A stretch of 64,000 nucleotides of DNA from Candidatus Poribacteria bacterium (GTDB taxonomy: Bacteria > Poribacteria > WGA-4E > WGA-3G). The notes below the pieces were generated by a model. That model was not told the origin of the DNA, made no database searches, and saw only the letters and a list, made by a program, of their open reading frames with translations. How positions within the stretch are numbered: position 1 is the stretch's first letter; the number at the start of each line of letters is the position of its first letter. Where the stretch lies: positions 2,688,001 through 2,752,000 of the forward strand of contig OZ244048.1 in assembly GCA_965215265.1 (NCBI GenBank), in the 5' to 3' direction. Made by a program: the position numbers and the translations under genes. Positions 1 through 64,000 of the stretch are shown here, one piece after another.

Positions 1-1
1 G

Positions 2-403
2 AAGCGCCCGGGCAGAGCCGGGGGTATCGGTATTCCGGACCTGCGCGAGTTCCCGAACTTAGCACCACCGGTACCTGTTACTGCTAAAGCCGGCGCTGTT
101 GCATTCCGTTCCAGTTACTTAATTCACGCCGCCCAACCGTTTGCAAACCGAACCAAACAGCGTGCATGGATGGGATACCACTTCCACCGTGCCGACAACG
201 CCGATTGGTGCAAGACAACACGACCGGTGCCAGACTGGACGAGTCCGAACTACATCAAATTTGTAACGCACACCACGCCCGAAGTACGCTGTGTCCTCGG
301 CTGGCCTCCACCCGGCGATGCTTACTATACAACCGCAGCTTTGGAACGGCTCACGGATGCATACCCAGGTATTAATCTCAAACCTTACACAGAATCAATT
401 TGA
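2..403 (+). CDS. Phytanoyl-CoA dioxygenase (PhyH)-family protein, 5'-partial at the window edge
   Basis: Frame open from base 2: ...PVTAKAGAVAFRSSYLIHAAQPFANRTKQRAWMGYHF..., which fits the PhyH C-terminal 'xAGxVxF...H...R' segment. Confidence 0.7.
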   Translation, partial: KRPGRAGGIGIPDLREFPNLAPPVPVTAKAGAVAFRSSYLIHAAQPFANRTKQRAWMGYHFHRADNADWCKTTRPVPDWTSPNYIKFVTHTTPEVRCVLGWPPPGDAYYTTAALERLTDAYPGINLKPYTESI

Positions 404-404
404 A

Positions 405-2792
405 CTACTCCCTGATAGAACCGAAAAGGACTTCGGCCGCCTCACAGACCGGTTCTGCCCGTGCACTTCCGCAAAGTTCTAAGACGTTTTGCGCGGCGTT
501 TCGCGATAACTCAAAATGCCCCATTCTCAGATAAGCGAGCCCCAGATTGAAGTGTGCCTCTTTAAATTGCGGATCAATTGCCACCGCTCTCTCCAACGGA
601 GGAATAGCTTTCCCGTACTCCTCTCTCTCAATATAGATGAATCCTAAATTACAATACGCTTTTGCAAAATTTGGGTCTATCGCGATGACGTGGTTGAACA
701 TGGCAATCGCTTGGCGAACTCGCTTCTCGTCCAGCAGAGCCAGCGCCTGTCCATAGTACCCTTCCTTAATCTTCGCCAAAAGTTCGTGCGCGTCTCTATA
801 ATTCGGATCAATTTTTAAAGCCTCATTCGCCTTTTTTTGTGCCGGTTCAAACTCGCCATTTCTAAGGTGCGCCTTGCCTCTATCGATATAATGCTTTTTA
901 CGCACGGCCCTTTTGCCGCGTTCGACCGCCTCTGCCCAAGCAGCACGTGCTATTTCCTTCGCCTGTGCCGCTAAGCTCACAGCGTACTCATAATTGCCGG
1001 CTTCCCATGCGTTTTGGGCATACCCTAACAATTTATGGGCATCCTGCATTAATGCAACCGCATGCTTTCCTGCATTGTCTTGTCTTGCCTGTTCTATTTC
1101 TTGCTCCGCTTCCGCAATTGCAAACTCGGCCCGGTTCTTAACCTTTTCTTCTAATTTCTTCTGTGCTGCATCGCGAGTCAGATTCATACGCCCAAGGATT
1201 TCCTGGCTCCCCTTCGTGTTACTGTCCGCGTATTTTTCGTTCGCTTCCTCTACAGTCTTGATTACTAAGCGCCATTTAGAATTCTGACCAGATTCTTCTC
1301 CCCATTCAAGGTAAACTTTGGCGAGTCCATGATAAGCACTGATGGTATATTGACTGTTACTATAAGTCTCAATGAGTCTTTGGAAATGGGTCATTGACTT
1401 TTCCAACGGTGTTAGCCTTCCATCGACTCTCCCTTCGGCTGCAACTTTATAGTGGCAATCCGCTGCCTGATAAAGCGCGTACGGAACAAGATCATTGATT
1501 GGGTTCGTGCGTACAAATTCCTCATATTTCTCGGCGGCCTCCGCAAAACGTTTCAGCGCCAAGAGCGTATTCGCCTCAGTTAAAACTGTGTGTTCAGCAA
1601 TCGCATCTGAATCGTCAGGTTCCTCATGTGTCTGAGACGGCACTAACATCGGGACAAGGTAGGTTTCCTGAATTAACTTATAAATCCTTACCTTCTGATC
1701 ATCATCGGCCGTAGCGTACAAGGCATCCTCATAATGCTGTCGCGCATTTTTATACTCACGTTGTGCTTCATAAATTTTTCCGATGCCGACATAAGCCTCA
1801 ACAACGTAAGGACTGTTCGTGAATTTTTCGATGAGCGCTAAAAATCGTGCGAGTGCCTCATCATCTTTGCCAAGGCGGTGTAAACAGTAAGCCGCTTTGT
1901 ACTCCAACTCTGCCTGGCGTTCTGTCAAATCTGGAAGCACAGCATCGGTACTCAGGCTATCGAAAGCCTGCAGTGCCTTCTCATAATTCTGTTGAGCCTT
2001 CTCATAATCCTGTTGTTTCTCGTAAATCTGCCCTCTGCCGTGGTAAGCATCAGCCACGTAAGGACTGCCTGGAAATGCGGTGATTACGTTTGAAAATCGT
2101 GCGAGTGCCTCATCATCTCTGCCAAGGCGGTGTAAACAGTAAGCCACTTTGTAATCCAACTCTGCCTGGCGTTCTGTCAAACCCACAAGTGCAGCGCCGG
2201 AGGCGAGGTGCTTAAGTATTTGGTAGGCCCCATGATAATCCCCCTCATCCAGTAGCGCTTGAGCATCGTCGAAACGAGATTGCCACATATCAGTCATTCG
2301 TTCAATTACTCCCTCTGCTTCTGCTCTATAGCGGCTGTTCGGAAAATTTTCAAGCAGTTCAGTGAATTTTGCTACTGCGGCCGCGAGTTGTTCTGTTTTG
2401 TACAAAATCTGTGCCCATAGGTAAGTTAATTCTTCCTGATGTTTACGCACGCTTGCTCTCGAAAAAGCGTTTTTTATGTATGCAATTGCTGTCGCGTAGT
2501 GATTCACATCGCCTGATTGCTCTGCGAGTTCATAATAGCAGCGGGCAATTTTATAGTTGACAAGCGTCGTGAAATCTTTGTCAATCACTTCGGTTCTCAC
2601 CCCACGTTTAGTCGATGCTTTGAGTGCCTCACTATACTTAGCAATCGCTTGCTCATAAGCTGCCCGCTGATATAGGTTTTCGGCATCCTCAAAAAGGGTT
2701 TCTACCTTTTTGGAGCTACCGAGTATCAGAGGCGACAATAAGGCAAGTCCCAAAGCAACACCGCCAATAATTCCCCATAATCTCGGATTCAT
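405..2792 (-). CDS. Tetratricopeptide-repeat protein with N-terminal signal/TM anchor
   Basis: 795-aa ORF with a hydrophobic N-terminus, many TPR motifs (AKAYCNLGFIY, EAHFNLGLAY, FPxSxY turns) and an AAGGAG SD. Confidence 0.9.
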   Translation of the reverse strand: MNPRLWGIIGGVALGLALLSPLILGSSKKVETLFEDAENLYQRAAYEQAIAKYSEALKASTKRGVRTEVIDKDFTTLVNYKIARCYYELAEQSGDVNHYATAIAYIKNAFSRASVRKHQEELTYLWAQILYKTEQLAAAVAKFTELLENFPNSRYRAEAEGVIERMTDMWQSRFDDAQALLDEGDYHGAYQILKHLASGAALVGLTERQAELDYKVAYCLHRLGRDDEALARFSNVITAFPGSPYVADAYHGRGQIYEKQQDYEKAQQNYEKALQAFDSLSTDAVLPDLTERQAELEYKAAYCLHRLGKDDEALARFLALIEKFTNSPYVVEAYVGIGKIYEAQREYKNARQHYEDALYATADDDQKVRIYKLIQETYLVPMLVPSQTHEEPDDSDAIAEHTVLTEANTLLALKRFAEAAEKYEEFVRTNPINDLVPYALYQAADCHYKVAAEGRVDGRLTPLEKSMTHFQRLIETYSNSQYTISAYHGLAKVYLEWGEESGQNSKWRLVIKTVEEANEKYADSNTKGSQEILGRMNLTRDAAQKKLEEKVKNRAEFAIAEAEQEIEQARQDNAGKHAVALMQDAHKLLGYAQNAWEAGNYEYAVSLAAQAKEIARAAWAEAVERGKRAVRKKHYIDRGKAHLRNGEFEPAQKKANEALKIDPNYRDAHELLAKIKEGYYGQALALLDEKRVRQAIAMFNHVIAIDPNFAKAYCNLGFIYIEREEYGKAIPPLERAVAIDPQFKEAHFNLGLAYLRMGHFELSRNAAQNVLELCGSARAEPVCEAAEVLFGSIRE
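1841..2181. repeat. Recent intragenic duplication: 89-bp copies at 1841-1929 and 2093-2181, 252-bp period
   Basis: 86/89 nt identical by eye; both copies encode LTERQAEL(D/E)YK(V/A)AYCLHRLG(R/K)DDEALARF. Confidence 0.9.
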
Positions 2793-2960
2793 GGATTTCT
2801 CCTTTGTATCTGTCTCGCTTTATCTAACGTGCGAGGTATCGCACCTTATCCTGAAAAGTCTGATTCAGGCTGCTTTCTAACAAGCAGGGCTGCGGTTTCC
2901 AACTCCACCGCCGCCCCTTTTTAGAGCGCCGCCTACATGCGCTTCCGGAAACCGCCCTCT

Positions 2961-3128
2961 TCACCAGCTGTGCACGCCTGCCGTCGGAGGTCTGAAGCGA
3001 AAGGCGATACGCACATTCCGTGACATGGGCGAAATCCAGACCGTTTCTGCGGAGACATCTTGGGCACCTCCGACACCCAAAACAGCCAGCATACCCGCCA
3101 ACACCATTGAAATCCTTTTATCAAACAT
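2961..3128 (-). CDS. Small putative secreted protein (55 aa)
   Basis: GGAGA SD before ATG 3128; MFDKRISMVLAGMLAVLGVGGAQDVSA looks like a Sec signal peptide. Confidence 0.45.
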   Translation of the reverse strand: MFDKRISMVLAGMLAVLGVGGAQDVSAETVWISPMSRNVRIAFRFRPPTAGVHSW

Positions 3129-3236
3129 CAAAAGTCTCCACATTAAACCGAATGCTAATGTTGAATCTCTTTTGACTCACGGATGTAGGCTCGCGCTCAG
3201 CAGTATGTTTCGATAAACATCGATTTGAACTGTCCT

Positions 3237-4316
3237 CTAAGCCTCACGAGCAAAAGGGTGCTCTCTATTCACAATAGGAAACGGCACACGCTTGCCTGTC
3301 AGTTGAGATTCGTAGGCACCCAAGATCATCTCCAGCGCAGCGAGTGCATCTTCCGCCGCCGAGCGCGGCTTCCGGTCATTCTCAATCGCGTCTATCAGAT
3401 CGCGAATTGCGAGTTCATTACCTTGGGAGAAAGGCGTATCGTCTAAGTCAATCGCTTCCCACTTCTGGTCCGGTGTGGATGGCAGTAAAACCGGATAGGG
3501 GTAGTACATGAGCCGGTTCGCCACATCGCCGCGTAGGGAGAAAATGCCCTTGCTGCCGACTATCTCCATGCCGTATCGTCCTGTGCCGGCCTGCTCACGT
3601 CTTGAGAGAAAAAAGCCGGAAACACCGCTCTTGAAAGCGAAGTAGCTATTGATACAGTCCCCTGCGACAGGACCGACAGGTTCCGTTGGTTGATGTTCAT
3701 CACCAATTCCAACCTCTTTACCGCCTATAGTTACGTGCGACTGCATCCATGCGACATCCCCAACGAAGTAACGCATCAAATTAAAGAGATGCGTTCCGAG
3801 GACTATCATATCCTCACCCCCGCCGCGATGGTCTTGCTTGCCGCTAGCGTAGATGGTCTGTACTGTGCCAATTTTACCTTCATCAAGTAGGCGCTTGATT
3901 GCATGTGTAGCCGGTAAATAGACCGCCTGATGTGCCACTGCAACCTTTAATCCGCGTGCATGCGCCGTTTCCACAATCTTATCTCCATCTGCAAGCGACA
4001 TCGTCATGGGTTTTTCACAGTAAACGTGACAACCCGCCTCTAGGCAAGCGGTTACCATATCAACATGCTCCGGCACCCAGCGTGGACAGACACTGACAAT
4101 GTTCAGTCTTTCTTTCTCCAACATTTCGCGATAATCGGCGTAGCCGCGCAATGCACCAGTATCTGCAACCGCCTTCTCTCTGCCTGCTTCATTAGCGTCG
4201 GCAATCGCGATAAATTCTACATTGTCTAAATTGTTGTAGGCGATATGTAAACCGTGCCCAAAGTTCCCTGCACCGGTATGTCCTATGGCAGCGGCACGAT
4301 AGATGTTTTCATTCAT
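3237..4316 (-). CDS. Gfo/Idh/MocA family oxidoreductase
   Basis: N-terminal Rossmann region, HVYCEKP motif, LGTHLFN; GGAGG SD. Confidence 0.92.
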   Translation of the reverse strand: MNENIYRAAAIGHTGAGNFGHGLHIAYNNLDNVEFIAIADANEAGREKAVADTGALRGYADYREMLEKERLNIVSVCPRWVPEHVDMVTACLEAGCHVYCEKPMTMSLADGDKIVETAHARGLKVAVAHQAVYLPATHAIKRLLDEGKIGTVQTIYASGKQDHRGGGEDMIVLGTHLFNLMRYFVGDVAWMQSHVTIGGKEVGIGDEHQPTEPVGPVAGDCINSYFAFKSGVSGFFLSRREQAGTGRYGMEIVGSKGIFSLRGDVANRLMYYPYPVLLPSTPDQKWEAIDLDDTPFSQGNELAIRDLIDAIENDRKPRSAAEDALAALEMILGAYESQLTGKRVPFPIVNREHPFAREA

Positions 4317-4332
4317 GAAACTTCCTCCGTGA

Positions 4333-5280
4333 TTAGTAGCCTTTTTGTTTGTCGACTACATTAACTAACGGTTTCCCTTCCACATATCGGTGGAGGTTAT
4401 CAATGAAGAGTTGCATCGCGCGCCGTCGGATGTGCTGCGAAGAACCGGCACTGTGCGATGTTAAAATCACGTTAGGTTCCGTCCACAACGGACTCTCTGG
4501 TGGGCACGGCTCGGTGTAGGTTACGTCTAACCCTGCGCCGGCTAACTTCCCGCTGCGAAGTGCAGCTACCAAGGCATCTTCATCAATAACCTTGCCACGA
4601 CTAACGTTAATCACATAACTGGCATCGGGCATTTGATTGAACTGCCCGTGTACTAAGAGTTTGTGCGTTTCAGGGGTGCTCGGACAGCAGACCATCAGGA
4701 CATGAGAACGCGCCATAAAGTCCATCAACCCATCTAACCGTGTAAGATGTGTAACCGCTTTCGGTTTCTCCATGGGCTCGGCATCGGCGGCTATCACTGT
4801 CAATTCAAACGCTTTTGCACGTTCTGCAATCGCCCGGCCAATTCCCCCGAGCCCCAGGATGCCCATCGTCATGCCTGCTAATTCCACACAAGGAACGCGT
4901 TCCCAATGCTGGCTTTTCATGAATTCCAACTGTACTGGAATCTGCCTCGTAAGGGACAAGAGTAAGGCAAACGCGTGCTCAGCAATTTGCGTTCCGTATA
5001 AACCACGGCAGTTAGACAGGATTATGTCACTCGCTTTGAAAGCCGGGTACATGAATCCTTCTACGCCGGCGTGAGGTTGCTGCACCCAACGCAATAACGT
5101 TGCAGCTGGCAGCTCGGATTCTCCAATATGTCCAAATAGAATTTCTACGCCGGCGACATGTGCACGCAACGGTTCACCCGGCGGTAGAAAGTGAATTTCC
5201 ACTTCCGACGGTGCTGCGGTTAACATGCCCTCAATATCCGGTGCTTGCCGGCTTGCTATTAAGACCTTCGGTTTCGGCAT
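4333..5280 (-). CDS. D-2-hydroxyacid dehydrogenase (NAD-binding)
   Basis: GLGGIG, INVSRG, AGLDVTYTEP, TSHSAG motifs. Confidence 0.93.
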   Translation of the reverse strand: MPKPKVLIASRQAPDIEGMLTAAPSEVEIHFLPPGEPLRAHVAGVEILFGHIGESELPAATLLRWVQQPHAGVEGFMYPAFKASDIILSNCRGLYGTQIAEHAFALLLSLTRQIPVQLEFMKSQHWERVPCVELAGMTMGILGLGGIGRAIAERAKAFELTVIAADAEPMEKPKAVTHLTRLDGLMDFMARSHVLMVCCPSTPETHKLLVHGQFNQMPDASYVINVSRGKVIDEDALVAALRSGKLAGAGLDVTYTEPCPPESPLWTEPNVILTSHSAGSSQHIRRRAMQLFIDNLHRYVEGKPLVNVVDKQKGY

Positions 5281-5315
5281 ATACCTTTCCCCTTTTTGGG
5301 TGTAATAAAACTTCG

Positions 5316-5609
5316 CTACCGGCGGCTGCTCAGTATATCCGCCTGCTGTGCCAATTGAAAATCCAATTCGCTGATGCCTCCTGCATCGTGCGTCATGAGG
5401 TCTATCGTCACACGGTTGTAGACGTTAAACCATTCCGGATGGTGATTCATGGACTCGGCGATTAAAGCGAGCTGTGTCATGAAACCGAACGCCGTAACGA
5501 AACTGTCAAATTGGAGTTCTTTGTGCAACTTCCCTTCCTGCACAGTCCAACCCGGCATCTGCTCAAGTTTTTGCTGAATTTCAGATTCTGTCAGTTTTTT
5601 TGCTGCCAT
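5316..5609 (-). CDS. phhB: Pterin-4-alpha-carbinolamine dehydratase
   Basis: [13 protein letters not shown] and [11 protein letters not shown] signatures. Confidence 0.93.
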
Positions 5610-5795
5610 TTTCGTTCTCCATCAAAATTTTGGAAAATTATAGTGGAAAATTGAGATAAAATCAAGTTAAAATAATACAGAGGACCGCCTCTCATCATCG
5701 CGGGGCGAAGAACATGTTTCCGGGCGCTTTAGTCGTAACCGTCCGGCGGCATTCACCACAGCGCACTGGTACATCAGATTTGCAAGGAGGAAATT

Positions 5796-7025
5796 ATGGC
5801 AGGTGCAAAAACCCTTTATTTTCCAGAAGTCGGCCCAGAGTGGCAGGACTGGGTACAAGTTGTTAACGTAGGAACAGAAGAGACACGCGTGACAGCTGTA
5901 GCCCGGCACGCCCGCAACGGACAGCCAACGTGGTCCGAGGCGAAAACAATAAGCCCCTTTGAATGCTGGACACCTAGCGTTGAGAGTATCAAAGAGAATT
6001 CCTCAATGCAGTTTAGCGCAGATCAGCCGATTGTGGCTGAACGACACATGCACTCTGAAACGAAGATTCTCGATTTTGTCGGTGCAGCGGAAGAATACGA
6101 AACAGTTGGACAGAGACTCTTCTTCCCTGAGCTGGTCTCCGGGGCGCATGACTGGTTCCGATTCTTAAACGTCGGCGCAGCCGACGCGCATGTGAATCTT
6201 ACTATCCGAAACCGAAACGGAGATGTATTGAGACAGCGGCACCAGGTTATCCAACCGCATTGCTGTTGGGATGCAAATGAAGGTGTGATGGGGAACGTAC
6301 AAGGCACCGTGGAAGTGCAAAGCTCACAGCCGATTGCCGGTGAACGACATTTGCACTATCAGGGTGGAAAGACGTGCGTCGGACAATTCGGACAACTAAT
6401 TTCGGACGCTCCGCGCACACTCTTTTTTCCTGAAGTCGGCCCAGCCTGGGATGACTGGGTAGTTATTGTCAATGTGGGAAACGAACCTGCACGTGTGGAA
6501 ATGATCGCACGTAAAGATGACAACGCCCAATCTTTCTGGAAAAAGTCACATCATCCACTGGAACCTTTCAAGTGGTGGACACCGGATGTGGACGATATCC
6601 AGACAAAATGCTCTGTAGAGGTCAGCAGCGATCAGCCAATTGTCGCCGAACGGCACATGCACAGCGGCACGACTATCATAGATCTGCCTGGTGCATCAAG
6701 AGAAGGCGGGCATATAGGACTTAGACTCTTTTTTCCAGAAGTCGCCGCCGGCGCACGAGACTGGTTCCGCTTTCTCAACGTCGGAGAAGCAGATGCGTTC
6801 GTTAACATCATCATACGTAACCGGAATGGCGATATTCAGAGACAATTGCATCGACAGATAAAACCGCTCTGCTGCACGGACATCGATGAAAAAGCGATGG
6901 GGAGTGTGCGAGGCACGGTCGAGGTGCAAAGCACGCAACCTATCATCGGTGAGAGACACATGCACTATCTGACCGGACACAAAGGCGCAGTCGTCGGACA
7001 ATACGGTGTCGTTATTGGAGAATAG
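5796..7025 (+). CDS. Protein of four ~100-aa beta-sandwich repeats (ASRT/ASRAH- or DUF5719-like)
   Basis: Four L(Y/F)FPE...DW..(VV/FL)NVG...S(A/S/T)(D/-)QPI..ERH(M/L)H units in ABAB order; AAGGAGG SD; no signal peptide. Confidence 0.75.
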   Translation: MAGAKTLYFPEVGPEWQDWVQVVNVGTEETRVTAVARHARNGQPTWSEAKTISPFECWTPSVESIKENSSMQFSADQPIVAERHMHSETKILDFVGAAEEYETVGQRLFFPELVSGAHDWFRFLNVGAADAHVNLTIRNRNGDVLRQRHQVIQPHCCWDANEGVMGNVQGTVEVQSSQPIAGERHLHYQGGKTCVGQFGQLISDAPRTLFFPEVGPAWDDWVVIVNVGNEPARVEMIARKDDNAQSFWKKSHHPLEPFKWWTPDVDDIQTKCSVEVSSDQPIVAERHMHSGTTIIDLPGASREGGHIGLRLFFPEVAAGARDWFRFLNVGEADAFVNIIIRNRNGDIQRQLHRQIKPLCCTDIDEKAMGSVRGTVEVQSTQPIIGERHMHYLTGHKGAVVGQYGVVIGE

Positions 7026-7031
7026 CAAATC

Positions 7032-7778
7032 ATGAATCTAAACGGGAAAATTGCGATTGTGACAGGCGCAGGACAAGGCATCGGGAAAGCCATCGCTACC
7101 AGACTCGCTCATGCCGGCGCTGATGTTGCCATTATTGATGTAAACCTAGCTGCCGCTGAAGAAGTAACACGCCTCATTAACGAATCCGGACACAAAGCAC
7201 TCGCGCTTCAGGCAGATGTTTCGCAGGCAGAAGATATCAATAGGGCTGTCGCACAAGTACTTTCAACTTTTAACCGCGTTGACATTCTTGTTAATAACGC
7301 CGGAATCGCCGGGCGAACGCTCCCATTAACAGACTTAGAGGAAACAGATTGGGATGCCGTGATGAACGTAAATTTAAAGGGCGTTTTTCTCTGCTGTAAA
7401 GCCGTGATTGATACGATGATCGTGCAAGACTACGGACGCATTGTGAATATCGCTTCAATTGCAGGCAAGGAGGGCAATCCTACGTTAATTCCCTACTCAG
7501 TCTCTAAAGCGGGCGTTATCTGTCTGACTAAAGCACTCGCGAAGGAAGTCACGGATTATAACATCCGCGTCAATGCAGTGTCCCCTGCCGTCATAGAGAC
7601 ACCCATTCTTGCTGGCATGGCACAGGCAACCGTCGATTATATGGTGAGTAAGATTCCGTTAGGGCGCGTTGGAAAACCAGAAGAAGTCGCCGCAGTCGTG
7701 AATTTTTTGGCTTCGGATGAGGCGAGTTTTGTGACAGGACAGTGTTACGATGTGAGCGGCGGAAGGGCGACGTACTAA
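7032..7778 (+). CDS. SDR family oxidoreductase (FabG-like)
   Basis: TGAGQGIG, NNAGI, YSVSK (YxxxK). Confidence 0.95.
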   Translation: MNLNGKIAIVTGAGQGIGKAIATRLAHAGADVAIIDVNLAAAEEVTRLINESGHKALALQADVSQAEDINRAVAQVLSTFNRVDILVNNAGIAGRTLPLTDLEETDWDAVMNVNLKGVFLCCKAVIDTMIVQDYGRIVNIASIAGKEGNPTLIPYSVSKAGVICLTKALAKEVTDYNIRVNAVSPAVIETPILAGMAQATVDYMVSKIPLGRVGKPEEVAAVVNFLASDEASFVTGQCYDVSGGRATY

Positions 7779-7784
7779 AGAAAC

Positions 7785-7812
7785 GTCAGGACAGCATCAA
7801 AACTGTCCTGAC
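7785..7812. terminator. Hairpin after the SDR gene
   Basis: GTCAGGACAG-catcaaaa-CTGTCCTGAC, a perfect 10-bp inverted repeat 6 nt after the stop codon. Confidence 0.6.
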
Positions 7813-8050
7813 ATAAACCTATCCCAAATATTCCGCTGCTTTCTGCGACTCACAAGCGTCACTGTGTTGAGAAAATACCAGCATTGTTGTTTTCGACTTA
7901 AATTATCCACACGTTGGAATATCAAGGTGGAAATCACGATAGGTAGTCTCGACTACTTTCACCGTTCGTTAGAAAACTCATGTGCGGAATCAACACGTTT
8001 TCGCACATGATGCATTGCAGCTCTAAACTGCAAATCCTTGGAGGGCTTCG

Positions 8051-8929
8051 TTAAAACCTTATCTCTCGTTCTTCAAATCCTCCCGCAAGCCATTTACGAA
8101 ATGGCTCGATCCGCGTAAAGTCTAGAAGAATTTTTCCCATTAAAACAGGTTCTGTCAGCATAAGCCAAATGAATCTATCATCTGGATGTCTCTCTCTACG
8201 CTCCTCCTGAAGAACTTTGTTTATTTTTTCTCTGTTTGCTTGCTCAATGTCTCGGCTCATTTCTTGAAAATCCGCGTCAAATGCCTCAAAAACTTCTTCG
8301 TTGGCACGCACCCGTTTCATAACCCACTCAGAAGCAACTTTGTTCCCCTGCAGGAGAGGTCCTAAGACTTCATCCTCTACTTCCTCTTCATCTACTCCGT
8401 GATAAACCGCAATTCGGCCAGTTTGGTAGACTTGGTGCAAAAGATGCATAACAGTGAGATCTTCCTCCTTCATTTTTTTCCCAAAGTGTTTTTCTAACAC
8501 AGCCGTGTACATATCGGTTCTTTCAATGCTGAGGGGACTATTCTGAAAAAAGCTTCTATGGTCGTGATGAGGCACCCTAGGGAAGGATTTTCTGAGAAAA
8601 TTTAGATACGGGGCACTTGCACTCATTTCACGGAGTGTCTTGAAATCTTTATCTAAAATCGGAGGTTCAAACAGATGTTGTAACTCTTGAAAAGTCGCAG
8701 CCACCAATTCAGGCACTTCTTCAGGCACTTCTTCAGGCACTTCTTCAGGCACTTCTTCGGATCTGATGTCAACCGGCGTATCTGTTGTTTGTTCATCAGC
8801 AACTTTAGGTTCTATTACGGATTCTGTTTCGTCAGAACACCCGGAAACAAAGCCGATGGTAAAGAAAATTAAAATCACGTAGTATTGATAGGAACGCAGT
8901 AAGAGAGGGGCTCTATTGACTATATTCAT
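8051..8929 (-). CDS. Hypothetical lipoprotein
   Basis: 292 aa; hydrophobic stretch followed by VSGC lipobox; acidic linker. Confidence 0.7.
   Translation of the reverse strand: MNIVNRAPLLLRSYQYYVILIFFTIGFVSGCSDETESVIEPKVADEQTTDTPVDIRSEEVPEEVPEEVPEEVPELVAATFQELQHLFEPPILDKDFKTLREMSASAPYLNFLRKSFPRVPHHDHRSFFQNSPLSIERTDMYTAVLEKHFGKKMKEEDLTVMHLLHQVYQTGRIAVYHGVDEEEVEDEVLGPLLQGNKVASEWVMKRVRANEEVFEAFDADFQEMSRDIEQANREKINKVLQEERRERHPDDRFIWLMLTEPVLMGKILLDFTRIEPFRKWLAGGFEEREIRF
8708..8758. repeat. 12-bp tandem repeat x4 encoding (EEVP)4
   Basis: ttcaggcacttc repeated. Confidence 0.9.
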
Positions 8930-8976
8930 TATCTGTCTTCCTTAACACCGTTCTTTGTAAGTAAAAGGTTATTGTA

Positions 8977-9005
8977 ATTATACCCTATGAAAATGCGTTT
9001 GTCAC
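8977..9005 (-). promoter_or_regulatory. Sigma70-type promoter, copy 1 of a duplicated upstream module (8961-9069)
   Basis: Minus strand GTGACA-17nt-TATAAT. Confidence 0.7.
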
Positions 9006-9153
9006 GTTAATCAAAAAAAATGACGATTTTTGGGAAAAAAGTGCTTCTTTTGGGCATTTTTTTTCACTTGACTTTTGGTAAATTGGCTGGCAGGAGTCAT
9101 CAGCCGAAGTGAGCCACGTTGGCTCGCAACGAGGATAAAAAGCATCACGAGGT

Positions 9154-9942
9154 CTAGTCATCATTATCATTATCGCGTTCATCCCTAAGTTGGTCATTAA
9201 GTTTCTGAAGATGTAAGGCGGCCGCATTCCTTGCCCGACGTTCTGCATCTGTTAGGTGTTTGCCTAACAATCTTTTGAGTTCAAGATGCACATAGGTGTG
9301 AATCTCGGGAATATCCCCGTGATGTATAAGCCATACTTCTTTCATGTGTTCCAGGTATCCTTCCGGATCCTCCTTCATCCATGTCCGTGCATCCCTCTGT
9401 GGTGGAGAAAGAGCCGATGAGATTTCTAACAGTGCTTCTAGGTTGACTTGATTCGGGAAGAGACGGTATATGGCTTCAGAATAAGCGACGGCTTGCTTGA
9501 TTGTGACATTTTTTCCTGGTTTTCGCAGAAACGCTATAACGTAGCGCACCTCGGGAATGTCTCCAAATTGCTTGAGGAGTTGGGCAAAATAATATCTGTT
9601 ATACAACTCGCGGTCCGCTGTCTGGGGCCAATCTGGAGGTGGGTTTATCGCTAACAGTTCGGCAACATCCGCATCTGTGAGCTCCCACAGCTCACCGGTG
9701 GTGCCGGCGGGCCATTTGAATTTTTCCGAGAGAGGGGACTCTTTTGGCTGCCCGGGCGCATCTTCCGAGCCAAGGCTCACGCCTGAATACCACCCGGGCC
9801 CGGGCTCATCTCCCGAGACAAGGCTCACGCTTGAATGCCCGGGCTCATCTCCTGTGTCGCCACATCCGCAAAAAGCAGCTAAGCAGAAGAGATAAACGAA
9901 TATAAAAGAAATAGAGATACCGAAAAAGTTGAGCGTTTTCAT
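9154..9942 (-). CDS. Hypothetical lipoprotein ('GDIPE' repeat family)
   Basis: AAGGAGG SD before ATG 9942; FCGC lipobox; internal repeats QFGDIPEVRYV / HHGDIPEIHTYV. Confidence 0.7.
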   Translation of the reverse strand: MKTLNFFGISISFIFVYLFCLAAFCGCGDTGDEPGHSSVSLVSGDEPGPGWYSGVSLGSEDAPGQPKESPLSEKFKWPAGTTGELWELTDADVAELLAINPPPDWPQTADRELYNRYYFAQLLKQFGDIPEVRYVIAFLRKPGKNVTIKQAVAYSEAIYRLFPNQVNLEALLEISSALSPPQRDARTWMKEDPEGYLEHMKEVWLIHHGDIPEIHTYVHLELKRLLGKHLTDAERRARNAAALHLQKLNDQLRDERDNDNDD

Positions 9943-9952
9943 GAAGTCCTCC

Positions 9953-10276
9953 TTATTTCGCCCCCATTGTTGCACCTAATGCTTTTAGCTTATAGAATTC
10001 TTCGAGGGCTTTTTTATTTTTATCATTCCGAAAGAGATGATAGTTTGCTTCAAGGTAGTCTTCCATTTGACGAAGCGTTTGCGGCACACCTTTTGCAACG
10101 TTTAAATTGTATTCGCCAACAGTATGAACTTCTGGAATGTCTCCAAATTGCTTGAGGAGTTGGGCGTAAAAATACTCGGCGCGCAACTCGATATTTTCTG
10201 TTTTGTACCAGTCTCGAGGTGGATAGGTATCCTCAGCAGCGTCAGGCAATTCACGTTCTGGATCCGTTGTGAGGCG
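9953..10276 (-). pseudogene. 5'-truncated paralogue of 9154-9942
   Basis: Shares PPxDW and AQLLKQFGDIPEV...EAxYxLF with the downstream gene; the frame is closed by a TAG at about 10279 and has no signal peptide. Confidence 0.6.
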
Positions 10277-10492
10277 CTAGCTTAAAAGTCCCAGAAAACA
10301 GTGATGTTTTATGCGACAACGGGAAAACGTTCCCCTTTTATATACCGCACGGGTTTTCTTCCATACCTATATTTGTGATAGAATAAAAAACCAATGCTGT
10401 TATACCCATTATATAGCAGTACCTCTGCGAGTTGTAGCTGCGGTGGCAATGCTAAAAGAACACTTTCACCTTTTTTGTAAAAGGTTATTTTA

Positions 10493-10521
10493 ATTATATC
10501 CTATAAAAAAGCGTTTGTCAC
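10493..10521 (-). promoter_or_regulatory. Sigma70-type promoter, copy 2 of the duplicated upstream module (10477-10584)
   Basis: Minus strand GTGACA-17nt-TATAAT; flanks are similar to 8961-9069. Confidence 0.65.
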
Positions 10522-11249
10522 GTTAAAATGAAAAAAAATGATGATTTTTGGGAAAAAGTGCTTTTTTTTGGCTTTTTTTCACTTTTTTTCAAAAAAAATG
10601 TGTATGTGAGGTAGCCTTTTGGGATGTGCGTGCATTTTGCACGCGTTTTGCACGACAAATTCGCACGTTTTCAGATAATGCGACAATGCACGCGAGCGGC
10701 TCTCTTTGTAAAGTGAACGTTTAGAAAGGGAAAATATTGTTACGAATCATAACAAGGCGTTTGGGTAAAAATGAAGGGGACGAAACTCTCAAACTTAAGG
10801 GGCCGAATCTGATACCGTAGCAGACCAGGTATTAGCATGCTTATCGGAACCCCAGGAACTTGAATCCGTAAAAAGCCGTCCAACCTCTAGACTCTTGGAG
10901 TGCTTTACACTCTCAGAGAAAGCACCGCGAATGTTAGAATCACTCTTAGACGTGACATCCATTTTTGAGGCAGATTTTTCACTTTTTTTGAATTTGGGGT
11001 TCACACGTTTTGCAGATGTTGGCCTTAAAGGCATTGGGCTCGGTGCCCCGTGCTAGACTTTACCCTCAATAAGCCACCGAGCAGTGATGACGTTGCATGT
11101 TGTCGGGGGGCAATCAAGACAACCTGAAGTGGACTGGAGGGCAGGGAACCATTCTTTTAAAAGAAACTTCTTCAAACGGTTTGATCTAACCCCTGTTTTT
11201 ACTGTTACGACATAGAAAGTGCCATGTTGTGACATTAGATACATCTCAT

Positions 11250-12236
11250 TTAGTGGTGGACAGATTGCTTCAGCCTGCTCCACAATGTCGCTTGTGTATT
11301 GACTGCAGGAGAAATAGACAGACTGAAAGCCGGAGGCACCCACGCAGGAAAACGATCTCTTGCAGGATGGTCGGTTAATCGGCGTGGTTTGCCACCCCTA
11401 GCACGGATGAGATAGATATTTGAATCTCGATTCAGGTTCCCCCATGGATTTTCAATTTCCGCTTCATAGGCAATCCACTGACCATCCGGGGACCATGCAG
11501 GATTCTCACACCAGATATTCTCCGGTGTCACCCGCCGGTCGTTTTGGCCTGCTGCATTTGTGATATAAATGCCGTTCCCTGCAATACCTAAAGTATAGCC
11601 AATCTGTTTTCCATCGGGTGACCATACAGGACTTCCTCCGCCCTGGTCCCTATGTATAACGCGTCTTGCCCGTTTTCCATCGGCCCTCATCACATGAATA
11701 TCGTTTCCTTCTTTTCTGGTGGAATAGAAAGCAATCTGATGTCCATCCGGAGACCAGGCTGGGTCTCTGTTGTATCCTATGTCTGTCAGTTGCTGCAGAT
11801 TTTCGCCGTTGACATTGATTTTATAGATGTTATACTGACCTGCTTGAATAGAAGTAAAGGCAATCCACTGACTATCCGGAGACCAATCGGGATCAATATC
11901 TGCTTCTGATGCTAGGTGGTTCGTTAATGGGCGGAGTTCCTTGTTATTCCTATTCATTAGATAAATTTTGCTATTCCCGCCTCGATTGGTGACATAAGCC
12001 ATCCATTGACCATCCGGAGAGTACGCAGGGGAATGGTCAGATGCGGGATGGTCTGTTAGGTTCTGGAGATTTTTGCCGTTTGTATCCATGATGTAGATGT
12101 CAAAATTTCCATCTCGCTCGGAACTGAAGGCAATATATGGAACATCAGATGCGTATATACAAAGGTTCACCGCGAGGCAGCAATGCCCGAATAGTAGCGT
12201 CGTCCTCAACACAATATAGGCAAGTTTTCCTTTCAT
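11250..12236 (-). CDS. TolB-like PD40 beta-propeller secreted protein
   Basis: Repeated PAWSPDG..IAF motifs; GGAGGAG SD before ATG 12236; C-terminal SISPAVNTQATLWSRLK tail. Confidence 0.9.
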   Translation of the reverse strand: MKGKLAYIVLRTTLLFGHCCLAVNLCIYASDVPYIAFSSERDGNFDIYIMDTNGKNLQNLTDHPASDHSPAYSPDGQWMAYVTNRGGNSKIYLMNRNNKELRPLTNHLASEADIDPDWSPDSQWIAFTSIQAGQYNIYKINVNGENLQQLTDIGYNRDPAWSPDGHQIAFYSTRKEGNDIHVMRADGKRARRVIHRDQGGGSPVWSPDGKQIGYTLGIAGNGIYITNAAGQNDRRVTPENIWCENPAWSPDGQWIAYEAEIENPWGNLNRDSNIYLIRARGGKPRRLTDHPARDRFPAWVPPAFSLSISPAVNTQATLWSRLKQSVHH

Positions 12237-12435
12237 TTTTATCTCCTCCAGGGATGCCATTCAGAAATAGCGGGTTTGGCTATAGATTGGTTGGGTTCCG
12301 CTGCACACTCAGAAACTCGATAAACAGAAATTGTCAAACAGGAAAGATACCTTAGTGCACAAACATAGATAACGAGTATTGTAGCATAGCAGTGCACCTA
12401 AATGATGAAGATTTCACTTCCTCTGTTCTTGGTAA

Positions 12436-12524
12436 TTCGTATATTTCAGCCCCATCAACGTCTAGGTAATCATAACTCGTGTGAAAATCTCGTCTGAGCC
12501 GTTCGATGTGTGGAAAATAAATAT
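12436..12524 (+). repeat. Dispersed ~90-bp repeat family, copy A
   Basis: TTCGTATATTTCAGC-29nt-TGTGAAAATCTCGTCTGAGCCGTTCGATGT. Confidence 0.85.
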
Positions 12525-12646
12525 GAATCATTCATTGTTATCCTCATATCGTGGTTGATAACCTAATTCAAGTTTGCACAAGTGTGGTAGGTGTCAGGTT
12601 ATTTTCAAACGGGTGGTTAACAACTGCAAGTTGACGCGATTCTGTC

Positions 12647-13204
12647 TCATCGGCCGTTAAATCGATTCATCGCAGTCAGAATGCCTTCACAGACAAAAGT
12701 TTCAATGGCTTCAGCTGCGCGATGCATAGCGCCTTGGATTTCTGGCAGCTCGGAATCTGAAAATTCGCTGAGGACGTAGTCGACTTGAGAACCGATAGGC
12801 TCCCCGATACCGATTCGCAAACGTGGAAACTCGGTTGTTTGTAGACAATGGATGATAGACTTCATGCCGTTATGTCCACCGTCGCTCCCCTTTCCCCGTA
12901 TCCGAATCACCCCGATATCCAAGTGTATGTCATCGTAGACGACACAGATGTCTGTGAGCGGGACTTTTAACCTCTTCACGATTGCAGCGACAGCTGCCCC
13001 ACTGTTATTCATGTACGTTAAGGGCTTAGCGAGAAGTAAGCGGATGTCGTGCCACTGCGCTTGTATAACAAGTGAGTTATAGCGCGAGATGACAGCATCC
13101 GATTTCACCTTTTCGCAGACTGCGTCAATAACGCGAAACCCAATGTTATGTTTGGTGTCTTCGTAGCGCGGCCCAGGATTACCCAGCCCGACTATCAATT
13201 TCAC
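12647..13204 (-). CDS. pth: Peptidyl-tRNA hydrolase
   Basis: LIVGLGNPG, HNIGF, KPLTYMNNSG, GGHNG. Confidence 0.97.
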   Translation of the reverse strand: MKLIVGLGNPGPRYEDTKHNIGFRVIDAVCEKVKSDAVISRYNSLVIQAQWHDIRLLLAKPLTYMNNSGAAVAAIVKRLKVPLTDICVVYDDIHLDIGVIRIRGKGSDGGHNGMKSIIHCLQTTEFPRLRIGIGEPIGSQVDYVLSEFSDSELPEIQGAMHRAAEAIETFVCEGILTAMNRFNGR

Positions 13205-13224
13205 AAGTTTATCTCTCCGCGTTG

Positions 13225-13809
13225 TTAAAATCGCAGCGGCTGTGAAAGATTCACATGCCCAGCAAGCGTCTCCACTGGATTGCCATCAATCAGAAACTGT
13301 ACCTGTTTAATGTCTGCCGGAAATGCATCAAAGACGGTTTTAAGAATGGCAGTCACCGTCAGAAATTCTGCATGCGTACCACCGATATGTCCCTCACTGA
13401 GATGCTGTGAAAAGTCCAAATACGCAGTGCCTTGGTTGTCAATGTATACTTCGTGGACCAAGGTCCCCCTCGGAATCGGATTTCTAAACCGTGGCGGGAC
13501 TGCTTCAATTAGGGCCGTGACTATCTGTTTGAGACGTTTAATATCCCCCGGAAAAAGGCGCAGATCCACTTTAACAGGTACAAGTTTAAAAGTATCGGAT
13601 TCTAAGAGAAATAGGTTTACGTTTTGTGAGGGTGGCGTAGCTTGAGGCCTAGCTGCTGCCGGTAGTGGAGGAGGGGGCAGCGGCATTGCAGGCTGCTTGG
13701 ATTGGGAAATCAGATAAAACGTGACAACGAGCCCAATCCCGACGATAATTAAGGTGATACCCCATATCCCTAAAAGACGGGAAAAACCAGCACTGTTTGA
13801 AGACCACAT
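13225..13809 (-). CDS. GerMN domain membrane protein
   Basis: TM helix, Pro-rich linker, IPRGT..AYLDFS..VQFLIDG..ETLAGHV; start codon uncertain. Confidence 0.85.
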   Translation of the reverse strand: MWSSNSAGFSRLLGIWGITLIIVGIGLVVTFYLISQSKQPAMPLPPPPLPAAARPQATPPSQNVNLFLLESDTFKLVPVKVDLRLFPGDIKRLKQIVTALIEAVPPRFRNPIPRGTLVHEVYIDNQGTAYLDFSQHLSEGHIGGTHAEFLTVTAILKTVFDAFPADIKQVQFLIDGNPVETLAGHVNLSQPLRF

Positions 13810-13834
13810 TCGTTTCCACCATACATTCTGAAGA

Positions 13835-15073
13835 TTACTCGCGCGGAATTGAAGCCAAATATGTCTGTATCGCGCGGACAATTGCCTTGCCTACTTCTGT
13901 ACTATATTCAGGGCTTGACAGTCTGGCTAAGTCATCCACATGAGTCAGATAGCCTAGTTCCACAAGCACAGCCGGCATATAGGCTTTCGACAATGCAGTT
14001 AATGGTAATTGCTCAATCATCACAGGATTTTCTGTTAGGAACCCCAATTCCTTTTGCAATACCTTAGCGAATTCTTGACTCTGTTTGAGGAAATTAGTTT
14101 GGACAAGCGTTTGCAACCGTTTTCCTGTCAACGTCAGATTCTCTGCTGTTGGAAAACGGAGCTGTCCGTTTGGGTTATTCAGGTAAATTCGTATACCGCT
14201 CTCGTTAGGCGAAAAAGATGCGTTGCAGTGTAAACTAATGAAGAGCTTGCCTTGGTTTCGGTTGGCAATTTGAATCCGTTCCAGTTGCGTCTTTTTCACA
14301 TCCGCATCACGTGTCAGGTAAACCTCGAATCCCTTTTTTTTGCTAAGAAAGAGAAGTTCTTGCGCGAGCGCGAGCACAATGTCTTTTTCAAAGATACCCG
14401 TGTTGCTTTCACAGCCGCGGTCGTTGAGGCCACCGTGTCCCGCATCTATGATGACAATCCATTCTTGAGAAGTATTGCCTTCGGTAGGTTCCCAGACAGT
14501 TTTGGGCATGAACCGTACCCGCTTCAAATTCGGATTGTAAAGCACATCAACGTCATCCAGTTCCGGTAGGACTTCCATAAAAAAAGCAATAGGCAACATC
14601 GGTTGCCCTTGGATAACGCGTGCGGGTTCAGAAAGTGTGAGTGTCCGTTTGCCGCCATCAATACTGACAGCCGGTTTCTCTATCTGCAAACGGAGCTGTT
14701 TGCCCTTAATTTTGAGCGTGAGCCGTTTTCTAGGCGTGTTATATTGCGTCGTCATCTCCGCATCGAAAACGGCTTTCACTGTATCAACGGGGAGGTAAAT
14801 CCGTTCATCATAAAGGTGAATTGGCACATCAGCAAGTGTTTTGCCGGCAGCGTCAATGAAACGGACTGAGGGTTCCTGCCCGAGGCTCCTGAATGCTACA
14901 AACACCACGAAAATTCCTAAAAAAAAGAGCCGAGGGCATAGGCACAGCCGGAGTACACGTTCTGAGCGTGAAACTAAAATCCGGAATATACACCTAAAAG
15001 ACTTCAGCGAGTCACGCAATCGGATACTCATGCCAAACCCTCTAAATAAACCCGAATACGGGACGCGTTTCAA
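13835..15073 (-). CDS. N-acetylmuramoyl-L-alanine amidase (Amidase_3) with N-terminal stalk-like domain
   Basis: IIDAGHGG, EKDI, FISLHCNA, PAVLVELGY; start codon uncertain. Confidence 0.9.
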   Translation of the reverse strand: MKRVPYSGLFRGFGMSIRLRDSLKSFRCIFRILVSRSERVLRLCLCPRLFFLGIFVVFVAFRSLGQEPSVRFIDAAGKTLADVPIHLYDERIYLPVDTVKAVFDAEMTTQYNTPRKRLTLKIKGKQLRLQIEKPAVSIDGGKRTLTLSEPARVIQGQPMLPIAFFMEVLPELDDVDVLYNPNLKRVRFMPKTVWEPTEGNTSQEWIVIIDAGHGGLNDRGCESNTGIFEKDIVLALAQELLFLSKKKGFEVYLTRDADVKKTQLERIQIANRNQGKLFISLHCNASFSPNESGIRIYLNNPNGQLRFPTAENLTLTGKRLQTLVQTNFLKQSQEFAKVLQKELGFLTENPVMIEQLPLTALSKAYMPAVLVELGYLTHVDDLARLSSPEYSTEVGKAIVRAIQTYLASIPRE

Positions 15074-15078
15074 TAGTT

Positions 15079-15759
15079 TTAGTTATCTTCCTCGTTGTCA
15101 TCCCGTCTACGAGAAATGACTTCAGGCTCAGTAGGCTCATCAGCCTCTACCTCACCCTCTTCACCTTCTTCACCCTCTTCTGTCTCTGTTAATTCAAGTT
15201 GTACGCGTGGTTCGTTTACCGCCGCGACAATCCGTTGCATTTCATCTATCACCGTAATTTCTTCATCAAACGTCAAATCGCTTACGTGGAGAATATCACC
15301 GATTTCCAACGTGCTCACATCAACAACTTTCTCGCTCGGCATCTGCATCGGCAAACAGCGAAGAGTCAATTGGCGGAGCGAAGTCTCAAGGATGCCACCG
15401 TTTTGGACTCCGGCAGGCGTACCTTGCAAAACTATAGGTACCGTTGAGGTCACAGGTTCATCCAACGCAATTCTGATAAAATCCACATGTAGCAGCATCT
15501 GCTTATCTACTGGATGCCGTTGAATCTCTTTGATAATGACAGTTTCCGAATTTCCCTTGGGAACTTCCATATTAATGATGACGTTTTCACCGTGGGTCCG
15601 GAGGAACTGTTTGAAAATCCGTGTGTTAAGCTGAATTGACACGCTGTCTTGTCCACGTCCATATAAGACTGCGGGAAAATCACCTGCTCGGCGCAGTTCA
15701 CGAGAACTCTGTTTCCCGAAACTGTGTCGTTGCTGGACTTCTAATTTTGCTTGTTGCAT
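15079..15759 (-). CDS. rplY: 50S ribosomal protein L25/Ctc
   Basis: LRRAGDFPAVLYG, IQRHPV..LHVDF, acidic tail. Confidence 0.96.
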   Translation of the reverse strand: MQQAKLEVQQRHSFGKQSSRELRRAGDFPAVLYGRGQDSVSIQLNTRIFKQFLRTHGENVIINMEVPKGNSETVIIKEIQRHPVDKQMLLHVDFIRIALDEPVTSTVPIVLQGTPAGVQNGGILETSLRQLTLRCLPMQMPSEKVVDVSTLEIGDILHVSDLTFDEEITVIDEMQRIVAAVNEPRVQLELTETEEGEEGEEGEVEADEPTEPEVISRRRDDNEEDN

Positions 15760-16085
15760 GATGTTAGGATTCCGATACCTTCCTTACAAGGACTCGTTTA
15801 TGAACGTTAGTTCTCGGGCTCATAGAAGCATATTAGGCAAGATTTTTCGAGGGTGGAATTTGGCTGGAATTCTGTAACGCCGTCAATCACGCGTTTTTAT
15901 ACCAACAGTTTTTCGTAGAAGGAGAGATTTTCTTTCGAAAAATCCTGATTAATATACGCCGACACCCCATCCCAGTTTTTGACGTATGCCGGGGTTTCTC
16001 GAGGATACCTCCTAAAAACTGAAAAACACCTTCTCTGTTCGCAGGATGCAAACCCGGCTGCAAGTTTAAAGATTAAAAGGGAAAA

Positions 16086-16157
16086 CAGGGCGGGTAGGAT
16101 TCGAACCTACGCATGCAGGTTCCAAAGACCTGTGCCTTACCGCTTGGCCACCGCCCT
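16086..16157 (-). tRNA. tRNA-Gln(UUG), CCA not encoded
   Basis: AGGGCGG acceptor stem pairing with CCGCCCT; D arm; anticodon arm CAGGT-CTTTGGA-ACCTG; T arm GTAGG-TTCGAAT-CCTAC; sits after ispE as is typical. Confidence 0.96.
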
Positions 16158-16243
16158 TTAATCAAATTTGAAGCAGGTGTATATGAGACTGCTAAGACTG
16201 AAACATCAGAACGCTTCCAAACTGCAAACCTATGAACCCTACT

Positions 16244-17149
16244 TTACACAATAGACACACCAACTGGACTTGTTGCTGTTATTGTGCAGAAATGCACTCT
16301 CTTTTTGAAATAGGATTCACGCTGTTGTGCCGCGCCCATATCGCTCATCAGTCCAAACACTGTGCCACCGCTTCCCGACATCAGCGCACCGGAACATCCT
16401 ACCTGTGCGGACAGTTCGTTTTTTAACGTGGCGATTTCGGGATATTTGGAAAACACCGGCACCTCAAGGCGATTGTATAGACGCGCCCCAATGCGACCGC
16501 TTTCACCTTTTTCTAAGTATGTCTTTATAATTATACCCTCTTTTTGCTGCTTTGTCAAGAAAAAATTTGAATTTTTTGTATCGTGATGCAATTTCAGACT
16601 TTTGAAGACTTCTGCAGTAGAAATAGTGATACCCGGATTTAACAGCAGAATCGGCGTATTAGCAAGCGCGGGGAGCGGCGTTAAAATATCGCCGACCCCG
16701 CTGCCCCACGCCGCACCACCATGCAGACAGAACGGCACATCTGCACCCAATTGTACACCGAGACACATCAAAGCATCTTGCGGCATACCTAAACCGAATA
16801 ATTCATTCAGACCTTGAAGCACAGCAGCAGCGTTCGCGCTACCACCTGCAAGCCCCGCCGCTACAGGGATGCTTTTGTGAATCTCAATTGCTATCCCACC
16901 AATTCCACCGACGGCATCGCTAAGAGACTGCACTGCACGATAGGCAAGATTCCGCGAATTACACGGCACTCCCGGATGGTCGCAGTGAACCGTTATTCCG
17001 CTCGAAGCCTGTTTCCGGATGATGACATCGTCGTGCAACCCGATTGAATGAAAAACTGTTTCGAGTTGGTGGTAACCATCGGCGCGCCTCCCTACTACAT
17101 TTAGATAGAGATTAATTTTAGCATGGGCTCGAAGCCGCAAAGTGTTCAT
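16244..17149 (-). CDS. ispE: 4-diphosphocytidyl-2-C-methyl-D-erythritol kinase
   Basis: AKINLYL..DGYH, IPVAAGLAGGSANAA, GADVPF, MSGSG. Confidence 0.97.
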   Translation of the reverse strand: MNTLRLRAHAKINLYLNVVGRRADGYHQLETVFHSIGLHDDVIIRKQASSGITVHCDHPGVPCNSRNLAYRAVQSLSDAVGGIGGIAIEIHKSIPVAAGLAGGSANAAAVLQGLNELFGLGMPQDALMCLGVQLGADVPFCLHGGAAWGSGVGDILTPLPALANTPILLLNPGITISTAEVFKSLKLHHDTKNSNFFLTKQQKEGIIIKTYLEKGESGRIGARLYNRLEVPVFSKYPEIATLKNELSAQVGCSGALMSGSGGTVFGLMSDMGAAQQRESYFKKRVHFCTITATSPVGVSIV

Positions 17150-17161
17150 TATTTTATCACA

Positions 17162-18037
17162 CTACGGGGCATCAGTTTCAGCGTATGTCGACAAATGGAT
17201 AATTTCAACATCGCCTTCCAAGTATCGTGTAGTGTCAAACTTGCTGTCCTTAATGTCAACGTTCAGTTGTACTTTGGCAATTTTCACCTCAACCCGCGTC
17301 TGCTCAAGAGGACGTTCAATCTCAACCGTGTGAGGACGGAGGATGCCGCCAATCTCGCGATAGTCGGAAAAAGCAGCACGTTGATGTAGCCTGCCAACGT
17401 TGTCTTCTATGCGCCATTCCGTTACGTGCGGTTCCCCGTCATGCACAAAGACAGTTATCGTTTCTACATCGCCCTCTTGAACACCCGGGCGCGTGACGAC
17501 GAACTTCGCCCCAGAACTCCCAACCGTCAGTTGATCGGTCCGTTTGTCAAGGAATGGGTTCGCGAAAATGGCGCTCAGCACATCTGAAACGCGAAGATCC
17601 ATGCCGAAAATTTCACGCAAGACACCATCTGATAAATCTCCTACGTATACTTTCTGCTCGTTAATTAATGAGAGGAGGAATTGGTTATTATCTTGGTTGG
17701 CTATTGCAACCCCGCGCGGTTCATTGAACGCGCCTAACGCTTGGATATGGAGCAACTCACCACCGCTATCTGATTTTTTATACCACAGCGATTCGCGAAG
17801 TTCCTCACGCTGCTCCCCTTCTTCAATCGTGACCGTCATCTTTGTAATTTTTAAAGAGCCTGTCAGATTGTATCTCGCTTGCAAGGTGTTGAGAATGGGC
17901 GTTAATTGCTCAATAGGTACGGACGACAATTGGACATTAGCCGTGGTACCCCCACAGCCGATGAACACAACCATTGTCTGAATCAGGAACAGCAGACGCA
18001 AAGGCAACTTCATGAAGCAGTGAGCCATAAAAACCAT
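17162..18037 (-). CDS. Lipoprotein, DUF4292/LolB-like
   Basis: FIGC lipobox; LolA/LolB-like C-terminus (FSDYREIGGILRPHTVEI); occupies the usual lolB position upstream of ispE. Confidence 0.65.
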   Translation of the reverse strand: MVFMAHCFMKLPLRLLFLIQTMVVFIGCGGTTANVQLSSVPIEQLTPILNTLQARYNLTGSLKITKMTVTIEEGEQREELRESLWYKKSDSGGELLHIQALGAFNEPRGVAIANQDNNQFLLSLINEQKVYVGDLSDGVLREIFGMDLRVSDVLSAIFANPFLDKRTDQLTVGSSGAKFVVTRPGVQEGDVETITVFVHDGEPHVTEWRIEDNVGRLHQRAAFSDYREIGGILRPHTVEIERPLEQTRVEVKIAKVQLNVDIKDSKFDTTRYLEGDVEIIHLSTYAETDAP

Positions 18038-18041
18038 TCTG

Positions 18042-19247
18042 CTACAAAACCTCGCCCATCGATTTCTCTACGATATTAACGGCTTCTTCTACATGCCCGG
18101 TGTTGATATTGAGAGGCGGTAAAAACCGAAGAACGTAATCATTCGTGCATATTGTCACCAAACCGTTTTCAATACACTTTGCAGCAAGCGGTTTGGCATC
18201 AACCTCCATGACGAGCCCGCGCAGCAAACCTTTCCCGCGAACCTCTTTGACTGGATACTTGCCCTTGAGTTCCATCAAACCACCTGCAAGATAGTTCCCC
18301 ATTTTAACAGCATTCACCGCAAGATTCTCTTTTAAAATAGTTTCGACTGTGGCCGCTGCAGCCGCCGTCACCAACGGATTACCCCCAAAGGTAGCAGCGT
18401 GCGTGCCAGGCACAAAACTCTCGGCAATTTTTCTCTTCGCTAACATCGCACCAATTGGCACGCCACTCCCGAGCGCCTTTGCCATGGTGATTACGTCCGG
18501 AATAACCCCATAACTCTCGTATCCAAAGAAGGTACCGAGGCGCCCCATCGCGGTTTGAACCTCGTCGAAAATTAGCAATAGATTATTCCGATCGCATAGT
18601 TCACGCAAACCCTGCAGATACCCGTCACTCGGAACGTTGACACCGCCTTCTGACTGAATCGGTTCAACTAAGATGGCGCACGTCTTTTCACTGAGCACGG
18701 CTTCGGTTGCCGCCAGCTCGTCAAAGGGCACATACTTAAAGCCCTCAAGCATCGGCTCAAACCCTACGTGGTACTTCGTCTGTGCTGTCGCTGTAATTGT
18801 CGCCATCGTTCGCCCATGGAACGAATTCTCCATCGTGATAATTTCATAAGCCGACGTTCTACCGCTGTCTTTAGCATACTTACGCGCTAATTTTATCGCC
18901 GCTTCATTCGCCTCCGCACCACTATTGCAGAAAAAGCACTGGTCCATATCCGAGTTATCAATGAGCATTTTCGCGAGTTCTGCCTGCTGTTGAATGTAGT
19001 AGAGATTGGACGTGTGCAATAGTTTGCCTGACTGTTCGCGGATAGCAGCAACAACGTTAGGATGGCAATGCCCTAAGCCGTTGACAGCGAGCCCACCTAA
19101 GAAATCAAGGTACTTCTTGCCATCCGCATCCCAGAGATAGGGGCCCTCGCCTTTGACGAAGGCAAGATTTCTTTCCCCATACGTGTTGATGATGTACTCC
19201 GTCGCCATCGCTTTAATCTCGGCTGTTGTCATAAATTTTTCCTCCAT
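18042..19247 (-). CDS. argD: Acetylornithine aminotransferase
   Basis: NSGAEANEAAIK, FHGRT, DEVQT, TMAKALG. Confidence 0.93.
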   Translation of the reverse strand: MEEKFMTTAEIKAMATEYIINTYGERNLAFVKGEGPYLWDADGKKYLDFLGGLAVNGLGHCHPNVVAAIREQSGKLLHTSNLYYIQQQAELAKMLIDNSDMDQCFFCNSGAEANEAAIKLARKYAKDSGRTSAYEIITMENSFHGRTMATITATAQTKYHVGFEPMLEGFKYVPFDELAATEAVLSEKTCAILVEPIQSEGGVNVPSDGYLQGLRELCDRNNLLLIFDEVQTAMGRLGTFFGYESYGVIPDVITMAKALGSGVPIGAMLAKRKIAESFVPGTHAATFGGNPLVTAAAAATVETILKENLAVNAVKMGNYLAGGLMELKGKYPVKEVRGKGLLRGLVMEVDAKPLAAKCIENGLVTICTNDYVLRFLPPLNINTGHVEEAVNIVEKSMGEVL

Positions 19248-19272
19248 CTATGCTATGAATCAATATACGTAA

Positions 19273-20406
19273 TTACCAATTGGTATAGGCACCATCATCG
19301 CGTCTATAGCCTGTCGGGGCACCGTAATCCTGTGTTGATACATTTGCGAATGCTTCTTCGTTGAATTCAATACCGAGCCCTGGGGCTTCGGGAGGCAAGA
19401 GATGTCCAGATTCAAACGGAACCTGCACCGGGAATATATCCGTCAGATCAGACATCGGGGCACGCGGTAATTCTTGGACACCGACCAGGGAAGATGACAA
19501 ACACAGATGCAGACACGCAGCAGCAGAAACCGGACCCAAAGGGTTGTGGGGCGCGAGATGGATGTAGTGCGTTTCACACCAACCAGCGATTTTCTTCGCT
19601 TCTGTCAATCCACCAACTATACATACATCAACGCGACAGTAATCCATCAGTTCTTCTTCAATCACTGGACGGAAGGTCCATTTGCTATCAAATTGCTCAC
19701 CCACAGCCAGCGGGACTCTCGTCTGCTGCCGAAGACGCCTGAGACTGCCTGCATTCTCACTACGGAGCGGATCTTCAATGAAAAACGGATGGTACGCTTC
19801 AACTTTGTTGCAGAATTCAAGGCTGTCTGCAGGATCTAGCCGGGTATGTACGTCAACCAGAATTTCAACATCATCGCCTAACGCAGCACGAACTGCCTGA
19901 ACCTCCTCAATGCCGAACTGCACCGCACGTCTGGGTTCAAACGTACCGCTACCAGTCCGATCTGCCAAGCCCCACCGGACGAATTTCCAACCGGCTTCCT
20001 GGGTGCGACGGCAATTTTCAACCAGTGCATCAAGCGAGCTGCCGCCGTTGTGCGGATAACAGACCACTTTATCACGTGTCCGCCCGCCTAAGAGCTCATA
20101 AACAGGAACATTGAGGGCCTTCCCTTTGATGTCCCATAAGGCAATATCAACGGGACTCACAGCAGCCGATTGGACGACACCCCCCGGAAAAAAGCCGCCA
20201 CGGAACATCACTTGCCACAAGTGCTCAATCCGAAACGGATCTGCGCCGATTAGAAACGGTTCAAACGAACGAACAACCTCTGCCAGCACGACGGAACGCC
20301 GTCTTAATCCACCTTCACCCATGCCGTATATACCAGCATCCGTTTCTATCTTAACAAAAAAATGGCCCGATGCTGACACAAACGATTTTATTTTTGTGAT
20401 TTTCAT
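19273..20406 (-). CDS. Mandelate racemase/galactonate dehydratase-like enolase
   Basis: DIALWDIKGK, LVDVHTR, FIEDP, GEQ, APHNPLGP. Confidence 0.9.
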   Translation of the reverse strand: MKITKIKSFVSASGHFFVKIETDAGIYGMGEGGLRRRSVVLAEVVRSFEPFLIGADPFRIEHLWQVMFRGGFFPGGVVQSAAVSPVDIALWDIKGKALNVPVYELLGGRTRDKVVCYPHNGGSSLDALVENCRRTQEAGWKFVRWGLADRTGSGTFEPRRAVQFGIEEVQAVRAALGDDVEILVDVHTRLDPADSLEFCNKVEAYHPFFIEDPLRSENAGSLRRLRQQTRVPLAVGEQFDSKWTFRPVIEEELMDYCRVDVCIVGGLTEAKKIAGWCETHYIHLAPHNPLGPVSAAACLHLCLSSSLVGVQELPRAPMSDLTDIFPVQVPFESGHLLPPEAPGLGIEFNEEAFANVSTQDYGAPTGYRRDDGAYTNW

Positions 20407-20537
20407 AAAAATTTCCTTTCAAAACCCTTCCCAGATTTTCCAGAATGATTGTCATTCTCTCAAGAATCAAAACACACCCGTTAATAAGATGCTATAAGCG
20501 CTGCATACGTATTAACCTCATCGCCTTCAAAGTGCGT

Positions 20538-21371
20538 CTACACCGCAGCCAGCCTCGGAACGTTGTCCTGACAGTAAACAGGGCGGAAGAGCGTCTGCCG
20601 TTTGAACGGCATTTCCGATACGTGATCCGGATGCGGTTCCCAGTTGTGCCACTTGTTTCCAACGGTATTGTAGCAGTGAAAGATTGCAACACGGTCGACT
20701 TCATTATCTGTCCACCGGGCACCGGTGTGTGTAATCGCCTCTGTGAAAATCAGCACCGAACCCGGCGGGCACGTATAATCTTCCCACAGCGGGGATTCCC
20801 GAGATGCAGTGGATTTGGGTGCCGGGAACGCCCCTTTATGGCTCCCTGTGAGGAACATAGTGCCCCCACCGCCTTTCTTCACCGGATTGAGCTCCCAGAC
20901 AACACGCGTTAAACCGCTGTGTGCCTGGTCGTGATGCAGATGGTACGTATGCGAATTACCCGGAAAATTAAGCATACCCCGACCACCATGAGGACGGAAA
21001 TTATCGTGCCCGTTTTCGCGAATCGTTAGGAAGGTACCTTCCAGCCGGAAACCGTAGCAGTTTTCATTGGTGTATCCAGATGCCAAAAACTCATTCATAA
21101 AACCGAGAACCACTGGATGATCTGTGAGCGCTTCCAAGGGACCGCCGATGGAGGAACGGTGATATTCCGGAATCATCTCCGGTTCACGTTTGAGTTGATA
21201 ACAGAATTCGCGCATCTCTTCGGTCTCTGTTTCACTCAGAACTCCGGGGATCAGGAGCCATCCACGGGTATCAAACAGATAGCGCTGCTCCTCCGACAGC
21301 GGAATCAATGGTAGATTTTCAGCATTCGTCTTTGGATGTGGCATAAATCTCTCCATTATTCGATTTTTCAA
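20538..21371 (-). CDS. PhyH-family Fe(II)/2OG enzyme, HxG variant
   Basis: EQRYLFDTRGWL, PHGG, GSHK, FTEAITH. Confidence 0.85.
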   Translation of the reverse strand: MKNRIMERFMPHPKTNAENLPLIPLSEEQRYLFDTRGWLLIPGVLSETETEEMREFCYQLKREPEMIPEYHRSSIGGPLEALTDHPVVLGFMNEFLASGYTNENCYGFRLEGTFLTIRENGHDNFRPHGGRGMLNFPGNSHTYHLHHDQAHSGLTRVVWELNPVKKGGGGTMFLTGSHKGAFPAPKSTASRESPLWEDYTCPPGSVLIFTEAITHTGARWTDNEVDRVAIFHCYNTVGNKWHNWEPHPDHVSEMPFKRQTLFRPVYCQDNVPRLAAV

Positions 21372-21382
21372 TTAAAATACAC

Positions 21383-22546
21383 CTACCGGTTGCCGTATAA
21401 ACGTTCCATTTCTTGTGATAACCAGCTTCCGTAATCACGAGGCATCTCTTTAGTGGGACCCAATCCAGCTTCAGAGCGCCACCGGAGTAGAGGATGCTCC
21501 CGATTTTTCTGTGGCAATTCAACTCGGGTTCCATAAACTGCAGATTCAAATACCGCCATGAGAATCTCAATCACGTGCCGGCCTTCTTCGCCGCTGCACT
21601 CATGTGCACGGTTTTCATCCAAGGCATTGACATACTCGTCAACGATGCAGTAATCGTCAGCGTCGGCACCGCTGCTTTCGTCAAAATGTTCCGGATAGAT
21701 AGGCACGAGCTTCTCCCATCTATCATGTATGCCATCCGGCACAAAATGAGGCGTTGGCAACCACCATGCGCCTTTCAGCTCTGACCAGAATAGCCTGCCC
21801 TCAGTGCCGTACAGCTCCATCACGTACGCATCAGTATCTACCTTCGGAAAGCGATGCTGAATCAAACTACCGGTGACGTTGCCGTCAAACTGAAGAGTCG
21901 ATGTCGTATATTCACCTGCAACCGTGCCCATGCCAGCCGGCGATGGAAGTACATCTTCAGGGGTAATAGCACGACCGCCGGTTGTTCCCTGCGTCACAAC
22001 GCTACGACAATGTCCCCCAAAACGGAGCATATTGTTGATAACATGGGTACCGATGTTCATCAATCCGTAACCTGCATAGTACCCCTTGCCGCTGGCATAA
22101 ATGTATCGGAGTTCTCCGATTTTTCCTTCGCTTAAGACCTGTGCCACTGCCTGTATCGTCGGGCTTACTCGCCGTTGGTGATGCACAACGACGCGCGCGT
22201 TTTTCTCCTGCGCCTTCGCGATAACGGCATCCGCTTGAATCAGATCCGTACACAGCGGTTTTTCAATCTCGATGTTTACGCCGTGCTCTAACACGCGCAT
22301 AGCAAGTGGATAGTGTGTGTCCGTTGCTGTTGGAATAGCGACAATATCGGGTGAGGTCTGCCGAATCATCTCATCCAGATCTGTGAAATGTGCGGAGACG
22401 TTCACGCGCTCACCCAGTGCATCCAGTCGCTCTTTGACAAGGTCACATAGCGCGACGAGCTGTGTGCGAGGGTGCGCGTGATACGCCTTAGCAGCCGAGG
22501 TTCCACGGCTTCGGCAGCCCAATATGGCAACACGATAGGTTTTCAT
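21383..22546 (-). CDS. Gfo/Idh/MocA family oxidoreductase
   Basis: VAILGCRSRG, IEKP, NIGTH. Confidence 0.9.
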   Translation of the reverse strand: MKTYRVAILGCRSRGTSAAKAYHAHPRTQLVALCDLVKERLDALGERVNVSAHFTDLDEMIRQTSPDIVAIPTATDTHYPLAMRVLEHGVNIEIEKPLCTDLIQADAVIAKAQEKNARVVVHHQRRVSPTIQAVAQVLSEGKIGELRYIYASGKGYYAGYGLMNIGTHVINNMLRFGGHCRSVVTQGTTGGRAITPEDVLPSPAGMGTVAGEYTTSTLQFDGNVTGSLIQHRFPKVDTDAYVMELYGTEGRLFWSELKGAWWLPTPHFVPDGIHDRWEKLVPIYPEHFDESSGADADDYCIVDEYVNALDENRAHECSGEEGRHVIEILMAVFESAVYGTRVELPQKNREHPLLRWRSEAGLGPTKEMPRDYGSWLSQEMERLYGNR

Positions 22547-22668
22547 AGAGTTATCCAAATTTTAAGTGTTGTTTGATGTTATCTTATCATATTTCGGATA
22601 GAGAATCAACTTTTTTGTGAAATTATTCAATAGAACGAACGCCACCTAAAAAAAATCCGTGTTTTTTC

Positions 22669-22697
22669 TTGACAGAATTTGACAAAAACGTTATAAT
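22669..22697 (+). promoter_or_regulatory. Consensus sigma70 promoter of def
   Basis: TTGACA-17nt-TATAAT. Confidence 0.85.
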
Positions 22698-22733
22698 ACC
22701 TAAAATTGTTAAAGATGGAGCACTGCTTGAAGC

Positions 22734-23336
22734 ATGCCAAAACGGAAAAGAAAAAGTAAAAATACACAACCTGTCGATGCAGCCTTAGCAGATGAACCGT
22801 GTCTACCTGAAACAGTTCCGCTGCAAATGCGTTACTACGGAGACGTAGTTCTCCGCCAGCGTGCCGCCACGGTCGAGCAGATATCAGAAGCAGAACTTCA
22901 ACTGGCGGATGAGATGTTTCAGACGCTATATGCCATTGGGAATGGCATCGGACTCGCTGCCACACAGGTCGGCATTTTGAAACGTTTGATTGTTATAGTT
23001 CTCGGTGAACAGGACGAGGAGAGTCACGAACCGGTCGCACTGTTTAACCCGGAAATTCTCAGCGTGACTGGCGAAGCAGTTGCAGAAGAAGGCTGCTTGA
23101 GCATCCCAGGTGTTACCGCCGATGTAAAACGCCCAGAGCAAATTGTCGTTGAAGCAGTCAATTTAAAGAATAAACAGGTGCGAATTGAAGCAGACGGCCT
23201 GCTCGCACGCGTCCTGCAACACGAAATAGACCATTTGAACGGCGTGCTGTTTATTGACCGGATAAGCGGAGTCAAACGGCAGATGCTCAATCCTGCATTG
23301 CAGCTACTACAACAGGCTGACCGGCCATCGGCTTAA
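22734..23336 (+). CDS. def: Peptide deformylase
   Basis: GIGLAATQVG, EGCLS, QHEIDHLNG. Confidence 0.97.
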   Translation: MPKRKRKSKNTQPVDAALADEPCLPETVPLQMRYYGDVVLRQRAATVEQISEAELQLADEMFQTLYAIGNGIGLAATQVGILKRLIVIVLGEQDEESHEPVALFNPEILSVTGEAVAEEGCLSIPGVTADVKRPEQIVVEAVNLKNKQVRIEADGLLARVLQHEIDHLNGVLFIDRISGVKRQMLNPALQLLQQADRPSA

Positions 23337-23368
23337 GCACCCGCCGACGTTAATAAAAAATACGAGGC

Positions 23369-24235
23369 TTGAACCAGATGCAAAAAACCGAGTTCGTTCC
23401 GATAGAAGCAAAATCCCTAAACGCCAAACTGAACGCTTTAGATGCCTGTTTGCGTCAGTACCAACGGGTTATCGTGGCGTTCTCTGGCGGTGTCGATAGC
23501 ACGTTTCTCGCTGCGGCAGCACAACGCGCTTTAGGCGAAAATGCACTCGCTGTCACAGCGATTTCCGATTCGTATCCGATCCGGGAAATGCGTGCAGCAC
23601 AAGATATTGCCACACAACTCGCCATACGGTTTGAGACAGTACACACCCAAGAATTAGAATTGGAGGGATACGCCAGCAATCCTACAAACCGATGTTATTT
23701 CTGCAAAACTGAACTGTTTGATAAACTCCGGCCCATCGCGGAAAAATACGATGTCGGCACCATCATTTACGGCGCAATTCCAGATGACATCGGAGACCAT
23801 CGCCCCGGCATGGATGCAGCGAAACGGATGGGCATACATGCCCCATTGATTGATGTCAACCTCACGAAAGCAGAAATTCGTGAAATTTCAAAAATCTGGG
23901 AACTCCCGACATGGGACAAACCCGCTTTCGCTTGCTTGTCTTCTCGTTTTCCATACGGAATGCGAATTACACGCGAATTGCTCCGGCAGGTCGATGCAGC
24001 AGAGCAGTTGCTCTACGAGCTCGGCATACGCCAATTCCGCGTGCGCCACCATGGCGAACTCGCACGAATTGAACTTGAAGCCGAGGAGATTCCGCATCTG
24101 CTTTCTAAAGACGTACGCCGCAAAATTACCACTGACTTTAATAAACTAGGGTATGCCTATGTCACACTTGACTTACAAGGATACCGGTCCGGCAGCCTGA
24201 ACGAAGGAGTTACCAAAATTATCACTGGAAAATAG
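23369..24235 (+). CDS. larE: ATP-dependent sacrificial sulfur transferase, LarE family
   Basis: AFSGGVDS PP-loop, RCYFCK, RPG, CLSSRFPYG, GYRSGSLN. Confidence 0.9.
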   Translation: MNQMQKTEFVPIEAKSLNAKLNALDACLRQYQRVIVAFSGGVDSTFLAAAAQRALGENALAVTAISDSYPIREMRAAQDIATQLAIRFETVHTQELELEGYASNPTNRCYFCKTELFDKLRPIAEKYDVGTIIYGAIPDDIGDHRPGMDAAKRMGIHAPLIDVNLTKAEIREISKIWELPTWDKPAFACLSSRFPYGMRITRELLRQVDAAEQLLYELGIRQFRVRHHGELARIELEAEEIPHLLSKDVRRKITTDFNKLGYAYVTLDLQGYRSGSLNEGVTKIITGK

Positions 24236-24373
24236 AAAGATGTAGGATAGAAAAGGTGTCATAGCCGCACGCGCCGCCTATCCTGGTCACATCATGTCTT
24301 TTGTCGAAACCGTTAAGCTTCTTGTACTCATGATCCAAAACGGCGATAACGGTACCGCCGAATCTCCAACCCA

Positions 24374-24607
24374 GTGCCTTTTTACGGATTATCTACCAGT
24401 GCCGAACTATTACCTAAAAAAGAACCCTTATCAGAATACGAAAAACTTGCCTTCGCTGAGAAAATTAAAACAAAAAAAAAGAATATACAAACAAAAATTT
24501 TGCTGTTCATCGGAAAAAATAGTTTTATCGGCTGGACGATTGTATTGACTTTGCTCACAGTCCTCTTTTTTGTTCTTGCACTGGCAATGCGATTTCGTGC
24601 CCACTAA
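24374..24607 (+). CDS. Small hypothetical membrane protein
   Basis: 77-aa ORF with a C-terminal TM segment, in an operon-like position. Confidence 0.4.
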   Translation: MPFYGLSTSAELLPKKEPLSEYEKLAFAEKIKTKKKNIQTKILLFIGKNSFIGWTIVLTLLTVLFFVLALAMRFRAH

Positions 24608-24628
24608 CGATATTCAATCAAAGTAGAT

Positions 24629-25954
24629 ATGGCTAATCAACTTACCGGGATCGAGACTTTCAACTGGAAAAAATGGGATGCCTGCACACACTGTGGGCTC
24701 TGCTTGCCCACCTGCCCTACCTATAGAGAATTGGGGTTGGAAACCGATTCGCCGCGCGGCAGGTTATATCTTATGGGCAGCGCGTTTAAAAAGCAAGGCG
24801 CGACACCCCTTAATGAGGAGTGGGGTGAGTACATATACAGATGCTTGGACTGTCGGGCGTGCGAAACAGCATGCCCCTCCGGCGTTCACTTCGGTGAGCT
24901 CCTTGAGGAGGCGCGCAGCATCTATGAAATGAACACACACCGGTCAACCGCTTACCGCTTCTGGACCAACCTCGTCTTTAAGCACATTCTGCCACACAAA
25001 GACCGGTTGGACCTGCTCTTTGAGTTCATGTGGCTCTACCAGCGACTTGGGATTCGTTGGCTCGTTCAAAAAACTGGGATTTTGAAACTGCTCGGGCGGC
25101 TCGCTGCCATGGAATCCATTCTGCCGAAAATCTCTTCACCTCTCCTAAAGTATACGATACGTGAAATCACACCAGCAGATGGCGAAATGCGGTATCGCGT
25201 CGGGTTCATTCCCGGATGCATCATGAACCAAACGTTCACTGAGACAAACCTCGCAACTATGCGCGTCTTAGCACGGAACGGGTGCGAAGTTATAACACCG
25301 CGCACGCAGACATGTTGTGGAGCATTGCACCTTCATAACGGTATTCGAGATGTTGCAACAAGCCTCGCAAAACAGAACATTGACGCATTTGACACCCACA
25401 ATTTAGATGCAATCATTATCAATGCGGCGGGCTGTGGCACGACGCTGAAAGAGTACGCCGTCCTCTTGGAACACGACCCCGATTATGCTGAAAAGGCGCG
25501 ACTATTCAGTAACAAAATGCGCGACATCAGCGAATTCTTAGCCGAGATTGAGATGGTAAAACCCCCAGACGGCGCTTTCAACGGCGGGCTACGCGTCACC
25601 TATGATGAACCATGCCACCTGCTACACGGGCAAGGTGTCGCATTGCAACCACGTAAAGTACTCCAAGCCATACCAGGGCTTGAGCTCGTCCCTTTAACAG
25701 AATCAGATTGGTGCTGTGGCAGTGCAGGTATCTACAATATCACGCAGCCGGAACTCTCACAAGAAATTCTGGTTCGGAAAATGCAGCATATCGCCGAAAC
25801 CGAGGCGGATATTGTCGCAACAGGGAACCCAGGATGCCTATTGCAAATTCAACACGGCATCCGAAACCATGGATTACAGATGAAGGCTATGCACCCTATC
25901 GACTTGCTGGATTGTGCATATCGCGGGATTCACCCTGCAGAAAACAGAGACTAA
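24629..25954 (+). CDS. glcF: Glycolate oxidase Fe-S subunit-like (2x 4Fe-4S + 2x CCG)
   Basis: CTHCGLCLPTCP, CLDCRACETACP, CCG motifs, NPGCLLQI. Confidence 0.85.
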   Translation: MANQLTGIETFNWKKWDACTHCGLCLPTCPTYRELGLETDSPRGRLYLMGSAFKKQGATPLNEEWGEYIYRCLDCRACETACPSGVHFGELLEEARSIYEMNTHRSTAYRFWTNLVFKHILPHKDRLDLLFEFMWLYQRLGIRWLVQKTGILKLLGRLAAMESILPKISSPLLKYTIREITPADGEMRYRVGFIPGCIMNQTFTETNLATMRVLARNGCEVITPRTQTCCGALHLHNGIRDVATSLAKQNIDAFDTHNLDAIIINAAGCGTTLKEYAVLLEHDPDYAEKARLFSNKMRDISEFLAEIEMVKPPDGAFNGGLRVTYDEPCHLLHGQGVALQPRKVLQAIPGLELVPLTESDWCCGSAGIYNITQPELSQEILVRKMQHIAETEADIVATGNPGCLLQIQHGIRNHGLQMKAMHPIDLLDCAYRGIHPAENRD

Positions 25955-25965
25955 AAAACATGAAC

Positions 25966-25994
25966 ATGACATTTCTAAATTTCTATGGTAAAAT
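25966..25994 (+). promoter_or_regulatory. Promoter of dcd, probably leaderless
   Basis: ATGACA-17nt-TAAAAT with extended TG; ATG lies 6 nt after the -10 box and there is no SD. Confidence 0.55.
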
Positions 25995-26000
25995 AAGCTA

Positions 26001-26579
26001 ATGGTTTTATCAGATAGAGATATACTCCAGCACATAGAGTCGGGAAAAATTAAAATTACGCCAGCACCGCATCTCCAAACCCAGTTAGGCAGTTGCTCTA
26101 TTGACTTTAGGTTGGGCAACACCTTTCGTGTATTTGAACATAGCAAGTATCCCTATATAGATCTGCGCACCCACATCGATGTCGACGACTTGATGCGATG
26201 TGTCGAGGTCGCCAACGGCGACGCATTCACCATGCAGCCCGGTGAATTTGTCCTCGCATCCACACAAGAGAAACTCGAACTTGCATCCGATGTGATGGCA
26301 CGGCTGGAGGGGCGCAGCAGCTTAGGCAGATTAGGCATCATTGTTCACAGTACAGCCGGACTCTTTGATCCCGGCTGGATCGGCACCGCAACTTTGGAAC
26401 TCGGAAACTTGGGTAGGATGCCTGTCAAGTTGTACCCCGGCATGCGGATTTGCGCGTTCACTTTCGAGCAGCTCTCCTCGCCAGCCAACGTGCCGTACCG
26501 TTTCAAACCCGCAAATAAATATGCCGGGCAGAACGGACCCGAAATCAGCCGGGTCGCCAAGGATTTTGAATTTTCATAG
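26001..26579 (+). CDS. dcd: dCTP deaminase
   Basis: LSDRDI, SIDFRL, EGRSSLGRLG..VHSTAG..DPGW.G..TLE. Confidence 0.96.
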   Translation: MVLSDRDILQHIESGKIKITPAPHLQTQLGSCSIDFRLGNTFRVFEHSKYPYIDLRTHIDVDDLMRCVEVANGDAFTMQPGEFVLASTQEKLELASDVMARLEGRSSLGRLGIIVHSTAGLFDPGWIGTATLELGNLGRMPVKLYPGMRICAFTFEQLSSPANVPYRFKPANKYAGQNGPEISRVAKDFEFS

Positions 26580-26622
26580 CGTCGCGAACTACGCGCGCAG
26601 AACGCCCTTCTTTACGCATGTA

Positions 26623-26662
26623 TGCTGAAAGATTGGGCAATTTTATGCTTAATAATTTGGCA
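26623..26662. promoter_or_regulatory. Two NtrC-like enhancer boxes
   Basis: TGC-N11-GCA at 26623-26639 and 26646-26662, about 75-110 bp upstream of the sigma54 site. Confidence 0.6.
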
Positions 26663-26733
26663 ATCCCCAGTTTTCGAGAAACCCCGAATTGACACGCTAT
26701 CAAGTAACCGTGTCAATTCCCCTCAAAACTGAA

Positions 26734-26751
26734 TTGGCATATATTTTGCAT
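26734..26751 (+). promoter_or_regulatory. Sigma54 (-24/-12) promoter of glnA
   Basis: TTGGCATATATTTTGCAT, GG-N10-GC. Confidence 0.85.
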
Positions 26752-26925
26752 AACAATACGTATAAAGGTTCGTCAAAGTTCATGAGTTGCACATTCAGCG
26801 ACGAACCCATGACGTGTTGTCAATTAAGACGCGGTCTATACGTATCTATAAGACGTATAGGAAATCGAAACACAGAAAAAGTGTTCCTAACAAAAACCGC
26901 CGATAGAATATAATTAGGAGGCTTA

Positions 26926-28347
26926 GTGCGAATGACACCCAGTGACGTAGTTGCACTTGCAAAAGAAAACGATATAAAGATAGTCGACTTGAAATTCATG
27001 GACTTACCGGGAATGTGGCAGCACTTCTCAATTATGGTCGATGAGCTCGACGAGTCTCTCTTTGAAGACGGTATCGGGTTTGACGGCTCAAGTATCCGCG
27101 GCTTCCAGGCTATTAACGAGAGCGACATGCTCCTCTTTCCGGACCCTGCCACAGCACTCGTCGATCCCGTCTGTCAGGTCCCAACTCTGAGCATCACGTG
27201 TAACATTAAAGATCCGATTACTTTGGAGAATTACACACGTGATGTCCGACACATTGCTCAGAAGGCTGAAGCCTACCTCCAATCAACCGGCATCGCTGAT
27301 GTCAGTTACTGGGGGCCCGAAGCAGAATTCTACCTTTTGAACGATATACGTTACGGCCAGAACCAACATTCCGGATTCTACTTTGTGGATTCTGTTGAAG
27401 GCAGTTGGAATTCCGGACGCGCCGAGAACCCTAACCTTGGTTACAAGCCACGCTATAAGGAGGGCTACTTCCCTGTACCTCCATCCGATACACTTCAAGA
27501 CATCAGGTCTGAGATCTGCTTGAAACTCATCGAATCCGGTGTCCCTGTAGAAGTACATCACCATGAAGTCGGCACCGCAGGACAGGGAGAGATTGATATC
27601 CGGTTTGACACTCTCACCAGCGTCGGTGATAAAATTGCGTTGTATAAGTACATCATCAAAAATGTCGCACGTGCACACAATCTGGTCGCAACCTTCATGC
27701 CAAAGCCTCTCTTCCAAGACAACGGCTCCGGAATGCACGTTCACCAGAGCCTCTGGAAGAACGGGAAGAACGTCTTCTACGATGCCCAAGGTTATTCGCT
27801 CTTGAGCGATGATGCGCTCTATTACATCGGCGGCTTGCTGAAGCATGCACGTTCACTCTGTGCAATTATCGCCCCCACCACCAACTCCTACAAACGTCTG
27901 GTGCCGGGGTACGAAGCACCGGTCAACATCGCCTACTCTCAACGTAACCGCAGTGCATGCGTCCGAATACCTGTCTACTCAAAGAGTGAAAATGCAAAAC
28001 GCGTCGAATTCCGGACGCCTGACCCCTCTTGTAACCCTTATCTCGCTTTCAGCGCGCTCCTCATGGCAGGGCTTGACGGTATTCAGAACCGCATCCACCC
28101 AGGAGACCCCCTGGACAAAGACCTTTACGATCTCGAACCAGAAGAACTCGCAGATATTGAGTCCACACCTGTCTCGCTTGGCGACTCCCTTGACGCATTG
28201 GAGGACGACCACGAATATCTCTTGAAGGGCGATGTGTTTACACAAGACGTACTGGATGTCTGGATCGATTACAAACGGGAAAATGAGGTCGACGCAATTA
28301 ATATGCGGCCGCACCCTTACGAGTTCTTCCTCTATCATGATATCTAA
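26926..28347 (+). CDS. glnA: Glutamine synthetase type I
   Basis: [37 protein letters not shown]; adenylylation-site motif DLYDL; start is 26926 or 26932. Confidence 0.98.
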
Positions 28348-28360
28348 GTTGTGCCAACCC

Positions 28361-28384
28361 GGGCGAATTCGCGGCAATTCGCCC
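28361..28384. terminator. Intercistronic hairpin between glnA and glnB
   Basis: GGGCGAATT-cgcggc-AATTCGCCC. Confidence 0.5.
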
Positions 28385-28416
28385 AGCACACCGCGAAAAA
28401 TCGCGACTATCAATAA

Positions 28417-28767
<351 letters not shown>

Positions 28768-28818
28768 AACGGGCCGGTTTACCTTCACGCTCTTTTTTAG
28801 TTTCCATGCTTGCAGCAC

Positions 28819-28848
28819 CTCCATGTCCCCACGTGGGGGCATGGAGTT
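28819..28848. terminator. Hairpin downstream of glnB
   Basis: CTCCATGTCCCC-acgt-GGGGGCATGGAG. Confidence 0.5.
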
Positions 28849-29009
28849 CAACACCTCCGTCTCACTTCTCATTCAACAGCCATAACTCTCGTATCATACT
28901 GTCTGTAATCAATCAGAATCTTGTAGGTTTGAGATACTTGCCTTGTCTTTTTCTAATCGCGCCCGCCCACCCGAATCCTCTCTCCTTTCAGGAGAGATAT
29001 GATTACGGA

Positions 29010-29072
29010 GTTGAGGTTAAAAGGTAGAGACATCGTATCCTAAAGGGTACGAGACTCTACCTATCCCTCAAC
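29010..29072. repeat. REP-like (GTAG-type) imperfect palindrome
   Basis: gttgagg..GTAGAGAC-atcgtatcc-taaa-gggtacga-GACTCTAC..cctcaac. Confidence 0.5.
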
Positions 29073-29338
29073 CTTTTCCCTGCCACCACAGGCGAGACAA
29101 ATAGCAAACTCACACAACCATACGCACAACTCAAATCACAAGACGATTCTCAGGAGCCTTACCTAACTGAACTTCACAACACGCCAAGCTGCCTATATTT
29201 TTTAGCCAGACGCAGTGCAGAAGGTAGATTGCATGTGTCACAAAAAAACACGTGCAAATTATCTCCACTTATGTTACAATATACGTACACCCTCCAGACA
29301 AAATAGGCGACATATACGCTTGCGCTACGACAGAAAAA

Positions 29339-29659
29339 ATGGAATACGCAGAAGAATACCGGACGATGTGCCGACACCCCGAAATCCAGGCACTCCGACC
29401 TAAAAAAAACGAAGCCTTATGGGTGCCAACGCAAGAACAACTCCAGACACTCTTGCAGCAGAAACTCCCGTACCCAGACTCCGCCATTTTTCGCAAAACC
29501 GCAGACGGCTGGGAATACCAGACACGCCTTCGCGAATGGGCAGACGATTACGGCACCTATATTGACACGCAACGCTCCTTTAGCGCTGAATCACCTCAAC
29601 TCGTCCTCTTACAAGCTTTAAGCGCAGCACTCGGCATAACAGAAATATGGATGGTATGA
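29339..29659 (+). CDS. Hypothetical protein
   Basis: MEYAEEYRTMC...WVPTQEQLQ; codon style matches the neighbouring genes; start uncertain. Confidence 0.6.
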   Translation: MEYAEEYRTMCRHPEIQALRPKKNEALWVPTQEQLQTLLQQKLPYPDSAIFRKTADGWEYQTRLREWADDYGTYIDTQRSFSAESPQLVLLQALSAALGITEIWMV

Positions 29660-29675
29660 AAGGAAATACAAACGC

Positions 29676-30392
29676 ATGAACTTTGGAACACTACTCTCTA
29701 CAATTCGAGATTACCAACACGCAGGTACAACGAATCTGGAAATGCTAACACGCCTTCTTAATAGCACGTTCGGGGACTGGCTTGCATCACACGGCATCAG
29801 TTACCTTGCGATGCTAAACGACGACAAATTCTGTCTTAACGTGACAGGTGAACTAAAAAACGAGACGCACCCGCAAATAAACGGAATAGCGTTCTACAAC
29901 CGCTTTTTTACCGTTTACATCAACGAAGCCGCCCAAAATCCGACTGCAATCTCCAACGCACTCTACCTCTACAATTCCGATGGCGACGGCGCTTACGTAT
30001 GGTTCATACCCGACGGATACATGGCAGCACTCACGCCAACTGAACAAGAGTGGGAACAGCACGGCGGGGGCTATTTTTCACACGAATCCATCTGTATCTC
30101 TAACACAGCGGATAGGAATACCCGCTGTCGTCTTGACGTGCTTTATGAAGATATCCACACGGAAAATGTCTCTTCTGAATTCGACGTGCACGCCCACCGC
30201 TCTGTGCATTACCGACTCGATAAACTGAAAAACGCTGCCGGCGAACCGCTCATCGCGAAAGACGCGCCCGTCAGCTACAAAATCACCAGCCGGGATACCC
30301 GCATCGTCGTCCAAGGCTCGCGAATCTTGACCAGTGGGGAGAACAGCAGCTTTGCTAGCTTCGGCACCGTCATGGCGTGGACACCACAATAA
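29676..30392 (+). CDS. Sensory rhodopsin transducer (ASRT)-domain protein with ~105-aa N-terminal extension
   Basis: WFIPDGY...SHESICISNT...LDVLYED...V.AHRSVHYRLD...IVVQGSRI matches the ASRT pattern. Confidence 0.8.
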   Translation: MNFGTLLSTIRDYQHAGTTNLEMLTRLLNSTFGDWLASHGISYLAMLNDDKFCLNVTGELKNETHPQINGIAFYNRFFTVYINEAAQNPTAISNALYLYNSDGDGAYVWFIPDGYMAALTPTEQEWEQHGGGYFSHESICISNTADRNTRCRLDVLYEDIHTENVSSEFDVHAHRSVHYRLDKLKNAAGEPLIAKDAPVSYKITSRDTRIVVQGSRILTSGENSSFASFGTVMAWTPQ

Positions 30393-30447
30393 CCGATGGA
30401 GACGATGGAGAATTGGTGCACTTTATCACCTCAACTCACACAACAAA

Positions 30448-33072
30448 TTAGAGATGCCGCCGATTCCAAAACGCGTAAATTAATGCCGTAATCGGAATGG
30501 CTAATACCAAGCCAAGCGTACCAGCGAGCAGACGCACAATCTCTGCAGACACCACACCGATGCTCAATAACTGCGCCGGCGGTGCCTTAAAAAAGTCCAG
30601 ATTCGGCGCAGCGATGGTGATTACCAACAGCAACTCCACCCCTAAATACGCAAACACTAACGTATTCACCATCGTGCCCAGAATATCCGTACCAACGTTC
30701 AATCCAGAAGCGATGAGCCGCCACGTCGGCATGTTCGGATTCGCACGACGAATCTCCTCCATGCTTGAGGCGACTTCAATCGCCCCGTCAACAGCAACAC
30801 CCAACACACCCATCAACATACCTGCTAACAGAATCTGCACGAAATCAAAAGGCGGTGTTCGCGTGGCTTCTACAATATCCGCTGAAATCGCATTCTCTAA
30901 ACCTGAAAAATGGAGATGGCGCTGCGCAAATAACACTATTAAACCCGAAACGAGAATGCCACCCATGGTACCCAGCACCGCTGAAAACGTCTTCCGGCTC
31001 GGACCGATAACAAATACTAACGACACAAACGCAACCGCACCGGAGGTTAACGTTACAATAAAAACAGCGTTCGCGCCTTGCAATATCATCGGCAGCATAA
31101 AGAAATAGATCACCGCCCCTGAAATTAGCATCGCGCACGCAGTACGAATCCCCTCTATCCTACCCACAACGATGATTAGCAATAACATACCCCCAACGAG
31201 CCACACCAGGAATCCATCGCGTCCATATTCTTGAACGATATTCACAAGCCCCATCCGTTCTGCATCCCCGCCGACACGGCATAGCACTATATCCCCCGGC
31301 TCCGCCGGTATGCTCAATAACGGCATATTGTGGTTAACAATATTTCGTAATACGATGCGCCGCCCTTTATACAGTCCGCTCAGCAACTCAACCTCAAGGA
31401 TGTGATGCTCTGTCTTCGTGTCATAAACATTAAGTGCCGGGACGGAAGAGGTGCTGCCCGATGCCGGAAACTGTTCGCGAATGCTGTACGTCTGCTCGTA
31501 TGTTTTATCTGAAATCAGCCAACGGCTATCTTTCCACGGTTTAATCGAAACAGAAACATCATCTGAAATAAGAATGTTCTGCCGAGTAAAGACTTCACGC
31601 AAACCCACCGAAAACATCTTATTGTCCAAATCCACGCTATAATCCGCATCAACCGAAAAAAGAAACTCCCCACTCGACTCAAGCAGCCGGATAACCTTCC
31701 CCTTCGCATACTCCGAACGGGTGAGGAGTTGTCCCTCTGCATCATGATTTTCACTAATTGTCGCAGAATTTCGCTGCACGCCATAGTAAACCGTAACCGT
31801 TCCAATTAGCACAAGTACCATCGTAATCGGCACCGCTATGCGCGACGCACTCCGCGGATTATCCGCACGGAACAATTCTTCTAACTCTGCCTCCGAAGGC
31901 AAATCGTCGTGGATATCCGATTGCTCTACCTTCGCGTACCGCGTCAAGAACCCGGCTATCCCTGCCGCAATCGGCACCGTCAACACCAATCCAATCGTTC
32001 CAACAACTGCTTGCACTATCGCAATCGATGTCGCCTCATCGTTCACCAGCCGCAGGAACGGGTAAAGCACCCCTGCCTCCGGAAAATCAATGCGCGGCAG
32101 CAACATGGTGATTAGGTGTGCACCCAGATACGCGAAAATCAACGTATCCGCCATCGTACCCATAATGTCGCGCCCCACATTCAAACCTGCACGAATCGAC
32201 TGCCGCACCGTGATGTTCGGGTTCACCTGTTTCACCTCGTGGACACTTGACGAAATCGACATGCTCACATCCATCATCGCGCCTACAGCGCCCAAAATGA
32301 TGCCCGCTGACAGGATACCCGCAAAATCCCAACCGTGCGACACAGGTGTCCGCCACAACGCAATCCCCAACTCTAAAAAGCCGAACTCTTGTGCCAAACC
32401 CGTCAGCACCAGCACATGTTGACTCAACACCGACAGTACCCCTACTGCTGCCAAGCCACCAAGCGTCCCCAGTACTCCTGAAACTACCTTGAAACTGAAA
32501 CCCGTGATTAGCACGAACGTCGTCAACGTTAAGACTACAGCAATCAATAGCGCAACCGCAATCGGATTGTAACCACTCAACGTCAGCGGAACCAGCAGAT
32601 AAATCACTGCCAATGCTGTGAAAAACAACATCAGAATTGCCCGTACACCTTTCGTGCCTGCAACTAAAATCATTAAAATGCATAAACCCGCGGCAAGATA
32701 GAGCAGAAACGGTGTCCGGAAATACTCGCGCATCCGAACACTCTCAAGCTGCGGATGCACCGGATCGCGGAGCGGAATATCCAGAAACAAGACATCGCCA
32801 CGGTGTAATACCCTATCCCCGAAAGCACGGCCCGTCCAGATATTATTCACTACAACCGTTTCGCCACGGAACTGTCCTGAAAGCACACGGAATGTTAAAA
32901 CCTGGTCCGCCTCATCGCTCGTATCTATGGATATAACACGCCCTAAACAGACCAGCACCTCTAACGCCCCATCGTGCGTAATCTCAGCAAAACGATACAG
33001 CTTAACATGCAGCACTGCAACGCTCACGAGAATCAGTAAGATACTTACCAGTTTAATGTTTCTTTCCCTCAT
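30448..33072 (-). CDS. Tandem YibE/F-family membrane protein (two fused domains)
   Basis: Two copies of GxxxDxxxxxxSSxxE...GLNVGxDIxGTMxxTLxFAYLG...GTxGLVLxxPI. Confidence 0.88.
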   Translation of the reverse strand: MRERNIKLVSILLILVSVAVLHVKLYRFAEITHDGALEVLVCLGRVISIDTSDEADQVLTFRVLSGQFRGETVVVNNIWTGRAFGDRVLHRGDVLFLDIPLRDPVHPQLESVRMREYFRTPFLLYLAAGLCILMILVAGTKGVRAILMLFFTALAVIYLLVPLTLSGYNPIAVALLIAVVLTLTTFVLITGFSFKVVSGVLGTLGGLAAVGVLSVLSQHVLVLTGLAQEFGFLELGIALWRTPVSHGWDFAGILSAGIILGAVGAMMDVSMSISSSVHEVKQVNPNITVRQSIRAGLNVGRDIMGTMADTLIFAYLGAHLITMLLPRIDFPEAGVLYPFLRLVNDEATSIAIVQAVVGTIGLVLTVPIAAGIAGFLTRYAKVEQSDIHDDLPSEAELEELFRADNPRSASRIAVPITMVLVLIGTVTVYYGVQRNSATISENHDAEGQLLTRSEYAKGKVIRLLESSGEFLFSVDADYSVDLDNKMFSVGLREVFTRQNILISDDVSVSIKPWKDSRWLISDKTYEQTYSIREQFPASGSTSSVPALNVYDTKTEHHILEVELLSGLYKGRRIVLRNIVNHNMPLLSIPAEPGDIVLCRVGGDAERMGLVNIVQEYGRDGFLVWLVGGMLLLIIVVGRIEGIRTACAMLISGAVIYFFMLPMILQGANAVFIVTLTSGAVAFVSLVFVIGPSRKTFSAVLGTMGGILVSGLIVLFAQRHLHFSGLENAISADIVEATRTPPFDFVQILLAGMLMGVLGVAVDGAIEVASSMEEIRRANPNMPTWRLIASGLNVGTDILGTMVNTLVFAYLGVELLLVITIAAPNLDFFKAPPAQLLSIGVVSAEIVRLLAGTLGLVLAIPITALIYAFWNRRHL

Positions 33073-33092
33073 GTCTTCTCTTTGTCCTTTCA

Positions 33093-33310
33093 CGTTTTTT
33101 TGTATATTTCAGCCCGATAACGCCTGATGTATTGTCAATGACTGTGAAAATCTCGTTTTTTTGTATATTTCAGCCCGATAACGCCTGATGTATTGTCAAT
33201 GACTGTGAAAATCTCGTTTTTTTGTATATTTCAGCTCGATAATGCATTATGTATTGTCAATGACTGTGAAAATCTCGTCGGAGCCTCTTGATGTATTGAC
33301 TCTAAATATA
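33093..33310 (+). repeat. Dispersed repeat family, copies B1-B3 (three tandem 61-bp units plus tail)
   Basis: Units start at 33093, 33154 and 33215; units 1 and 2 are identical; unit 3 continues into CGTCGGAGCC..TGATGTATTG. Confidence 0.92.
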
Positions 33311-33374
33311 ACCCTCCTTCTCCAACTCAGACAATACAAGCTCCTCAATCTCACGCGGATGCCCACCTTGCTCT

Positions 33375-35294
33375 CTAAAGGTACCTCCGGAGACGCTCTG
33401 CAACGCGCCGGGGGATGCCCTTTACAGCGAGAAGCTCATCCAGACTCGCCTCACGAATTGCTTCAACTGAACCGAAATGGTAGAGCAACGCCTGTTTACG
33501 CTTCGGCCCCACGTTCGGAATTGCATCCAAAACCGATTCGCTGAGCGCATTCTGCCGGAGCTGCCGATGATACGTCACTGCGAACCGATGCGCTTCATCG
33601 CGTAAACGCTGGATAAGGTGCAACGTAGGGTTATCCTCACGTAGCACTATCGGTTCGCGTTTACCCGGAACAAAAATCTCTTCAATCCGTTTCGCTAGTG
33701 CAATCATAGGAATTTTGGATATCACATCTGCCTTTGTCTGTTCTTGCTTGCCGGCACGATTGACAACCTGTTCAAGTGCGCCTTGTGCTGCCCCCAACTG
33801 CCCTTTTCCACCGTCTATCAGAATTAAGTCTGGCAATCGGCTAAATTTCTCATCTCCGAGCACTGCCCGGCGAAATCGCCGCGTCACCACCTCGCTCATC
33901 ATTGCAAAATCGTTCTGTCCGACAACCGACCGGATCTTAAACCGACGATACTCCGAAGAAACAGGTTCACCATCCTCCAGCACGACCAGGGAACCGACGG
34001 CAAAACTATCCCCTAAATTCGAAATGTCAAACGCCTCAATCCGTCTCAGCGGATGAGGCAGACGCAACAACTCCTGTAACTCAACCAGTGCCGGATGAAC
34101 CCCACGGCTATAGACAACGTGCTGCTCACGCTCCGTCAGCAGGAGGTCCGCGTTCTTCATCGCCAGCGTCACTAAACGTCTAAGTCGCCCGGCTTTAGCA
34201 ACATGCAACGTTACACGGCTACCTCGCTTTGCTGTCAACCACCTCTCAAGTAACTCTACCGACTCAAGAATCGGTGTCGGCAATACAATCGTCTTCGGAA
34301 CGAAAACCGCATTCTGGTAATACTGCGAGATAAACGCCTTTAAGGCATCAGCTGCAAAATCCGGATTCGCATCGTTCAGATAATAATGCTCACGTTCTAA
34401 GAACTTGCCGTCTCGAACCCGTAATACCTGCACACACGCCACATCATTCTTCACTGCAACCCCGATAACATCTTCATCCACCGCCGTGACGCTATCCAAA
34501 CTGTGTGCTTTAAACGCATCCTGAATCTCCTTGAGCATATCCCGATATTTTGCCGCTGCCTCAAAATCAAGTCCTGACGCGGCCGCCGCCATCTGCTCCC
34601 TCAACTCTGCAACAACCGCATCTGTCTGACCGTCTAACACTTTACACAATTTTTGGACGATTCCACCGTAATCTTCAACATCTATCTTATCCGCACAAGG
34701 CCCCGGACACCGACCGATATGATAATCCAAACACATCCGGTGCCGGTTCCCTGACTTTTCAAGCGAGAGATGGCAAGTACGGATAGGAAATAACTTCGTC
34801 AACTGTTTCAAGATCTGCCGCGTCGAACGGACTCGAACGTACGGCCCAAAATACCGGCTCCCGTCACTCTCCGCTTTACGGGTAATCTGAATCCGCGGAA
34901 ACGGTTCGTTCACCGTTACACGCAAATACGGGTAACGCTTGTCATCTTTCAGCTTTACATTGTAGCGCGGCTGATGCGCCTTAATTAGGTTATTCTCCAG
35001 AATCAGTGCCTCCATTTCCGTCTCCGTCACGATGTAGTCCACTGCTGTCACATAACGCATCAACTGTGCTGTCATCGGAGACATCTCCGCTGACTCTTGA
35101 ACGTTCACCTTACGCGCCCCTTTGGAATTCCTTTGAACATTACGCCAATACGAACGTACACGTTCCCGCAAACGTGAGCTCTTACCGACATAAATAATTG
35201 CACCATCTGAGGCTTTCATCAGGTAAACCCCCGGTGCATTCGGCAGAGATTGCCACGGTTCTGGGCGGTTCTTTAAAGATTGTTCATGCCCCAT
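33375..35294 (-). CDS. uvrC: Excinuclease ABC subunit C
   Basis: GIY-YIG (PGVYLM..IYVGKS), RIEAFDISN, IDGGKGQL, RDEAHRFA, HhH. Confidence 0.97.
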   Translation of the reverse strand: MGHEQSLKNRPEPWQSLPNAPGVYLMKASDGAIIYVGKSSRLRERVRSYWRNVQRNSKGARKVNVQESAEMSPMTAQLMRYVTAVDYIVTETEMEALILENNLIKAHQPRYNVKLKDDKRYPYLRVTVNEPFPRIQITRKAESDGSRYFGPYVRVRSTRQILKQLTKLFPIRTCHLSLEKSGNRHRMCLDYHIGRCPGPCADKIDVEDYGGIVQKLCKVLDGQTDAVVAELREQMAAAASGLDFEAAAKYRDMLKEIQDAFKAHSLDSVTAVDEDVIGVAVKNDVACVQVLRVRDGKFLEREHYYLNDANPDFAADALKAFISQYYQNAVFVPKTIVLPTPILESVELLERWLTAKRGSRVTLHVAKAGRLRRLVTLAMKNADLLLTEREQHVVYSRGVHPALVELQELLRLPHPLRRIEAFDISNLGDSFAVGSLVVLEDGEPVSSEYRRFKIRSVVGQNDFAMMSEVVTRRFRRAVLGDEKFSRLPDLILIDGGKGQLGAAQGALEQVVNRAGKQEQTKADVISKIPMIALAKRIEEIFVPGKREPIVLREDNPTLHLIQRLRDEAHRFAVTYHRQLRQNALSESVLDAIPNVGPKRKQALLYHFGSVEAIREASLDELLAVKGIPRRVAERLRRYL

Positions 35295-35297
35295 CGC

Positions 35298-35999
35298 TCA
35301 ACTCCCCTTCTCATATACTGCCCGATAAATCTCTCTACCCTCTGCAACGTACTTCATCTCAAAATTCGTCGGAATGTGTTCATCGTCACACAAATTCTGT
35401 TCAACACGTCGAAGCGGCGTGAACCCCCGAACTCGCTCTTGAATCTCCAAAAAATACTCTGCATAGTCTGTCACCACATACAGTCGACCGCCGTCTGCCG
35501 TTAACGTGCAGGTTACGCCTGACAGAAACTCCGGATTCCGAAAAATACGGCGTTTACGCTGCCGTTTCTTCGGCCACGGATCGGGGAAATAGATATGATA
35601 CGCCTGAACAGATTCTGCAGCAACATAACGATTCAAAAAGTAATTTGCATCCGTCCAGACCAGCCTGACGTTATCGAACATCCCATTTTGCTTCTCTACA
35701 GCAAAATGCCGCATGTACTTCTCAAACCGTTCACGTGTAATCTCGACGTACTTTTGCGCCCGCTCCACCCCAACGTAGTTAATATCCGGTCGTCGTTTTG
35801 AAGCCTCAAGCAAAAACCGTCCCTTTCCGCTCCCGACCTCGATTTCCACCGGATTCGCATTCCCAAAAATCGCCGCCCAGTCAATCGGCGTACTCACCTC
35901 GCTGAGACTCACAGCCGTCTCTCCAACAATATCTATCAACTGCGAGTGTCGCGTTGTCGATTCATAATAGATGGCATTATAGCGAGGTTCTTCATTCAT
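35298..35999 (-). CDS. trmB: tRNA (guanine-N7)-methyltransferase
   Basis: EIEVGSGKG, FPDPWPKKR, TD, TNFEMKY. Confidence 0.95.
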   Translation of the reverse strand: MNEEPRYNAIYYESTTRHSQLIDIVGETAVSLSEVSTPIDWAAIFGNANPVEIEVGSGKGRFLLEASKRRPDINYVGVERAQKYVEITRERFEKYMRHFAVEKQNGMFDNVRLVWTDANYFLNRYVAAESVQAYHIYFPDPWPKKRQRKRRIFRNPEFLSGVTCTLTADGGRLYVVTDYAEYFLEIQERVRGFTPLRRVEQNLCDDEHIPTNFEMKYVAEGREIYRAVYEKGS

Positions 36000-36049
36000 A
36001 TTTTTATATATCTCCGTACCATCACCGTTTATTTATTCTTTTGATGGTT

Positions 36050-36176
36050 CGTGTGTAAATCTCGTCGGAGGTTAACTAGGTAATGTCTTTAAAATCTAAA
36101 CATAAACGGCTCAGATGAGATTTTCACAGGTTTTAACATTGCAGCAGCCTTTATTGGGCTGAAATATACGAAAAAT
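36050..36176. repeat. Dispersed repeat family: partial copy E (+, 36050-36071) and full copy C (-, 36088-36176), inverted
   Basis: Plus strand GTGTGTAAATCTCGTCGGAG; minus strand TTTTCGTATATTTCAGC-29nt-TGTGAAAATCTCATCTGAGCCG. Confidence 0.85.
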
Positions 36177-36188
36177 CTTCCTCCTATA

Positions 36189-38915
36189 CTATGTACCCTC
36201 AGCATCCAATGCTGCTAATATTTTCTCACGCACCGATTGCGTATCCGGAACTGGCTTAACATAGAACCGGTCCACCGCCTGCCCATCTAAGGCTGAACAC
36301 TTACACATCTCAACATTCAAACCCAGCTTCGCGAGGATGCCACTGAAATAGTACAGAAACCCGACCTTTTCCTCACCTCTCACAACAATCTCCGTATAGT
36401 TTCGCGTCGATTCAACCCGTACATCGTCAAAATGCCAGCTCCCACTCGTGCTAACGTAGTGCTTTTCAAAAATTTCATCCAATGTTGTCTCCTGCGCCAT
36501 CAAGCCTCGAATGTCAAAATCAAGTGAACGTTTCAGCTCTTCATCCAGCGGCATCGGTTCCCGTTGATGCGGCGGCTGATGAACCAGCCGGTAAATTTCG
36601 ATCTCTACATTTGTATCCCGTTTCGTGTAGACCTGCGCATCCCGCACATCTATGTTATTCGCAAAAAAGAGACCGCTCACCGTGTGGAGCTTACCTAGAC
36701 GACTGGCACTACACAAGTGCAATTCCGTGAAACCCGGCTTATCCGTAAATTGGATAATCGCAGCACTCGCACTTTGTGCATCACTCGTGCCTATGTTGTT
36801 TTCCGCTTGCGTAACCATCCTAATGTGCATCGCTATTTCCGCATGTGTCACGCCGATACGGTAAGAGACGGGCATCTGCTGCAGGAATGCCTGAAATTCC
36901 TCCGGTGGCGAATACACGCCCCACTGGGACTCATCTTGACCGACAAAACGACTCCGGATTACTTCATACAATCTTTTAAGGTTATGCTTAACGAGATTAC
37001 TAAAGTTGTGTGGACCGTTCGCTTTAGAATCACAATAGGTCAGCAGATAGAGCGCTGTTAAACGTTCCAACGAATTTACCTTATCACAAAATGCCGAAAT
37101 CATCCGTTCATCCCACTGATGATAACGCGCTAACACAATCATTGTCAAATGCTCACGGATCAGAAAACAGATCTCCTCTGTTTGCTGCGCCGTAAAACCG
37201 AACGCAGGCGAAATACGACGCGCTTTCTCCGCACCCGTCTCCGGATGCCGAGAATCCGGTTTATCAATATCGTGCAGGAACAGGGCCATGTATAGAAGAC
37301 TCGCATCCGATAACGAACGGAAAGCACCGTTCAACTCCTCCAATTCTGAGGCCGGAGAAGACGACAGCACCGAACCCATACGCGCAACACCGAACGGACT
37401 GCTTGACTCCGTTTGGCGAATTTCATCCAAATATCCAATCGCAACCAATGTATGCTTACCCACAGTATAAGGGTCTAAACTCCGTTCACTCCGTGTCATC
37501 ATCGCCTTTTCAAAACGCTTACCACCTTCTCCGAGGCGAGCCAGAATCCCTAAACGGTGTAGACGGGTTAGACTCTTCTCAACGTCACCCGGCAAGTTCA
37601 TCAACTCCGCCATGCGTCCTTGAAAACTTTTTAAGTCGAACGCCGAAGCATAAGCAAAAATAAAACTCGCAAGAGAAGCATCAATTTCAAAATCATACTG
37701 TTGGAAATACGAAAATAACTCAAACAGTTCATCTACATCAAACTCTCCGAAGTTATTATCAATGCAGTATAACAAATCGCGACGCACACCCAGTACATCC
37801 GAAAACGGTATACCGTTCGCCAGGAGCCGACGAATCAACAACTCCGCTTTCAAGTGCAAATACTTCGCCTGCGTGTAATACGCCTCCATAAATTCATACC
37901 GGCCGGCCTCCGACGGCTCACCATCGGCCGCCACCATCGGATATCCCAGTGCCTCCGCTATTTGTGATTGAAGCTGATCTCCTGCTTCCGGATGGTAAGA
38001 TAGAACATCGTGCGATGCATTCGCCAAAACATGCAGAAGATTCCGAACCTGCAAAACATAATCAAGAGCCGCCGTCAAATCCTCATCACCCAAACGCCCA
38101 TACAACTCAGAAATCGACCTAAACTCTGAAAGTCCATACATCCAAAACGCATACTGGATAGTTCGCAAACCACCACGCCCAATTTTTACATCCGGTTGAT
38201 TCAGGTAGATGGTCTCCTCCGATTCCTTGAAAGTCGCCTCCTTCGATTTCAGTAAGTCCAAAACCAGACCTACATCGCATTTCTCTTCCTGAACCGCTTT
38301 TTTAAAACAGGGCAGAAGCGCAGTATCACCCACAATAAAACGCATATCAATCAACGCCGTGATGTCCTGATAATTCCACTTACTCATTTCACCTATCGGC
38401 CGGTAAATAAAACTAAACTCAAACCCCGGTATTACCGTATGCAGACTATCGAAAAAATCGTAAAACCAACGAATCAATTCAAGTGTCCGCTCATCGTAAA
38501 CCTCCTCAAGGTCTACCGTAGACGTGTACACAACGTCTACATCTGAATAGTAACACAACTCACGCCGCCCGTAACTCCCAACCGCATACAACGCAATATC
38601 CGGAACCCATGAATCCTCCGTAGATACGCCCGGCTTCTCTACAGCCATACCATCCTCAGCCTGCAACTTCGATATCCATTCAAGTTGCTGCGCATATTCT
38701 GACTGAATCTGATAACTCGCAACTTGATAAACCTTCCGGATAGCCGCATCCCAGATCTCCGTATGCCAAGAACACGCAGAAAAACCACCCTCACCATCCA
38801 ATACGCATGTTCTGAGACGAGTGCGCTCCGCTTGGATGAATGCTGATAACTGTTTTTGTAGCACGCTAAAAGAAATATTCAAATTCGGAACGTATGATTC
38901 AACACAATTTTCCAT
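36189..38915 (-). CDS. glnD: [Protein-PII] uridylyltransferase/uridylyl-removing enzyme
   Basis: AVGSYGRRELCYYSDVD nucleotidyltransferase motif, PDVKIGRGGLR, HD domain (YTVGKHT..LHDIDK), two C-terminal ACT domains. Confidence 0.92.
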   Translation of the reverse strand: MENCVESYVPNLNISFSVLQKQLSAFIQAERTRLRTCVLDGEGGFSACSWHTEIWDAAIRKVYQVASYQIQSEYAQQLEWISKLQAEDGMAVEKPGVSTEDSWVPDIALYAVGSYGRRELCYYSDVDVVYTSTVDLEEVYDERTLELIRWFYDFFDSLHTVIPGFEFSFIYRPIGEMSKWNYQDITALIDMRFIVGDTALLPCFKKAVQEEKCDVGLVLDLLKSKEATFKESEETIYLNQPDVKIGRGGLRTIQYAFWMYGLSEFRSISELYGRLGDEDLTAALDYVLQVRNLLHVLANASHDVLSYHPEAGDQLQSQIAEALGYPMVAADGEPSEAGRYEFMEAYYTQAKYLHLKAELLIRRLLANGIPFSDVLGVRRDLLYCIDNNFGEFDVDELFELFSYFQQYDFEIDASLASFIFAYASAFDLKSFQGRMAELMNLPGDVEKSLTRLHRLGILARLGEGGKRFEKAMMTRSERSLDPYTVGKHTLVAIGYLDEIRQTESSSPFGVARMGSVLSSSPASELEELNGAFRSLSDASLLYMALFLHDIDKPDSRHPETGAEKARRISPAFGFTAQQTEEICFLIREHLTMIVLARYHQWDERMISAFCDKVNSLERLTALYLLTYCDSKANGPHNFSNLVKHNLKRLYEVIRSRFVGQDESQWGVYSPPEEFQAFLQQMPVSYRIGVTHAEIAMHIRMVTQAENNIGTSDAQSASAAIIQFTDKPGFTELHLCSASRLGKLHTVSGLFFANNIDVRDAQVYTKRDTNVEIEIYRLVHQPPHQREPMPLDEELKRSLDFDIRGLMAQETTLDEIFEKHYVSTSGSWHFDDVRVESTRNYTEIVVRGEEKVGFLYYFSGILAKLGLNVEMCKCSALDGQAVDRFYVKPVPDTQSVREKILAALDAEGT

Positions 38916-39249
38916 GTTTTTTCGGTAAAAGCCTCCTGATTGAGAAAAGACTCACCACTGAATTCACTACCCCTCCTTCTTCATATTATATCAGAGCCAG
39001 CCCTCAAAAAGCAACACTTTTTATCAAGCCCACCCTTACAGATCCGGTTAATCCACAATATAGAAATGTATACCTAAACACCGTAAAGGCGAGCGCCTGA
39101 GTGCGATGTCACGCTTTGCGCGGAATGCCACCTAAGGGACTCCCACCCGGAGAAGCCCATAAACGGCTTCATACCCGCTCAATCCTATCAAACACTCATA
39201 GCGTTGAGGCGAATTTGATTCGGTACACCACGTCTATATGTCGGCACCT

Positions 39250-39279
39250 TTGACAATTTTAAGCCCTCTATGTTATAAT
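39250..39279 (+). promoter_or_regulatory. Sigma70 promoter of the catabolic cluster
   Basis: TTGACA-18nt-TATAAT with extended TG. Confidence 0.7.
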
Positions 39280-39334
39280 CCTAGCAAAATATCGCTCCCA
39301 GAAGACACCTAAAAACATACACGGCAGCAATATC

Positions 39335-40153
39335 ATGAATCATAACAGCCCACATCACTGGTCATTTGACTACAATTACGGTGCGCAAAACCCTCAATTT
39401 TCAGAAGAATTAATTGAAACCCTCTGCGCATGTTACACCAGCACAATAGACACTGCGGATGTACACACTATCACGCATGTCTACAATATCCTACCAAACT
39501 ATTGGCGCGGCTATGCCGGAGGAGACACCCAGCAAAAACTCAGTATCGGCACTGCCACCGTCGAACGGACCAGGCGCGACGATAGCCTATGGCACTACGC
39601 CATCCAATACCAAAATACCACAAGCGGCGAAAATTTAAAAATCCAATTCCGTTGTCGTGATGAAGAATACCGCCCCCTCGACGGCAGCTGGCATATTGAA
39701 GCTCACAATAGTGCGAGCGATGAATATTCACGATTAACCTGCCACGGTGCTGTTTGTTCACCGCAGCTCACAAACCCACACCGGCCATCAAAAGCAGATA
39801 CAGAAATACGCCTCTCCATCAATCGCACTCAAATCGTCGCCGGAACAGTTGACAGGCCTCTCAAACTCACCTGCAATTGGGCACTTTTCGATATTATCCC
39901 CGAATTGGCACACACAATCCAAGAGGCAGACGTAGAACTCGCCCTGCTTGAAGACTTGGAGCAACTCAGGAAAAACAGCACACTCGGTTTCCTTGAATCA
40001 ATACAGACACCTTGTCCGCTTGACGGTTACTACCTCTACGGTACCGGACTTTTGCCTTCCTATTGGTGGCTCGATGCACACGGGAACATCGCAATTTTCT
40101 CAAGCACTTTCGAGACGTGGGTACTCAAACACAAAAGTGGAGGAACGCCATGA
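39335..40153 (+). CDS. Hypothetical protein
   Basis: 272-aa ORF coupled to the sulfatase by an ATGA overlap. Confidence 0.75.
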   Translation: MNHNSPHHWSFDYNYGAQNPQFSEELIETLCACYTSTIDTADVHTITHVYNILPNYWRGYAGGDTQQKLSIGTATVERTRRDDSLWHYAIQYQNTTSGENLKIQFRCRDEEYRPLDGSWHIEAHNSASDEYSRLTCHGAVCSPQLTNPHRPSKADTEIRLSINRTQIVAGTVDRPLKLTCNWALFDIIPELAHTIQEADVELALLEDLEQLRKNSTLGFLESIQTPCPLDGYYLYGTGLLPSYWWLDAHGNIAIFSSTFETWVLKHKSGGTP

Positions 40154-41574
40154 ACAAACGTCCTAATATCCTTTTTATCAATACCGACCAGCACTCCTGG
40201 GATGCCCTCTCTGCCTACGGAAATCCGTATCTTTGCACCCCTCATATTGATGAACTGCACAGAAATGGAACTTCCTTTCGCCGCTCATTCTGTACAGATC
40301 CAGTCTGTGCTGCTGCACGCTCCAGTTGGGCAACCGGGTTATATACCTCTGAAACTGGTGTCCCCTTCAACGCCGGGCATCTGCACCCAGAAATCCCTGA
40401 CCTCGGGCAAGTGCTTAATGCAGCCGGCTATAAAACCTTTCACTGTGGAAAGTGGCATGTACCAGGCAGAAACGTCCGGCAAAGCTTCCGCACACTCTAT
40501 TACGGAAAACGACACATCGGCGCAGGCGGTGCCGCATATTACGATGCAGCATCCACACACGCCGTCGCTGATTTTTTAACTAACTACGACACCGACGAAC
40601 CGTTTTACCTCCAAATCGGTTACGTCAACCCACACGACGTATGCGAATATCTGCACAACCACGAAGAAAAACACATCCCAAATCCTGTCCAACAAGGCAT
40701 GATTTCCGAGGAACTCTTGCCACCGCTCCCTCAAAACTTCCACTACGACGAACGCGAAACCGTACTACATCGCGTCTGTCGGCGAATTGATGACGCGCTT
40801 ATCCACGCTCCAATCCTAACAGCCGTTCGCACCTGGCACGAACTTCACTGGCGTTACCTACGATGGAACTATTACAGATTCATCGAAAAAGTTGATGCTG
40901 AAATTGGCAGAGTCCTCGCCCTACTACGCGAGACATCGCTGCACCGCAATACCCTCATCATCTTCAGTGCTGACCACGGTGAAGCTGGCGGCAGCCATCA
41001 AATGTTCCAGAAGTTCACGCTTTACGAAGAGAGCATACGAGTCCCATTCATCGTGGCTTGTTTAGGAGACGAAATGCAAATACCGAAAAATCGGTTCGAC
41101 GATACGCATTTCGTCTCCGGCGTTGACTTATTCCCGACTGTCTGTGATTACGCACGGATTGACATCCCCGATGCACTACAAGGAACTAGTCTTCGGCCAC
41201 TTTTAGAAGCAACGCAGAATCCCTGGCGCGATTATGCCTACATAGAGAGCAATTATTGGGGACGTGCAATTGTCACGGACAATTATAAATACATTACTGA
41301 ATACAAACCGAAACCGCTCGAGGATTTCGTACCACCCGGACCCGACGCACAGAATCTTGGGCTCGCGCAGCTCTTCAACCGGCACGATGATCCCGGAGAA
41401 ACCAAAAACCTCGCACAGGACATAAACTACAGCCACAGCCTTAAAACATGCCGAGATAAACTGCTTGCTGCTGAGGAGAAACTCCATCGACAACAAATTG
41501 TACATCCAAATCCGAGACGCGTCATCTCGAATTGGGGAGACCGGTTACGCACATATTGGCAACATAGCAGATAA
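40150..41574 (+). CDS. Sulfatase (S1, Cys-type)
   Basis: RPNILFINTDQH, CAAARSSWATG, GKWH, NPHD, SADHGE, LYEESIRVP; GGAGG SD. Confidence 0.92.
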   Translation: MNKRPNILFINTDQHSWDALSAYGNPYLCTPHIDELHRNGTSFRRSFCTDPVCAAARSSWATGLYTSETGVPFNAGHLHPEIPDLGQVLNAAGYKTFHCGKWHVPGRNVRQSFRTLYYGKRHIGAGGAAYYDAASTHAVADFLTNYDTDEPFYLQIGYVNPHDVCEYLHNHEEKHIPNPVQQGMISEELLPPLPQNFHYDERETVLHRVCRRIDDALIHAPILTAVRTWHELHWRYLRWNYYRFIEKVDAEIGRVLALLRETSLHRNTLIIFSADHGEAGGSHQMFQKFTLYEESIRVPFIVACLGDEMQIPKNRFDDTHFVSGVDLFPTVCDYARIDIPDALQGTSLRPLLEATQNPWRDYAYIESNYWGRAIVTDNYKYITEYKPKPLEDFVPPGPDAQNLGLAQLFNRHDDPGETKNLAQDINYSHSLKTCRDKLLAAEEKLHRQQIVHPNPRRVISNWGDRLRTYWQHSR

Positions 41575-41599
41575 GGATTCGGGTGGGCGGGAGAGACCT

Positions 41600-42000
41600 C
41601 TATACGATTGCCAATTTTCAAGGGGACTTGATCTCGATAACCACATTGCCGTGCGATAAGTTCTCCGGTATCACGACAAAATGTCTTCCAGATTTAGCCT
41701 CTGTTTGGCTGTTTCTCAGCTAACGCCACATCTCATCCAGTTCAAGCACAACCGCATCTGTATCAGGTTCAGGCCGTTCTGCGTCTGCGGTACTGAAGTG
41801 GCGTATCCATCGCATGATGGTGCTAGGAGCAACATCAAAGATTCTCGAGATGGCACTCATGGAAAGTCGATGGCAGTAAAGAAACATAGCTAATGTGTGT
41901 TCGGCAAGCGCTCTGCCGTGCAAGTTTCTTTCTGTCCATTGATAGTTGCAACGTTTGCACTTATAACCTTGCTTTTAGTTGACGAATCCATTTTTTGCTT
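41600..42000 (-). mobile_element. Degenerate IS1-family transposase remnant (InsA/InsB)
   Basis: KNGFVN*KQGYKCKRCNYQWT zinc ribbon; HTH LSMSAISRIFDVAPSTIMRWI; LELDEMW*; then in a shifted frame IWKTFCRDTGELIARQCGYRD; internal stops. Confidence 0.85.
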
Positions 42001-42047
42001 GACCTATTTGTCAAACGTGCATAAAATTCTGAAGAGTGGAGGCAAAA

Positions 42048-43109
42048 ATGAACAAATATCGTGTAGCCATCATCGGGTGCGGACGCATGGGACAAAACTA
42101 TGCACAAGCATACACTACCTATCCCGACACCCAAATCGTCGCAATTGCAGACATCAACGCAGAAAGACGACAGATACTCGGAACACGTTTCAACGTCGCT
42201 GCCCTCTATCCAGACGCGGAAACCCTACTCCGCGAGGTCGTACCGGATATCGCAGCTATTGTCACACCGACTAAGTACATGAGAGATGCTGTCATCGCTT
42301 GTGCCGAAGCAGGTGTAAAGGGTATCTCCACTGAAAAACCGATTGCAGGCATCCTACAAGATGCCGACGCAATGGTTGATACGTGCGCCGAACGCAATGT
42401 CGTCTTCGCAGGCGGCAACCTACAACGGGCCATGAACGAGGTCCAAGAAGCCGCCAAACGCATACACAGCGCTGATGTCGGAAAACTCAAAGGCGCTGCC
42501 GTACACGGATTCGGAGGCGAAATCTCCGGCGGCGGATGCCAACACATCTCTATCCTGCGACTCTTCACCAATGCTGAAATCACTGAAGTTACCGCCTGGG
42601 GCACCCCACATGAAGCCTTAAACACCGAAACCGACGATGGAATCATTGTTCACGGGCACTTCCAGCTCTCCAACGGAATCCACTGCAACGTCTTCGGCAC
42701 TCCTACTCCCTACCGCGGCGTAGATGTCTGGAACGACGAATATCTCCTCCGATGGGATTGGAAACCGCCTGAGATTTTCAAGGGCACCGATGAAAAGGGG
42801 CATCGCAAACGTCTCCGTATTAAATACACAACTTATCCATGGAGCCAATTCGGATACCTCACCGGTTCCATCCGCTCTTTCTTAGCCGCCGTCGCAGGCG
42901 AGGGACAACCCTGGATTACCGGCAAAGACCTGCGACAAGCGTTGGAGGTCGCAATTGCCACCAAACTGTCCGCACAACGCAACAGCACCACCATTAAACT
43001 CCCCTTGGTAGATAGAACCGCAGCGCTCTACCCCCGGCCATATCGATGGCTCGGCGGAGACCTAACAGGAAATCCGCAAACCGTCAATGAAGCAATAGTC
43101 TCACAATGA
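42048..43109 (+). CDS. Gfo/Idh/MocA family oxidoreductase
   Basis: VAIIGCGRMG, TEKP; GGAGG SD. Confidence 0.9.
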   Translation: MNKYRVAIIGCGRMGQNYAQAYTTYPDTQIVAIADINAERRQILGTRFNVAALYPDAETLLREVVPDIAAIVTPTKYMRDAVIACAEAGVKGISTEKPIAGILQDADAMVDTCAERNVVFAGGNLQRAMNEVQEAAKRIHSADVGKLKGAAVHGFGGEISGGGCQHISILRLFTNAEITEVTAWGTPHEALNTETDDGIIVHGHFQLSNGIHCNVFGTPTPYRGVDVWNDEYLLRWDWKPPEIFKGTDEKGHRKRLRIKYTTYPWSQFGYLTGSIRSFLAAVAGEGQPWITGKDLRQALEVAIATKLSAQRNSTTIKLPLVDRTAALYPRPYRWLGGDLTGNPQTVNEAIVSQ

Positions 43110-43945
43110 TAGCCACTCCGGAGAACCTAAGCATGAACGAAGAACAGAAATACCTATTCGATCTCACCGGGTACTTGATTCTTGAAAACGCATTGAGCTC
43201 AGAAGAAGTCACACTGTGTAACAAAGCAATAGACCATCACATTGAGCGACTGAGAGAACGCGAAAACTCACTCGCCGGAGGTTCTGAAGCAGGAGGCGGA
43301 ACCGCACACCGAATGGACATGGGCGGGATGCTCGCCTGGGAAAAACCGTGGTGTGAACGCTTCCGAAAACTCCTAGTACATCCTAACGTCAAGCCATACC
43401 TCCAGGAAATTCTTGGCAAAAAATACCGGCTTGATCACGGGCCCGGTCTCATCGCCATGGAAAACGGCACCGAAGGCGGCACCCTACACGGCGGCGGGAT
43501 TGAACGCCCCAATTTTTCCGAAGCCTACTTCTTCAAATACGGACGAATCTACACCGGACTCACCGTCGTTGAATACATGCTCGCTGACGAAAACCCCGGC
43601 GACGGCAGCTTAGCACTCATCCCCGGCAGTCACAAAGCCAATTTACCGTGCCCAAGCAGTATGAAACGCTACGAAAAACACCAGCACTTGGTCCAGGAAG
43701 TCAACGCCAACGTCGGCGATGCCGTCATCTTTACCGAAAACTTGACGCACGGCCCTCTCCCTTGGAAAGCCAAACACCAACGACGTGCGCTGCTCTATAA
43801 ATTCAGCCCCGGATTCCAAGCATACAGTGCCGGCGCACACCAGATCTCATATCCAGAATACATTGAGGCGATGACACCTGAACAACGGGAAGTTTTCGTA
43901 TCTTTCAGCTCATCAACGGCTGATGTTGTGTCAATCACTGTATAA
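43106..43945 (+). CDS. PhyH-family Fe(II)/2OG enzyme, HxG variant; C-terminus supplied by a repeat element
   Basis: EQKYLFDLTGYL, LHGGG, PGSHK, FTENLTHG. Confidence 0.85.
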   Translation: MIATPENLSMNEEQKYLFDLTGYLILENALSSEEVTLCNKAIDHHIERLRERENSLAGGSEAGGGTAHRMDMGGMLAWEKPWCERFRKLLVHPNVKPYLQEILGKKYRLDHGPGLIAMENGTEGGTLHGGGIERPNFSEAYFFKYGRIYTGLTVVEYMLADENPGDGSLALIPGSHKANLPCPSSMKRYEKHQHLVQEVNANVGDAVIFTENLTHGPLPWKAKHQRRALLYKFSPGFQAYSAGAHQISYPEYIEAMTPEQREVFVSFSSSTADVVSITV

Positions 43946-43983
43946 ATCTCGTCAGAGCCATTCGATGTATTGAATCATAACAT
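43893..43983 (+). repeat. Dispersed repeat family, copy D (overlaps the PhyH stop codon)
   Basis: TTTTCGTATCTTTCAGC-29nt-TGTATAAATCTCGTCAGAGCCATTCGATGTATTG. Confidence 0.85.
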
Positions 43984-44028
43984 GGAAGCACCACACATCA
44001 GGCATTAATCTTTACACAGGAGAAAACC

Positions 44029-44979
44029 ATGTCTAAACTACGAGTCGCCGTCATTGGCTGCGGCGGCAGAGGCCGCGGCCACATGAAAATTCTTACCGAA
44101 TTTGACGATACCGCGCTCATCGCAGTCGCTGACCCCGTCGAAGCAGCACGAAACAACGCTGGCGATAACTACAACGTCTCAAACCGATACGAATCCATAG
44201 ACGCACTACTCGATAATGAAACACTCGACGCTGTCTTTGTCGCCACCCCCGCGCATCTCAACGGAGAAGCAGCACTCCCATGTCTCGCACGCGGCATACA
44301 CACACTTTTGGAAAAACCACCCGGAATGAACGTCGCTGAAACACAAAACTTGCGGGATACCGCCAAAAACACAGGCGCGAAAGGTATGGTCGGCTGGAAC
44401 CGCCGCTTTCATCCCCTCATTACTCAAGCAAAGCAGCTCGTCACTCACAGGGGACGCGTCACGCAAATCGTCGGCGAATTCCACAAAAGCATCAACCGAC
44501 TCGCACAATCCGGCAAATTCCCTGAACAACTGATGGATAACATGTTTCTCGAAACACCCATACACGCCCTCGATGTACTACGCGCCATCGCAGAAGCCGA
44601 CGTACTGGAGGTGCATAGTTTTGTCAACCGAACCATCTCTGCTTACAAAGATGTACACGCCGCACTGATCCGCTTTGAAAACGGCTGCGTCGCACAACTC
44701 ATCGCTAACTATACCACGGATGCACGCCTTGAACGCTACGAAATCCACGGACGAAACATCTCCGCTTACCTCGAAGGCGTATCCCGCGGAACCGTTTTCG
44801 CCGACGGAAAACAGTCCGAATTGACAGGCACAGCTACCGGCGGCACCGTCGAACAGAATCGTTACTTCTTAGATTGCGTCAAATCCGATACGCCCGTTTC
44901 ATTACCTGCAGCAAATCTCGACGAAGCTGTCAAAACCATGCAACTCGCTGAAGCAATTCTCAGCAACCTTATAGAGTGA
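44029..44979 (+). CDS. Gfo/Idh/MocA family oxidoreductase
   Basis: VAVIGCGGRG, LEKPPG, GWNRRF, IHALD. Confidence 0.92.
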   Translation: MSKLRVAVIGCGGRGRGHMKILTEFDDTALIAVADPVEAARNNAGDNYNVSNRYESIDALLDNETLDAVFVATPAHLNGEAALPCLARGIHTLLEKPPGMNVAETQNLRDTAKNTGAKGMVGWNRRFHPLITQAKQLVTHRGRVTQIVGEFHKSINRLAQSGKFPEQLMDNMFLETPIHALDVLRAIAEADVLEVHSFVNRTISAYKDVHAALIRFENGCVAQLIANYTTDARLERYEIHGRNISAYLEGVSRGTVFADGKQSELTGTATGGTVEQNRYFLDCVKSDTPVSLPAANLDEAVKTMQLAEAILSNLIE

Positions 44980-45029
44980 AATTCCCAGCCCCATCGCTGT
45001 GGAAACTATCACATAGAGAAGGAAAAACG

Positions 45030-45854
45030 ATGAGCTCCATAGAAAAACGCTTTGAGACTTACAAAACCGACGGATTCACCATTTTTGAGAACGTTTTTGA
45101 CGAACCACAGATGCAAAGCTGGCGGGAAAAACACCACCAGCTCTCAGAACAAAATAATGGACAAACGTGGTTCGGAAATACCCTCGAATTGGCACCGGAT
45201 ATCATGTGGCCCGCTGTCACGAACCCGACCCTCCTCGACTTTATAGAAAAGGTTATGGGGCCCTTCGTGCAGCTAGACAACCTAACCCTCGCTGCCTTCC
45301 CTTCAGTGGAACCCGAAAAAGCAGAAGGCCGGGTCTCCGGCTGGCACCGAGACCGCTGGGCACACGTCCCTTACACCGATGCATATCACCGCCCCAACGC
45401 CATTAATGCCATCTCCTACCTGCAAGATCTTACCGATGAGTTCGGACCTCTCCGTGTCATTGTCGGTTCACATCGGAAACCTCTCACGATGGAGAACGGA
45501 CAACGCGCAAAGACGCATCCCGACGAAACCTGCATCCACATGAAAGCCGGCGATGTCGTCATCACACACAACGGACTCGTCCACTCCGGCACACCCAATA
45601 CCTCCGGACGACTCCGCTATTTCTTCAGTATCTACTACAACCTGACCTGGCTCAAACACACCGACCATCACACCGGACCTAACACCCAAAAATTGCTCGC
45701 TGAAGCAAAAGCCGCTAACAACCATCGCCTCATGCGACTTCTCGGCCTAGATGAACAACTCCAACCCCGGTGTAACTCAGGCTTCCTACAGCCTGACGAA
45801 GAACGATGGCTCGAATGGGCAAACGCTGAACGCGCCGCACTACAAGGAGGATAA
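45030..45854 (+). CDS. PhyH-family dioxygenase (HxD)
   Basis: GWHRD, YLQDLT..FGPL..GSH, KAGDVV..HNGLVHSG. Confidence 0.9.
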   Translation: MSSIEKRFETYKTDGFTIFENVFDEPQMQSWREKHHQLSEQNNGQTWFGNTLELAPDIMWPAVTNPTLLDFIEKVMGPFVQLDNLTLAAFPSVEPEKAEGRVSGWHRDRWAHVPYTDAYHRPNAINAISYLQDLTDEFGPLRVIVGSHRKPLTMENGQRAKTHPDETCIHMKAGDVVITHNGLVHSGTPNTSGRLRYFFSIYYNLTWLKHTDHHTGPNTQKLLAEAKAANNHRLMRLLGLDEQLQPRCNSGFLQPDEERWLEWANAERAALQGG

Positions 45855-45857
45855 AGC

Positions 45858-46604
45858 ATGGCAGAGGTTCCTGTTGTACCAACCACACTCAACGTTCAAC
45901 TCGACTTTCAATTACAGCAAGAGGTCGATTTCTTCCTAAGATGGGGATACCTCGTCGTCGATAATGCCGCAACACCGGAGCAGATCCAATCACTTCGAGA
46001 CGCGCTCGATGAAGCTTACAAACGCCGCGACAAAGCCCAATTCATCGGAGAACTCCTTGAAGAGGACGACAGGTTCGCCTTTCTCTTAGACAATCCACCC
46101 GTCATGAAACGCATGCAAGCCATTTTAGGCACCTGCGTACAACTACACAGCGCAACCGCACGCATCACTGAACCCGGAACCCCTGATCAGAATTGGCACC
46201 GAGACGGACCCTGGCCCGTCGATCCATACGGAACACCCTACGGCAGCCTACCCGCACAGATTAACTGCGGATACTACCTCGACGAAATCACTCACGATAC
46301 CGGACCCACCGTCGTACAACCCGGCAGCCATAGAGCCCCGTTCCGGCCACCAGCAAGCCCTGTCCAACTCCCTGACGAAAAACGGGTGTTAGTCTCACCA
46401 GGGCAAGCCGTCATGTTTGATGGATGGACATGGCACCGCGGTGCCGCAAACACCTCTTCACAACGCAGACGCGTCTGCTTGATGTGTTATCAGAACGCTT
46501 GGATGAAATCGCGCGAGCCCTTTAACGGGCAACGCGTCACAAAACTACGAGAAAACGGCACGCCACAGCAGAAACTCTTGCTCGGCGCAATCCCAAAATG
46601 GTAA
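45858..46604 (+). CDS. PhyH-family dioxygenase (HxD)
   Basis: NWHRD, PGSH, FDGWTWHRG..N. Confidence 0.9.
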   Translation: MAEVPVVPTTLNVQLDFQLQQEVDFFLRWGYLVVDNAATPEQIQSLRDALDEAYKRRDKAQFIGELLEEDDRFAFLLDNPPVMKRMQAILGTCVQLHSATARITEPGTPDQNWHRDGPWPVDPYGTPYGSLPAQINCGYYLDEITHDTGPTVVQPGSHRAPFRPPASPVQLPDEKRVLVSPGQAVMFDGWTWHRGAANTSSQRRRVCLMCYQNAWMKSREPFNGQRVTKLRENGTPQQKLLLGAIPKW

Positions 46605-46623
46605 ACATACCGAAGGAGAAAAA

Positions 46624-48078
46624 ATGAACCTCGCTTACATTGTTATCGACACTCTACGCTACGACTACATCGCCGCAAATGGCAATCATTGGATTCAAAC
46701 GCCTAACATAGATGCTTTCGCCGCTAAATCCTGGGCTTTTGACCGTGCCTTCTGTGCCAGCTTCCCTACCATCCCTTACCGAACCGATGTCATCACTGGA
46801 CAATACGGCGCGCCCTTCCACCCTTGGAAACCGCTACGACATGAACGACAGACGCTACCTTGGACGCTCGCGCAATGCGGCTACGCTACACAACTCATTC
46901 ACGACACGCCACACCTCGTCAATGGCGGACATAACTTCGACTGGCCCTTCCACGCATGGACCTTTGTCCGGGGTGCTGAAGTCGATAGAGACTGGATTAC
47001 CGACAAAGTCGTCTGGCCCGACAACTGGACCCGACAACCGCTCTTTGATTGCATCCCTGAACGCGCAGCCGAATCCGGTATGCTCCGTAGCTACGCACGT
47101 GCCAACAGAAACCGCAAAAAACCTGACGATTGGAACTGTGCTAAACTCTTCAATACCGCCGCACAATTCCTCAAGGACAACGCAAACCGAGAGAACTTCT
47201 TCCTCTGGGTCGACTGCTTCGATCCGCACGAACCCTGGGACGCACCCCTCGAATTCATGAAAAAATACGATACACGCCCAGACTACGACGGCCGTGTCGA
47301 CCCGCGAAGCCTTGGCGGACGAAATAATCCCAACCTCTCCGATCTGGCAAAACAGCACATTAAAGCACAATATGCCGCAAAACTCTCCTGGATGGATGAC
47401 TGCTTCGGGCAATTCCTCGACGCATTGGAAACCACCGGACTCCACAAAAACACCACCGTCATTCTCACCGGAGACCACGGCACCAATGTAGGCGAACGCG
47501 GCACATTTGGAAAAGGGCAACCTGTCCGACAGCAAGAAGCACACGTACCGCTCTTTATCCGATTACCCGACGGCGATGCCGGACGCAGCAACGTCATCGT
47601 CCAACCGCAGGACTTCTTCCCTACGATTCTCAACATCCTCGGCGAAACTTGTCCTGACGGCATTGATGGACACGACATCTTAACACCCGCACGTGAACGG
47701 AAAACCGGACCACGGCACCTCGCATTATCCGGAGGAAGCATTGAGCGATGGCAACAAGCCGCAGATAACCCCAATCTTGTCCTCTTCACTACCTTCAATC
47801 AAGATTGGAGTTTAGAAGTCACCGCCAAACCGGAAAATTCACGACTCATCCGACTCGGGGACTTAGAGAACGTTGCCGACAAGCATCCGGACATCGTCGC
47901 ACAACTCCACACCGAAGCCCTTGACGACATCGAACACCGCGGCACAGATCCGGAACTCATCGCATGGCTCCGCAGCGGCGGCGAACGCGAATTCCCTACA
48001 GATGCGACATACTGGGATGGATACCCCGGCCCCGCCGGCTTCCGACCCTATTTCGGGAAACTCTACACCGGCGATTAA
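46624..48078 (+). CDS. Sulfatase-like hydrolase with Thr at the nucleophile position
   Basis: IVIDTLRYD, SFPTIPYRTDVITG, FDPHEPWD, TGDHG. Confidence 0.85.
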   Translation: MNLAYIVIDTLRYDYIAANGNHWIQTPNIDAFAAKSWAFDRAFCASFPTIPYRTDVITGQYGAPFHPWKPLRHERQTLPWTLAQCGYATQLIHDTPHLVNGGHNFDWPFHAWTFVRGAEVDRDWITDKVVWPDNWTRQPLFDCIPERAAESGMLRSYARANRNRKKPDDWNCAKLFNTAAQFLKDNANRENFFLWVDCFDPHEPWDAPLEFMKKYDTRPDYDGRVDPRSLGGRNNPNLSDLAKQHIKAQYAAKLSWMDDCFGQFLDALETTGLHKNTTVILTGDHGTNVGERGTFGKGQPVRQQEAHVPLFIRLPDGDAGRSNVIVQPQDFFPTILNILGETCPDGIDGHDILTPARERKTGPRHLALSGGSIERWQQAADNPNLVLFTTFNQDWSLEVTAKPENSRLIRLGDLENVADKHPDIVAQLHTEALDDIEHRGTDPELIAWLRSGGEREFPTDATYWDGYPGPAGFRPYFGKLYTGD

Positions 48079-48199
48079 CCGCCGGCTCATGCTCAGCCGT
48101 TTAGGCCCTGCCGGCTTGTGAGGCCCGGTCGCTTCCCCACAAGCCGCGCAAGACGGAGATATACAAAAAAAACAAAAATACTTAACAGGTGAATCTATC

Positions 48200-48796
48200 A
48201 TGCAAGTACAGATCTTAATGGGCTCTACAACAGTGCAGGTACATCAAACGATTGCAGATACCGGATGCGATATCATCTATATCGACTGTCAGCACGCTCC
48301 CTATACCGAATGGGACATACACCGAATCTGTAAAGCTGCCGAACAAAAAGACGTACCCGTCCTCTTGCGCATTAAACACACCCGGCACGCTTACCGACTC
48401 GGCAATTACTGCGACCTCGGTGCCTTCGCTATCAAAGTCCCCGAAGTCGAAACCGAAGCCGTCGTAGACGAAGCCATCAATTCATTCTACTTCCCGCCTA
48501 TCGGAGGACGCAGTTGGGGCGGATGGATAGGATACGGCATCCAAAATAGAAAAGACCGGCGGCAATACGCCCAATGGTGGAACGAAAACGCAATCCTCGG
48601 TTTCAAAGTCGAGTCCATCAAATCCGTGCTGAACATACGCACGCTGGCCAAACCCGGCATCACCTACATCGACTTCGGACCTGCTGATCTCATGTTTAAC
48701 ATTGAAACCCACAACCATCCAACTCTCAACTCCATTAGCGACTGCAGAGCATTCATCAACAAAGAGCTAGAAGGTGTTAACGTCCGCGTTTTTTAA
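48200..48796 (+). CDS. HpcH/HpaI aldolase-family protein (short)
   Basis: DIIYIDCQHAP, KVPEVET, FPPIGGRSWG, KVES, FGPADL. Confidence 0.8.
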   Translation: MQVQILMGSTTVQVHQTIADTGCDIIYIDCQHAPYTEWDIHRICKAAEQKDVPVLLRIKHTRHAYRLGNYCDLGAFAIKVPEVETEAVVDEAINSFYFPPIGGRSWGGWIGYGIQNRKDRRQYAQWWNENAILGFKVESIKSVLNIRTLAKPGITYIDFGPADLMFNIETHNHPTLNSISDCRAFINKELEGVNVRVF

Positions 48797-48821
48797 TCCT
48801 TCAAAATCAGAGGAGAAAACC

Positions 48822-49871
48822 ATGCCACGCATATACAAAACCTGTCTCATCGGATGCGGAAGAATGGGCGCGACTATCGACGATGAAGTCGCAAACAGAC
48901 CCGATAGTTTTATCTGGCAGCCCTTCTCACATGCCGCCGCCGCTGTCGCTTGCGACAGAACTGACCTCATCGCCGTCTCTGACACCATCCCCGAGAAAGC
49001 TGAAGCCATCCGGCAACGCTATAGTGCCGAACGCGCCTATACCGATTACCGACAGATGATCGAAACCGAAAAACCGGACATCGTCTGCCTTGCAACACGC
49101 CCCGGACCGCACGCCGAGATTACCGTCTTCGCCGCCGAGCACAACGTCAAAGGCATCTACTGTGAGAAACCGCTCTGCTGCTCCATGGAAGAAGCCGATA
49201 TCATGGTTGACACTGTGCAAAAGCACGGTGTCAAATTCAATTACGGTACACAACGGCGCTATATGCCCATCTACCGCAAAGTACGCGAACTCGTCGACAC
49301 CGGCGAACTCGGAAAAATCCAATGCACCATCGCCCAATACGGTGCCAGTTCTGCACTCTGGGGATTAACCCATGCAGCCGACATGTTACTCTTCCTCGCC
49401 GGAGATCCCGAGGTTGACTTCGTCCAAGGTACCATCGCTTGCAACGAATCCGATTGGGACGGAAACCAATTAAACATAGACCCTGCGATTACCGGCGGAT
49501 ACGTCCGATTCTCAAACGGCGTTCACGGATACAATACCGCCGGCACCGGACCTGAATTTGAAGTGTGCGGCACCGCCGGCAAAATCAGGATTCTCAACAA
49601 CAGCAGGGAGTGTCAATTCCGCAAAAAAGAAGGCACCTTCCTCGAAGAAGTCCCTTTTCCGCGGGTCTCCCGGGCAACAGGCACCATCATGGGCATCACC
49701 GACATCGCCGAAGCGTTAGACGAAGACCGTGAAACAAAGGGACCCGTCCATCTCGCACGCCGCAGCCAGGAGCTCCTCATGGGCATGATTGAGTCACACC
49801 GACTAGGCGGACAGCATATCTCACTCCCCATGGAAAACCGCACCCTCTACGTCAGCGGAAAAAGTTGGTAA
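48822..49871 (+). CDS. Gfo/Idh/MocA family oxidoreductase
   Basis: LIGCGRMG, YCEKP, THAAD; AGGAG SD. Confidence 0.92.
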   Translation: MPRIYKTCLIGCGRMGATIDDEVANRPDSFIWQPFSHAAAAVACDRTDLIAVSDTIPEKAEAIRQRYSAERAYTDYRQMIETEKPDIVCLATRPGPHAEITVFAAEHNVKGIYCEKPLCCSMEEADIMVDTVQKHGVKFNYGTQRRYMPIYRKVRELVDTGELGKIQCTIAQYGASSALWGLTHAADMLLFLAGDPEVDFVQGTIACNESDWDGNQLNIDPAITGGYVRFSNGVHGYNTAGTGPEFEVCGTAGKIRILNNSRECQFRKKEGTFLEEVPFPRVSRATGTIMGITDIAEALDEDRETKGPVHLARRSQELLMGMIESHRLGGQHISLPMENRTLYVSGKSW

Positions 49872-50056
49872 AATCCACACCTTTGTGCCTACTCCGAGTG
49901 CCAAAGACAGCCGTAAAAAGACACTCTTTTGACTGCAATAGCAACCAGATCAACAATCCGGATAACACGACTGTTACACATCCGGAAACCGAGCCTCACT
50001 TGTCCAAATACGTGCCACTGCTTGCAGGGTGGCACGCACATAAAAAAGACACTATC

Positions 50057-51040
50057 ATGAACATAGAAACCCAAGTCCACCAATTCCGCGAAACCTTTTA
50101 TCGCGTCAAAACCGAAGTCCAAAAACGCATCGTCGGCCAAGACGAAATCATCGAAGGCATCCTAATATGTCTACTCGCCAACGGCCACGCCCTCTTGGAA
50201 GGCATCCCCGGCTTAGGTAAAACCCAGCTCATCCACACCCTCAGCGAAACCCTCAACCTCAGTTTCAAGCGCATCCAATTCACCCCGGATATGATGCCCT
50301 CCGACATCACCGGCACCACCCTTCTCATAGAAGATGAACACGGCAGCAAACAGTTCCAATTCCAGCAAGGCCCGATCTTCGCACAGCTCATCCTCGCAGA
50401 CGAAATTAACCGGGCAACCCCTAGAACCCAATCCGCACTCCTCGAGGCGATGCAGGAACGGACCGTTACCATCGGACGCGCAACCCACCAACTCCAAGAA
50501 CCGTTCTGTGTACTCGCGACACAAAACCCGCTGGAAATGGAAGGCACCTATCCACTCCCGGAAGCCCAACTGGATCGCTTCCTCTTCAAGCTGCTCGTCC
50601 AATTTCCTAGTGAAGACGAGCTCGTCCACATTTTGCGCCGCACCACATCCGTGCTCGAAACCACCGTCCAGAAAGTCACCGACGCACAAACCATCAACCA
50701 CATGCGCAGACTCGTCCGTCACGTCATCATCGCCGAGCATGTCGAACGCTACATCATCCAACTGGTCCGAATGACACACCCTGACTCCCAAAACGCGCCG
50801 GATATTGTCAAAAGCTACGTAGCGCTCGGTGCCGGCATTCGTAGCATCCAAGCGATCGCCTTAACCGCAAAAATCAAGGCACTCCTTGACGAACGATACA
50901 ACGTTGCCTTTGAGGATATCGAGGCAGTCCTACTCCCCGCGCTCCGCCACCGCATCCTCCTCAACTTTGAGGGAGAAGGCGAAGCCATTAATACAGACGA
51001 CATCGTCACACAAGTCCGTGATACCCTCAACGCGGATTAG
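50057..51040 (+). CDS. moxR: MoxR-family AAA+ ATPase
   Basis: LLEGIPGLGKT, RIQFTPD, DEINRA, ATQNPLE..GTYPLPEAQLDRF. Confidence 0.95.
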   Translation: MNIETQVHQFRETFYRVKTEVQKRIVGQDEIIEGILICLLANGHALLEGIPGLGKTQLIHTLSETLNLSFKRIQFTPDMMPSDITGTTLLIEDEHGSKQFQFQQGPIFAQLILADEINRATPRTQSALLEAMQERTVTIGRATHQLQEPFCVLATQNPLEMEGTYPLPEAQLDRFLFKLLVQFPSEDELVHILRRTTSVLETTVQKVTDAQTINHMRRLVRHVIIAEHVERYIIQLVRMTHPDSQNAPDIVKSYVALGAGIRSIQAIALTAKIKALLDERYNVAFEDIEAVLLPALRHRILLNFEGEGEAINTDDIVTQVRDTLNAD

Positions 51041-51127
51041 TTAATTTAGACCCTCTCTTGACAACTTCTACAAAACGTGTTATCATTTCCACAATTGATT
51101 ACCCAATAACCGTTTTTTGGAGTTTAC

Positions 51128-52231
51128 GTGAAAATTCGTGCTATTCATGTTTATCAAGTCGACCTTCCTCTCCACGAAGGCAGCTATAACTGGTCCGGCG
51201 GGAAATCCGTATCCGTTTTTGACAGCACCATCGTCTCCGTCCAAACGGATGATGGCATCATAGGCTACGGCGAAGTCTGTCCCTTAGGGCCTTTCTATCT
51301 ACCCGCCTACGCCGCAGGCGCACGCACCGGAATCGCTCAACTCGCACCGCACCTCATCGGTGAAGACCCCACACAACTCGCACCGCTCAATCAACGCATG
51401 GACACCGTCCTCAAAGGACACCCCTACGTCAAATCCGCTATTGACATCGCCTGTTGGGATATCCTCGGCAAACTCTCAAACCAATCTGTCTCTACACTGC
51501 TCGGCGGAAGACATGGAACCGATTTCATGCTCTACCGGGCCATCTCTCAACAATCGCCCAACGAAATGGCTGCCAAGGTGGCAACCTATCGGGCAGAAGG
51601 CTACCGCAAATTCCAATTGAAAGTCGGAAGTGACCCAAACACTGATATTCAACGCATCCGTGCCGTCGCAAAACGGATGCAATCCGGGGATGTTCTCATC
51701 GCCGATGCCAACACCGGCTGGTTGATGCACCAGGCAGCCCGCGTCGTCCGAAACCTCACTGAGATTGATGTCTACATCGAGCAGCCCTGCCGCTCCTATC
51801 AAGAATGTCTCGCCATTCGACAACGCACAAATCATCCTTTCATACTAGACGAAACTATTGACAGCATCCACGCATTGCTACGTGCTTATGCCGACCGGGC
51901 TATGGATGTCGTCAATATCAAAATCAGCAAATTCGGCGGACTCACCAAAGCAAAACTTGCACGAGACCTTTGCGTCGAACTCGGCATCGCAATGACCATT
52001 GAAGATAGCTGGGGCGGCGACATCACTACCGCCGCAATAGCACATCTCGCTCACAGCACGCCAACCGAAGCCCTTTTCTCCGCAACCGATTTCAATAGCT
52101 ACCTCACTGTCAAAACCGCTGAAGGTGCACCCCAACGCACCCACGGCAGAATGGCTGCCTCAACACTACCCGGACTCGGTATCACACCCTATGCTGATGT
52201 CTTGGGCGAACCCGTCCTTCATGTGGAGTAA
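51128..52231 (+). CDS. Enolase-superfamily enzyme, cis-3-hydroxy-L-proline dehydratase/HpbD-like
   Basis: DLPLHEGSYNWSGGKSV, GEVCPLGPFYLPAY, FQLKVG, DAN, EQP, DE, EDSWGGD; preceded by TTGACA-17-TATCAT. Confidence 0.85.
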   Translation: MKIRAIHVYQVDLPLHEGSYNWSGGKSVSVFDSTIVSVQTDDGIIGYGEVCPLGPFYLPAYAAGARTGIAQLAPHLIGEDPTQLAPLNQRMDTVLKGHPYVKSAIDIACWDILGKLSNQSVSTLLGGRHGTDFMLYRAISQQSPNEMAAKVATYRAEGYRKFQLKVGSDPNTDIQRIRAVAKRMQSGDVLIADANTGWLMHQAARVVRNLTEIDVYIEQPCRSYQECLAIRQRTNHPFILDETIDSIHALLRAYADRAMDVVNIKISKFGGLTKAKLARDLCVELGIAMTIEDSWGGDITTAAIAHLAHSTPTEALFSATDFNSYLTVKTAEGAPQRTHGRMAASTLPGLGITPYADVLGEPVLHVE

Positions 52232-52235
52232 ACCT

Positions 52236-53201
52236 ATGCACATCAGACTCCTCTCCGCTAACGATGTCCGAGCCGCACTACCGATGCACAAAGCAATCGA
52301 GGGCATGCGACATGCATACAGCCAACTCTCCGCAGGGAACGTAACCGCACCACCACGACAACATCTCTATACATACAAAGGCGTTACCCTCATAATGCCT
52401 GCCTACCTCCCTCAACGCAGCGAATTCGCAATCAAAGTCGTCTCCGTTTATGATGGGAATCCTCAACTTGACCTCCCACGAATCAACGCCACAGTTTTAG
52501 TCCTTGACCCAGCCACAGGTGCCCCCAAAGCCTTCATCGACGGAACCAGCCTCACTGCCATCCGAACTGGTGCCGGCGGCGGTGCCGCCGCTGATATACT
52601 CGCTACACGGAACGCTAAAAATATCGGACTCTTCGGAGCTGGGGTCCAAGCCAGAACCCAATTGCAAGCCGTCATCGCTGTCCGAGACATCACACACGTC
52701 AACCTCATCAGTCGCACACACGCATCCGCACAAAAACTCGCCGATGAGATAGCCCAATGGACAGACGCGCCTCAAGTCAACATCGTAAGCACACCCAAAC
52801 AGGTCGTCGAGGACGCTGACATCGTCATCTGTGCTACTACATCCGCACTCCCACTCTTTGACGGAAACCACCTACAACCCGGAACACACATCACTGCCAT
52901 CGGCACTTTCGTACCGGAAAAGCGCGAAGTCGATACCACCACAATAAGACGTGCACACCGCATCGTCGTCGATTCACGCAATGCATGCTTAGAAGAAGCC
53001 GGGGATATCATTATACCTAACGCGGAAATCGATGCTGAAATCGGAGAAATCCTCAACGGTCAAAAACCCGGACGGCAAAACGAGCAGGAAATCACCTTTT
53101 TTAAATCCGTCGGCATCGCCGTACAAGACGCTGTAGCAGCAGATATCGCACTCGCAGAAGCTGAAGCCAAAGGATTAGGCATCCTCGTCGAAATCGCCTG
53201 A
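52236..53201 (+). CDS. Ornithine cyclodeaminase/mu-crystallin family (possible Delta1-pyrroline-2-carboxylate reductase)
   Basis: LIMPAY, IKVVSV, LTAIRTGA, GAGVQA, FKSVGIAVQD. Confidence 0.9.
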   Translation: MHIRLLSANDVRAALPMHKAIEGMRHAYSQLSAGNVTAPPRQHLYTYKGVTLIMPAYLPQRSEFAIKVVSVYDGNPQLDLPRINATVLVLDPATGAPKAFIDGTSLTAIRTGAGGGAAADILATRNAKNIGLFGAGVQARTQLQAVIAVRDITHVNLISRTHASAQKLADEIAQWTDAPQVNIVSTPKQVVEDADIVICATTSALPLFDGNHLQPGTHITAIGTFVPEKREVDTTTIRRAHRIVVDSRNACLEEAGDIIIPNAEIDAEIGEILNGQKPGRQNEQEITFFKSVGIAVQDAVAADIALAEAEAKGLGILVEIA

Positions 53202-53347
53202 ATTAGAAATCTTAAAAACTGAGAAAAACCGCTTTTTTCATAATAAACTTGACATCCAGCACTGAAAATGTTAAACTCTATTTAAACGTAAACCTATGCC
53301 GCCGCAAGATAAATTCTAACGCTACATCACAAAACGAAGCGAAAACG

Positions 53348-54223
53348 ATGGACTTTAGTTTTATTACCACAGCTCTGATAGATATAGGCGTATTTAGCAT
53401 CGGCGGGATCAGCGTCAGCCTGATATGCCTCTGGCAACTCAGAAAACAAGTTGCAAAACACCAGGCATACAGAGACGAATCCGAGCAGCGATATAGCACC
53501 CTATCTGAACAGCACAACGTTCTGCTGCAGGAGTTTAGAACGTTTCAAAGTGCAACCGACCGCCGATACAACGCCCTGCAGGAAGAACATAATGCCTTGC
53601 AGGCCGCACACGTCACACTGATAGAGCAGCATAATACACTAGAGCACGAACATAACGCCCTTCAGGCGGCACACACTACCTTGCAACAGGAATTCAGCAC
53701 ACTTCAGGCGGCACACACTACCTTGCAGCAAGAATTCAGCACACTTCAGGCGGCACACACTACCTTGCAGCAGGAATTCAGCACACTTCAGGCGGCACAC
53801 ACTACCTTGCAGCAGGAATCCAACGCCCTTCAGGCGGCACACACTACCTTGCAACAGGAATTCAGCACACTTCAGGCGGCACACACTACCTTGCAGCAGG
53901 AATTCAGCGCACTTCAGGCGGCACACACTACCTTGCAACAGGAATTCAGCACACTTCAGGCGGCACACACTACCTTGCAGCAAGAATTCAGCGCACTTCA
54001 GGCGGCACACACTACCTTGCAGCAGGAACACGAGGAATTGAAACAGGAAAACGCAACACTTCGAACCGCGCTAAATGCTATTACACGAGAGCAAAAAGCA
54101 CTCCAGACAGCACACGATCGCTTGGCCGGACGACACGACGAACTCGTAGAAAGGGTTATGCCGGTCTTTGAAATATTGGCCCGCGAAAAACTAATGGAGA
54201 TAAACTCGCGCACTCAAAACTGA
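53348..54223 (+). CDS. Membrane-anchored coiled-coil protein with 14-aa tandem repeats
   Basis: N-terminal TM followed by (LQAAHTTLQQEFST)n; TTGACA-17-TAAACT promoter at 53249. Confidence 0.8.
   Translation: MDFSFITTALIDIGVFSIGGISVSLICLWQLRKQVAKHQAYRDESEQRYSTLSEQHNVLLQEFRTFQSATDRRYNALQEEHNALQAAHVTLIEQHNTLEHEHNALQAAHTTLQQEFSTLQAAHTTLQQEFSTLQAAHTTLQQEFSTLQAAHTTLQQESNALQAAHTTLQQEFSTLQAAHTTLQQEFSALQAAHTTLQQEFSTLQAAHTTLQQEFSALQAAHTTLQQEHEELKQENATLRTALNAITREQKALQTAHDRLAGRHDELVERVMPVFEILAREKLMEINSRTQN
53660..54028. repeat. 42-bp tandem repeat, about 9 copies
   Basis: cttcaggcggcacacactaccttgca(a/g)ca(g/a)gaattcagc(a/g)ca starting at 53660, 53702 ... 53996. Confidence 0.95.
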
Positions 54224-54512
54224 AGACACACGCACACCTATCACTTTTCTTTCACAACTTTTCAAAAAAAAACAGAAGCCAATTGGTATTTTGTTTGTTT
54301 TGACAGGGGGTTCGGGCGGTTACCTTTTCTTTTTTTGTCTGTTTTCGTACGGGTTGACGCAGCCAGAATCAGATAGAATCCAGCAAACATCTAAAAAAAG
54401 GTTGACTTCTTTTACAATCTGCGGTATGCTTCTTTATGAGCCAACTAGAAAACTTAAAAAACAAGCAGCTTGCACCCATGCAGGCAAACCAAAAATGACT
54501 GGAGCAAGTCAA

Positions 54513-56872
54513 ATGAAAAAGAGTCTAACGGTATTCGGTCTCTTAGGAATTCTTGTGACGAGTGTTTTTCTCCCGGTTGCGTCGGGTCAGTATCCTGCGG
54601 AGACACAGTTGGGTTTACCGGCGGGGGCGATTGCACGTCTGGGCAGAGGGCAGGTATTTGAGGTAGCGTATTCGCCGGATGGTTCTCAGCTTGCAGTAGC
54701 AAGTGGCATCGGTATTTGGCTGTATGATGCGGAGACGGGTGAGCCGCTCGACTTACTCACCGGGCATACGGGGGTTGTCATAAGCGTCGCGTTCAGCGTA
54801 GATGGGCGCACGCTCGCTACCGGGAGTTTGGACTCCACCATTCGGCTCTGGGATGTCAACACAGGCGAAAACCTCAAAACACTCACAGGGCATACGGGTT
54901 GGGTCATAAGCGTGGCGTTCAGTCCTGATGGCAGAACGCTCGTTACCGGGAGTTTGGACTCCACCATTCGGCTGTGGGATGTCAACACAGGCGATACAAT
55001 CCACACTTTCAGCGGGCATACGGCTGCCGTCAGGAGCGTAGCGTTTAGCCCCGATGGCGCACACATCGCTACCGGGAGTTTGGACTCCACCATTCGGCTC
55101 TGGGATGTCAACACAAGCGATACTCTCAAAACATTCACAAGGCATACGGATACTGTCTGGAGCGTGGTGTTCAGTCCTGATGGCAGAACGCTCGCAACTG
55201 GGAGTTGGGACAACACCATTCGTCTGTGGGATGTCAACACAGGCGAAAACCTCAAAACACTCACAAGGCATACGGGGGCTGTCTGGAGCGTGGCGTTCAG
55301 TCCTGATGGCAGAACGCTCGCAACTGGGAGTTTGGACTCCACCATTCGGCTCTGGGATGTCAACACAGGCGATACAATCCACACTTTCAGCGGGCATACG
55401 GCTGCCGTCAGGAGCGTAGCGTTTAGCCCCGATGGCGCACACATCGCTACCGGGAGTTTGGACTCCACCATTCGGCTCTGGGATGTCAACACAGGCGAAA
55501 ACCTCAAAACACTCACAGGGCATACGGATATTGTCTGGGGCATCGCGTTCAGCGTAGATGGGCGCACGCTCGCTAGTGGGAGTGATGACAGAACCATTCG
55601 GCTCTGGGATGTCAATACAGGCGAAAACCTCAAAACGCTTACTGCGCATACGGAGCCTGTCAATAGCGTCGCGTTCAGCGTAGATGGGCGCACGCTTGCT
55701 AGTGGGAGTAAGGACAAAACCATTCGGCTCTGGGATGTCAACACAGGCGAAAACCTCAAAACACTCACAGGGCATACGGATATTGTCTGGGGCATCGCGT
55801 TCAGCGTAGATGGGCGCACGCTTGCTAGTGGGAGTAAGGACAAAACCATTCGGCTCTGGGATGTCAACATAGGCGAAAACCTCAAAACACTCACAAGGCA
55901 TACGCATTGGGTTAATACCGTAGCGTTCAGCGGAGATGGTAGCACACTCGCTAGTGCGAGTTATGACAGAACCATTCGGCTCTGGGATGTCAACACAGGC
56001 GAAAACCTCAAAACACTCACAGGGCATACGGATATTGTCTGGGGCGTCGCGTTCAGCGTAGATGGGCGCACGCTCGCTAGTGGGAGTAGGGACAGAACCA
56101 TTCGGCTCTGGGATGTCAACACGGGCGATACTCTCAAAACACTCACAAGGCATACGCATTGGGTTAATACCGTAGCGTTCAGCGGAGATGGCAGAACGCT
56201 CGCTAGTGGGAGTTCGGACGGCACCGTGCTGCTCTGGGACCTCCGTCCTCCTACTGCCCCTGCTGCAGCGGAGGACATCAACGGCGATGGGTTGTGAACA
56301 TTCAAGACCTCGTTTTAGTCGCCGCAGCGTTCAGGGAGACAGGGGAGAACCGTGCAGATGTCAACGCCGATGAACTCGTCAATATCCTGGATCTCACGCT
56401 CGTGGCGGCAGCATTCGGGAAAGCACCGGCAGCACCGGCAGCAGGACAGCAGGGCCAGGTGCTGACGCGCGCACAAGTGCAGCAGTGGCTCACTGAAGCA
56501 CGGCAGCTGAATCTCACTGACGCGGGTATCCAGTGTGGACTTGTGGTCCTCGAGCAGCTCCTCGCCGCCCTTACCCCGCAAGAGAGTGCCCTTTTGCCAA
56601 ACTTCCCCAACCCGTTCAACCCCGAGACGTGGATACCTTATCAGTTGGGAAAACCGGCAGACGTGACGGTGCAGATCTATTCCGCCCACGGTACGCTCGT
56701 CCGGACACTGTCGCTTGGGTATCAGCAGGCAGGGTTTTACCGGACTCGGGCGCGTGCAGCGTATTGGGATGGGCGTAACGCCGTCGGGGAGCCGGTGGCG
56801 AGCGGTGTCTACTTCTACACGCTCACCGCAGGGGACTTCACCGCTACACGCAAGATGTTCATACGCAAGTAA
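54513..56872 (+). CDS. Secreted WD40-repeat protein with dockerin-like and FlgD/T9SS-like C-terminal domains, split by a -1 frameshift at about 56290
   Basis: Signal peptide MKKSLTVFGLLGILV; 12 near-identical WD40 units; EDINGDG|VNIQDLVLVA joins across frames; LLPNFPNPFNPETWIPYQL...ASGVYFY..TRKM. Confidence 0.85.
54755..56241. repeat. 126-bp WD40 tandem array, 12 units
   Basis: Recurrent accattcggctctgggatgtcaacacaggcga.. every 126 bp. Confidence 0.95.
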
Positions 56873-56959
56873 CTTTTCATTGATTAGAGCAGTCAGGCGG
56901 TTCTGGTGTGAACGTGGCGCGTGCCCATTTCGCCAGATCCGTTCTTTCGGTTTGTCTCT

Positions 56960-58081
56960 CTAAGTGTGCAGCGCTTGTATGAACGCTTCAAAACTGGGTG
57001 TCTCAACGGCGATGAGATGTAGCTGCTTGAGCCGCGCCAGGTCTGGTATGGCTTCAAGGTGCGGTTGAGTCGTCTGCACGTCGCTCTGCGGGAACCGTGC
57101 GGTGAGCACCGCGATGACGTTTTCTATCGCATTCCGGCGTGCGCCTTGTTCAATGCCTTGTTCAATGCCTTGTTCAATGCCTTGCTCAATGCCTTGTTTG
57201 AGTCCTTGTTGCACGAGGACTTCTGCCATGGTTTCTGCCATCTGTTTTACCTCCATCTTATCTTCTGCGAGTTGCTCCACTAATGCTACTAAGCCACTTT
57301 GTTCTGATAGCGGCCGACGATGCAAGATGAGTAGCAAGAAATAGACTATCGCCTCACGCCGCTGTTCGGCACCAACCGTATCAAACTCATCAAGGTGCGC
57401 TATCGCCGTGCGTAACGCATCCCGTATCTCCGCCTCGTCTGCTCTCTCTTTTTGCAGCACCGTCAAAAGCCACCCGAACGGATGATGCGTTTGAGTGAGC
57501 GTGGCGACATCGGTTTGCTTCACGCTCAGAAACAACGTCTCAAAAGCCGGAACGAACCGGGCGAGTTCAGCCGGGATGTCCATCAGCGCCTCAAGTGTCA
57601 GCGGGGTTTTCCACTGCTGCTCGCCGGTATAAAACACTATCGGCAGTATCGGAGGGAGCCGCCGCGCCGGTTTGGGCACCTTGTCGTGTTCCCATTGCCT
57701 GCGGTGTGCGTCCCAAATCAGCATCATATAAAACAGCACCCGAAACCCCATCGTCGTATCCACCGTCGATTGATGTTCGACGAGCAGATAGATGAGCAGC
57801 GCCTCCGTGGCTGTCTCGGTTCTAAAGGGGACGCGGAACACGCTATCCGCTTCCTGCTCCCGCAGCACTTCTGGCAGCAGGCTTCTCGGGAGTGGAACGA
57901 GTTGGCTAAAATCTATGCGTTCTGCGATGTCAGCGGCGACGATTTCTAGCACGCCCCGGACGTTTTCGCCGTTTTGTAGCAAGCGCCGCACACTCCTGTC
58001 GGCGAAGTGTTCAACGCGTCCATCAAGCAGCGCACGGATATGCTGCATCTGCGTGTCCACGGCTTTGGTTTCTTGCGTCAT
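56960..58081 (-). CDS. Rpn/YhgA-like (Transposase_31) PD-(D/E)XK nuclease
   Basis: EADSVFRV, IYLLVEHQS..MGFRVLFYM, LPPILPIVFYTG..W, (GIEQ)n tail. Confidence 0.9.
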   Translation of the reverse strand: MTQETKAVDTQMQHIRALLDGRVEHFADRSVRRLLQNGENVRGVLEIVAADIAERIDFSQLVPLPRSLLPEVLREQEADSVFRVPFRTETATEALLIYLLVEHQSTVDTTMGFRVLFYMMLIWDAHRRQWEHDKVPKPARRLPPILPIVFYTGEQQWKTPLTLEALMDIPAELARFVPAFETLFLSVKQTDVATLTQTHHPFGWLLTVLQKERADEAEIRDALRTAIAHLDEFDTVGAEQRREAIVYFLLLILHRRPLSEQSGLVALVEQLAEDKMEVKQMAETMAEVLVQQGLKQGIEQGIEQGIEQGIEQGARRNAIENVIAVLTARFPQSDVQTTQPHLEAIPDLARLKQLHLIAVETPSFEAFIQALHT

Positions 58082-58217
58082 TTCTCTCCTCTATGCCGGG
58101 TGCCTGCCATTCGGGCAGCCCGCCGGTGAAAAGCGGTGAAGACTTTACTCAAATTATACCACTTTTGGCAGTAAAGATGCCACCCTTTTTTTGGGGCGGA
58201 TTTCGTTTTTCGCTTCT

Positions 58218-58356
58218 GACACCGGAGAATCGCTTGAGCGGCTCACTGCGTATAAGTATAATGTCAATAGCGTAGCGTTCAGCACAGATGGCGCACACAC
58301 ACATCGCTACTGGGAGTCAGGACGGCACCGTGCTGCTCTGGGACCGCCGCCCCTAG
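58218..58356 (+). pseudogene. Orphan terminal WD40 unit, frameshifted
   Basis: DTGESLERLTAYKYNVNSVAFSTDGAH[+4 nt]IATGSQDGTVLLWDRRP*; 26 nt identical to 56216-56241. Confidence 0.8.
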
Positions 58357-58485
58357 CCCGATGCCCTCGACACCGCAGCCCGCTTTTTTGCGTTATAGTT
58401 TTACCCTTGCTTCCGGGCGTTAGCGGGGTGCGTCTTTCACAGATGCCAGGCGCTGCCACCTAACAACAGACAAAACAAAAAAACA

Positions 58486-58515
58486 TTGACACCTTCCCTT
58501 TATATGTGCTATAAT
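58486..58515 (+). promoter_or_regulatory. Sigma70 promoter of the second Rpn gene
   Basis: TTGACA-18nt-TATAAT with extended TG. Confidence 0.7.
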
Positions 58516-58562
58516 GATATAGAAAGACGACGCAACCAAAGGCGAGGCACCCTCACAACATC

Positions 58563-59516
58563 ATGGCAGAACCCGACATCACCTCTAAATATATGGCACG
58601 CGAACATCTCAACGCACTCCTAAAGTTGTTCGGCATTCCGAATGCGGTTGTATTGGAGCATGTGGACAGCGTGCAAGCGAGAGTCAAAGAATATCAAGGC
58701 GACAGCAGCGCGAAAGTGAAAATAGATGGCAAAGAGATAATACTTCATATAGAAGTCCAAACCACAGATAGCCGTCAACCGATGTGGGCGCGCGTGGCGA
58801 ACTACTGTGGACACCTGATGCTGGTGCACCAGCTGCCCGTTTACTGTGTGGTGCTCTACCTGCGTCCGAATGCCGGGCGGCGCGACAGGGGCACCTTTGG
58901 ATATGACGCGACAGATTTCAAATATCTGCTGCAATATAAAGTGGTTCGTCTGGCAGAAGTGGACGGTGCATCGATATTAGCATCGGGTGAGCCGGGTTTG
59001 CTGCCGTATACGCCGTTGATGAAAGCGCCCGTGGATATGGCGGGTGATGCGTGGTTACGGCGGTGTGCCGAGAAGGCAGAGGCGACATTAGAGAACAATC
59101 CTGAGCGTGCGAATCTTCTGACAGCCTTTGCGGTTTTCGCCGAGCTGCTGCATAGCAAAAGCACGATAGAATCCCTGATTACGGAGGTTATCATGCAAGA
59201 GTCAACACTCTTACAACCTTACTTCGAAAAAGAACGTGAGGCAAGACGAAAACAAGGTATAGAGCAAGGTATAGAACGAGGTATGGTTTGGCATCTGTCG
59301 GGTGTAGAGTTTAGCGGTGGAATTCAGGGGTGCGTTAGGGTTGGACTTGCGATGCGAGAGAACGAGTCAGCGGTGCGTTTAGCGCGCGTGTTGTATGCCT
59401 ACTATGAGAGGTGTGGGGATGCGGAACGTGCGTCAGACTACAACCTGCTCGTGTCGGAGTGGCGAGATATAGAACAGGAGATGGGCTTAGCACAACGGAG
59501 GCAGACACTGTTCTAA
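58563..59516 (+). CDS. Rpn-family PD-(D/E)XK nuclease with an atypical C-terminus
   Basis: DITSK, ILHIEVQT..MWARVANY, LPVYCVVLYL, LLPYTPLM, MQES..GIEQGIERG. Confidence 0.85.
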   Translation: MAEPDITSKYMAREHLNALLKLFGIPNAVVLEHVDSVQARVKEYQGDSSAKVKIDGKEIILHIEVQTTDSRQPMWARVANYCGHLMLVHQLPVYCVVLYLRPNAGRRDRGTFGYDATDFKYLLQYKVVRLAEVDGASILASGEPGLLPYTPLMKAPVDMAGDAWLRRCAEKAEATLENNPERANLLTAFAVFAELLHSKSTIESLITEVIMQESTLLQPYFEKEREARRKQGIEQGIERGMVWHLSGVEFSGGIQGCVRVGLAMRENESAVRLARVLYAYYERCGDAERASDYNLLVSEWRDIEQEMGLAQRRQTLF

Positions 59517-59632
59517 GAGGCAATCTGCAGGCATGCGCTCACCTTTGTATATTGTTTGTATATTGGCTCTTTCCTAAGAAGGCACCCCATTTTTGATTGA
59601 CAATTTGTCTCAAATGTTTTACACTTATAGAC

Positions 59633-60166
59633 ATGCCACATCACTTCTTCGTCCAAACTGGCGAACCTATCAACATAAAACAGATTGGGGGCATCGTAAA
59701 ACCCGGTAACGGTTACATTGAAATTGTAGCGCGAAGTCCGTCCTCTCGAGACGTGCTTGTCTACAGCAGCGTGCTTGTTGGTGGGGGCGATGTTCACCTC
59801 AAAGCGGTTTTGAACGCTGATAAGAGCTGCCGCACGAACGTCAATTTTTTTATTGACACCCGTAGTATGGGCATCAACGGTTTCAAGCTCGTTAACGCCA
59901 GCGGCTATGAAAAACCGGTCGCCGCTGGACTGCAGACAAGACAACAGATGTCTCTTTTGCCAGAATGGAGTCAGCCCGACGTGCCGTTTACGTTCGAATT
60001 AATTCGCAAGGGGCAGCGCTGCGTCGTGCTAGTTGACAACAGAGCTGTCAAGCACTTCCTGTACGGCAAAGACCCTTTTGGCCGGGTCGGATTTTGCATT
60101 GTGGAGGGCAGTCTGCGTATCCATGATTTTTATCTAAAAGGGGAAACAGCACCTTGCGTATTGTAA
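59633..60166 (+). CDS. Hypothetical protein (beta-rich), probably leaderless
   Basis: Open frame; TTGACA-17-TACACT at 59597-59625 places the TSS next to ATG 59633. Confidence 0.55.
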   Translation: MPHHFFVQTGEPINIKQIGGIVKPGNGYIEIVARSPSSRDVLVYSSVLVGGGDVHLKAVLNADKSCRTNVNFFIDTRSMGINGFKLVNASGYEKPVAAGLQTRQQMSLLPEWSQPDVPFTFELIRKGQRCVVLVDNRAVKHFLYGKDPFGRVGFCIVEGSLRIHDFYLKGETAPCVL

Positions 60167-61275
60167 AACGTAAAACACTCTCCTTTTTCTCTCTGGAATC
60201 CGCTATCAAATCTGCTTACCTCCTCTGGCTCACAATACTGTTTTGTCGTTTGCTTTCTCTCTCAATTGATACGGCTGAGGCACAATCGACATTTGAGATT
60301 CAATTGTTTGACGCTACGGTTCAGCTGCACGCGCCCTACACCCTTATTTCTGGCAAAAAATATCGACTCTCTACAGTCTCATCTGACGGGACTCCAGTTG
60401 CTGCCCGATGGTTCCTCTCAGGAAATCTGGGCAGGATTGTACAAAATCCGTTAGACGTTTCCGGAAGAGACGTGCACCTAGAAGCCGTATTTGTCGGCGA
60501 AGGTAGACTTATCGCCACCGCTGCTTCTGTGGAAAAATCCGTCTCTATTAAGGTTGTTTCTGCATTTCAGACGATCGGAATTGAAGGTGGCACGTTCAGA
60601 AGTCCTGCTGGTATAGAGCTCTCGTTTCCACCGCATGCGGTTTTGAAAACCTCGCGAATACAAGCCGAGATTGTGGCACCACCTGCACCGCACTTGTCGG
60701 CACAGCGGCTCGTTCACGTCATACGGTTGTCGCCGGACCGGCTGGTTTTAAAACGTCCAGCGCAGCTGCGGTTTTTATATCCGAAACAGTTGCATACTGC
60801 CCCTTTCAATATCTATTTTTGGGAGAAATTTCAGAGAAGATGGGTGCCGCTGAGTGGCGACGTTAATCCGTTTGATGGCACTGTCACCACTTCCATTAAT
60901 CACTTGGGTATTTATACCTTAATGGCATCTGAAATTGAGCGAAAAAGGTCAACTCGTCTCAAGATTCAAGAGGTAACGCTCTCCCCGCGGGTATTTTTCG
61001 CACCGGAGCAACATCGCCTCACGATAGCTTATCATCTGAACGCTCCAGACACGCACCGGGCGCTTGTAACAATGGATATTTTTAACCTGCACAATCGACG
61101 AATTCGCAGGCTGCTAAATAACGTCTCGCGCTATATCGGGCCGAACGCAGAGCAGTGGGATGGCTTGACAGATAGCGGAACGCTTGTGCGAAACGGGCGC
61201 TATCTGCTCATCATTCACGCGAAGGCCGGTTCGCAAAATACTGTGGCGCGAAAGTTGATTATCGTCTTTAAATAG
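60154..61275 (+). CDS. Secreted protein with ZU5-like and C-terminal FlgD Ig-like domains
   Basis: Signal-like N-terminus; IGIEGG..LSFPPHAV..LSP; DIFNLHNRRIRRL..WDGLTDSGTLVRNGRY. Confidence 0.75.
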   Translation: MRIVKRKTLSFFSLESAIKSAYLLWLTILFCRLLSLSIDTAEAQSTFEIQLFDATVQLHAPYTLISGKKYRLSTVSSDGTPVAARWFLSGNLGRIVQNPLDVSGRDVHLEAVFVGEGRLIATAASVEKSVSIKVVSAFQTIGIEGGTFRSPAGIELSFPPHAVLKTSRIQAEIVAPPAPHLSAQRLVHVIRLSPDRLVLKRPAQLRFLYPKQLHTAPFNIYFWEKFQRRWVPLSGDVNPFDGTVTTSINHLGIYTLMASEIERKRSTRLKIQEVTLSPRVFFAPEQHRLTIAYHLNAPDTHRALVTMDIFNLHNRRIRRLLNNVSRYIGPNAEQWDGLTDSGTLVRNGRYLLIIHAKAGSQNTVARKLIIVFK

Positions 61276-61465
61276 GATGCTCGCTCGCAATACAAGGATT
61301 CTCAGGAGAACGCCCATGCCAGAACGGAAATGACAACACGCAAATCCCGCTTTTTCTCTGTATCTATTGGAAAAAAAATTGACAAAATTCCGCATAACAT
61401 GATAAACTTATACGCATCATAATATATGCTTGGAACTTGCACACATAAAAAGAAAGGAACCCAAT

Positions 61466-62578
61466 ATGGCATCACAGACAGAATTAAAATCAATGTTAAA
61501 CGCGCCGATAACCTTGGAGCCGAACACGTACCTGCACTTCTACAACGGCGGGAAGCTTCGGGCAGAATTTATGGGTGAACCGGATGCGAAAGACGACTAT
61601 TACTCTGAAGAATGGATCTTTTCTACAAACAGGGCAATTACCCCAGGGCGCGAAAATCCACCAGATAAAGGGTTTAGCCGGATGAAACTGCCAAGCGGAG
61701 AAGTCGTCTTGCTGAAGGCACTGTTGGATGCATTCCCGGAGGAGACCCTGGGAAGCGCCCATGTCGCGAAATACGGTACCGACCTGGGCGTGCTTCTCAA
61801 GATTTTTGATGTCGGGGAAGGCGCACATATTCCCATCCATTGGCATCCTAACCCGGATTTCTCACAAAAACATCTCAATTCGCCGTTTGGCAAAAATGAA
61901 GCCTGGATTTTAATCGGGACACGTCCGGGTGCGAAGGCGTGGATCGGCTGGAAGGAAGCGATGGACAAAACCGAATTCCGGCATCTTATGGAGGCACAGG
62001 ATGTCCAAACGCTCCGAAGTCTGATGCACGTTGTCGAACCTAAGGTTGGCGAGGTCTATTTCTTACGCACACCGATTGTTCACTCGCTCGGCACTGGACT
62101 TTGTGTGCTTGAACCACAAGAACCTACCGATTGGAATATTCTCGCTGAATGGAAAGGTTTCCCTTATGACAGAGAAGACGGGCACCTCGGGCTCGGATGG
62201 GACCTCGCCGTCGATGCTGCCGAGTTTGATAAACTTGAACTAGACTACCTCAACAACTACATCCTACGCACCCCTGAGCTCGTTCGGGCGGCTGGAGACA
62301 GCCGCGAGGAACGCATCGTACCAGAAGAGGCCTTGCAATACTTCGGATGTTCACGTTTAACCGTCGCATCACGGCTGAGTATGCCGGCAGGAAAAGGGTT
62401 CTATTGTCTTGTAACCCTGGGTGGGGAAGGCACCCTGCGTGGTAACTTTGGAGACGTAAGGCTCGCTCGCGGAAAATCCGTCTTTATTCCTCGGTGTTTG
62501 CCGGAATACGATATCGTTAGCACCGGGGAAGAGCCCATGGAGATTATCTGTTGCTACCCACCGATTTCGGTCGAATAG
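61466..62578 (+). CDS. Class I mannose-6-phosphate isomerase-like cupin
   Basis: SEEW, LLKIFD..IPIHWHP, GKNEAW, VHSLG..EPQEPTD. Confidence 0.85.
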   Translation: MASQTELKSMLNAPITLEPNTYLHFYNGGKLRAEFMGEPDAKDDYYSEEWIFSTNRAITPGRENPPDKGFSRMKLPSGEVVLLKALLDAFPEETLGSAHVAKYGTDLGVLLKIFDVGEGAHIPIHWHPNPDFSQKHLNSPFGKNEAWILIGTRPGAKAWIGWKEAMDKTEFRHLMEAQDVQTLRSLMHVVEPKVGEVYFLRTPIVHSLGTGLCVLEPQEPTDWNILAEWKGFPYDREDGHLGLGWDLAVDAAEFDKLELDYLNNYILRTPELVRAAGDSREERIVPEEALQYFGCSRLTVASRLSMPAGKGFYCLVTLGGEGTLRGNFGDVRLARGKSVFIPRCLPEYDIVSTGEEPMEIICCYPPISVE

Positions 62579-62664
62579 CCCCCAAACAGTGGGTTTCTGA
62601 TTGTGGCTGTCTGGTCCCGGTGGGGTTTATAACTTAGCAGTAACAACCGGCTTGTGAGGTTTCG

Positions 62665-63927
62665 GTGCATACGAACGATTTTAAAGCCCCAAAACCGAAT
62701 ACTGCTGTAATTAAGATAGCAAACGCCCTACTGCCGTTCGTTAATCGTTGGTACCTGAAAGGGCTCACCTTAGATATCGACGGAGAATCGCTTGAGCGTT
62801 TAAAGTTAACATGCGGGCAGCCAACGGTTTTAGCACCTAACCACGCTGCACACACAGACCCGGCGGTTCTGTTTCTTTTGTCAAAACGACTCTCACAGAC
62901 GTTCTACTATATGACAGCACGTGAAACGTTTGACAAAGGTAGGATGGGCGCGATCCGGAGTTTTTTTCTACAACGCATAGGCGCTTATTCAATTGTACGC
63001 GGAACCGCAGATAGAAACGCCTTCCGCACTACACGGACGCTCCTCTTAAACGGGACATCGCCCGTCGTCATCTTTGCTGAAGGTGAGATCTCACGACAGA
63101 ATGACACCGTGATGCACTTTGAGCGCGGGATTACACAACTCTGCTTCTGGACGCTGGATGATATGACAAAGGGAAACATCAGGAAACCGCTCTACGTCGT
63201 ACCGCTTGGGATTAAGTATCATTATACCCAAAACATGTGGGGAACAATTGACAAGGCACTCAAGCGATTAGAAACTAACATCTTCTCTTCAGTGTGCTTT
63301 ACAACAGAATCACAACCGGCGGGTCTAGATAGGTACCAGCGTTTACGTAGAATCGGCGGAATGATGTTAATAGCACTCGCAAAGGAATATCATTTAAATC
63401 TCAATTTGCAGATTGACGATATGGAAACGACATCTATGAATGCAGAAATTCAAACGCTCAAAGAACATATCCTTTCACATGCGGAAAGAATCATGGGCAT
63501 CCCCGCCAACGGAGATGTTCTCGCCCGTATCCGAACCCTGAAAAACCTTGTTGATGCGGAAGTGTACAGAGACATAGAACAGATGGCCGGATACGAACGG
63601 AAAATTCATGAGCAACAACTGCAGAAATTCCAATTATTCTATCTCGATTTAGACCGTCTGATTAATTTCATCGCCATTTCTGATGGATACGTCGCAGAAG
63701 AACCTTCTCCAGAAAGATACCTGGATGTCATCACTAGATTGGAAAGAGAGGTCTTCGGGGCCTCAAAAATGCGTGGCCCGCGCGTCGCATCTATTCGGGT
63801 TGGGGAACCTAAAAATCTCTTCGATGATTACCAAACTTATAGAGCACAGAAAAGAGAAACCGTAGAGCAGATTACTGCAGAATTGGAAACTACAGTTCAG
63901 AATCTGATTGCAGCAAAAGTCCAGTAG
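62665..63927 (+). CDS. 1-acyl-sn-glycerol-3-phosphate acyltransferase-family protein
   Basis: NHAAHTD (HxxxxD), FAEGE. Confidence 0.88.
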   Translation: MHTNDFKAPKPNTAVIKIANALLPFVNRWYLKGLTLDIDGESLERLKLTCGQPTVLAPNHAAHTDPAVLFLLSKRLSQTFYYMTARETFDKGRMGAIRSFFLQRIGAYSIVRGTADRNAFRTTRTLLLNGTSPVVIFAEGEISRQNDTVMHFERGITQLCFWTLDDMTKGNIRKPLYVVPLGIKYHYTQNMWGTIDKALKRLETNIFSSVCFTTESQPAGLDRYQRLRRIGGMMLIALAKEYHLNLNLQIDDMETTSMNAEIQTLKEHILSHAERIMGIPANGDVLARIRTLKNLVDAEVYRDIEQMAGYERKIHEQQLQKFQLFYLDLDRLINFIAISDGYVAEEPSPERYLDVITRLEREVFGASKMRGPRVASIRVGEPKNLFDDYQTYRAQKRETVEQITAELETTVQNLIAAKVQ

Positions 63928-63966
63928 CGTTCGCCTACGGTATTAAACAGACTTTACCCCTTTTGA

Positions 63967-64000
63967 GCAACGGGGATTCATCCCCGCTTGCGGGGAGAAC
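63967..64000. repeat. Palindromic element at the window edge (REP/IS200-like hairpin or degenerate type I-E-like CRISPR repeat)
   Basis: GCAACGGGGA-TTCA-TCCCCGCTTGC hairpin overlapping TTCATCCCCGCTTGCGGGGAGAAC; single copy. Confidence 0.35.

Follow-up and report, generated by a model that had tools for sequence, protein, structure and literature searches.

Copies of a repeat of about 90 nt, each carrying two conserved boxes, occur at four places in a 64,000-nt stretch of a Candidatus Poribacteria genome (hereafter the window), which raises the question of what kind of element they represent. An initial annotation, made from the sequence alone, offered a paired protein-binding or recombination site, a non-autonomous mobile element, or a small structured RNA family. 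Here we describe the repeat in the window and across the genome, and weigh these possibilities against each other.

Repeat copies in the window

All of the copies first reported are present in the window. The exact pattern TTYGTATMTTTCAGC-N29-TGTRWAAATCTC was found at six sites, 12436 (+), 33099 (+), 33160 (+), 33221 (+), 36117-36172 (-) and 43895 (+), whereas 100 shuffles preserving the dinucleotides averaged 0.00 matches. A profile search (model R1) gave a total of seven units at four loci, with a GC content of 0.32-0.40, against 0.48 for the genome. The first locus is a single unit of the TTTCA-head subfamily, formed by an arm and its tail (12434..12521, +; R1 66.1 bits, E 7e-20; pattern match at 12436), which is antisense to both flanking genes, a TolB-like ORF (11250-12260, -) and pth (12647-13204, -).

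The second locus is an array (33094-33309) that takes up the greater part of the space separating a YibE/F-like ORF (30448-33093, -) from uvrC (33375-35294, -). It starts with two tandem 61-nt core modules on the plus strand (33094..33217; modules 33094-33156 and 33157-33217, aligned to R1 positions 2-64 and 4-64), each of which starts at box A, stops halfway through box B and lacks a tail, and terminates in a full unit with a complete box B and a tail (33218..33309, +; R1 76 bits, E 5e-23). A CRISPR array, built of a 32-nt repeat of box B plus box A and 29-nt spacers, was considered for this locus and discarded, since the "spacers" are identical or near-identical within the array and belong to subfamilies that are repeated across the genome.

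The third locus is a doublet, a 179-bp imperfect palindrome (35999-36177) that spans the interval from trmB (35298-35999, -) to a GlnD-like ORF (36189-38915, -). Its right arm belongs to the TTTCA-head subfamily (36086..36177, -; R1 80.7 bits), and its left arm, of which the initial annotation saw only a part at 36050, is a whole arm of another, TCTCC-head, subfamily (35999..36094, +; R1 54 bits, E 4e-16, model positions 3-93). The fourth locus, copy D (43894..43981, +; R1 73.6 bits), is a single unit lying in sense orientation within the 3' end of a PhyH-like ORF, at odds with the earlier statement that all copies sit at gene boundaries.

Anatomy of the unit

The unit consists, in order, of a T-run of 2 to 8 nt, box A, about 40 nt of subfamily-specific sequence, box B (AAATCTCGTCGGAG) and a tail that holds a short central hairpin. 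The copy of about 90 nt is one arm of a modular element, whose 61-nt core begins with box A, ends with the first half of box B and is able to repeat in tandem; units measure 61-95 nt and doublets 170-180 bp. Box A is made up of a core, TTYGTMTA, and a variable head, and the five nucleotides following the core are TCTCC in 198, TTTCA in 106, CAGGA in 95 and CTGCA in 58 of 731 heads. The box A originally given, ending in TTTCAGC, is one among several head variants.

The 29-nt spacing, initially described as invariant, turned out to be strongly modal instead: the distance from head to box B is 49 nt in 325 of the 731 heads, 50 nt in 52 and 48 nt in 26, and 234 heads have no box B inside 200 nt. 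With a stricter pattern, 283 cases had the modal box spacing, 48 were at +1 and 22 at -1. The spacer does diverge between copies, as had been noted, but it is subfamily-specific rather than free, and conservation is 91-99% at unit positions such as T33, G34 and T38. At a distance of 25%, the 360 distinct ungapped units fall into approximately 31 clusters.

Abundance, arrangement and relatives

The expectation of many copies genome-wide was borne out, with 665 matches to a four-copy profile and 827 to a 129-copy profile. These 827 units, equally split between the strands, are found at 405 loci and amount to 64.7 kb, or 1.34% of the 4.83 Mb genome. Using crude ORF calls that span 85% of the genome, 519 of 665 units are less than 10% covered by ORFs. 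A copy at least 95% identical and more than 5 kb away exists for 158 of the 544 full units, and 15 have an identical one.

The units accumulate between genes, beside and within one another, as singles, 61-nt tandem arrays, truncated stacks and tail-to-tail doublets with inverted box A ends. Neighbouring units are convergent in 189 cases and divergent in 23, and 89 loci are pure doublets, whose lengths cluster at 170-172 and 178-180 bp. In 48 cases successive heads are 61 nt apart, and a box B remnant precedes 69 of 540 units; beyond these nested remnants, no 5' target motif was found. The absence of terminal inverted repeats reported earlier is true of single arms, but inverted termini do exist in the doublets, because arms are often placed tail to tail as 170-180-bp imperfect palindromes. 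The two arms of a doublet are only 50% identical, compared with 58% for random pairs of units, and TCTCC/TCTCC doublets number 0 of 129, against 9.5 expected. Among single units, 94 of 134 are antisense to co-directional flanking genes (p 3.5e-6), and no replichore orientation bias was found.

Relatives of the repeat were detected in 11 of the 101 family genomes searched, the other 90 giving no match. At least 22 diverged units with the same layout and box B are present in a genome of the same genus (G001) and at least 37 in one of another genus (G004), and in a third genus 8 of 54 genomes have 1-3 matches each. Box B is retained across the three genera, in which UvrC orthologs are 72-78% identical, while the remainder of the unit has changed; this conservation suggests that something reads box B. 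As to the lineage of the source genome, no SusD match was found in it, so that it is not a member of Bacteroidota, and one database entry for a YibE/F-like protein gives a lead, though no more than that, to Candidatus Poribacteria. A loose IUPAC pattern, run against contigs of other genomes, gave among the matches listed 13 chance singles in unrelated phyla. A full-text literature search for the motif strings retrieved no papers, and the literature on Poribacteria with MITE or repeat terms held nothing relevant.

Insertion events

Two clean filled/empty pairs were found, and in both the single arm is a discrete insertion of 86-88 nt without target-site duplication, in line with what had been observed in the window copies. 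In the first, an 86-nt unit of the source genome (G000, 2303315-2303400) is missing from a paralogous site near 1051620, and the flanks are flush, with no duplication. The second is copy D, which in the alignment with the G004 ortholog of the PhyH-like ORF is an 88-nt insertion between conserved codons, again without duplication. The ortholog is uninterrupted and matches residues 80-264 of 279 with 85% identity. The PhyH-like ORF (43106..43945, +) takes its last 16 codons and stop from the inserted copy, and its displaced original end, of eight codons (MEAPHIRH) and a stop, is intact immediately after copy D (43982..44008, +) and matches the C-terminus of the ortholog, so that at least one gene end was rewritten by insertion.

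A paralogous region present in nine copies has five empty copies, one with an antisense single, two with sense singles plus a head fragment, and one with a doublet, the insertion points being about 13 nt apart. Two other candidates were rejected: an apparent empty site at 817242, compared with 1394547, actually holds a different repeat joined to an arm fragment, and a doublet lying in a multi-copy DNA methylase segment was simply carried along when that segment was duplicated.

We also compared three window loci with contigs from four related runs that contain 63-85% of the words sampled from positions 30400-39000; about 1% of sites are different in X6. No presence/absence difference was seen, a weak result given that short-read contigs break in repeats, and the run contigs pass from the unique flanks into the repeat at identical sites. 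No clean excision joint was found in the four runs, the three loci showing only broken contigs, spikes in depth and chimeric joints that link repeat copies. In G001, G004 and G002 the intergenic DNA beside uvrC and trmB is too diverged to align, so that no exact empty sites could be placed there.

Search for a mobilising enzyme

The initial annotation saw no cognate transposase, and the enzyme families searched for across the genome agree with this. Y1/RAYT (PF01797) gave no matches in the source genome, while control genomes respond, and TnpB-type, IS110 and rve domains were likewise without matches. DDE_Tnp_1 has only four weak matches, and the genome also contains one reverse transcriptase, two resolvases and one broken integrase. 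Outward-facing pairs of neighbouring units 400-6000 bp apart number only nine, and they enclose unrelated ORFs of varying size and number. No insertion sequence (IS) with matching ends was found among the multi-copy segments examined (Rpn, DNA methylases, an MgtE_N protein and RM enzymes). Rpn/Transposase_31 genes, which are abundant, were rejected as the mobiliser on the basis of a mismatched phyletic pattern, as they occur in 87 of the 101 family genomes and are absent from G001, which has repeat relatives, and of the lack of flanking units.

Comparison with known systems

A likeness in layout exists to BOX of Streptococcus pneumoniae, which is also modular, non-coding, mostly intergenic and present in about 100 or more copies, and in which an internal module in variable tandem number stands between mutually pairing end modules; here, the 61-nt core repeats in tandem and the box A ends pair in doublets. 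The comparison is one of layout; the host belongs to an unrelated lineage, and Rfam gave no match for the present repeat. In the passages of PMC3049150 on BOX, a likeness to the ends of the IS ISSpn2 is noted, whereas no IS with such ends was found here. BOX, with the arrangement boxA-boxB(n)-boxC, has a separate middle module, whereas here the tandem module is the arm itself, single arms are mobile on their own, and there are approximately 31 subfamilies.

REP, BIME and REPIN sequences share with the present repeat the occurrence in hundreds of copies, as singlets and inverted doublets, in intergenic mosaics of alternating orientation. REPINs, too, are not known to produce target-site duplications. 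As described in two articles, REPs are short G+C-rich stem-loops (PMC3184786), often arranged in BIMEs with alternating orientations (PMC2817692). However, their unit is a G+C-rich stem-loop of about 20-40 nt, in contrast to the AT-rich unit of 61-95 nt described here, which is unfolded alone; moreover, the present genome has no Y1/RAYT gene, and the arms of its doublets come from different subfamilies.

MITEs, for which we follow the definition given in a passage of PMC3049150, include Correia, Nezha and ERIC-like elements and are also small, AT-rich, non-coding and intergenic; the doublets resemble them in having inverted termini and highly paired predictions, and the occasional remodelling of gene ends is shared as well. 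In contrast to MITEs, there is no target-site duplication in two of two clean comparisons, there is no IS with matching ends among the multi-copy segments examined, and the single arm, which has no inverted termini, is an insertion unit in its own right. PATEs derived from IS200/IS605 are, likewise, not known to duplicate their target and have hairpin-rich ends, but here there is no TnpA (Y1) or TnpB-type match, no conserved 5' target motif and no replichore bias.

Nature of the repeat

The repeat is probably a new family of the ordinary selfish DNA kind, MITE/BIME/BOX-like. The filled/empty pairs, the copy number, the near-identical distant copies and the intergenic enrichment all favour the non-autonomous mobile element among the possibilities first raised, and we consider that the copies probably represent arms of small, AT-rich, non-coding elements, mobile now or until recently, that form a lineage-specific family. 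Both boxes would be read by an enzyme supplied in trans, whose geometry would be reflected in the near-fixed distance between them; this distance would also hold any two doublet arms in register, even across subfamilies. Such an enzyme would lie outside the usual transposase kinds. A paired protein-binding or recombination site, as initially suggested, fits this reading, and altered gene ends and transcript structures would be side effects on the host rather than the family's raison d'être. Against the mobile family stand the lack of an identified mobilising enzyme, the small number of clean filled/empty pairs and the unchanged window loci in the four related runs, although the latter is a weak short-read test. 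In addition, a simple inverted-duplication origin does not predict the unlike arms of the doublets or the complete lack of TCTCC pairs.

It is conceivable, but in our view unlikely, that the repeats are now mainly DNA sites used by the host, in a BIME-like manner, with a conserved host protein (nucleoid-associated, topoisomerase-like or a recombinase) binding box B and perhaps box A, and the elements being kept for chromosome organisation or operon-internal regulation. The retention of box B in three genera while the rest of the unit changed, the tightly modal spacing, the unaltered window loci and the antisense bias relative to transcription are all consistent with such a role. However, the absence of the repeat from 90 of the 101 family genomes indicates that no general host function is needed, the interrupted gene end and the irregular truncated mosaics are as selfish spread predicts, and no binding protein was identified.

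Returning to mobile elements, the mobiliser could be a kind of enzyme not yet recognised as a transposase and encoded somewhere in these genomes, which would read the boxes at a fixed distance on one arm and insert that arm without duplication. We regard this more specific proposal as rather unlikely. If it held, box B in three genera, the lack of known transposases, and an orientation bias that follows transcription and not replication would be signs of a new transposition or recombination chemistry rather than of a decayed MITE family.

Alternatively, there may be no dedicated mobiliser, and host recombination, slippage and template switching between copies could have produced the present pattern after an ancient burst. 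The lack of a transposase, the 61-nt arrays and truncated stacks with their recurrent junctions (including the units that follow a box B remnant), the mosaic heterotypic doublets and the variable T-run would all agree with this. Nevertheless, these processes cannot put a complete, flush-ended 86-88-nt unit into unrelated unique sequence, which was seen twice, and near-identical copies at far-apart unique sites also speak against them, making this explanation improbable.

The remaining proposal is that the elements act as RNA, either through long hairpins that doublets would form in a transcript of their neighbours or of the opposite strand, thereby stabilising, cleaving or attenuating it, or as a small antisense RNA family. 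The doublets do fold into long hairpins, in which box B forms a conserved stem of 14 bp; the doublet at 35999-36179 (+) has a predicted RNA fold of -39.7 kcal/mol (z -2.43), in which box B pairs with its own inverted copy. Where doublets lie between co-directional genes, the strand antisense to the genes is the more stably folding one in 51 of 76 (Wilcoxon p 0.002), and of 14 heterotypic box B stems, 10 have G-T pairs favouring that strand, a difference short of significance (p 0.18); yet this strand asymmetry may also arise if the T/G-rich strand, which folds better, is selected against in mRNA. In the single unit, the column pair 27-47 covaries (GC 167, CG 119, GT 27; 92% pairable), and no continuous helix runs along its diagonal, where pairable fractions range from 0.18 to 0.92. 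RNAalifold predicted no pairs, and no consensus fold, for 129 single units, and the fold z-scores of three window units on both strands lie between -1.19 and +0.84, with a predicted structure that differs from unit to unit. An Rfam search of the window at the gathering threshold returned only tRNA, and for positions 32900-36300 there were no matches even at E<=1. In the same interval no promoter-like or terminator-like site lies inside the units, the nearest promoter-like match (33334-33305, -) touching only the last bases of the array tail, and the order of the unit, with the T-run before the hairpin and an A-run after it, is the reverse of that of an intrinsic terminator. These results lend the single unit no support as a small structured RNA, and we find an RNA role quite improbable overall.

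Small interspersed repeats are common, and another family is in itself unsurprising; the scientific value of this one lies in what moves single arms free of duplication with no recognisable transposase, and in what reads box B. On the practical side, the repeats account for the breaks that short-read assemblies of this organism show at these sites, and model R1, together with alignment A1, can be used to mask or annotate more than 800 sites.

Abundance and placement of the repeat family

The family is a real, very abundant and lineage-restricted set of small mosaic mobile repeats of a well-known kind. In the window, the two-box pattern with exactly 29 nt between the boxes matches six times, against none in 100 shuffles, and the four loci of the initial annotation carry copies whose sequences read as described there. 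A profile built from an alignment of 129 genomic copies finds seven units at these loci: a single unit at 12434-12521 (+), an array of three at 33094-33156, 33157-33217 and 33218-33307 (all +), a doublet, that is, two units (arms) lying tail to tail, at 35999-36094 (+) with 36086-36177 (-), and a further single unit, copy D, at 43892-43982 (+). What had been taken for a partial copy at 36050 is actually a whole unit of another subfamily, since the profile matches 35999-36094 as a unit.

The guess of many copies genome-wide proved right. Across the single 4,833,177-bp contig (GC 48.1%), of which the window forms positions 2,688,001-2,752,000, an nhmmer profile built on the four window copies detects 665 units (E<1e-3), and the 129-copy profile raises this to 827 units, spread over 405 loci and totalling 64,743 bases (1.34% of the genome) and evenly split between the strands (415 +, 412 -). 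By crude ORF calls, which cover 85% of the genome, 519 of the 665 units are less than 10% ORF-covered, 77 lie partly within calls and 69 are covered over at least 90%. Repeat loci are distributed among co-directional (256/2467), convergent (34/392) and divergent (24/392) gene pairs about as often as the numbers of such pairs would predict, and 39 more fall within called ORFs.

Unit anatomy and box spacing

A unit starts with a T-run, 2-8 bases long and most often 5, followed by box A (core TTYGTMTA, with G17 and C20 almost invariant), a subfamily-specific stretch, box B (AAATCTCGTCGGAG) and a tail with a short hairpin that forms the midpoint of doublets. The first eight positions of box B are each 91-99% conserved and the remaining ones 51-98% (G63 51%, T61 78%). 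The five bases following the core of box A set the head type, and types among 731 heads include TCTCC (198), TTTCA (106), CAGGA (95) and CTGCA (58); the box A initially described is that of the TTTCA type. At a distance of 25%, 360 distinct ungapped 66-nt units fall into 31 clusters, the four largest having 124, 57, 45 and 34 members.

The proposal of an invariant 29-nt spacing holds as to strong length constraint and fails as to invariance, because a box A-to-box B distance of 49 nt dominates (325 heads) yet 50 nt (52) and 48 nt (26) also occur, other values being rare; 234 of the 731 heads lack a box B within 200 nt. Nor is the spacer freely diverging, as had been supposed: the interior is instead subfamily-specific, with a few positions conserved throughout (T33, G34, T38). 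Further small repeats lie inside units, namely a palindrome of ~70-80 nt with the core GGCAGGATAGGTATTCT (81 matches in the genome at ≤1 mismatch) and a 17-19-nt insert, GCCCRCCCACCCAAATCC (25 exact matches). In 5 of the 129 aligned units the insert directly follows the TCGTCG of box B, and in two its reverse complement lies within the spacer; examples of such inner repeats are found at the loci L046 (11491-11597) and L043 (8688-8794) of the same genome.

Singles, doublets, arrays and stacks

With the 129-copy profile, singles account for 172 loci and pure tail-to-tail doublets for 89, and neighbouring units are convergent in 189 cases versus divergent in 23. Doublet lengths group at 170-172 bp and 178-180 bp; their box A termini are inverted, and they fold into a long hairpin whose conserved stem forms between box B and its inverted counterpart. 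Head-to-tail arrays, such as that at 33094-33309 in the window, have a 61-nt period (61 nt in 48 cases, 60 in 8, 62 in 9), and in stacks a unit is broken off after ~28-29 or 35-36 nt and the next one starts there.

Among 129 doublets the main arm pairings are TCTCC/CAGGA (30), TTTCA/CAGGA (16), CTGCA/TCTCC (15) and TTTCA/TCTCC (12), and TCTCC/TCTCC is never seen, versus 9.5 expected from arm frequencies. Doublets are thus no recent inverted duplications, their arms being less alike (mean identity 50%) than random unit pairs (58%). A common arm length would hold the boxes of unlike arms in register, which is plausibly one reason why the spacing is constrained.

Insertion and mobility

Many copies are young: among 544 full units, 158 share at least 95% identity with a copy lying over 5 kb from them, and 15 have one that is identical. 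When both flanks of every locus were compared with the genome, one clean intragenomic filled/empty pair was obtained, in which the 86-nt single unit at 2303315-2303400 is absent from a paralogous site near 1051620, where the flanks abut exactly, with no duplicated bases. Copy D, as an 88-nt insert at 43894-43981, lies within a PhyH-like ORF whose last eight codons are replaced by 16 element-encoded codons (43106-44008 with the displaced original end). The ortholog in G004, a genome of another genus, is 85% identical over residues 80-264 and continues with eight codons and a stop; those eight codons (MEAPHIRH) and the stop stand intact at 43982-44008, straight after the insert, again with no duplicated target bases. 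The absence of target-site duplication reported initially is therefore borne out at both insertions.

In a paralogous region present in nine copies beside Rpn-gene repeats, five copies are empty, one holds an antisense single, two hold sense singles plus a head fragment and one a doublet; the insertion points differ by ~13 nt, which indicates repeated events within one small region. Against current activity, and as a weak test since contigs break in repeats, contigs of four related short-read runs lead from unique flanks into repeat sequence at the same three loci of the window, and contain no clean element-removing joint there. These runs contain 63-85% of sampled words of window 30400-39000, and one of them, X6, differs at ~1% of sites.

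Search for a mobiliser

No cognate transposase had been noticed in the window, and the genome agrees: Y1_Tnp (IS200/IS605 TnpA and RAYT), Cas12f1-like_TNB (TnpB-type), DEDD_Tnp_IS110 and rve have no matches and DDE_Tnp_1 four weak ones, while control genomes responded in each case. Also present are a single reverse transcriptase, two resolvases, of which one is broken, and an integrase that is likewise broken. The sole reverse-transcriptase match, at C1:1420096-1420737 in an open frame of 356 aa, adjoins an Rpn segment, and a repeat doublet (1416026-1416189) is found a few kb away.

When the genome is compared with itself, 163 segments of ~600 bp or more prove to be repeated, forming 36 groups, and one representative each of groups 1-6, 9, 13 and 15 by size was annotated; no classical IS was found among them. 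They encode a 336-aa MgtE_N-domain protein (25 segments), Rpn/Transposase_31 (two groups, 19 and 16), N6_N4 DNA methylases of 429 and 484 aa (17), an Eco57I-like restriction-modification enzyme (7) and ECF sigma-factor fragments (3), and four groups have no Pfam match (6, 4 and 3 segments, and a second ORF beside the Rpn gene). The methylase segments include 223065-227409, 549210-550259, 818595-819838 and 4115224-4117441 on C1 (loci L027-L031), and a doublet beside some copies moves as part of the duplicated segment. Systematic placement of units at segment ends was not seen in the three largest groups.

Rpn/YhgA-like genes (Transposase_31) exist in many copies, at window 56960-58081 (-) and in ~35 other genomic segments, with 24 matches in the genome. 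They were rejected as the mobiliser: they occur in 87 of the 101 genomes examined in the taxonomic family, most of these 87 lacking the repeat, and are absent from the same-genus genome G001, which carries repeat relatives.

RNA folding and strand asymmetry

Rfam gives only a tRNA in the window at the gathering threshold and nothing at E≤1 over 32900-36300, and RNAalifold predicts no pair on the 129 aligned units. Fold z-scores of three window units on both strands range from -1.19 to +0.84, with unrelated structures; that of the doublet is -2.43. By mutual information a single column pair, 27-47, covaries (GC 167, CG 119, GT 27; 92% pairable), with no continuous helix along its diagonal, and consensus rows give small local hairpins per subfamily in differing registers. 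Over 32900-36300, units contain no promoter-like or terminator-like patterns, the closest promoter-like match (33334-33305, -) overlapping just the final bases of the tail of the array.

Of 134 single units flanked by co-directional genes, 94 lie antisense to them (p 3.5e-6), and in 51 of 76 doublets the more stable fold is that of the strand antisense to the neighbouring genes (Wilcoxon p 0.002); a test of G-T pairs in box B stems shows a like tendency without significance (10/14, p 0.18). The asymmetry reflects either selection against the T/G-rich, better-folding strand in mRNAs or transcription-related, strand-specific insertion. There is no replichore orientation bias; the GC-skew curve is very asymmetric (cumulative minimum near 0.66 Mb, maximum near 4.46 Mb, arms very unequal), and called genes are without strand bias on either arm.

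Relatives and known repeat kinds

BLAST with one copy finds no match in G001 and no more than fragments in G004. The 129-copy profile finds diverged units in 11 of the 101 genomes of the taxonomic family, including the present one, with at least 22 matches in G001 and at least 37 in G004 (lower bounds, 41 candidates per genome being scored) and at least 1-3 each in 8 of the 54 genomes from a third genus. Their layout is the same, with a T-run, a box A-like head, ~41-43 nt and an almost unchanged box B, and G001 has a 90-nt direct tandem form. Box B is conserved well beyond the rest of the unit, being nearly unchanged in relatives whose UvrC orthologs are 72-78% identical to that of the window. 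In two related genera the intergenic DNA upstream of uvrC is full of other, unrelated dense repeats (L025 of G004, 7340-8690; L026 of G002, 8005-8470), and G004 additionally has an ORF-sized insert there; repeat-rich intergenic DNA seems general in the taxonomic family.

The family behaves like small interspersed repeats of other bacteria. To judge from PMC3049150 and PMC2817692, respectively, it resembles BOX elements in its modularity and in a tandemly variable module, which here is the arm itself, and shares singlets, inverted doublets and mosaics with REP/BIME/REPIN. Unlike the latter, it lacks a RAYT, and its units are not built as short G+C-rich hairpins. Small size and AT-richness are shared with classical MITEs, and inverted ends are present in the doublet though not in single units, but neither target-site duplication, in the two clean comparisons, nor a cognate IS was found. 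A full-text literature search, subscription journals and supplements being outside its scope, returned no paper for the motif strings and nothing relevant for Poribacteria and repeats. The remaining interest lies in the missing mobiliser, the target-duplication-free insertion and the heterotypic doublets, and further in the orientation bias linked to transcription and the retention of box B across genera.

The genome gives no match to SusD and accordingly does not belong to Bacteroidota; a single Atlas row, no more than a lead, connects it with Candidatus Poribacteria. The window itself is rich in sulfatase, Gfo/Idh/MocA, PhyH, WD40 and TPR genes, a content typical of host-associated or polysaccharide-degrading lineages; at 54291-56297 (+) a 668-aa protein consisting nearly entirely of WD40 repeats adjoins TPR, sulfatase, PhyH and Gfo/Idh/MocA genes.
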